DNA of 64,000 nt from Haliotis rufescens (taxonomy: Eukaryota), in NCBI RefSeq assembly GCF_023055435.1, contig NW_025964301.1, forward strand, positions 2,852,001 through 2,916,000, given 5' to 3'. A program made the position numbers and the translations under genes. Under the pieces are notes generated by a model. The model ran no database searches. It was not told where the DNA came from and worked only from the letters and a program-made list of their open reading frames with translations. This document shows positions 1 to 64,000 of this stretch, piece by piece; position 1 is the first letter of the stretch, and each line of letters begins with the position of its first letter.

Positions 1-11930: not shown

Positions 11931-12779
11931 AGTGAGTGTGTGAGTGTATTACAATATTCTGTAATAGTATTTCTAAACTTATTGTAAGACTACTCACTGA
12001 CTCAACGACAATGCAATCAAGGCTGTGCTATTTACAGTAATCATTAATGTCACACAATCTATTTCAAACTTTCCACGAACCGAAATAACACAAATCTAAA
12101 AACCAACATTTTATATTTTATTTCACACAATTGATAAGCATAGATATATTGACTATAATAAAAGATGATACTATGGATGTACATTGGTTGTTTATTTCAT
12201 GTTCTTTTCTTTTCAAAATATAAATTAGACTAAGCAAATAGATGTTCATACAATACCATCAACAAAACCCTTTCCTTTCGGCGAAATCTTTGAACAACCA
12301 AACCATGCTAACTAGGTGTTTCATTGACAAAAGCTCAAAATAGTTATGATTTCTATGAACATTCCATGATATCATCTATCTAAATCTACAGAAGTGAAAA
12401 AACACACCAAAATAATAAACTTAAGAACAAATTGATCACTGTTGAATGTGTATATAAAATGGCACAATAAATATTTAACAGCATATGGGTTATATACCGG
12501 AAATGAATCCATCCTAAAATTCCACATGAGTGAGTGAGTGTGTTGGGTTTAACGCCGCTTTTAACAGTATTACAGTTATATCACGGCGTGTCAGCTTAAT
12601 GTGGGAGGAAACCCCGAAGTGATGCAGGTCTCAGACGTTTACCACTTCGGTGAAACCCACAAGCACGGGTATGGTGGTGACAAACCTAGAAACATAATCG
12701 GGGCGAACCTGTATTCGAACCCAAAATCAAAGGTTTCTGGCGTTTTACTAGTGTGTACACAAAGCATCAGGGTTCACTC

Positions 12780-13262
12780 AGGAACTGCCTTTTAGAACAA
12801 ATGCCGGTGATGATAGTGAATTAACTAATGACTTCTTTAGAAAAGGTTTAAACGTGGATCCAAAATGCCGATGTGAAAGCCCCTGTAAAAATTCATATAA
12901 TTTTTTCATTGAATTTCCTTTATTTAAATCAGCTATAAACGAATTGATGCACTCACTATTGTTAATTGTGAAAGATACTTGTGATGTAAATATTGACCTG
13001 ATGCTAGTTGGCAATGCAATTTTACCTTATTATGTGAACGAAAACATATTTAGGAATGTACATACTCATATAAAGTAAACAAAAAGGTTTGAGTGAGCAA
13101 TGTGAATATACATAAGTTTCTTTATTTCTTTTCTTTCCTTTCTGTCATTTAATTTATTAATTGTAAATAAGCATACATGTAAATCTATGGGAAAGGGCGT
13201 TCAAAGTGATGATATCTTGTGCCCAATTCTTTTCATGAGAATAAAATATGTTTAAAATTAAA
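12780..13262 (+). mobile_element. 5'-truncated CR1/L2-group LINE 3' end (copies at about 44995-45460 and 58630-59080)
   Basis: FRKGLNVDPKCRC.SPC.NSY.FFIE(C)PLFK..LMLVGN..L...NENIFRNV...IK..KRF matches the Cys-rich ORF2 C-terminus typical of such LINEs, followed by a 3' UTR with AATAAAATATGTTTAAA. Confidence 0.75.
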
Positions 13263-14581
13263 CTAAGCAAATGCCGGTGAATATTTAAAAAAAATAATGC
13301 ACAGCAACGCCGGGTCAAAGACCTTCCAAAACAAAAACAAGCCGACATTTCTTCGAGGATTCAAGCCCTGTGTGCTGTCTTGAAAAGGCAAACAAACACA
13401 TCAACACCACGTCAAAACACCGTGAAATAAACATAACTGACAAAACTTCTATAATCACATTATTAAAATTGATGTCCTATCTTTAAATCTACTGTTAATG
13501 TTAAAACAATGCATGTCAACATTAAGAATAATGTATAGGATGATACTACCACACATGTAGAAATAGCGATAAATGTTGTACGGTTCTTGTTTGTATTGCT
13601 TCAATCGTCATTAAAGCGTACGTACAATATCTTCAGAAATTATCTCGCAAGAAATATCGCCCTCGTCATTGTAGCCATTTTTTTTTTTATAGAAATGGAG
13701 GAATATGTAGCGCCCTAAAAATATACTTAATACTGGTCATAAAGAGTCTGAAAGATTAATACCAAAAGAAAACTTTGAACACATTGGCAGCGCTTGTATT
13801 TGTCCAAAATTATCAGAGCCAGATACGTGTGACAGAATAACACCTATATAAATTACGTCGCTACTGAAACGGGAAGCATTACCAAACAACTACAGATCAT
13901 GTGACACTAACCGTGTAAGAATACACAACGCATGCTGTACACTGTGCTGGCCTCATTCATACAGAATATACATAACGATATCAGTTTCACATGCTGCAAG
14001 ATGGATACTGTGAAACTAACAACGGAGTTACTTCACAAGCAGTCAACACTATGAAAAAAACATTGGTGGAACATTTGTGAACTCCCAAAAGTTGTGTGTT
14101 TGTTGTTTAACGCCGCGCTTAGCAATATTCCTGGTATATAATCGAGTGTGGGCCAGACAGACCAGTGGTTGATATTATGAGCAACAATCCACGGCGGCGG
14201 GGTACGTGACATGCCATCAACCAAGTCACCGAGCCTGACAACCTGATCCATTAAGTCGCTTCTTACGACCAACATAGGTTGCTAGAAACCGAATCTAACC
14301 TCGAATCCCATAAAAAGACATTAAGTGTTCAACATCAAATAATGAACACACTAATGGGCGCCAACGTACCGCTATTCACTGACAACTGAAACCATGTCAG
14401 AAGTTGTGACGTTTCATATTTACTCGTTTCCTGGGCCTATAATGGCCACATCAATGATGAAATGATTGTTCATGTTATTGGTGGCCCAGTTTGTACATGA
14501 ACTTACCGGACCCAAGACAGTGATTTGCATGAATGTACTGCTATATATACAACTTTGTTTACGTGGACACCATTATGGCTT

Positions 14582-14738
14582 ACAAAGTAGACACAATTTA
14601 TGCATAACACTTTCTTTAATACTGTAAAGGCGACGTTTCAGTATAGATCCTTATACCGTTGTCAAGCAAGGATCTATACCGAATCGTCGCCTTTACTGTA
14701 TTCAAGAAGTTGTTATTAATAAATTGAGTCTACTTTGT
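14582..14738. repeat. Fold-back inverted repeat, about 70-bp arms and a 15-nt loop (eroded copies at about 46835-46978 and 60500-60645; half copies at 6640-6760, 24378-24500, 25960-26062)
   Basis: ACAAAGTAGACACAATTTAT..TATAGATCCTT, loop 14653-14667, then AAGGATCTATA..ATAAATTGAGTCTACTTTGT. Confidence 0.9.
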
Positions 14739-14883
14739 CATCCGTCAACTTCCAAGTAATGCCTATCAAACAATTCATTATGGTTTAATGAGGTCACATC
14801 TTCCAGACAGAAGGAGGATGTGGTCATATCGACCAACGGAGGAAGTTTGGCGAAAAGGGGTTCTCGCCCCTGGCATACAATGG

Positions 14884-15554
14884 TCACATAAATGACGAAG
14901 ATTTACCACTTTGTCTCTTATATCTCTTGTGGATCAAGCGTTTGATTGCGTCGTGCATGTTTCTTCCTTTCTGTGATGATAAATCACAGGTTAAGTGGGT
15001 GTTAGGATAAAATCCACAATACGCTATGACCCAGAGAGGTTTATCAAACGGGAAGGGAGTTACAGATGTGACGAGTTTCTGTTTACTAAGGTCCAGGACA
15101 TGGACTGTATGTGTTTCCTCTTCAAGAACGAATCCCAAATCCAGGCTGTAAGTTGTACCACTCTCGTTCAGCGTAAGGTTGTCATGGGACAGATATAGTC
15201 CGTTGTTGTACACCTTTAGACATATTGCATTATGTTTTGCGCATGTTGCAAACAATACACTCAATCCAGTTGTTTGGGTCTTGTTAGCATGAACAGGGCT
15301 GCCAGTCAAAGCTGCTTCGAAGATAAAAGTATTGTAATCATATGGTTTTATGACAGAGTATGTGACCTCCATGCCATACATGATGGTCTGTCCTGGCCTG
15401 ATGACCAGAGGTGTTGATGTCAGGACAGAGGGAGATGCATGTAGTCGGCATCCTGTCCTTGGTGGAAGATGTTCTTGTTTGCCATTGGTGACAAATGGCC
15501 CCGAAACCGTCAGACCGTCACTTGCAATACTGGAGTCCCACTCCAGATCCGCAC
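14884..15554 (-). CDS. TRIM gene copy 2, coding exon 2: divergent PRY/SPRY (B30.2)-like domain; spliced product about 611 aa
   Basis: Acceptor TCTTCTCCCCAG|GT GCG GAT joins in frame to exon 1 (..VPE-G-ADLEWDSS..). LEWDSSIASDGLTVS resembles the PRY start. LGFVLEEETHTVHVLDL..KLV..FPFDKPLWV resembles the SPRY end (VGVFLDYE.G.LSFY..F..PLYP). Domain call is by eye, not by HMM. Confidence 0.82.
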
Positions 15555-16398
15555 CTGGGGAGAAGACATCGTTCGTATCAGGTGAATGCGTTTCCGTGTA
15601 TACAAACATCTGTACTAAATGTCATATTAGTGAGTGAATTGGGGTTAACACCGTTTTAACAGTAAACCAGTCATATCACGGCGTGTCAGCTTAATATGGG
15701 ATGAAAGTGTTATATATATATTGCTATGGTTTCCGTGAAGTTTAAGGATAGTGCTATATAGGTTAAAGTATAACATATCGGTGAATCAGAAAAGTACTAG
15801 TGAAATAAAACGAAAGTCTACCTGCCATATTTGGACAATGCTCAAACAATTGAAGGACATTTTGTATCAGATAGACTGACTTCAGCAGGGGTGTGTTAAT
15901 TACTTTTGAATGTGAAGTCGGAACATACTACAAATTCCGATTCCTAGAAACATATGCTTTGTAGTGAAATGAGTCAGTGAGTGATTTGTGTTTTATTACG
16001 CTTTTAACAGTATTCTAATTGTGGGAGGAAAGCCTGATGTGATGCAGGTCTCAGCTGTTTACCACTTTGGTGAAACCCTCGAGCACCGATATGGTGCTGA
16101 CAGACCTAGGAACACAATCGGGGCGAACCGGGATTCAAACCCACGATGATAGATATGTAGCGTAATCAAAGGACGCAACTCTGCAAGGGCGTATTAGACG
16201 ACCGCCAGCTGTTCATTTCGTTTCGCATGCGAGACACTAATCTACCCTTTCCAGATATACTGGTTTCAACAACATGTTTTATCATACTGAAATTGTACAT
16301 TTCTAAGAGAGATAACTTAAACTGGCACCTGTTTTAAGTTATGATCCAATTTGCTTGCAAAATATATCATGCTATCGCGATATGTCGGTGTGTTCTGT

Positions 16399-16433
<35 letters not shown>

Positions 16434-17392
16434 TTTTAAAGGAATTATGCTCACGACAAAATAAGGGAACTAATGAAATGATAGTGAAGGTGTAATGACG
16501 ATCAATGTCAATCTCTGGTGTGTCCACCCCACCCCACTATGTTGGGCGACACATGCACGATACCCGGATGGCGCTGTGGTGATTAACTTGCGTATGGTTG
16601 TCTTTGGTATTGCCCGCCATTCCGCTACCGCAAGAGCTACCCCTAGCTGGGCTGGATCATACCAAAAGACGTCAAAAGATTATACTTGTTGTTACCCTGC
16701 CTGGCGCTGTGCATTATGGGGCTAAAAGAAGGAATGGTCAGCTCGGATCCCGTAAAGTGCGTCTGAGTGGGGTATTCATGTTAAACTGCGGCCTGGTATC
16801 TCATTGGGCTAGAACAATAAAACCNNNNNNNNNNNNNNNNNNNNNNNNNNNNNNNNNNNNNNNNNNNNNNNNNNNNNNNNNNNNNNNNNNNNNNNNNNNN
16901 NNNNNNNNNNNNNNNNNNNNNNNNNNNNNNNNNNNNNNNNNNNNNNNNNNNNNNNNNAACATACACGTCCAAGCATGTCGATAAATAGGTGCAATAATCT
17001 TGGACGCGACGTTAAACCCCATCTCACATAACCTTACCTCAGGATTTCAGCAAGGATATGGCAGTTTTCTCTGGGGTAAGCCAACCTGGATACCAGTAGC
17101 TCTAAAATTCCTCGAACTGGCCGTCCCTCTGATGCACCCATGCCAACCACTCAATCTGAGTTACATGGTACGGAAGTGTCCAGTCGGAGTCGGACAAAGC
17201 CCACTACTGAGGGGATAGCCCTTCGGGTCCTCCAAAGAGCTCAGATGAATATCCAGCAGAGAATGGTTGGGAGCAGGCCAAACAACATCAGCCAATTCAT
17301 GGTAACTCTGCACAGGGGTATGGTAAATGTGTAAACTCATCCACCCAGGAGACCTTTGCATCAAGGTCTCTGTATTTGTCATCAGAAAAAGT

Positions 17393-17550
17393 GGGGCGGT
17401 CGGGTAGCCTAGTGGTTAAAGGTTTCGCTCGTCACGTCGAAGACCCGGGTTCGATTCCCGACATGGGTACAATGTGTGAAGCCCACTTCGTGTGTCCCCC
17501 GCCGTGATATTGCTGGAATATTGCTAAAAGTGGCGTAAAATCAAACTCAC
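17393..17550 (+). mobile_element. SINE family A in the TRIM intron (same insertion at about 49190-49352 and 62866-62980)
   Basis: A box TAGCCTAGTGG, B box GGTTCGATTCC, TSD-like TCATCAGA.AA on both sides. Confidence 0.88.
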
Positions 17551-19863
17551 TCATCAGACAAGGGTCACAGCCTCGTGTCCAGGGGATAACAAGGATAATA
17601 AAAGCTCTAGCATTGGGTCTGATGTGGAGAACCTTCTCCTGTCCAGATGGAATCCAGATACTATGATAATACCAACACCATGTCGCTCACATACCCTTGG
17701 GGATCAATGGAATGATAATACCAAAGAATTGGAATGTCGAAGATGATGGTCATGCCTCTAATGCCTGTCAGTGCGCTGGTGGGTCTCTGGGGTACAAAGA
17801 CTATTATGGACGAAGTCTCATGCTCAGTGCTCTAACAAACACAGGTGGATTTTACATATCCTGTCTGCATTTCGGACAATCTTTCCACGGATTTGCCAGA
17901 AGATTTTATGGAGCAACAGGTTGGTGCGGAGATTCTGCCAAGGAAGTGCTAATTAAGAAGCTTCCCACTATGTCTCCAACTTAGGTCTGAGGACACTGGG
18001 ACACGCTATTGATGCACAAGCAGTCTATTGCAGATCAACCATCCAAAGGGACGTGAAGCAGTTGCAGAGTCCTTGAACTGGACTCTCCAAGGGACAGATA
18101 ACCAATTAGCATACAATGTTATCAAACAGATCTTGCTGGTCAACAGAAGAGAAGAAGACTCAATTTTGTATTAAGGTTCTTTAGGGCTTCAGACTATTGA
18201 ACTGTTGAAAGAAACTGGTTTTTGAGCTGTAGCTCAATGTATGTGAATATGTTCTCTCCTTCTGATGCATGTGCAACAAGATCCATTGTGAGCTGATCTT
18301 AACAATGCATGGCGCGAGGCGACTGACCATTTTGTGGGGTGGTAGACGGTTCTTTCATCAATAGTTTGCATAATTTTAGCACTTGCTGACGGGTATTATG
18401 AAAAGTAGAAAATAGGCTTCCGGTGTTTTGATTGAAAATGTAAACATCAAGGAGAGGGGAAATCCCCGTGGCGGAATGCCTGATGACGTTATTCGACCCC
18501 ATGTGCTTATACATTAAACCAGAACCTCGCTGAACCAACCAAATGCAACAAATTTTGAGAAAGAAATACTTGAAAGAACAAAACCATTTGAATATTCTAT
18601 AGTGAAACAACAGCTGTGTCACTGTAAAATTAGTTCTTTAATCTGTTACGAACCAGCGGGGATGTGGGAGAAAGTACATGCATAAAGTCAGGTACCAGGG
18701 AATGAAGAATCATTTTGTTTTTGACTCAGTCAAAATTTACAAATGAAGAGTCAGTGTATAACAGTCTGATAACGAAAATGACGATTTTATCCAAATTGAC
18801 CCCGAAAAATCTTGAAAAAAATAGTTATGCCCCAGACTGTTGCATTCTTGCTGGGTGTTTTTTCAGAAGAAAAAAGAATCTTGTTTTACAGCAGTAATTT
18901 CCATACAAAATCCCGGATATCTAATGAGGGCTACGTGTGCGACATGTCTATGTGAATAAACAAATTGTTTGTGAGCATACAGAAAAAACATAAAGATGTA
19001 GCTGATGGATATGGCTACCTTGGAGATTAATTATCATTATCCGAATGATCAAATATTTAATGTAACAACTTTGAAGTCAGTCTAATTTACAAAACACGTT
19101 CATTAGTGCTGTACTTGTGCATTATTTGTATATCCGTGTCGATGTCAAACTCATTACAGGTCACACAGGCGATGTGTAGTGCATCTATAAGAGAATCAGT
19201 GATCAACAGAAAGTGCTAGTTTTAGACATCCTGGATGCAAAAACAGAGGTAACTGTGACTCTAACCCTACTGGAAACTGTTACGATTATGCGTGGGACAC
19301 CAAATACATATTTACATACTGTTTCATTTGGCAATCGACACCTAAAAATAGTGATTCATGAACACATGCTTGTGATATTGCCGGAATCGCATAAGAGACA
19401 TGCTTTTAGCAGAGGTTTCTTATGAAGATGGAAATGGCCTAGTCGTTTTTATTTACAACTTCAGTGTACTATGACTTTTTGAAGACACCACTCAATCTTG
19501 TAAAATTGTGACAGCTTTAAGAAAGAAACATTAAACATCTTTATACAGAATCATTTGGCATCACAGTAACTATTCAATTAACTTAAATTAATGAGGAGAG
19601 AACTCACATGACAAGCGATCCTTTTACTCCTCACGGCTGCCAGGTCATATATGCAGCTGTGGACACAAATGTGCTAAGATGACCTCAGTATCAATAGACA
19701 TGACGTACCATTATTACCATGTGTTTTTTTCACAGTTAATTTTGGGACAGTTTATAACTGTCAGATGTCTGCACAGTTTCGAAACAAAAAGCACAAAAAT
19801 ATCAAAATAGAGGAAGTGTCTTTAAGAAAATACTTGAATTAAAAATAATAACAGACTGATTAC

Positions 19864-21028
19864 CTTCTGGCACATACTCGTGTTCAATAGTCATTGCATC
19901 ATTCAAGGATTTATTTCCATTTGGATTCTCTATTGGTGAAAAGACAACTGATTTGACGAGACCAGCCATCTTCAACAAGGGGGTAATTTTACTGAAGCAA
20001 GTTGAAGCAAAGCTGACACCAGCTCTTCCAAGTGACGCCTTTGGTGACATCTGCAACATGGCGCTCAAGGTGGCAGCTGAAGACCCCATCATTTGTAGAT
20101 CCTCTATCTTGTCAGCTTTACTCCGCATCTGTCGTGTGTACTCGGTAGATGATGTCACTTTTGCCAGAATATTACTGGTGGAATCCAGTCCCTCCTGTGT
20201 CAGCTTCAGAATCTTGCTGGATCTCTCTTCAACATCTGACAACAGAATACCTCTCCTCTGCTGTATTTCATCAATCAATTCGTCAAAGGCTTTGTTGATG
20301 TCAACCACGGCAGCCTGTTTTGACACCTGTATGTTTGAATGTCTTTTCTTGAGATCTTGTTTTATTTCCTCAAGTCCCTCTGCCTTCTCCCTCAGCTTGA
20401 CTAAGGTATCGTCAATGGACTTTGCCTTTTCTTTGTGTGCTTCATCCACGGACACGACGTTGTGTCCCTTCCCTTCTTTGTGTTCTACTACAGTGCAGGA
20501 CACACAGACGATCTTTTCACAAGTGTAGCAGTAGAACTGTAGGGGTTGGTGATGTTGTGCACACTTATGGAGACGATTGAAACTTTTACCTGGTTGTTCT
20601 TTCATTTCTTTAAAACTGACAGTTTGGTGATCTCGCATCGGTTGAACTCTTTTGTGGGCATTTAGACATTCTTGGCACAGGAAGACGCCACAGTCATCAC
20701 ATCTGGACATGGCAGGGTTACCATCAGGACAATCTGTACATGGCAGATGAAGACCTTTCACAATCTTCAGATGATCCAGGATTCTTAGGATGATAGGCTC
20801 TTTGGGCAGAGACTTGACACCACCCGGCAGGTTATGTTGGTGTCGACACATGGGACATGATAACGTTGGGAGTCCTTGGCTGTACGTCTCTAGACAAGCC
20901 TGACATATTGACTGTACACAGCAGGGCATACGACGAGGTATTCGTCTGACCTCATCAAAGTGTTCAGTACATATTGGGCACTCGGTGAGAAGATCCTTGA
21001 TGGCGGACGCTGATACATAGTCCGACAT
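19864..21028 (-). CDS. TRIM gene copy 2, coding exon 1 (RBCC, 388 aa + 1 nt)
   Basis: Same protein as copy 1 but with intact CPIC. Donor GT at 19863-19862, phase 1, compatible with the acceptor at 15556-15555. Confidence 0.92.
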
Positions 21029-24000
21029 GGTTATCTGGAAATAAATTTAAAACATCTGAAGCATTTTCGGATTCCATGTGTAATCGTCTTTGTGTCTCGA
21101 CACAATTGGTACAAAGTCGTATGAGACACATCCATACTTGCATTGTATGTACATCACTCAAAACTGCTAGTAGCATTAAATTATGAGCTCGTTGTTTTAT
21201 TGATTTTAAATGTTGCTTATTACCACAACTCTCCCAATGCATAATAGAATAGAATATGCTATTGATTTAGGATCTATTTTCATATCATAAAATATAAGCC
21301 AGCTACACGATAAATCGCAAAGAACAATTGGAATGAAGCGTGGTTTATTTCACGATAAAACATTGTTCTACCATGACGTCATTTCTGGAGATTCAAACAT
21401 GCGCTCGCATCCTAATGAGGTCGTAAATTCGACGACGATATCTATTAGAGGGAAGTGTTTCGTGAGTTGTTCCCAATAGATGTAGCAGATAACGCAATGG
21501 CCGAACGATCGCATCAAAACGTGGGAGAGATATGACAATCGGTAATTGGAGAAAAGGTACAGATAAAAGACGTGAAACTTGTGAAAATACCCCTTTTAAT
21601 AAAATAGACTTGTCCGACATTGCCGATTTCGGAGTGTATTCAGTGAGTCATCATTATTTACATAAGGGTAAACCAATTGAGAGCATGTACATTGTATTAA
21701 GATCTTTAAAGAGGCTGGGCGAAATGTTGGTATCTCATCTAAGCAATTAACGACTCGTGGTCGATGTTTATCGCACAATTAAACACTGTGTCCCTAGTGG
21801 TTTATTCTCCCTGCAGTGTTTTAAAACAGAGAGGGAGCAACTTGCTCTTTTGATATGACGTATTGAGGCATTTTCTGTTGATTAACGCCGCACCCAAAGG
21901 CGGTTTTAAATGATGTAATGCACATAATCATATGTTCTTTTTATTGGTATATTTTATAGAAACCTAGCTCATTATATGTAACGATTGCCTTTTTAAACTT
22001 CAGTAACCTTGACCTCTCATCAACGTCAAACAAGGCCTATTTAACAAGACCCTTGTCCATGAAATCATGTATGTCCAGGAGTATCCTGGCATAAAATGTT
22101 CTTCTGGGCATAAACTTCTGTCATGGGGACCTTGACTTAACAGTCGGCCAGTCATATGTCATAAAGTTAACTTAAACGCACAAAAATTTTTTATGTCAGA
22201 TATGCAAATTCTACAGGTAAGCATGTATAACTATGAAGTGCACACATTTACATTGAAATATTCAACTGATTAGAGTACCTACGTTCTGACATCTGCAATA
22301 GTCATAGTCATTCCAAATCCTGACTGGGCTATACTCATTATTAAACCACTCTACTTGTAAATAATATTAATACAAGTCATTCCAAGTTAGGATGGAGCCC
22401 TATCCATGATCAAATTACATGGTGTGTACTATTCTAAGTTTGTCCACATGACGTTTTATAGTTCACATTCTTCCTACATCCAGAGAAAATGTAATTCTGA
22501 GCGTCTTCCGCCTAATACATGAATACTTCACACTAAGGTAAAAACATCCCTGAGAAGCACTACAACCAGAAGCCGACCTAGAGGTCACCGATTCACTACG
22601 CCCATTACTCCCTCAGTCAGCCTTACACCCGCAGATACCGGAGAGACAGAATTCCATCAAGGTCAGCTTGCCCAACCCGAGAGCTAAGAAAGGCTCTTGC
22701 TTGAAACACAGTGAGTCTGTTTGCCTGCACCGGGACTCCACGCAACCGAGGACAATTTACTACATGTAGCTACATGCAGAGCGGAAAGCAGTCAGATGTA
22801 ACGGCATAGACATAGACAGATGCACGTATTGAAAGTAGGTCATTCTGCACGGGCTACAATATCAGACATTTTCAAGATCAATGTATAACACTTACCACTC
22901 CTATTGGATATAATTTCAAAAAAGATCAACAAAAAAGATGAGGTATTGCATTCAGTAGTAAATGTTTGTGTTTGAGTGCATGGTCGTAGCTTTAAATTGT
23001 AATTGAGTTTGAAAGGACTATTATAGAATGGATTCAATGTGAATTTACTAACTATTGAAATCACTTCCTTCACTTGATATTTCCAACAGACAAGCAGTTC
23101 TCAGTAACTAGCCCTAACTGTGTTTTAGGCATATCAATATCAAAATCGCAATGATATGTCTCTGACATGAATGCAGAAGTAGTCATTATAGTCACGGGGT
23201 GGGTATTTTCGTTTTGATACAATATGCGTATGATATTTGAAGCATCTTAAAATAATTTGAATTCATATTGTAGTAGCAATCATTTACACTTGTCTATGCA
23301 CAGTCGAATCCCGTTGTGTCGAGCTCGGATGTGTTGAATGCCCGGTTGTGTCGAACCCACAGTCCTGGCCCGGCGAACTCGTGATATATTTATCACTATT
23401 TTAATCAGAATGTGTCGAATTTTCCGTAGTCACGAAATAAATGTGTAGTCCCAACATGCGTATTTGGCCCGTTTGCTTTCTGATGGCAAGTAAAGGGCTC
23501 AGGACAAGGAAGTAGTTATTCCCTTGTCGTTATAGTCATGGGGCAGGTAGCAGGTCTGTGACGTGTCTATTTTCGTTTTTATACAGATGTATATCACATT
23601 TGAATTCATGTTGTAGTGAATATAATTTTCACAGTTCTTTTATTAAGTACCGATTAAATGTACACTAAAACCACTTTGTTCCGTTTTACCTCCGTTTGTT
23701 TAATTGTTGTTTGGAAGAAGTTGTTGTAAGGAATAGAGTAATAATTTATTGTACAAAGGCACCCACCAAGGACAGACTACAATTTGTATCTACAATAAAA
23801 TGGCAATACATATGATACAAACGAGCATGCACACCGATTTACATCATACGTTCAAACGAATGTCCAAAATGAATAGTTAGCTGGCAGTGGTGAAGAAAAT
23901 GAATACTTTGTTTGGTGAAAAATGAATACCATAACATCACACAGTTGTGTCAGAAGTGAAAAAGAATAGATTAGTTGATGGTGCTCAGTAAACAAATAAT

Positions 24001-36752: not shown

Positions 36753-37632
36753 CTCGTGGGTCGTCCCCGAGTTGTGATTGCATTGTACATAAAGTCAAGT
36801 TGGACCTTCTCTGTTCTCTTTGTTGGCGAAAATGACAATTCTTTAACAAGACCAGTCATCTGTATATGTGAAGTTACTTTCTTAAAGCCCAGTGAGGCAA
36901 AGCTGACACCTTTCCTATCCACTGACACCTCTTGTGGTGTCTCGTCCAATATGGACTGGGGCGGTCGGGAAGCACAGGGGTTCAAGCGTTTGCTCGTCAC
37001 GCCGCAGACCCGGGTTCGATTTCCGACATGGGTATAGTGCGTGAAGTCCATTTCTGGTACCCCCCACCGTGGTTTTGCTAATATTGCCAAAAACGGCGTA
37101 AAACAACGGCTCATTCACCCCAATATGGACTTCAAAGAAGCAACCGAAGATCCTCTATCTGGTCATCCTTGCTCCTCATACGTCAGTTGAAGACTTCACT
37201 TTAGACAGCAATGCTTTCGTCGACTCAAATGCCTGTTCTGTTGGTTTCAGGACTTTATGTGACTTTGCGTCTACTTCTGAGAACATGGCGGCTTTCCAAA
37301 ACCTAAGTTCCTCCATCAGACTGTTGAAGGTTCTATTGATGTTTTCTTTAACATATCTCTTAATCCCCCAATATGGTCAGATTTCAACTTGAGACTTTCA
37401 GCCATCTGTTCCAGTGTTGCACCTTTTTACTTCTGATATCGTGAAGACATCCTCATATTCATCTGCCTTCAATTCGTGTTCGTTTTCAACACCTGCGACT
37501 TAGTGTCCATTGCCTTCTGAATGTTCCACCACTATACAGGAAACACAGATGACCTCATCACAAGTGTGGCAGTAGAACTGCAGAGGTTGGTTGTGCTGTA
37601 CACGCTGATGAAGTCTTTGATAAGTCTTAGCA
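36753..37632 (-). pseudogene. Old TRIM paralogue pseudogene, exon 1 remnant (B-box2, coiled coil, linker); RING and B-box1 not found
   Basis: Minus-strand translation KTYQRLHQRVQHNQPLQFYCHTCDEVICVSCIVVEHSEGNGH* (TAA 37502-37500), then frameshifted NINRTFNSLMEEL.., MRSKDDQIEDL and GVSFASLGFKKVTSHIQMTGLVK..FSP. SINE inserted at 36958-37119. Donor GAG|GTAAAT at 36752. Confidence 0.85.
36958..37119 (+). mobile_element. tRNA-derived SINE family A inserted in the TRIM pseudogene, 12-bp TSD
   Basis: Pol III B box GGTTCGATTTCC. TSD CCAATATGGACT at 36946-36957 and 37120-37131. Confidence 0.9.
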
Positions 37633-37715
37633 TAGCTATTTATTGTTGCTTAGAACATGCGATCAGTTTCTAAAGCTTGTATAACTTCTTAGTTTGTATG
37701 CAGAACCAAAAGGGG

Positions 37716-38702
37716 CCGATTTCACTACCTCCAACCTTTAACAGACGTATCTGAAATCCCATTTAAGTAGGTTTACATCCAACCTTTAACAATCGTATTT
37801 GAAATCCCATTTCAGTTGATCTACATCCAACCTTTAACCAACTTATCTGAAATCCCATTTAAGTACATGTGTAGATCTACATCCAACCTTTAACAGACTT
37901 ATCTGAAATCCGATTTCAGTTTATCTACATTCAACCTTAAACAAAGGTATCTGAAATCCCATTTAGGTAGGTCAACATCCAACCTTTAACCGACTTATCT
38001 GAAATCCGATTTCACTAGATCTACATCCAACCTTTAGCTGACTTATCTGAAATCCCATTTCAGTTTGTCAACATCCAACCTTTAACAGACGTATCTGAAA
38101 TCCCATTTCAGTAGGTCTACATCCAACCTTTAACAGACGTATCTGAAATCCCATTTCAGTAGGTCTACATCCAACCTTTAACAGACGTATCTGAAATCCC
38201 ATTTCAGTAGGTCTACATCCAACCTTTAACCGACGTATCTGAAATCCCATTTAAGTAGGTCTACATCAAACCCTCAACAGACGTATCTGAAATCCCATTT
38301 AAGTAGGTCTACATCCAAACTTTAACAGACGTATCTGAAATCCCATTTCAGTAGGTCTACATCCAACCTTCAACAGACGTATCTGAAATCCCATTTCAGT
38401 AGGTCAACATCAAACCCTCAACAGACGTATCTGAAATCCCATTTAAGTAGGTCTACATCCAACCTTTAACAGACGTATCTGAAATCCCATTTCAGTAGTT
38501 CTACATCCAACCTTTAACAGACGTATCTGAAATCCCATTTCAGTAGGTCTACATCCAACCTTTAACCGACGTATCTGAAATCCCATTTAAGTAGGTCTAC
38601 ATCCAACCTTAACAGACGTATCTGAACTCTCATTTCAGTAGGTCAACATCAAACCCTCAACAGACGTATCTGAAATCCCATTTCAGAAGGTCTACATCCA
38701 AC
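37716..38702. repeat. 48-bp tandem minisatellite, about 20 copies
   Basis: Unit CATCCAACCTTTAACAGACGTATCTGAAATCCCATTTCAGTAGGTCTA; 16-aa periodicity in ORF 38068..38250. Confidence 0.97.
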
Positions 38703-39098
38703 GCTTAAATATAAAGGAGTGATGGTGCCTTAAAGTGCAGACCCGGGTTTTCATATCTCACATTACCCAGTCGTCTAAGACGCCGGAATTCGTAGTGCAC
38801 GCCAGAAATATATGATCGTGGGCTCGAATCCAGGTTCGCCCCGATAATGTTTCTAGGTTTGTCAGCACCATACCCGTACTCTTGGGTTTCACTGAAGTGG
38901 TAAACGTCTGAGACCTGCATCACTTCGGGCTTTCCTCCCACATTTAACTGACACGCCATAACTGGAGTACTGTTAAAAGCTGCGTTTTTAAAGCAACAGT
39001 TTATTACACTCACACACAGTTCTTCACTTACAGTAATGGACGTGTAACAAAGACATTTCATGACGGTTCATCCCTGTATATAACACTCACAAAAAATC

Positions 39099-39760
39099 GG
39101 GCGGTCGGGTAGCCTGGTGGTTAAAGCGTTCGTTCGTCATGCCGAGGTGAGGTGAAATTGGGTTTAACGTCGCGTCCAAGATTATTGCACTTATATANNN
39201 NNNNNNNNNNNNNNNNNNNNNNNNNNNNNNNNNNNNNNNNNNNNNNNNNNNNNNNNNNNNNNNNNNNNNNNNNNNNNNNNNNNNNNNNNNNNNNNNNNNN
39301 NNNNNNNNNNNNNNNNNNNNNNNNNNNGCTGATGCCGATTTATAGTGCTAGCCCACTGAGATAACATGCCGCAGTTTAACATGAATACCCCACTCAGACA
39401 CAGTATACTGACTCCGAGCCGACCAGTCCTTGTTTTAGCCCCTTAATGCCGAGCGCCAGACAGGGTAACAACAAGTACCATCTTTTAACGTCTTTTGGTA
39501 TGACGCGGCCGGGAATCGAACCCCGGACCTCCCGCTCTCCGGGCGGACGCTCTACCACTAGACCACGGAGGCGGTCTCGTCACGCCGAAGATCCGGGATC
39601 GATTCCCGACATGGGCACAATGTGTGAAGCCCATTTCTGGTGTCCCCCGCCGTTATATTGCTGGAATATTGCTAAAAGTGGCATAAAACCTCACCCACTC
39701 ACTCACTCACTCACTCACTCACTCACTCACTCACTCACTCACTCACTCACTCACTCACTC
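39099..39760 (+). mobile_element. SINE family A split by a nested SINE B, ending in a long (CACT)n tail
   Basis: Head at 39099-39145 resumes at 39576. Confidence 0.88.
39146..39575 (-). mobile_element. Full-length tRNA-derived SINE family B (core resembles molluscan MESC/Meta SINEs); other copies near 11010-11340(-), 16640-17040(+), 27712-27810(+), 34620-35080(-), 40010-40335(+), 48545-48810(+), 62195-62490(+)
   Basis: Minus strand head TGGTCTAGTGGTAGAGCG..GGTTCGATTCCC, core GGCGCTCGGCATTAAGG..GACTGGTCGGCTCGG..CAGTGGGCTAGCACTATAAA, (CTCAC)n tail. TSD TCGTCA(C/T)GCCGA. Family name from memory. Confidence 0.85.
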
Positions 39761-39913
39761 TTTTATCTGAAATAGTTTTTGCCTGACATTATACCCTATG
39801 TTCTGGACACACATAGCACGTTCGTACTAATTCAAAATACATTTTGAAAGGATTGCTAGGCAAGCCATTCGTTTGATATGTTCACGGTGTGTGTGCGCGT
39901 CAATAAGTGCGTG

Positions 39914-39951
<38 letters not shown>

Positions 39952-41805
39952 TGTGTGTTATTAATTACATGGTTATATTTCTTTAATAATCTTTCATCGA
40001 AGATATCAGGAGCGCCTCCATGGTCTAGTTGATAGAGCATCTGCTCGGAGAGTGGAAGGTCGGTGGTTCGATTCCCGGGTCATACCAAAAGAACTTATAA
40101 AATGGTACTTGTTGTTACCCTGCCTGGAGATCGACATTAGGGTATAACAAAGGACGGTACTGTATCTGAGTGGGATATCAATGTTGTCTCAGTGGACTAG
40201 CACAATAAAACCGGCATTAGTCCTGCCTAGAAGGACACACACACACACGTACATGCACGACACTATATAAGTGCAAATAATCTTTAAACCTTTAATCTTT
40301 ATATAAACGTTAAACCTAATTTCACCTCACCACCTCCTTGCAAAATATCAAAATATCCAAGATCAGAAGCGTCTCTAAAATACCTACCTCACCCCGAAAT
40401 TAGCATCTACACCACACATGAAATGTTTATGTCTGAAGGGGGATAATCCACATTTAACTTAATTTACACGATGGACCTGAGGGATATTTCATGTTCGCTT
40501 CCGAATAATAATGTCTTTCCAAGGTTTTTGTTTTATTTGTCTGTAAAATATTGTCAAGATTCGTTCTGATAACATATTTAACATTGTAGATATCTGGCAA
40601 ATCCACATTGAGAAAAGACAGAATATGGTTTAATCAGTCACATGACACCAAGGACAGGCTTCACAGAGTGTATCCATTGTGCACATGTTTATGCTCTATG
40701 CTTGGAGTCGAACCCGAGTTTCCTTTGACAAGCGACCGCTATAACCACTAGGCTATCGTTAAGGATTGCTTCCATATTCGGTATGTACATGTTGGTATAT
40801 GTAGTGTTAAAAAAGACTATATTATCCTATGTATTACATGTGTATATTCACCTATCGCCAGAAGAGGTAACCATAGCCCCATCAGGCGAAACATAGTCAT
40901 CCAGATGGACAATTTGCTTTTTGTTTATTCAAATAAATTATTAAATTTTCAGAGATATGGATGTTTTCCACGCTATGAGGGACCACATCAGACATATTTG
41001 GTGTATCTTTTTGTGTATGAATGGTTCTAGATACATTGTACAGCTTAGTGCACTAACCTAACTCCCCTCCCCTAATATGAATATTTTTTAATGATCCTCG
41101 GCTATGCCCTTTCTACATTTCTTCCATGACCCTCCCTGAAAAGACAAAATACAAAAGCACTTTATATTATTTTTTATATAAAATGTCATTTTTTTATGAC
41201 CCTCCCAAAACATATACATTATTTTGTATGACCCTCCTCCAGAGACATTTTTGGGTGACGCCTCCTCCCCCTCTGTAATAAATGACCGCTCCCTTAGTCA
41301 TCCACGAATACGAGTTGCGTATTTGTTTTATAATAATATTTTTTCTCTAATAACTTGTTGCATTTTTGGAGATATGGATGTTTTCCTAACTATGATTTCG
41401 TCCATCATTTTGTGTATGAATAATAATGTATGAATAGTCATCGACACTTGAGATATAATCACGAAATACCGCGATAATTTTTTAACGAAGATGGCTGCGT
41501 GTGTGCTAATACTTATTAAGTATAAAAAGTCATTCAACCGATAAGGAATTTAACTTAGAGCAATGACAAAAACGCTTTTCAAGAAAAATTCGTTTTGCAT
41601 GCGTTAAACATCATCATTGAATTTTGATCACGTGGTTACAATCCGGGTACGTGTCAGTAGCCAATTGACTGTGGGTGGTTATACTTAGCGAGTAGCTATA
41701 TAGTGACGAGGACTATAGATACATTTAATAATAATTCTTTTAATTTTGCACGTGTTATAATTGCTCCCGGCGTGTGTTGGTAACCACGCCGCTGGATGTT
41801 GCAGG

Positions 41806-41976
41806 ATGCGGTACGTGGCGGCCTACCTGCTGGCGGTTCTGGGAGGAATGAGAACCCCTCCGCCAGGGACATCAAACAGATCCTCAACAGTGTCGGCGTG
41901 GATGCCGAGGAAGACCGACTCGCCCTCGTCATCAGTCAGCTGAAGGGCAAGGACGTCGAAGAGGTCATTGCTCAAG
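41806..41976 (+). pseudogene. RPLP2: 60S acidic ribosomal protein P2-like N-terminal exon with a 1-nt frameshift
   Basis: MRYVAAYLLAVLGG, frameshift at about 41848, then NENPSARDIKQILNSVGVDAEEDRLALVISQLKGKDVEEVIAQ. Acceptor TTGCAG just before the ATG and phase-1 donor CAAG|GTCAGT. Confidence 0.88.
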
Positions 41977-42323
41977 GTCAGTGGCGAAGGGACGGAAATA
42001 CAGTACTGGAGGACTAAAGGGATCGGATGGTCAGGCTCGCTGACTTTGTGGATGCATGCCATCGTATCCCTATTGGGTGGATCGATCCTCATGATGTCAG
42101 TCACTGGATTGTCTTGTCCAGACACAATTATTTACATACTGCCGTCATATTGCTGGAATATTGCTGAGTGTGGCGTTAAACAATAAACAAACCAAACAAA
42201 CATAGGTCTAGTTGATTTCATTTGTAGATATATCAACCTTTTGGGGGAAAAAGACACTTTATTGTGTATTGCAGACTGACAAATCATAATGTTGAACGTC
42301 TTTTTCTGTTTTCTTCCCTGCAG

Positions 42324-42391
42324 AAGATAAGCCTGCAGATGATAACACCGACTCAGACTCTGACGGAGGACTTATCTCCCTTTTCGACTGA
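42324..42391 (+). pseudogene. RPLP2-like terminal exon (E)DKPADDNTDSDSDGGLISLFD*
   Basis: Strong acceptor TTTTCTTCCCTGCAG, phase 1. Acidic tail ending SLFD* as in P proteins, 347 bp downstream of the N-terminal exon. Confidence 0.7.
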
Positions 42392-43106
42392 ACATCACGT
42401 GACTTAGTTCCCGAGGGTGGCGCCACGATCTTCAACAGTTCAGAACAGGACAACATGGGGCAATGAGCAGCTTCATCGTGTGCAGCATACATTGTCCGAT
42501 GTGTGATGTACAGGATTAGGAATATGTGAATGTGCAAAAGCAAAGACAATTTGAATCAGAGCAAAGTCATTGTCGAATCTCTTCGCATCTGTTGAACAGT
42601 TTGATAGAATGTATTTATTCAATTCAGTGAATCAGTTTTGACAGTTTTAGACTGTTTTGTTGAATCCGTCCTCATGATACATTACTTGTTTTTAAAGAGT
42701 ACCGCTGTATGAGGGTGCCAACCCCCTCCTCCCCTGAATCGCGAATACCATCTATTTGTTCACTCTGAGTCTCCTTTTTTACCCCGAATCCTAAATACTC
42801 ATAAAACAAATCTCAAAAACATTGAAAAAGTCTGATTTTATGTAAACTTACTCGAATTTTGTTTATATATACATGTATGTAAAGGAAATGTTTGCGTCGT
42901 CCATTATTGATTTGAAAATGTTGAATACCATATACGATTTAACATGTCCCGCGTACTATACTGCTGAGTCCCGAATACCCTCTAAGTAGACCCCTGAATC
43001 CTGCTACCAGATGGGGGATGGCAGTCTCTTGTGGGGTACTAGTATATTATGCGAAATGACAATAGTATGGCATTATTTGATATGTTTCAATGCCTCTGCG
43101 ACGCTA

Positions 43107-43545
43107 AATTTGTGGTTTAACATGATATATCACACTCCATAGCGTGGTATAACATGAATCACTCTACTCAAAGTAAGGTACAACAAGATCCACGACACTC
43201 AATTTGTGGTTTAACATGATAAATTACACTCCATAGTGTGGTATAACATGAATCACTTTGAAGTAGTTAGAGCAAGATCCATGACACTCAATTTGTGGTT
43301 TAACATGATATATCACACTCCATAGCGTGGTATAACATGAATCACTCTACTCAAAGTAAGGTACAGCAAGATACACGACACTCTCTTTTTGTGGTTTAAC
43401 ATGATATATTACACTCAATAGTGTGGTATAACATGAATCACTTTACTCAAAGTAAGGTATAGCAAGATAGACGACACGTAATGAGTGCTATAACTTGACA
43501 CACTCTACTCAAAGTAAGGTATAGCAAGATACGCGACCCTCAATG
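43107..43545. repeat. About 94-bp VNTR (about 4 units plus partial; 2 plus partial at 10063-10310; decayed at 57200-57410)
   Basis: Unit AATTTGTGGTTTAACATGATAT..CACTCCATAG..CTCAAAGTAAGGTA..AAGAT..ACGACACTC. Confidence 0.85.
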
Positions 43546-44607
43546 ATGCTCCAAATTTTGATTTATTGTTTCAGGAAAAACATTTCATTTCCATGACAAT
43601 ATGTTTACATATCAACAAGCTCAACCTCCCCGTTTACATGTGCATTATGTCCCTTTGTTTCTGTGTGGTACAATGTGTCGTAGGTGAATGTATTTTTCAT
43701 TTTTGTAATGGAACATTTCCAGGGCCCTAGTCTGCCTGCATAAACACGGAGAGAACAAAACGACAAGTGTCTGTCTGTTGTTTTTCATTTACATGTAAAG
43801 TGAGTGAGTGAGTGAGCACTCAGCAATATTCCATCTATATGTTGCGGGTCTGTAAATAATCGAATCTTGACAGACAATCCAGTGACTGACATCATGAGCA
43901 TTGATCCACGCAGTTGTGACACGATGACATGCATCAACCAAGTCAGCGAGCCTGACCACCTGATCCCGCTAGTTGCCTCTTACGACAAGCATGGGTTGTT
44001 GAAGACCCTCACGGGTCGAGTGAGTGAGTGAGTGTGTGTATTACAATATTCTGTAATAGTATTTCTAAACTTATTGTAAGACTTCTCACTGACTCAACGA
44101 CAATGCAATCAAGGCTGTGCTATTTACAGTAATCATTAATGTCACACAATCTATTTCAAACTTTCCACGAGCCGAAATAACACAAAACTAAAAACCAACA
44201 TTTTATGTTTTATTTCACACAATTGATAAGCAAAGATATATGGACTATAATAAAAGATGATAATATGGATGTACATTGATTGTTTATTTCATGTTCTTTT
44301 CTTTTCAAAATATAAATTCAACTAAACAAATAGATGCTCATACAATACCATCAACAAAACCCTTTCCTTTTGGCGACCAACCAAACAATGCTGGCTAGGT
44401 GTTTCATTGACAAAAGCTCAAAATAGTTATGATTTATTAGAACATTCCATGATATCATCAATCTACATCAACAGAAGTGAAAAAGCCACCAAAATTATAA
44501 ACTAAAGAACAAGTTGATCACTGTTGAATGTGTATACAAAATGGCACAATAAATATTTAACAGCATATGGGTTATATACCGGAAATGAATCCAAGTTTAA
44601 ATTCCAC

Positions 44608-44877
44608 ATGAGTGAGTGAGTGAGTTGGGTTTAACGCAGCTTTTAACAGTATTCCAGTTATATCACGGCGAGTCAGCTTAATGTGGGCGGAAAGCCCGAA
44701 GTGATGCAGATCTCAGACGTTTACCACTTCGGTGAAACCCACGAGCACGGGTATGGTGCTGACAAACCTAGAAATATAATTGGGGCGAACCGGGATTCGA
44801 ACCCACAACCATAGGTTTAGGGCGTGCCCAGGGGACGCAACTCTGCACAGCGAATCGCTGGGCCACCCCAAATTCAT
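44608..44877 (-). mobile_element. SINE family D (V-domain-like GGGTTTC..TTTCCTCCCACA); copies near 12528-12735(-), 15970-16190(-), 35700-35830(-), 38790-39000(+)
   Basis: B box GGTTCGAATCCC on the minus strand, (CACT)n tail, TSD CATGAGT. Empty site CCACATGAGTCCGA at about 58517-58530. Confidence 0.8.
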
Positions 44878-47029
44878 CATGAGTCCGACTTGCTGCATTG
44901 GAAACGAAAATAATATAAACTTATAAAAGTCTTCTGTCTGGAAAATTGCACTTTCAGCATTTTACTTTTACTGTATACAAAGCTTCAGTGTTTACTCAGG
45001 AACTGCCTTTTAGAACAAATGCTGGTGATGACAGTGAATTAAAAAATGTCTTATCCAAAATGCCGATGTGGCAGCCCCTATGAAAATCCATATACTTTTT
45101 TCATTGAATGTCCTTTATTTAAATCAGATAGAAACGAATTGATGCACTCACTTTTGTTTTTTGTGAAAGATGCTTGTGATGTAAATATTGACCTGATGCT
45201 AGTTGGCAATACCATTTTACCTAATCATGTGAACGAAAACATATTTAGGAATGTACTGACATATATAAAGTAAACAAAAAGGTTTGAGTGAGCAAAGCGA
45301 ATGTACCAAAGTTTCTCTATTTCTTTTCTTTCCTTTCTGTCATTTAATTTATTAATTGTAAATAAGCATACATGTAAATCTATGGGAGAGAGCGTTCTAA
45401 GTGATGATATCTTGTGCCCAATCCTTTTCATGAGAATAAAATATGTTTAAACTTAAACTAATCAAATGCCGATGAAAGAGATGCATTTGAAACTATATTT
45501 AAAAAAGAATGATGCAAAGCAACGCCGGGTCAAAGACCTTCCGAAATGAAGACGAGCCGACATTTATTCGAGGAATCAAGCCCTGCTGTCTTGAAAAGGC
45601 AAACAAACTGAGGCATCAACACGGCGTCAAAACACCGTGAAATAAACATAACTGACAATACTTCTATATTCACAGTATTAAAATTGATGTCCAGTATATA
45701 AATATACTGCAAACGTTAAAACAGTACATCCGAACATTAAGAAATAACATGTAGAAATATATATAAAATGTTGTACATTTCAGGTAAGTTTGTAAATCTT
45801 CAATCGCCATTAAAGCGTACGTACAATATCTTCAGAAATTATCTCGCAAGAAATATCGCCCTCATTGTTGTAGCGAAATGTTTTTAGAAATGTTGGAATT
45901 CATGGCGCCTTTAAAATATACTTCATACCTTTCACAAAGAGTCTGAATGTATACAACACATGCCAATTTAAACCAAGAGAAAACAATACCATTTGAAAAC
46001 ATTGTATTTGTCCCAAAGTCTAAAATTGTCATCGCCAAATACACCTAGAAGAACACCTATTTAAATTACGTCGCTAATGATACGGAAAGCATAACCAAAC
46101 AACTACAAAACATGTGACACTACCCATGTAAGAATACACAACGCATGCTGTAAGCTGTGCTGGCCTCATTCATATAGAATTTACATAACGATATCAGTTT
46201 CACATGCTGAAAGATGGATACTGTAAAACTAACAACGGAGTTACTTCACAAGCAGTCAACACTATGAAAAAAACCCATTGGTGGAACCAGAATCTATTAT
46301 ATGGTCTCTGTTTGAACATTTGTAAACTCCCAAAACCTGTGTGTTTGTTGTTTAACGCCGCACTCAGCAATATTCCGGCTACATAATCGAGTGTGGGCCA
46401 GACAACACAGTGGTTGATATTATGAGCAACAATCCACGGCGGCGGGGTACGTTGACAAGCCATCAACCAAGTCACCGAGACAACCCGATCCAGTAAGTCT
46501 CTTCTTACGACCAACATACAATGTAGTTTGTTAGGGATCAAATCTAACCCCAAATCCAATGAAAAGGACAATAAGTGTTTAAACATATAAAAAAATGAAC
46601 ACACTAATGGGCGCTAACGTACCGCTATTCACTGACAACTGAAACCATGTCAGAAGTTGTGACGTTTCATATTTACTCGTTTCCTGGGCCTATAATGGCC
46701 ACATCAATGATGAAATGATTGATCATCTTATTGGTGGCCCAGTTTGTGCATGAGCTTACCGGACTCAAGACAGTGATTTGCGTGAATGTACCGCTATATA
46801 TACAACCTTGCTTACGTGGTCACCATTATGGCTTACAAAGTAGACACAATTTATGGATAACTCTTTCTTTAATACTGTAAAGGCGACGTTTCGGTATAGA
46901 TCCTTGTACCGTTGTCAAGCAAGGATCTATACCGAAACGTCGCCTTCGTCGGTATTCATAAATTGTGTCTACTTTGTCATCCGTCAACTTCCAAGTACAT
47001 GAAATGCCTATCTAACAATTCATTATGGC

Positions 47030-47035
47030 TTTATT
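47030..47035 (-). terminator. Candidate polyadenylation signal AATAAA of TRIM copy 3 (ATTAAA at 14789-14784, AGTAAA at 60697-60692)
   Basis: Homologous position about 90 nt after the stop codon in three copies. Confidence 0.45.
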
Positions 47036-47120
47036 GGCATACAATGGTCACATTAAAGACGAAGTGTTATTTCTCTGTCTGCATCATCTGCTTGGCATCG
47101 TCAATCAGCTCGTTTTCCAG

Positions 47121-47752
47121 TTACTCGTGGATCAAGCTTTCGATTGCGTCATGCATGTTTCTGCCTTTCTGTGATGATAATTCACAGGTTAAGTGGGTGT
47201 TAGGATAAGATCCAAAATGAATCATGACCCAGAGAGGTTTATCAAACTGGAAGGGAGTTACAGATGTGACGAGTTTCTGTTGACTAAGGTCCAGGACATG
47301 GACTGTATGTTTTTCCTCTTCAAGAACGAATCCCAAACCCAGGCTGTAAGTTGCACCACTCTCGTTCAGTGTAAGGTTGTCATCGGACAGATAAAGTCTG
47401 TTGTAGTACACCTTTAGACATATTCCTTTATGAGCTGCGCATGTTACAAACAATACACTAAATCCAGTTGTTTGGGTCTTGTTAGCATCAACAGGGTTGT
47501 CAGTCAAAGCTGCTTCGAAGATAAGTTTATTGTTATCCTCTGGTGTCAAGACAGAGTATGTGACCTCCATGCCAAACATGATGGTCTGTCCTGGCCTGAT
47601 GACCAGAGGTGTTGATGTCTGGACTGTGCGAGGTGAAAGTAGTCGGCATCCTGTCCTTGGTGGAAGACGTTCTTGTTTGCCATTGGTGACAAATGGCCCC
47701 GAAACCGTCAGATCGTCACTTGCAATACTGGAGTCCCATTCCAGATCCGCAC
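47121..47752 (-). CDS. TRIM gene copy 3, coding exon 2 (SPRY-like); spliced product about 594 aa
   Basis: Acceptor TCTTCTCCCCAG at 47754-47753. Open frame ADLEWDSSIASDDLTV... continues without stops into ORF 47121..47579, ending IHE*. Confidence 0.82.
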
Positions 47753-49739
47753 CTGGGGAGAAGACACATCGTTCGTATCAGGTGAATGCGTTTCCGTCTA
47801 TACAAACAACTATACTAAATGTTATATTCGTATGTGAATCGGGTTAAACACCGTTTTAACAGTAGTTCAGTCATTTCACGACGTGTCAATTTAATGTGGG
47901 ATGAAAGTGTAATGTATATATTGCTATGGTTTCCGTGAATATTAAGGATGATACTATATGAATTAAAGTATAACATGTCGATAAATCAGAAAAAAATATT
48001 AATTTGATAAAATGAAAGTCTACCTGCCATATGTGGACAATTGAAGGACAACATTTAGTATCAGATAGGCTGACTTCAGCAGGGGTGTAGTAATTAGCTT
48101 TGAATGTGAAGTCAGAACATACTACAAATTCCGATTACTAGAAACATATGCTTTGTAATGAAATGAGTCAGTTAGTGATTTGGGTTTTATTATGCTTTTA
48201 ACAGTATTCTAGTTGTGGGAGGAAAACCCGAAGGGATGTAGGTCTCAGGGATGTATGTAGCGTACACAAGGGACGCAACTCTGCAAAGGCGTCTTAGACG
48301 ACCGCCAGCTGTTCATTTCGTTTCGCATGCGAGACACTAATCTACCCTTTCCAGATATATTGGTTTCCACATCATGTTTTATCATATGGAAATTGTACAT
48401 TTCCATGTGCGAGTTCTAAGGAAATATTCTACCGACATAAAATAAGGGAACTAAATGTCATGTAAATTATATCAATCTCTGTTGTGCCCATGTCGGGCGA
48501 CCTATACACGATACCCCGCCATTCTGCTACCACAAGAGCTACCCCTAGCTGGGCTGCATCATACCAAAATACGTTAAAAGATGGTACTTGTTGTTATCCT
48601 GCCTGGCGCTGTGCATTGTGGGGCTAAAACAAGGAGCGGTCTGAGTTGGGTATTCATGTTAAACTGCGGCATGGTATCTCAGTGAGCTAGAACAATAAAA
48701 CTGTCTGGAGTAGTACAATCAACCACACACACACACGTGCATGCATGTCGATAAATAGGTGCAATAATCTTGGACGCGACGTTAAACCCCATCTCACATA
48801 ACCTCATCTCAGGATTTCAGCAAGGAAATGGCAGGTTTCTCTAGGGTAAGCCAACCTGGAAACCAATAGCCCTAACAATCATGGAACTGGCCGTTCTCTG
48901 ATGCACCCATGCCAACCACTCAATCTGAGGTACATTGTACGGGTGTGTCCAGTCGGAGTTCTAGGAAAAAGCTCACTACTGAGGGGATTGCCCCTCGGGT
49001 CCTCCAAAGTGCTCAGATGAGAATCCAGCAGAGACATGCTCTAATCCTTGGGTATGGAGAATGGTTGGGGGCAGGCCAAACAAAATCAGCCAATTCATGG
49101 TAACTCTGCCCAGGGGTTTGGTAAACATGAAAACCCATCCACCCACGAGACCTTTGCATCAAGGTCTCCGTATCTGTCATCAGAAAAAGTGGGACGGTCG
49201 GGTAGCCTAGTGGTTAAAGCGTTCGCTCATCACGCCGAAGACCCGGGTTCGATTCCCGACATGGGTACAATGTGTGAAGCCCATCATTTCTTGTGTCCCC
49301 CGTCGTGGTATTGCTGGAATATTGCTAAAAGCGGCATAAAATCAAACTCACTCATCAGAAAAGGGTCACAGCCTCGTGTCTGGAGGTGAACTGCTGGAGG
49401 ATAATAAAATCTCTAGCATTTGGTCTGTTGTGGAGAACCTTCTTCTGTCCAGATGGAATCCAGATCCTATGATAATGGCAACACCATGTCGCTCACATAC
49501 CCATAGGCACCAATAGAATGATAATACCAAAGAGGATTATCCTTGGAATGTCGAAGATGATGGTCATGCCTCTAATGCCTGTCAATGCGCTAGTGGGTCT
49601 CTGGGGTACTAAGACTATTATGGACGAAGCCTTATGGATCAGTGCTCTATCAAACACAGGTGGATTATACACATCCTGTCTGCATTTCGGACAATTTTGG
49701 GGGATTTCAACCGTTGCTTGAGAAATCGTTTATCTTAAT

Positions 49740-50240
49740 GAGGATCCAAAAGGCACAGACGAATGATTTGCAACACTTGTTTTCCGTGAAATTTCACTGC
49801 TTCAACCACTCCCAGCAATAGAATGAGGATATGCTGGATATGCTGTGTTACTGTCTCATGGGTGAAGCAGCTGACTTCTTCCCCTTGTTTCTAGAGAAGG
49901 ATGAGTACATCGGCTTCAATGAAAATATCAAGAAACGCAAAAGGCGGTTTGGAAGATGATTTACTGCAGTTTTTCATCAGGCCTCGGATGAATCACTGGA
50001 AGAATGGTTGGAGCGGGTACAGCAAGGAGAAAATGCAGCCTTTACGGATTTGCCAGGAGACTTTATGGAGCAACGGGTTGGTGCGGAGATTCTGCCAAGG
50101 AAGTGCTAATTAAGAAGGTTCCCGCTTTGTCTCCAACGTAGGTCTGAGGACACTTGGACACGCTATTGATTCACAAGCAGTCTATGGCAGATCAACCATC
50201 CAAAGGGACGTGAAGCAGTTGCAGAAAGACTCTCCAAGAG
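49740..50240 (+). mobile_element. Degenerate Ty3/Gypsy gag-like remnant in the TRIM intron (also about 63400-63820, partial at 17885-18070 and 1-115)
   Basis: Frameshifted pieces LCYCLMGEAADFF..KRRFG, Q..DESLEEWLERVQ, AAFTDLP, VRRFCQG and AID..AVYG follow the invertebrate Gypsy gag pattern. Confidence 0.6.
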
Positions 50241-50378
50241 ACAGATAACCAATTAACATACAATGTTATCAAACAGATCTGGCTGGTCAACAGAAGAGAA
50301 GAAAATTCAATGGACTGTATTTTGTATTAAGGTTCTTTAGGGCTTCAGACTATTGAACTGTTGAAAAAAACTAACAAT

Positions 50379-50983
50379 TGTAGTAAAAGATTGTGCGTTG
50401 TGGACATTGATTAGTTGTCATGAATGTAGTACTATTTAATGTAAGCAGTAGTGAGAAAGTTATTATATTTAGATGCTAGTGTGATGTGTAAACTACCGGA
50501 ATACCGTGGATTGTGATAAAGTGTAATAGAAACATGTAGAATATTCTATGTTGTGATGACACTGTGAGGAAATTTCCAGTAGCTAGTCAGACAGGATATA
50601 AGGGGAAGAGCGTGCCTCTAGTATCTCTCATACATCAAGTCTAGCTTTCGTGTGAAGATCACTCATCACCCAGGATTACCTGCCTAGGCCGTCCCAGAAG
50701 CTTGACCATTGTCACCATTGGGTGAAGATAGTATTATCACTGACTTTTGCTATCACCACTGTAGTTTTGTATTTGATACTTACCACTGTCATCATTTTAC
50801 ATACTGTCATTGAATATTGTACGACCACCATATTGTGTACTGTCATTGTAATTACTATGAAGTAATTTGTATTGATTTGTAAACCTAGTCAATGTTGTAA
50901 TACATTTGTTGATTGTATACCATTTGTTGGTTGTCTGTTGTTTTGACACTGAGTTCTTTTAAATACATATTTCTTGGTTAACA
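50379..50983 (+). mobile_element. Probable solo LTR (about 605 bp); a second copy starts at about 63972
   Basis: TG...CA ends (TGTAGTA..GTTAACA), internal TATA-like GATATAAGGGG, imperfect 4-bp TSD CAAT/CACT. Absent from copies 1 and 2. Confidence 0.5.
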
Positions 50984-51589
50984 CACTGTTTCAATTTGGA
51001 AATCGACACGTAAAAATAGTGATTAATAAACACATGGTTGTGATATTGTCGGAATCACATAACAGATCTGCTTTTAGCAGAGGTTTCTTATGATCATGGA
51101 AATGGTGTTGTCGCTTTTATTTACAACTTCAGTGTACCATGACTTTTTGAAGACACCAATCAATGTTGTAAAATTGTGACAGGTTTTAGAAAGAAACATC
51201 TTTATACAAACTCATTTGACATTACAGTAACTATTCAAGTAACTTAAATTAGTGAGGAGAGAACTTCATTGCAGTGAACAGTTGTACTGCACTTCGTGAT
51301 GCTCTCCACATCAATAAAGAAACCTGAGGGTGAACTCACATGCGAGCGATCCTTTTACTCCCAACGGCTGCCTGGTCATATATGCAGCTTAGGACACAAA
51401 TGTGTTAGGGTGACATCAGTATCAATAGACATGACGTGCCATTATTACCATGTGGTTCACAGTTATATTGGGATAGTTTATAACCGTCAGACGTCTGCAC
51501 AGTTATGAAACAAAATGCACAAACATATCAAAATAAAGGAAGTGTCTTTAAGAAAATACTTGAATTTAATTAAAGTACAGAATGATTAC

Positions 51590-52742
51590 CTTGTGGCACT
51601 TGGTCGTGTTCAAAAGTAATTGCATCGTTCAGGTCATCATCTCTACTTGGTGAAAAGAAAACTGATTTGACGAGGCCAGCCATCTTCAACAAGGGGGTAA
51701 TTTTACTGAAGCAAGTTGAAGCAAAGCTGACACCAGCTCTTCCAAGTGACGGCTTTGGTGACATCTCCAACATGGCGCTCAAGGTGGCAGCTGAAGACCC
51801 CATCATTTGTAGATCCTCTATCTTGTCAGCTTTACTCCGCATCTGTCGTGTGTACTCAGTAGATGACGTCACTTTTGCTAGAATATTACTGGTGGAATCC
51901 AGTTCCTCCTGTGTCAGCTTCAGAATCGTGCTGGATCTCTCTTCAACATCTGTTAACAGAATGCCTCTCCTCTGCTGTATGTCATTAATCAATTCGTCAA
52001 AGGCTTTGTTGATGTCAACCACGGCAGCCTGTTTTGACACCTGTATGTTTGAATGTCTTTCCTTGAGACCTTGTTTTATTTCCTCAAGTCTCTCTGCCTT
52101 CTCCCTCAGCTTGACTAAGGTATCGTCAATGGACTTTGCCTTTTCTTCGTGTGCTTCATCCACGGACACGACGTTGTGCCCCTTCCCTTCTTTGTGTTCT
52201 ACTACAGTGCAGGACACACAGAAGATCTTTTCACAAGTGTAGCAGTAGAACTGTAGGGGTTGGTGATGTTGTGTACACTTATGGAGACGATTGAAACTTT
52301 TACCTGGTTGTTCTTTCATTTCCTTAAAACTGACAGTTTGGTGATCTCGCATCGACTGAACTCTTTTGTGGGCATTTAGACACTCTTGGCACAGGAAGAC
52401 GCCACAGTCATCACATCTGGACATGGCAGGGTTACCATCAGGACAATCTGTACATGGCAGATGGAGACCTTTCACAATCTTCAGATGATCCAGGATTCTT
52501 AGGATGATAGGCTCTTTGGGCAGAGACTTCACACCACCCGGCAGGTTATGTTGGTGTCGACACATGGGACATGATAACGTTGGGAGTCCTTCGCTGTACG
52601 TCTCTAGACAAGCTTGACATATTGACTGTACACAGCAGGGCATACGACGAGGTATCCGTCTGGCCTCATCAAAGTGTTCTGTACATATTGGGCACTCGGT
52701 GAGGAGGTCCTTGATGGCGGACGCAGATACATAGTCCGACAT
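51590..52742 (-). CDS. TRIM gene copy 3, coding exon 1 (RBCC, 384 aa + 1 nt)
   Basis: ORF 51570..52742, about 95% aa identical to copy 2 over the first 365 aa. Phase-1 donor CAAG|GTAATC with GT at 51589-51588. Confidence 0.9.
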
Positions 52743-55700
52743 GGTTATTTTGAAATAAATTTAAAACATTTTCGGATTTCTTGTGTAATCGTCATTTGTG
52801 TCTCGACACAATTGTTACAAAGTCGTATGGGACACATCCATACTTGCTTGGGGGTACATCACTCAAAACTGCAAGTAGCATTAAATTATAAACTCGTTGT
52901 TTTATTGATTTCAAATGTATTGCTTGTTACCACGACTCTCCCAATGTATAATAGAATATAATATGCTATTGATTTAGGATTTTCTTTCACATTATAAAAT
53001 ATAAGATAGCTACGTGATAAATCGCAAAGAACAATTGGAACGAAGCGTGGTTTATTTCACGATAAAACATTGGTCTATCATGACGTCATTTCTAGGGATT
53101 CAAACATGCGCTCGCATCCTGATGAGCTCCTAAATTCGACGACGTTATTAATTAGAGGGAAGTGTCTTGTGAGTTGTTCCCAATAGATGTAGCAGATAAC
53201 GCAATGGCCGAACGATCGCTTCAAAACGTGGGAGAGATATGACAATCGGTATTTGGAGAAAAGGTACAGACAAAAGACGTGAAAATTGTGAAAATATCCC
53301 CTGTTAATAAAACAGACTTGTCCGGCATTGCCGATTTCGGAGTGTATTCAGGGAGTCATCATTATTTACATAAGGGTAAACCAATTGAGTGCATGTACAT
53401 TGTATTAAGATCCTCAAAGAGACTGTGCAAAATGTTGATATCTCATGTGAGAAATAAACGACTCGTGGTCGTTGTTTATCGCAGAGTAAAACACTGTGTC
53501 CCTAGTGGTTTATTACACACAAACTTAATGTCAGGTATGCAAATTCTACAGGTAAGAATGCATTACTATGAGGTGCACACATTTAGATTGAAATATTCAA
53601 CTGATTAAAGTACCTACGTTCTGACATCTGCAATAGTCATAGTCATTCCAAATCCTGACGGGGCTATACTCATTATTAAACCACTCTACTTGTAAATAAT
53701 ATTAATATAAGTCATTCCAAGTTAGGATGGAGCCCTATTCATGATCAAATTACATGGTGAGTGTACTATTCTAAGTTTGTCCACATGGAGTTTTATAGTT
53801 CACATTCTTCCTACGTTCTGTGTAGCATCCAGAGAAAATGTAATTCTGAGCGTCTAAATGAATACTTCACACTAAGGTAAAAACATCCCTGAGAAGCACT
53901 ACACCCAGAAGACCTAAACAATTATATACAATTATACAACCTTGCGGTTACCGATTCACTACACCCATTACTCCCTCAGTCAGCCTTACACCCGTAGATA
54001 CCGGAGAGATAGAATCCCATCCAGGTCAGCTTGCCCAACCCGAGAGCTAAGAAAGGCTCTTGCTTGAAACACAGTGAGCCTGTTTGCCTGCACCGGGACT
54101 CCATGCAACCGAGGAGAATTCCTTCACAACACTGTCAGTCAATAGTACTAACCTAGATGCACGCATTGCGGAAAACAATCTGTTGTAACGGCATAGACAT
54201 AGACATATGCATGAATTGAAAGAAGGTCACTCTGCACAGGCTACAATATCAGACATTTTCAAGGATCAGTGTATAACACTTACCACTCCTATTGGATATA
54301 ATTTCAAAAAAGATCAACAAAAAAGATGAGATATTGCATTCAGTAGTAAATGTTTGTGTTTGAGTGCATGGTCGTAGCTTTAAATTGTAATTGAGTTTGA
54401 AAGGACTGTTAAAGAATGGATTCAATGTGAATTTTCTGATTATAGAAATCACTTCCCTTCCAACGGACATGCAGTTCTCAGTAACTAGCCCTATCTGTGT
54501 CTTAGGCATATCAATATCAAAATCGCAATAATATGTCCCTGACATGAATGAGGAAGTAGTCGTTATTGTCACGGGGTGGGTATTTTCGTGTTGATACAAT
54601 ATGCGTATGATATTTGAAGCATCTTAAAATAATTAGAATTCATATTGTAATAACGATCATTTACACGTGTCTATGCACAGTCGAATCCCGTTGTGTCGAG
54701 CTCGGATGTGTTGAATGCCCGGTTGTGTCGAACCCACAGTCCTGGCCCGGCGAACTCGTGATATATTTATCACTATTTTAATCAGAATGTGTCGTATTTT
54801 CCGTGGTCCTGAAATAAATGTGTAGTCCCAACATGCCTATGTGGCCCGTTTGCTTTCTGATGGCAAGTTAAGGGCTCAGGACAAGGAAGTAGTTATTCCC
54901 TTGTCGTTATAGTCATGAGGCAGGTAGCAGGCCTGTGACGTGTCTATTTTCGTTTTTATACAGATGTAGATCACATTTGAATTCATGTTGTAGTAAATAT
55001 AATTTTCACAGTTCTTTTATTAAGTATCGTATAAATGTACACTAAAACCAGTTTTTTCCGTTTTACCTCCGTTTGTTTAATTGTTGTTTGGAAGAAGTTG
55101 TTGTAAGGAATAGAGTAACAATTTATTGTACAAAGGCACCTGTGGGACAGACTACAATTTGTATCAACAATAAAATGGCAATACATATGATATAAACTAG
55201 CATGCACACAGATTTTCGTTCAAACGTATGTCCAAAATGAATTGATAGCTGGCCGTGGTGAAGAAAATGAATACTTTGTTTTGTGAAAATTAAATACAAC
55301 AACATCACACATTTTGTATCAAAAGTGAAAAAGAATAGATTAGTTGATGGCGCTCAGTAAACAAATACTTGTGGCCACAGTCAGGAAAATGATATATTCT
55401 TCTAAAAACAACCCCTCCCACAAAAACAGAGCAAAAAGCACCCATAGGAAGGTCACTCACAACAGAGTCGGATCGAGGATAGCGAAACGGAAAAGGAACA
55501 AAAACACAAGGCTTACAAGGCTTACTGCATGGCTAACTGCGTGACCCACATACTTATACTGATCAATATAAACTTCAACCAAGCTTTGCTTTAATTACAA
55601 TCTGTAGCACTACAGTCGTCACACTTCTGTCTTTAGACATGTTGACGTATGGTGGACTATTCAATTAGCTCGTCATATCATGTCAATATGCTCTAATATC

Positions 55701-56385
55701 CACATACTCACCTCAAATATCCTGCTGTATGGTTGGACTTCCTGGATCAACAATACTGTTGTGTAGCCCGCGAGGCCACCTGTGTATACATATTGTTTGA
55801 CAACCATATATCTTAACTGTAGTGTACCTGTACAGTGTTATTACCTGATGTACATACATGTCGGTGTACCGGACATTGGATGAGGTCAGTGAAATTACTT
55901 ACCTGTTGATGTTTGGCAAAAGTCAGTTTTCACACCTAGCCCAGGAACTGTGCTTCCAAAGAAACCTGTTGACGCTATTATAGGCATGCGCAGTATCTAT
56001 TTTCGATTTGAACTGACCTACACTACTATTGTATCCTTGAAGGGACAAGCAAGACCCAACTAACTCACTCAGACAATCGACGAGGTTTAACCCACAGTCG
56101 TAGCTACCTTAGGGGGTATGTATGCTCATTTGTAACTGTGAATGGGTTCAATACCTTGGTGCAAAGACCGTTCACTGTTTCTTGATCAGGTTTTTCACTG
56201 ATATCAATCTACACATGTCTTAAGCTATATAGCAATTAAATGTTTAATGTTAGCATATAGGTCTAGTTGATTGCATTTGTTAATAGGCGTTTGTTGTATT
56301 TCAACCCTTCGGGAAAAAAGACATTGGGTATTGCAAAGCGACAAATCAAGTTGAAGAACGTCTCTGTCTGTTTTCTTCCTCAAAG

Positions 56386-56422
56386 AAGATAAGCCAGCAG
56401 ACTTATCTCCCTTTTCGACTGA
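56386..56422 (+). pseudogene. Third, internally deleted copy of the RPLP2-like terminal exon
   Basis: AAGATAAGCCAGCAG joined to ACTTATCTCCCTTTTCGACTGA, with flanks homologous to 9150-9530. Confidence 0.6.
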
Positions 56423-59400
56423 ACATCACGTGACTTTGTTCCCGAGGGTGGCACCACGATCTTCTACGGTTCAGAACAGAACAACATGGGGCAATGAGCA
56501 GCTTCACCGTGTGCAGCATACATTGTCCGATGTGTGATGTACAGGATTAGGAATATTGAAACTGAATGTGCAAAACCAAAGACAATTTGAATCACGGCGG
56601 TGTCATTGTCGGATCTCTTCGCATCTGTTGAACAGTTTGATAGAATGTATTTATTCCATTCAGTGAATCAGTTTTTAGACTGTTTTGTTGAATCCGTCCT
56701 CATGATACATTACTTGTTTGTAAAAAGTACGGTTGTTTGAGGGTGCCAACCCCCTCCTCCCATGAATCCCCAATGCCATCTATTTTTTCACTCTGAGTCT
56801 CAATTTCTTACCCCGAATCCTAAATACTCATAAAACAAATCTTAAAAACATTGAGAAAAGTCCGATTTCATGTAAACCTACTCGAAAAATACCCCCCTCA
56901 ATTTTATTTATATATACGTGTATGTAAAGGAAATGTTTGCGTCGTCCATTATTGATTTAAAAATGTTGAATCTGCGTACCAAATACGTAACACATCCCGC
57001 GTACTACACTGCCGAGTCCCGAATATCTTCTAAATAGACCCCTGAATCCTGCTAACAGAAGGGGGATGGCAGCCTATTGTATTGTAATACATTATGCGAA
57101 ATGTCAGTCAATAGTATGGTATAAGATGTGTTAAATCTCTCTGTGGTATGATATGATAGGTGATACTCATCGTGCAATACATGATATATTACCCTCAATA
57201 TTGTGGAATAACACGATAAACGCTGCTCAAAGTAAGGTATATGGATAGACGACACGTAATGGGTTATAAAACATGACACACTCTTCTCAAAGTAAGGTAT
57301 CGCAAGATACGCGACGCTGAATTTGTGGTTTAAAATGATTGCACTCCATGGTGTGGTATAACATGACGCACTCTACTCAAAGTAAGGTATAGCAAGATGC
57401 ACGGCACGCAATGATGCCCCAAATTTTGATTTATCGTTTCAGAAAGAACTTTTCATTTCCATGACAATATGTTAACATTTCAACAAGCTCAACCTCCCCG
57501 TTTACATGTGCATTATGTCCCTTTGTTACTGTGTGGTACAATGTGTCGTAGGTGAAAGTATTTTTCATTTTTGTAATGCAACATTTCCAGAGCCCAAGTT
57601 TGCCTGATTAACACGGAGAGTACAAAACGATAAGTGTCTGTTGTTTTTCACTTATAGGTAGAATGGGTGAGCGTGTGAGTGAGTGAGTGAGTGAGCACTC
57701 GAGTGAGTGAGTGATTGAGCACTCAGCAATATTCCAGCTATATGTCGCGGGTCTGTAAATTATCGAATCTGGACCAGACAATCCAGTGACTGACATCATG
57801 AGCATCGATCAACGCAGTTGGGACACGATGACATGCATCAACCAAGTCACCGAGCCTGACCATCCGATCCCATTAGTCACCTCTTACGTCAAGCATAGTC
57901 GCCTTTCACCCCGGATCTTCACGTGTCGAGTGAGTGCATTACAATATTCTTTAATAGTATTTCAAAACTTATTGTAAGACTACTCACTGACTCAACGACA
58001 ATGCAATCAAGGTTGTGCTATTTACAGTAAGCATTAATATCAAACAACCTATTTCAAACTTTCCACGAGCCGAAATATCACAAAACTAAAAACCAACATT
58101 TTATATTTTATTTCACACAATTGATTAGCATAGATATATTGACTATAATAAAAGATGATAGTATGGATGTACATTGGTTGTTTATTTCATGTACTTTTCT
58201 TTTCAAAATATAAATTCAACTAAGCAAATAGATGCTCATACAATACAATCAACGAAATCCTTTCCTTTTGGCGAAATCTTTTAACAACCAAACTATACTA
58301 GCTAGGTGTTTCATTGACAAAAGCTCAACATAGTTTTGATTTCTTTGAACATTCCATGATATCATCTATCTACATCTGCAGAAGTGAAAAAAACCCACAC
58401 CCAAATAATAAACTTAAGAACAAGTTGATCACTTGTTGAATGTGTATATAAAATGGCACAATAAATATTTAACAGCCTATGGGTTATATTCCGGAATAAA
58501 ATCAAACCTTCAGTTCCACATGAGTCCGATTTGCTACCATGGAAACGCAAAACATTGTGAACTTATAAAAGTACTGCATGGACAATTGCACTTTCAGCAT
58601 TGTACCAGTGTGTATACAAAGCTTCAGTGTTTACTCAGGAACTGCCTTTTAGAACAAATGCCGGTGGTGACAGTGAATTGAAAAATGTCTTATTCAGAAA
58701 AGGTTTAAACGAGGATCCAAAATGCCGATGTGGCAGCCCCTGTGGAAATTCATATACTTTTTTCATTGAATGTCCTTTATTTAAATCAGATAGAAACGAA
58801 TTGATGCACTCACTATTTTTGTTTCGTGAAAGATGCTTGTGATGTAAATATTGACCTGATGCTAGTTGGCAATGCAATTTTACCTTATTATGTGAACAAA
58901 AACATATTTAGGAATGTACATACACATATAAAGTAAACAAAAAGGTTTGAGTTAGCAATGTGATTATACATACGTTTCTCTATAAATAAGCATGCAATCT
59001 ATGGGAGAGGGCGTTCTAAGTTATGATATCTTGTGCCCAATCCTTTTCATGAGAATGTAATATGTTTAAACTTAAACTAAACAAATGCCGGTGAAACCGA
59101 ATCAACGAGGAAAAACCTGGAAGAGAGGCATTTGAAACTATATTTAAAAAAAAAGATGCACAGCAACGCCGGGTCAAAGACCTTCCAAAATAAAAACAAG
59201 CCGACATTTCTTCGAGGATTCAAGCCCTGTGTGCTGTCTTGAAAAGGCAAACAAACACATCAACACCGCGACAAAACATCGTGAAATAAACATAACTGAC
59301 AAAACTTCTATAATCACACTATAAAAATTGATGTCCAATCTATAAATCTACTGTAAACGTTAAAAGAATGCATGTCAACATTAAGAATAATACATATGAT

Positions 59401-60783
59401 GATACTACCACACATGTAGAAATAGCGATAAATGTTGTACGGTTCAAGTTTGTATTGCTTCAATCGTCATTAAAGCGTACGTACAATATCTTCAGAAATT
59501 ATCTCGCAAGAAATATCGCCCTCATTATTGTAGCCATTTTGTTAATAGAAATAGTGGAATATGTAGCGCCTTAAAATATACTTAATACTTTTCATAAAGA
59601 GTCTGAATGTATACAACACATGCCGATTTATACCAAAAGAAAACTTTGAACACATTTGCAGCGTTTGTATTTGTCCAAAATTATCATAGCCAGATACTTG
59701 GGACAGAATAACACCTATATAAATTACGTCGCTACTGAAACGGAAAGCATATCCAAACAACAACAGATCATGTGACACTAACCATGTAAGAATACACAAT
59801 GCCTGCTGTACAGTCTGCTGGCCTCATTCATATAGAATATACATAACGATATCAGTTTCACATGCTGCAAGATGGATACTGTAAAACTAACAACGGAGTT
59901 ACTTCACAAGCAGTCAACACTATGAAAAACCCCATTGGTGGAACCAGAGACCATATAATAGATTCTATTATAAGGTCTCTGGTTGAACATTTGTGAACTC
60001 CCAAAACCTGTGTGTTTGTTGTTTAACGCCGCACTCAGCAATATTCCTGGTATATAATCGAGTGTGGGCCAGGCAGACCAGTGGTTGATATTATGAGCAA
60101 CATTCCACGGCGGCGGGGTACGTTGGTATGCCATCAATTGAGTCACCGAGCCTGACAACCCGACCCATTAAGTCACTTCTTACGACCAGCATAGGTTGCT
60201 AGGGATCAAATCTAACCCCGTATCCAATGAAAGGACAATAAGTGTTTCAACATCAAATAATGAACACACAAATGGGCGCTAACGTACCGCTATTCACTGA
60301 CAACTGAAGCCATGTAAGAAGTTGTGACGTTTCATATTTACTCATTTCCTGGGCCTATAATGGCCACATCAATAATGAAATGATTGATCATCTTATTGGT
60401 GTTCAAGTTTGTGCATGAGCTTACCGGACACAAGACAGTGATTTGCATGAATGTACTACTATCTATACAACCTTGTTTACGTGGTCACCATTATGGCTTA
60501 CAAAGTAGACACAATTTATTGATAACACTTTCTTTAATACTGTAAAGGTATAAATCCTCCTACCGTTGTCAAGCAAGGATCTATACCGAAACGTCGCCTT
60601 TACAGTATCAAAGAAGTTGGTATTCATAAATTGTGTCTACTTTGTCATCCGTCAACTTCTAAGTAATGCCTATCTAACAATTCATTATGGCTTTACTGGC
60701 ATACAATGGTCACATTTCAAGGCGAAGTATTATTTCTCTGTCTGCATCATCTGCTTGGTATCGCCAATCTGCTCGTTTTCCAG

Positions 60784-61415
60784 TTACTCGTGGATCAAGC
60801 GTTTCATTGCGTCATGCATGTTGATTCCTTTCTGTGATGATAATTCACAGGTCAAGTGGGTGTTAGGATAAGGTGCAAAAAGAGTCATTACCCAGAGAGG
60901 TTTATCAAACGGAAAGGTAGTTACAGATGTGACGAGTTTCTGTTGACTAAGGTCCAGGACATGGACTGTATGTGTTTCCTCTTCAAGAACGAATCCCAAA
61001 TCCAGGCTGTAAGTTGCACTACTCTCGTTCAGTGTAAGGTTGTCATCTGTCAGACGTTGTCCGTTGTAGTGCACCTGTAGACATATTCCATTATGAGCTG
61101 GGCATGTTGCAAAGAATACACTCAATCCAGTTGTCTGCTGCTTGTAAGCATCAACAGGGTTGCCAGTCAAAGCTGCTTCGAAGATAAAAGTATTGTTATC
61201 ATATGGTGTAATGACAGAGTATGTGACCTCCATGCCGTACATGATGGTCTGTCCTGGCCTGATGACCAGAGGTGTTGATGTCAGGAGTCTGTTAGATGAA
61301 AGTAGTCGGCATCCTGTCCTTGGTGGAAGATGTTCTTGTTTGCCATTGGTGACAACTGGCCCCGAAACCGTCAGTCCGTCACTTGCAATACTGGAGTCCC
61401 ATTCCAGATCCGCAC
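60784..61415 (-). CDS. TRIM gene copy 4, coding exon 2 (SPRY-like); exon 1 expected right of the window
   Basis: Acceptor at 61417-61416. Open frame ADLEWDSSIASDGLTVSGPVV... into ORF 60784..61242. Intron sequence homologous to copy 3 continues to 64000. Confidence 0.8.
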
Positions 61416-64000
61416 CTGGGGAGAAGACACATCGTTCGTATCAGGTGAATGCGTTTCCGCATACACAAACATCTGTACTAAATGTCATATTAGTGAGTGA
61501 ATTGGGTTTAACACCGTTAGTAGACCAGTCATATCACGGCGTGTCAGCTTAATGTGGGATGAAAGTATTGTTTCCGTGAATATTAAGGATAATACTGTAT
61601 GGGTTAAAGTATAACATGTCGGTAAATCAGAAAAATATATATATTAAAACGAAAGTCAACCTGCCATACTTGGACAATTGAAGGACAACATTTAGTATCA
61701 GATAGACTGACTTCAGCAGGGGTGTGTTAATTGCTTTTGAATGTGAAGTCGGAACATACTACAAATTCCGATTAATGGGAACATATGCTTTGTCATGAAA
61801 TGAGTCAGTGAGTGATTTGGGTTTTATTACGCTTTTAACAGTATTCTAGTTGTGGGAGGAAAGCCCGAAGGGATGTATGTAGCGTACACAAGGGACGCAA
61901 CTCTGCAAAGGCGTCTTAGACGACTGCCAGCTGTTCATTTTGTTTCGCATGCGAGACACTAATCTACCCTTTCCAGATACATTGGTTTCCACAACATGTT
62001 TTATCATATGGAAATCGTACATTTCCAAGTGCGATTTGTAAGGAAATATTCTACCGACATAAAATAAGGGAACTGATGAAATGATAATGAAGGTGTAATG
62101 ACGATAAATGTAATGAATATCAATCTCTGTTGTCTTTACCATGTCGGGCGACCTATACACGATACCCCGCCATTCCGCTACCACAAGAGCTGCCCCCAGC
62201 TGGGATGCATCATACCAAAAGACGTTAAAAGATGGTACTTGTTGTTATCCTGGCTTGTGCTGTGCATTATGGGGCTAAAACAAGGAATGGTCAGCTCGGG
62301 TCCAGTATACTGCGTCTGAGTGGGGTATTCGTGTTAAACTGTGGCATGGTATCTCAGTTGGCTAGAACAATAAAACCGTCCGGAGTAGTACAATCGGCCA
62401 CACACACACACACACACATGCATGCATGTCGATAAATAGGTGCATTAAACTTAAACGTTAAACCCCATCTCACATAACCTCACCTCAGGATTTCAGCAAG
62501 GAAATGGCAGTTTTCTCTGAGGTAAGCCAACCTGGAAACGGGTAGCCCTAACAATCCTGGAACTGGCCGTCTCTCTGATGCACCCACGCCAACCACTCAA
62601 TCTGAGGTACATTGTACGGATGTGTCCAATCGGAGTTCTAGGACAAAGCCCACTACTGAGGGGATTGCCCCTCGGGTCCTCCAAAGAGCTCAGATGAATA
62701 TCCAGCAGAGATATGCTCTAATCCCTAGGTATGGAGAACGGTTGGGGGCAGGCCAAACAACATCAGCCAATTCATAGTAACTCTGCCCAGGGGTTTGGTA
62801 AACATGTAAACCCATCCATCCAGGAGACCTTTGCATCAAGGTCTCTGTATTTGTCATTAGAAAAAGTGGTTAAAGCGTTCGATTCCAGACATGGGTACAG
62901 TGTGTGAAGCCCACTTCTTGTGTCCCCCACCGTGGTATTGCTGGAATATTGCTAAAAGCGGCATAAAATCAAACGCACTCATCAGAAAAGGGTCACAGCC
63001 TCGTGTCTGGAGATGAACTGCTGGAGGATAATAAAATCTCTAGCATTGGGTCTGTTGTGGAGAACCTTCTGTTGTCCAGATGGAATCCAGATCCTACGAT
63101 AATGGCAACACCATGTCGCTCACATACCCATAGGCACCAATAGAATGATAATACCAAAGAGGATTATCCTTGGAATGTCGAAGATGATGGTCGTGCCTCT
63201 AATGCCTGTCAATGCGCTAGTGGGTCTCTGGGGTACAAAGACTATTATGGACGAAGCCTTATGGATCAGTGCTCTATCAAACACAGGTGGATTATACACA
63301 TCATGTCTGCATTTCGGACAATTTTGGGGGATTTCAACCGTTGCGTGAGCAAATCGTTTATCTTAATGAGGATCCAAAAAGCACAGGCGAATGATTTGCA
63401 ATACTCCCAGCAATAGAATGAGGATATGCTGGACAGCTATGTTACTGTCTCATGGGTGAAGCAGCTGACTTCTTCCCCTTGTTTCTAGAGAAGGATGAGT
63501 ACATCAGCTTCCATGAAAATATCAAGAAACGCGAAAGGCGGTTTGGAAGATGATTTACTGCAGTTTTTCATCAGGCCTCGGACGAGTCACTGGAAGAATG
63601 GTTGGAGAGGGTATGGCAAGGAGAAATTGCAGCCTTTACGGATTTGCCAGGAGACTTTATGAAGCAACGGGTTGGTGCGGAGATTCTGCCAAGGAAGTGC
63701 TAATTAAGAAGGTTCCCGCTATGTCTTCAACGTAGGTCTGAGGACTCTGGGACACGCTATTGATTCACAAGCAGTCTATGGCAGATCAACCATCCAAAGG
63801 GACGTGAAGCAGTTGCAGAAAGACTCTTCAAGGGACAGATAACCAATTAACATACAATGTTATCAAACAGATCTGGTTGGTCAGCAGAAGAGAAGAAGAC
63901 TCAATGGACTGTAGTTTGTATTAAGGTTCTTTAGGGCTTCAGACTATTGACCTTTTGAAAAAACTAACAATTGTAGTAAAAGATTGTGCGTTGTGGACAT

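Follow-up and report, generated by a model that had tools for sequence, protein, structure and literature searches.

Several families of vertebrate tripartite motif (TRIM) proteins combine an RBCC scaffold with a fast-evolving B30.2 (PRY-SPRY) domain. In teleosts, the finTRIM (ftr), btr and TRIM35-like (class IV) genes encode an RBCC followed by a B30.2 domain carried by a single exon. They form large, lineage-specific tandem expansions, and M1a/M2a comparisons have detected selection in their B30.2 loops, including VL1, the beta2-3 loop (PMC2657112, PMC3137616). In fish the B30.2 exon has also moved to another immune scaffold, that of NLR. In primates, TRIM5alpha and the TRIM5/6/22/34 cluster, a handful of genes shaped by tandem duplication and loss, associate a coiled-coil TRIM with positively selected B30.2 patches. 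The patches v1-v4 set the target specificity of TRIM5alpha, and shorter isoforms devoid of B30.2 are also produced in this cluster. A third set, 'group 1 subgroup E' (R-B1-B2-CC-PRYSPRY), comprises TRIM16, TRIM25, TRIM65 and Riplet, some with two B-boxes; TRIM65 and Riplet bind their targets via VL1, VL3, VL4 and VL6 (bioRxiv 10.1101/2020.08.26.268649). The concave ligand-binding sheet of TRIM B30.2 domains consists of beta3, 5, 6, 7, 8 and 12 (PMC10643145).

Fast-evolving RBCC-B30.2 TRIMs have been deemed vertebrate-specific: 'group 2 is absent in invertebrates', and invertebrate members of subgroup E were not found (Sardiello 2008, PMC2533329). Just scattered canonical B30.2 TRIM-like genes are described in invertebrates (PMC3137616).

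In this work we analysed 64,000 nucleotides of the genome of the red abalone Haliotis rufescens (scaffold C523:2852001-2916000, hereafter the window). They probably belong to a tandem array of the Haliotis lineage, made up of TRIM E3-ligase genes in which an RBCC exon is followed by a 48-nt cassette micro-exon and a cryptic B30.2 exon under loop-focused diversifying selection. Like the teleost families, these genes join an RBCC to a single-exon B30.2, are expanded in tandem in large, apparently lineage-specific sets, show M1a/M2a selection in B30.2 loops including VL1, and have lent their B30.2 exon to another immune scaffold, here TIR. Unlike them, the family is found in a protostome (a gastropod), its B30.2 domain is invisible to Pfam, PDB-sequence and hhalign searches, and the genes encode two B-boxes and carry, in the linker, a cassette micro-exon that is conserved. 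The resemblance to the primate TRIM5 cluster, known from sequence and models, extends to the coiled-coil TRIM with positively selected B30.2 patches, to tandem duplication and loss and to the shorter isoforms without B30.2. The abalone family is far larger, with at least 74 last-exon copies, and adds to the TRIM5alpha hot spots a zone in the beta5-6 loop and beta6 (residues 84-103). In the literature on abalone or mollusc TRIM-B30.2 expansions we found no account of a family of this type.

Methods

All searches and fold predictions were run exon by exon rather than on the joined 611-aa or 627-aa product. Strands and loops were named after PMC10643145, PMC2657112 and bioRxiv 10.1101/2020.08.26.268649. 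Codon models were fitted with our own code, which gives the same lnL as iqtree; branch lengths were fixed save for a single common scaling, and posterior probabilities of sites were obtained by naive empirical Bayes. Assembly gaps were left unfilled.

Results and discussion

A tandem array of TRIM genes

Four TRIM genes (D, A, B and C) and one decayed relic lie on the minus strand of the window, which covers a segment of a 12-gene array on C523. Two of the genes extend beyond the window edges, so that three RBCC exons and three intact last exons are found inside it, in the following order:

C523:2848986-2849612, just upstream of the window: last exon of gene D
1652-1700 (-): micro-exon of gene D, defective, 49 nt with an in-frame TGA
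1909-3072 (-): coding exon 1 of gene D (RING, B-box1, B-box2, coiled coil)
14884-15554 (-): last exon of gene A, cryptic PRY-SPRY by AF2 and structural alignment, 222 aa, C-terminal tail KRYKRQSGKSSSFM, stop codon counted
19608-19656 (-): micro-exon of gene A, defective, 49 nt rather than 48, TGA at 19631-19633
19864-21028 (-): coding exon 1 of gene A, RBCC, 388 aa + 1 nt, GT donor at 19863-19862
35122-37634 (-): decayed TRIM relic with several stops; B30.2-like piece at 35122-35328, RBCC-like pieces at 36749-37114 and 37176-37634
47121-47752 (-): last exon of gene B, PRY-SPRY, 209 aa + stop, 100% identical to residues 402-610 of XP_048241248.1
51340-51387 (-): micro-exon of gene B, 48 nt, phase 1-1, product AAYMTRQPLGVKGSLAC, with an AG acceptor on one side and a GTGAGT donor on the other
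51590-52742 (-): coding exon 1 of gene B, RBCC, 384 aa + 1 nt, matching the KAP1 RBCC and the TRIM2 RING (AF2 and Foldseek)
60784-61415 (-): last exon of gene C, PRY-SPRY, 100% identical to residues 406-614 of XP_048241246.1
C523:2917189-2918337, past the window end: RBCC exon of gene C

RefSeq H. rufescens proteins are 100% identical to the window genes, XP_048241248.1 matching gene B across all three exons. The tandem TRIM array with three intact copies of the last exon, proposed in a sequence-only reading of this DNA, is confirmed. The splice signals placed there at 19864/15554 and 51590/47752 are both present, with compatible phases. The same reading expected an ORF-level annotation to miss the array. 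Eukaryotic annotation does include the genes: RefSeq lists them as "TRIM45-like" or TRIM33-like. TRIM45 has a RING, two B-boxes and a coiled coil in common with the abalone genes, followed in TRIM45 by a filamin/Ig repeat. No Pfam match to PF00630 was obtained with the exon-1 and last-exon proteins, and the TRIM45 identity was rejected because the window proteins have no filamin domain.

The window contains six N gaps, none of which touches a coding exon. The gap at 16825-16957 lies within the second intron of gene A, and the sequence on either side of it aligns collinearly, keeping order and strand, to introns of genes B and C; those at 32750-32953, 34669-34909 and 39198-39327 fall between genes. 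The DNA around the array is rich in repeats and includes SINE-like elements.

The array might in part be an assembly artefact, genes D and A being two haplotypes of one locus placed in tandem across scaffold gaps; we hold this to be possible, though doubtful. The stretches 1-5915 and 17957-23899, which hold the duplicated RBCC exons of the two genes, are 98.3% identical at the nucleotide level, the last exons of D and A encode the same protein, and the six gaps are compatible with such a misplacement, but a third A-type copy (g2735) is located 113 kb away. The ten other array copies are not haplotypes, since they are 7-19% diverged, and an artefact would alter copy number alone, not the nature of the family.

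Size and spread of the family

At least 74 last-exon copies were found in the genome, 12 on C523 and more than 45 on a second scaffold, C57, as well as 93 RBCC matches. Among 1.84 billion representative sequences, 18 relatives of the last exon were detected. Seven of the ten relatives for which sources were recorded came from Haliotis, and Gigantopelta and Argopecten accounted for two weak matches. In the sampled tree, the C523 clade comprised solely H. rufescens and H. cracherodii sequences, its sister being single sequences of H. rubra and H. asinina. A single-exon B30.2, tandem clusters and lineage-specific copy sets are the features of class IV or 'group 2'-type families. The genome copy searches and this tree suggest that the expansion is lineage-specific, in agreement with the independent expansion initially proposed, and the birth-and-death character ascribed to the array is supported by the relic, by defective copies and by very recent duplicates. 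The last-exon domain also occurs on other scaffolds: in H. asinina one protein carries it behind a TIR domain, and it is found together with a filamin repeat in a distant relative from scallop.

The RBCC exon

The AF2 model of exon 1 is a complete RING-B-box1-B-box2-coiled-coil, and Foldseek matched it to the KAP1 tripartite motif (RBCC) over approximately 350 columns (E=2e-8). The B-boxes are recognized by Pfam, PF22586 at residues 97-136 (33.8 bits, cut-off 27) and PF00643 at residues 152-194 (E=1e-14, 54.8 bits, cut-off 24.1), and TRIM28 B-box1 superimposes on the model with an rmsd of 0.8 A. In the model the coiled coil consists of a helix spanning residues 194-304 and of return helices at 307-325 and 343-353; PF25600 (TRIM_CC) scored 22 bits, under its cut-off of 30. 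The RING contains eight cysteines between residues 17 and 61, an unusual all-cysteine ligand pattern, and gene D has a serine instead of the cysteine at residue 20. Its model is close to the RINGs of TRIM2, TRIM32, TRIM23 and TRIM21 (rmsd 1.6-2.4 A, 1.6 A for TRIM2; identity 27-34%). Pfam RING models remained under their cut-offs (zf-RING_2, 24.3 bits against 27.3); because of this and of the all-cysteine pattern, the predicted ligase activity is assumed here. Exon 1 is thus predicted to encode the RING, the two B-boxes and the long antiparallel coiled coil that define a TRIM/RBCC protein.

The micro-exon and the gene products

Between the RBCC exon and the last exon the genes have a conserved micro-exon of 48 nt in phase 1-1. 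It had been overlooked in the two-exon model of a spliced 611-aa protein, and its position in gene B (51340-51387) is confirmed by XP_048241248.1; the 611-aa product is therefore a skipped isoform at best. The copies of genes A and D measure 49 nt and carry a +1 frameshift and a TGA stop, so that the 611-aa product of these genes requires exon skipping. Inclusion in gene A yields a 396-aa RBCC-only protein (RefSeq XP_048241267.1 or XP_048241266.1), and skipping is the sole route to a full-length protein from this gene.

Predicted fold of the last exon

No Pfam match, whether to PF00622 (SPRY), PF13765 (PRY) or any other family, was obtained at E<=1 with the three window copies of the last exon, nor at E<=10 with 20 family members. 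A profile search of PDB sequences returned nothing at E<=10, and comparison by hhalign with canonical SPRY exons from this genome yielded a probability of 0.05%. The AF2 model of this exon (pLDDT 88.7, pTM 0.85) contains 13 strands, and every match listed by Foldseek (at least 50) was a B30.2/PRY-SPRY domain. Against full-length PRY-SPRY chains, VIA-align gave Z values of 16-18.4 and rmsd of 2.3-3.2 A over model residues 1-194; the best alignments, with TRIM16L, TRIM65 and TRIM25, reached Z 18.4 with rmsd of 2.3-2.5 A over 160-165 residues. The last exon is thus predicted to encode a complete 13-stranded PRY-SPRY, covering both the PRY and the SPRY parts, which bears out the SPRY-like beta-sandwich suggested earlier. 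The domain appears to have diverged so far that structure prediction alone recognises it.

TRIM16, TRIM25, TRIM65 and Riplet were the best structural matches (Z 17.5-18.4), with 11-16% identity to the abalone domain; the Z values of the PRY-SPRY matches differ by less than 1, too little to single out any of them as an orthologue. The abalone sequence has no detectable similarity to vertebrate class IV B30.2, and the fold is compatible with descent or with independent recruitment.

Variation and selection

Between genes A and B we counted 17 differences out of 364 in the first 365 columns of the RBCC and 40 out of 209 in the last exon, reproducing exactly the hand count of the sequence-only reading. 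That reading had also delimited four variable patches in the last exon. Among its three copies 56 columns vary, 31 of them inside the 44 residues of the patches, an enrichment that is circular as a test because the patches had been drawn from those three copies. When pN was computed in a sliding window across nine distinct array copies, it peaked at residues 37-45, 68-77, 84-123 and 174-184; the patches are therefore real, yet the variable zone is broader than first described and includes residues 84-103.

In pairwise comparisons dN/dS ranges from 1.1 to 2.3 for the last exon and from 0.3 to 0.7 for exon 1, and by maximum likelihood omega reaches 1.95 in the B30.2 exon and 0.54 in the RBCC exon. 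M2a is preferred over M1a for the last exon on C523 (2dlnL=66, 17% of the sites having an omega of 9.4) and for the independent C57 cluster (2dlnL=46), likelihood ratios that recombination among paralogues may inflate. The paralogues do recombine: trees built from thirds of the exon differ in topology, and the dS of the framework (0.045) is lower than that of the patches (0.10) and the divergence of the introns (0.105). When each third was given its own tree, the selection signal was kept in all of them. The RBCC scaffold is under purifying and the B30.2 exon under diversifying selection, dN/dS exceeding 1 across the whole domain as well as at the patches, where it had been anticipated.

The selection centres on VL1, the beta4-5 loop, the VL3-beta6-VL4 segment, the beta7/beta8 hairpin and the beta12-13 region. 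The selected sites are residues 40-42, 68, 71, 75, 76, 84, 90-94, 100, 105, 106, 115, 120, 177, 178, 181, 184 and 187 of the domain. Selected sites within strands fall in beta3, 5, 6, 7, 8 and 12, plus one in beta13. The patches had been expected on one face of the domain, and by strand order the selected sites would lie on the concave ligand-binding side, an assignment that is topological and was not made from coordinates.

Proposed mechanism and significance

Tandem duplication creates new copies; these exchange segments and also decay, examples being genes A and D, with their broken micro-exon, and the relic found at 35-37.6 kb. Two variable B30.2 heads, presented by a coiled-coil dimer, would bind intracellular ligands that evolve fast, pathogen proteins being the most plausible, and the RING would ubiquitinate the target or start signalling, after the manner of TRIM5alpha, TRIM21 and finTRIM. 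An immune function, putatively as the restriction factor or pattern receptor proposed in the sequence-only reading, is suggested by this analogy. More tentatively, abalones may have independently evolved a diversified repertoire of intracellular receptors, germline-encoded and numbering at least 70 genes, as the counterpart of TRIM5/finTRIM in a protostome. In it a sequence-orphan B30.2 placed on TRIM, and occasionally on TIR, would recognise viral or intracellular-bacterial proteins through its loops, and the cassette micro-exon would decide whether a full-length receptor or an RBCC-only regulator is made.

A mollusc is now shown to possess a large TRIM family that expands in tandem and in which diversifying selection is focused on loops; the family offers an independent replicate for how B30.2 surfaces diversify. 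Domain databases are blind to it because its B30.2 has diverged past sequence recognition, and Pfam-based censuses of invertebrate immune genes undercount such candidate receptors. In this farmed and threatened group, the genes are candidates in the search for loci that underlie resistance to abalone herpesvirus or to withering syndrome.

The diversifying selection could be real and the ligands not pathogen proteins but endogenous targets that evolve fast, for example proteins of transposons or retroelements, of reproduction or of self/non-self recognition. Positive selection on the reproductive proteins of abalone is a classic example, the array is embedded in repeat-rich DNA, and the sequence data point to no particular ligand. 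The proteins have no signal peptide and their targets are thus intracellular, which would suit such ligands too. We nevertheless find this improbable, since all well-studied multigene RBCC-B30.2 families with selected loops are antiviral or immune (PMC2657112, PMC3137616, PMC2533329), and the same domain is joined in H. asinina to TIR, an immune-signalling module.

Less probable still, and unlikely as the main explanation, is relaxed constraint, in which most of the array would be duplicates in decay and neutral drift would account for the high dN/dS of the last exon. Whole-exon dN (0.099) is indeed close to intron divergence (0.105), but the dN of the patches (0.25) is 2.4 times the intron value; the whole-domain omega of C57 (1.13) is indistinguishable from 1, but omega=1 is rejected for C523 (p=9e-4), and M1a, which contains a neutral class, is still beaten by M2a in both clusters. 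Decay is visible in the broken micro-exons of two of the four window genes (A and D), in the relic, in two array copies whose RBCC exon has a frameshift or stop and in three last exons that end early. Against drift, 11 aligned last exons contain no frameshifting indel and just one 3-nt deletion, while introns have lost up to half of their alignable length, and framework residues are invariant between subfamilies that are just 35% identical. Hot spots occur at the same positions in the C523 and C57 clusters, per-site pN being correlated between the two (rho 0.32, p=8e-6).

TRIM loci in the window

Every TRIM gene of the window (C523:2852001-2916000, Haliotis rufescens, red abalone) lies on the minus strand, and the exons are 100% matches to H. 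rufescens RefSeq proteins, the array genes being already present in that annotation. In window positions, with the RBCC exon (RING-Bbox1-Bbox2-coiled coil) as exon 1, the loci are:

TRIM loci of the window
1909-3072, minus strand: gene D, exon 1
14884-15554, minus strand: gene A, last exon
19864-21028, minus strand: gene A, exon 1
35122-37634, minus strand: decayed TRIM relic
47121-47752, minus strand: gene B, last exon
51340-51387, minus strand: gene B, micro-exon (48 nt)
51590-52742, minus strand: gene B, exon 1 (RBCC, 384 aa)
60784-61415, minus strand: gene C, last exon, equal to the C-terminus of XP_048241246.1

Gene B is complete, its three joined exons giving exactly XP_048241248.1 (610 aa). 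Only the last exon of gene C falls inside the window, the RBCC exon lying past its end; the last exon of gene D lies just upstream of the window, and the second cysteine of the gene D RING is replaced by Ser. An assembly gap (16825-16957) is located within the second intron of gene A, and its two flanks are collinear with intron sequence from genes B and C; the remaining gaps are intergenic, and no exon is touched by any gap. Genes D and A share a 5.9-kb duplicate (1-5915 versus 17957-23899, period 17,956 bp), which, being 98.3% identical, either arose by tandem duplication very recently or is duplicated in the assembly only, two haplotypes having been set in tandem.

The exon junctions proposed in the sequence-only reading carry GT and AG signals in compatible phases, but its two-exon gene model overlooked a conserved micro-exon. 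The latter (48 nt, phase 1-1) is located approximately 200 nt downstream of exon 1, encodes AAYMTGQPLGVKGSLAC, with an identical protein sequence in 5 of 9 array copies (copies where it was readable), and is included in the RefSeq models. In genes A and D it measures 49 nt and contains a TGA, which is why their RefSeq models comprise the RBCC part only (396 and 363 aa). The direct junction corresponds to skipping of the micro-exon with the frame kept, and in a H. rubra relative skipping is annotated as an alternative isoform, the 646-aa and 632-aa isoforms differing exactly at the micro-exon. Gene A may thus possibly yield a 611-aa product by skipping.

A cryptic B30.2 domain in the last exon

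All searches and folds were done exon by exon. The last exon had no Pfam match, its family profile matched none of the PDB sequences, and hhalign found no similarity to the canonical SPRY exons of the H. rufescens genome. In a set of 1.84 billion representative proteins just 18 relatives turned up, and the ten whose source was looked up were mostly from Haliotis. The SPRY fold anticipated for this exon was recovered by AlphaFold2 (39 family sequences as input) as a 13-strand beta-sandwich followed by a C-terminal helix (pLDDT 88.7, pTM 0.85). All Foldseek matches listed for this model were B30.2/PRY-SPRY domains, and VIA-align superposed it on TRIM16L, TRIM65 and TRIM25 with a Z of 18.4 and an rmsd of 2.3-2.5 Å over 160-165 residues, covering model residues 1-194. 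The last exon is therefore predicted to be a complete PRY-SPRY that is cryptic at the sequence level.

In exon 1, two B-boxes were recognised by Pfam; its model matched the TRIM2 RING at 1.6 Å and, over approximately 350 columns, the KAP1 tripartite motif, and is that of a full RING-B1-B2-coiled-coil scaffold. The RefSeq name 'TRIM45-like' is a nearest-name label only, since the filamin repeat is absent from the TRIM proteins of the window.

Fast-evolving SPRY TRIMs were absent from invertebrates in Sardiello 2008 (PMC2533329), and canonical B30.2 TRIM-like genes are present in some invertebrates (Boudinot 2011, PMC3137616). Our literature search turned up no account of this family in Haliotis or of its last exon as a B30.2 domain.

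Diversifying selection on the last exon

The differences first counted by hand between genes A and B proved exact: there are 17/364 over the first 365 columns of the RBCC, and the last exon has 40/209. The four variable patches described at the same time are genuine peaks of nonsynonymous divergence across nine distinct array copies; however, residues 84-103 of the domain are equally variable, which extends the variable zone beyond what was proposed.

Pairwise dN/dS (Nei-Gojobori) was 1.1-2.3 in the last exon and 0.3-0.7 in exon 1. The Goldman-Yang codon likelihood was coded in Python and matched the iqtree lnL to two decimals; branch lengths were fixed apart from one scale factor. Omega exceeded 1 in the last exon of the C523 array and not in exon 1, and M2a was preferred over M1a, although such site tests can be inflated by segment exchange among paralogues.

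Codon model fits (C57, another H. rufescens scaffold)
C523 last exon: omega (M0) 1.95, omega=1 rejected, p = 9e-4; M2a vs M1a 2dlnL 66, p 5e-15; 17% of sites at omega 9.4
C523 exon 1: omega (M0) 0.54, omega=1 rejected (below 1), p = 1.7e-5; 2dlnL 9.07, p 0.011; 2% of sites at omega 5.4
C57 subfamily last exon: omega (M0) 1.13, omega=1 not rejected, p = 0.5; 2dlnL 46, p 9e-11; 12% of sites at omega 5.7

Paralogues do swap segments, the thirds of the last exon differing in tree topology; with a separate tree for each, all C523 thirds were significant (p = 0.003, 6e-7 and 0.01). Simple relaxation is argued against, independently of noisy dS, by the patch dN of 0.25, which exceeds the mean intron divergence of 0.105 by a factor of 2.4. 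In the C523 last exons dS is 0.045 in the framework between the patches, approximately 2-fold lower than in the patches (0.10) and introns (0.105), which together with the discordant thirds suggests that gene conversion homogenises the framework while diversity persists in the loops. The per-site pN profiles of C523 and C57 correlate (rho 0.32, p = 8e-6).

Sites with a naive empirical Bayes posterior above 0.9 were taken as selected: 40-42, 68, 71, 75, 76, 84, 92, 100, 105, 106, 120, 177 and 178 in C523, and 90, 91, 94, 100, 115, 120, 181, 184 and 187 in C57. Placed by counting the 13 strands of the model in order, they fall in the beta2-3 loop (variable loop VL1; PMC2657112), the beta4-5 loop, the beta5-6 loop, beta6 and beta6-7 loop ('VL3-beta6-VL4'), beta7 and beta8, and beta12 and the beta12-13 loop. 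In PRY-SPRY domains the concave ligand-binding sheet comprises beta3, beta5-8 and beta12, and critical residues are concentrated in VL1, VL3-beta6-VL4 and VL6 (PMC10643145). Eight distinct selected sites lie within strands; seven of them belong to strands of the concave sheet and the eighth to beta13 (binomial p ~0.025 by hand calculation, relative to strand residues divided 44:49 between the two sheets). This topology, read from strand order, agrees with the proposal that the variable positions would share one face.

Family history and possible function

The C523 array comprises 12 genes (2.735-2.931 Mb) in a genome with at least 74 last-exon and at least 93 RBCC matches. Bigger clusters lie on C57 (20.26-22.2 Mb; more than 45 last-exon copies) and on a further scaffold, C615. 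Many of these copies form equal-score pairs approximately 247 kb apart, pointing to a large segmental duplication that took in an entire sub-array. Within the C523 array, stops or frameshifts are present in two RBCC exons, three last exons end prematurely, and the micro-exon is broken in genes A and D. An RBCC tree of a partial sample unites the C523 genes of H. rufescens and H. cracherodii in a single clade, whose sister sequences are one from H. rubra and one from H. asinina. The damaged members and this clade fit the birth-and-death array that had been proposed, with lineage-specific expansion. In H. cracherodii (black abalone), two annotated models of 1245 and 1239 aa each fuse two adjacent array genes, and are probably read-through mis-annotations of the orthologous array. 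A scallop protein also named 'TRIM45-like' (Argopecten irradians XP_069111397.1, residues 405-483 and 553-694) has, besides RBCC and a filamin repeat, a domain distantly related to the cryptic one (E=5e-4), hinting that the Haliotis family arose from a TRIM45-type ancestor with loss of the filamin repeat.

The array has the same architecture and evolutionary pattern as TRIM5alpha and as the fish finTRIM, btr and TRIM35 families (PMC2657112, PMC3137616). In H. asinina XP_067655290.1, a TIR domain (residues 28-144) is followed by this cryptic B30.2-like domain (376-522; hhalign probability 96.3%, E=2e-9), which has thus been shuffled onto an immune-signalling scaffold, in parallel with the B30.2 exon shuffled onto fish NLRs. 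Ligands other than pathogens are conceivable; by analogy, the TRIM5alpha/finTRIM-like pattern and the TIR association make intracellular recognition in defence the most likely role.

Repeats in and around the array

A TC/TG-rich minisatellite of approximately 4 kb (28613-32741; 72-bp unit, ~43 copies, 81% matches) extends into an assembly gap at 32750 and accounts for long spurious plus-strand ORFs at 28455-33057. Another tandem repeat (37725-38702; 48-bp unit, 20 copies, 87% matches) adjoins the TRIM relic. A dispersed repeat, whose ORF reads ...HAEDPGSIPDMGTMCEAHFWCPPPLYCWNIAKSGIK, occurs at 10392-11009 (minus strand), 39446-39775 and 49048-49389 (both plus strand), and probably represents a mobile element, SINE-like or otherwise, spread over array introns and spacers.
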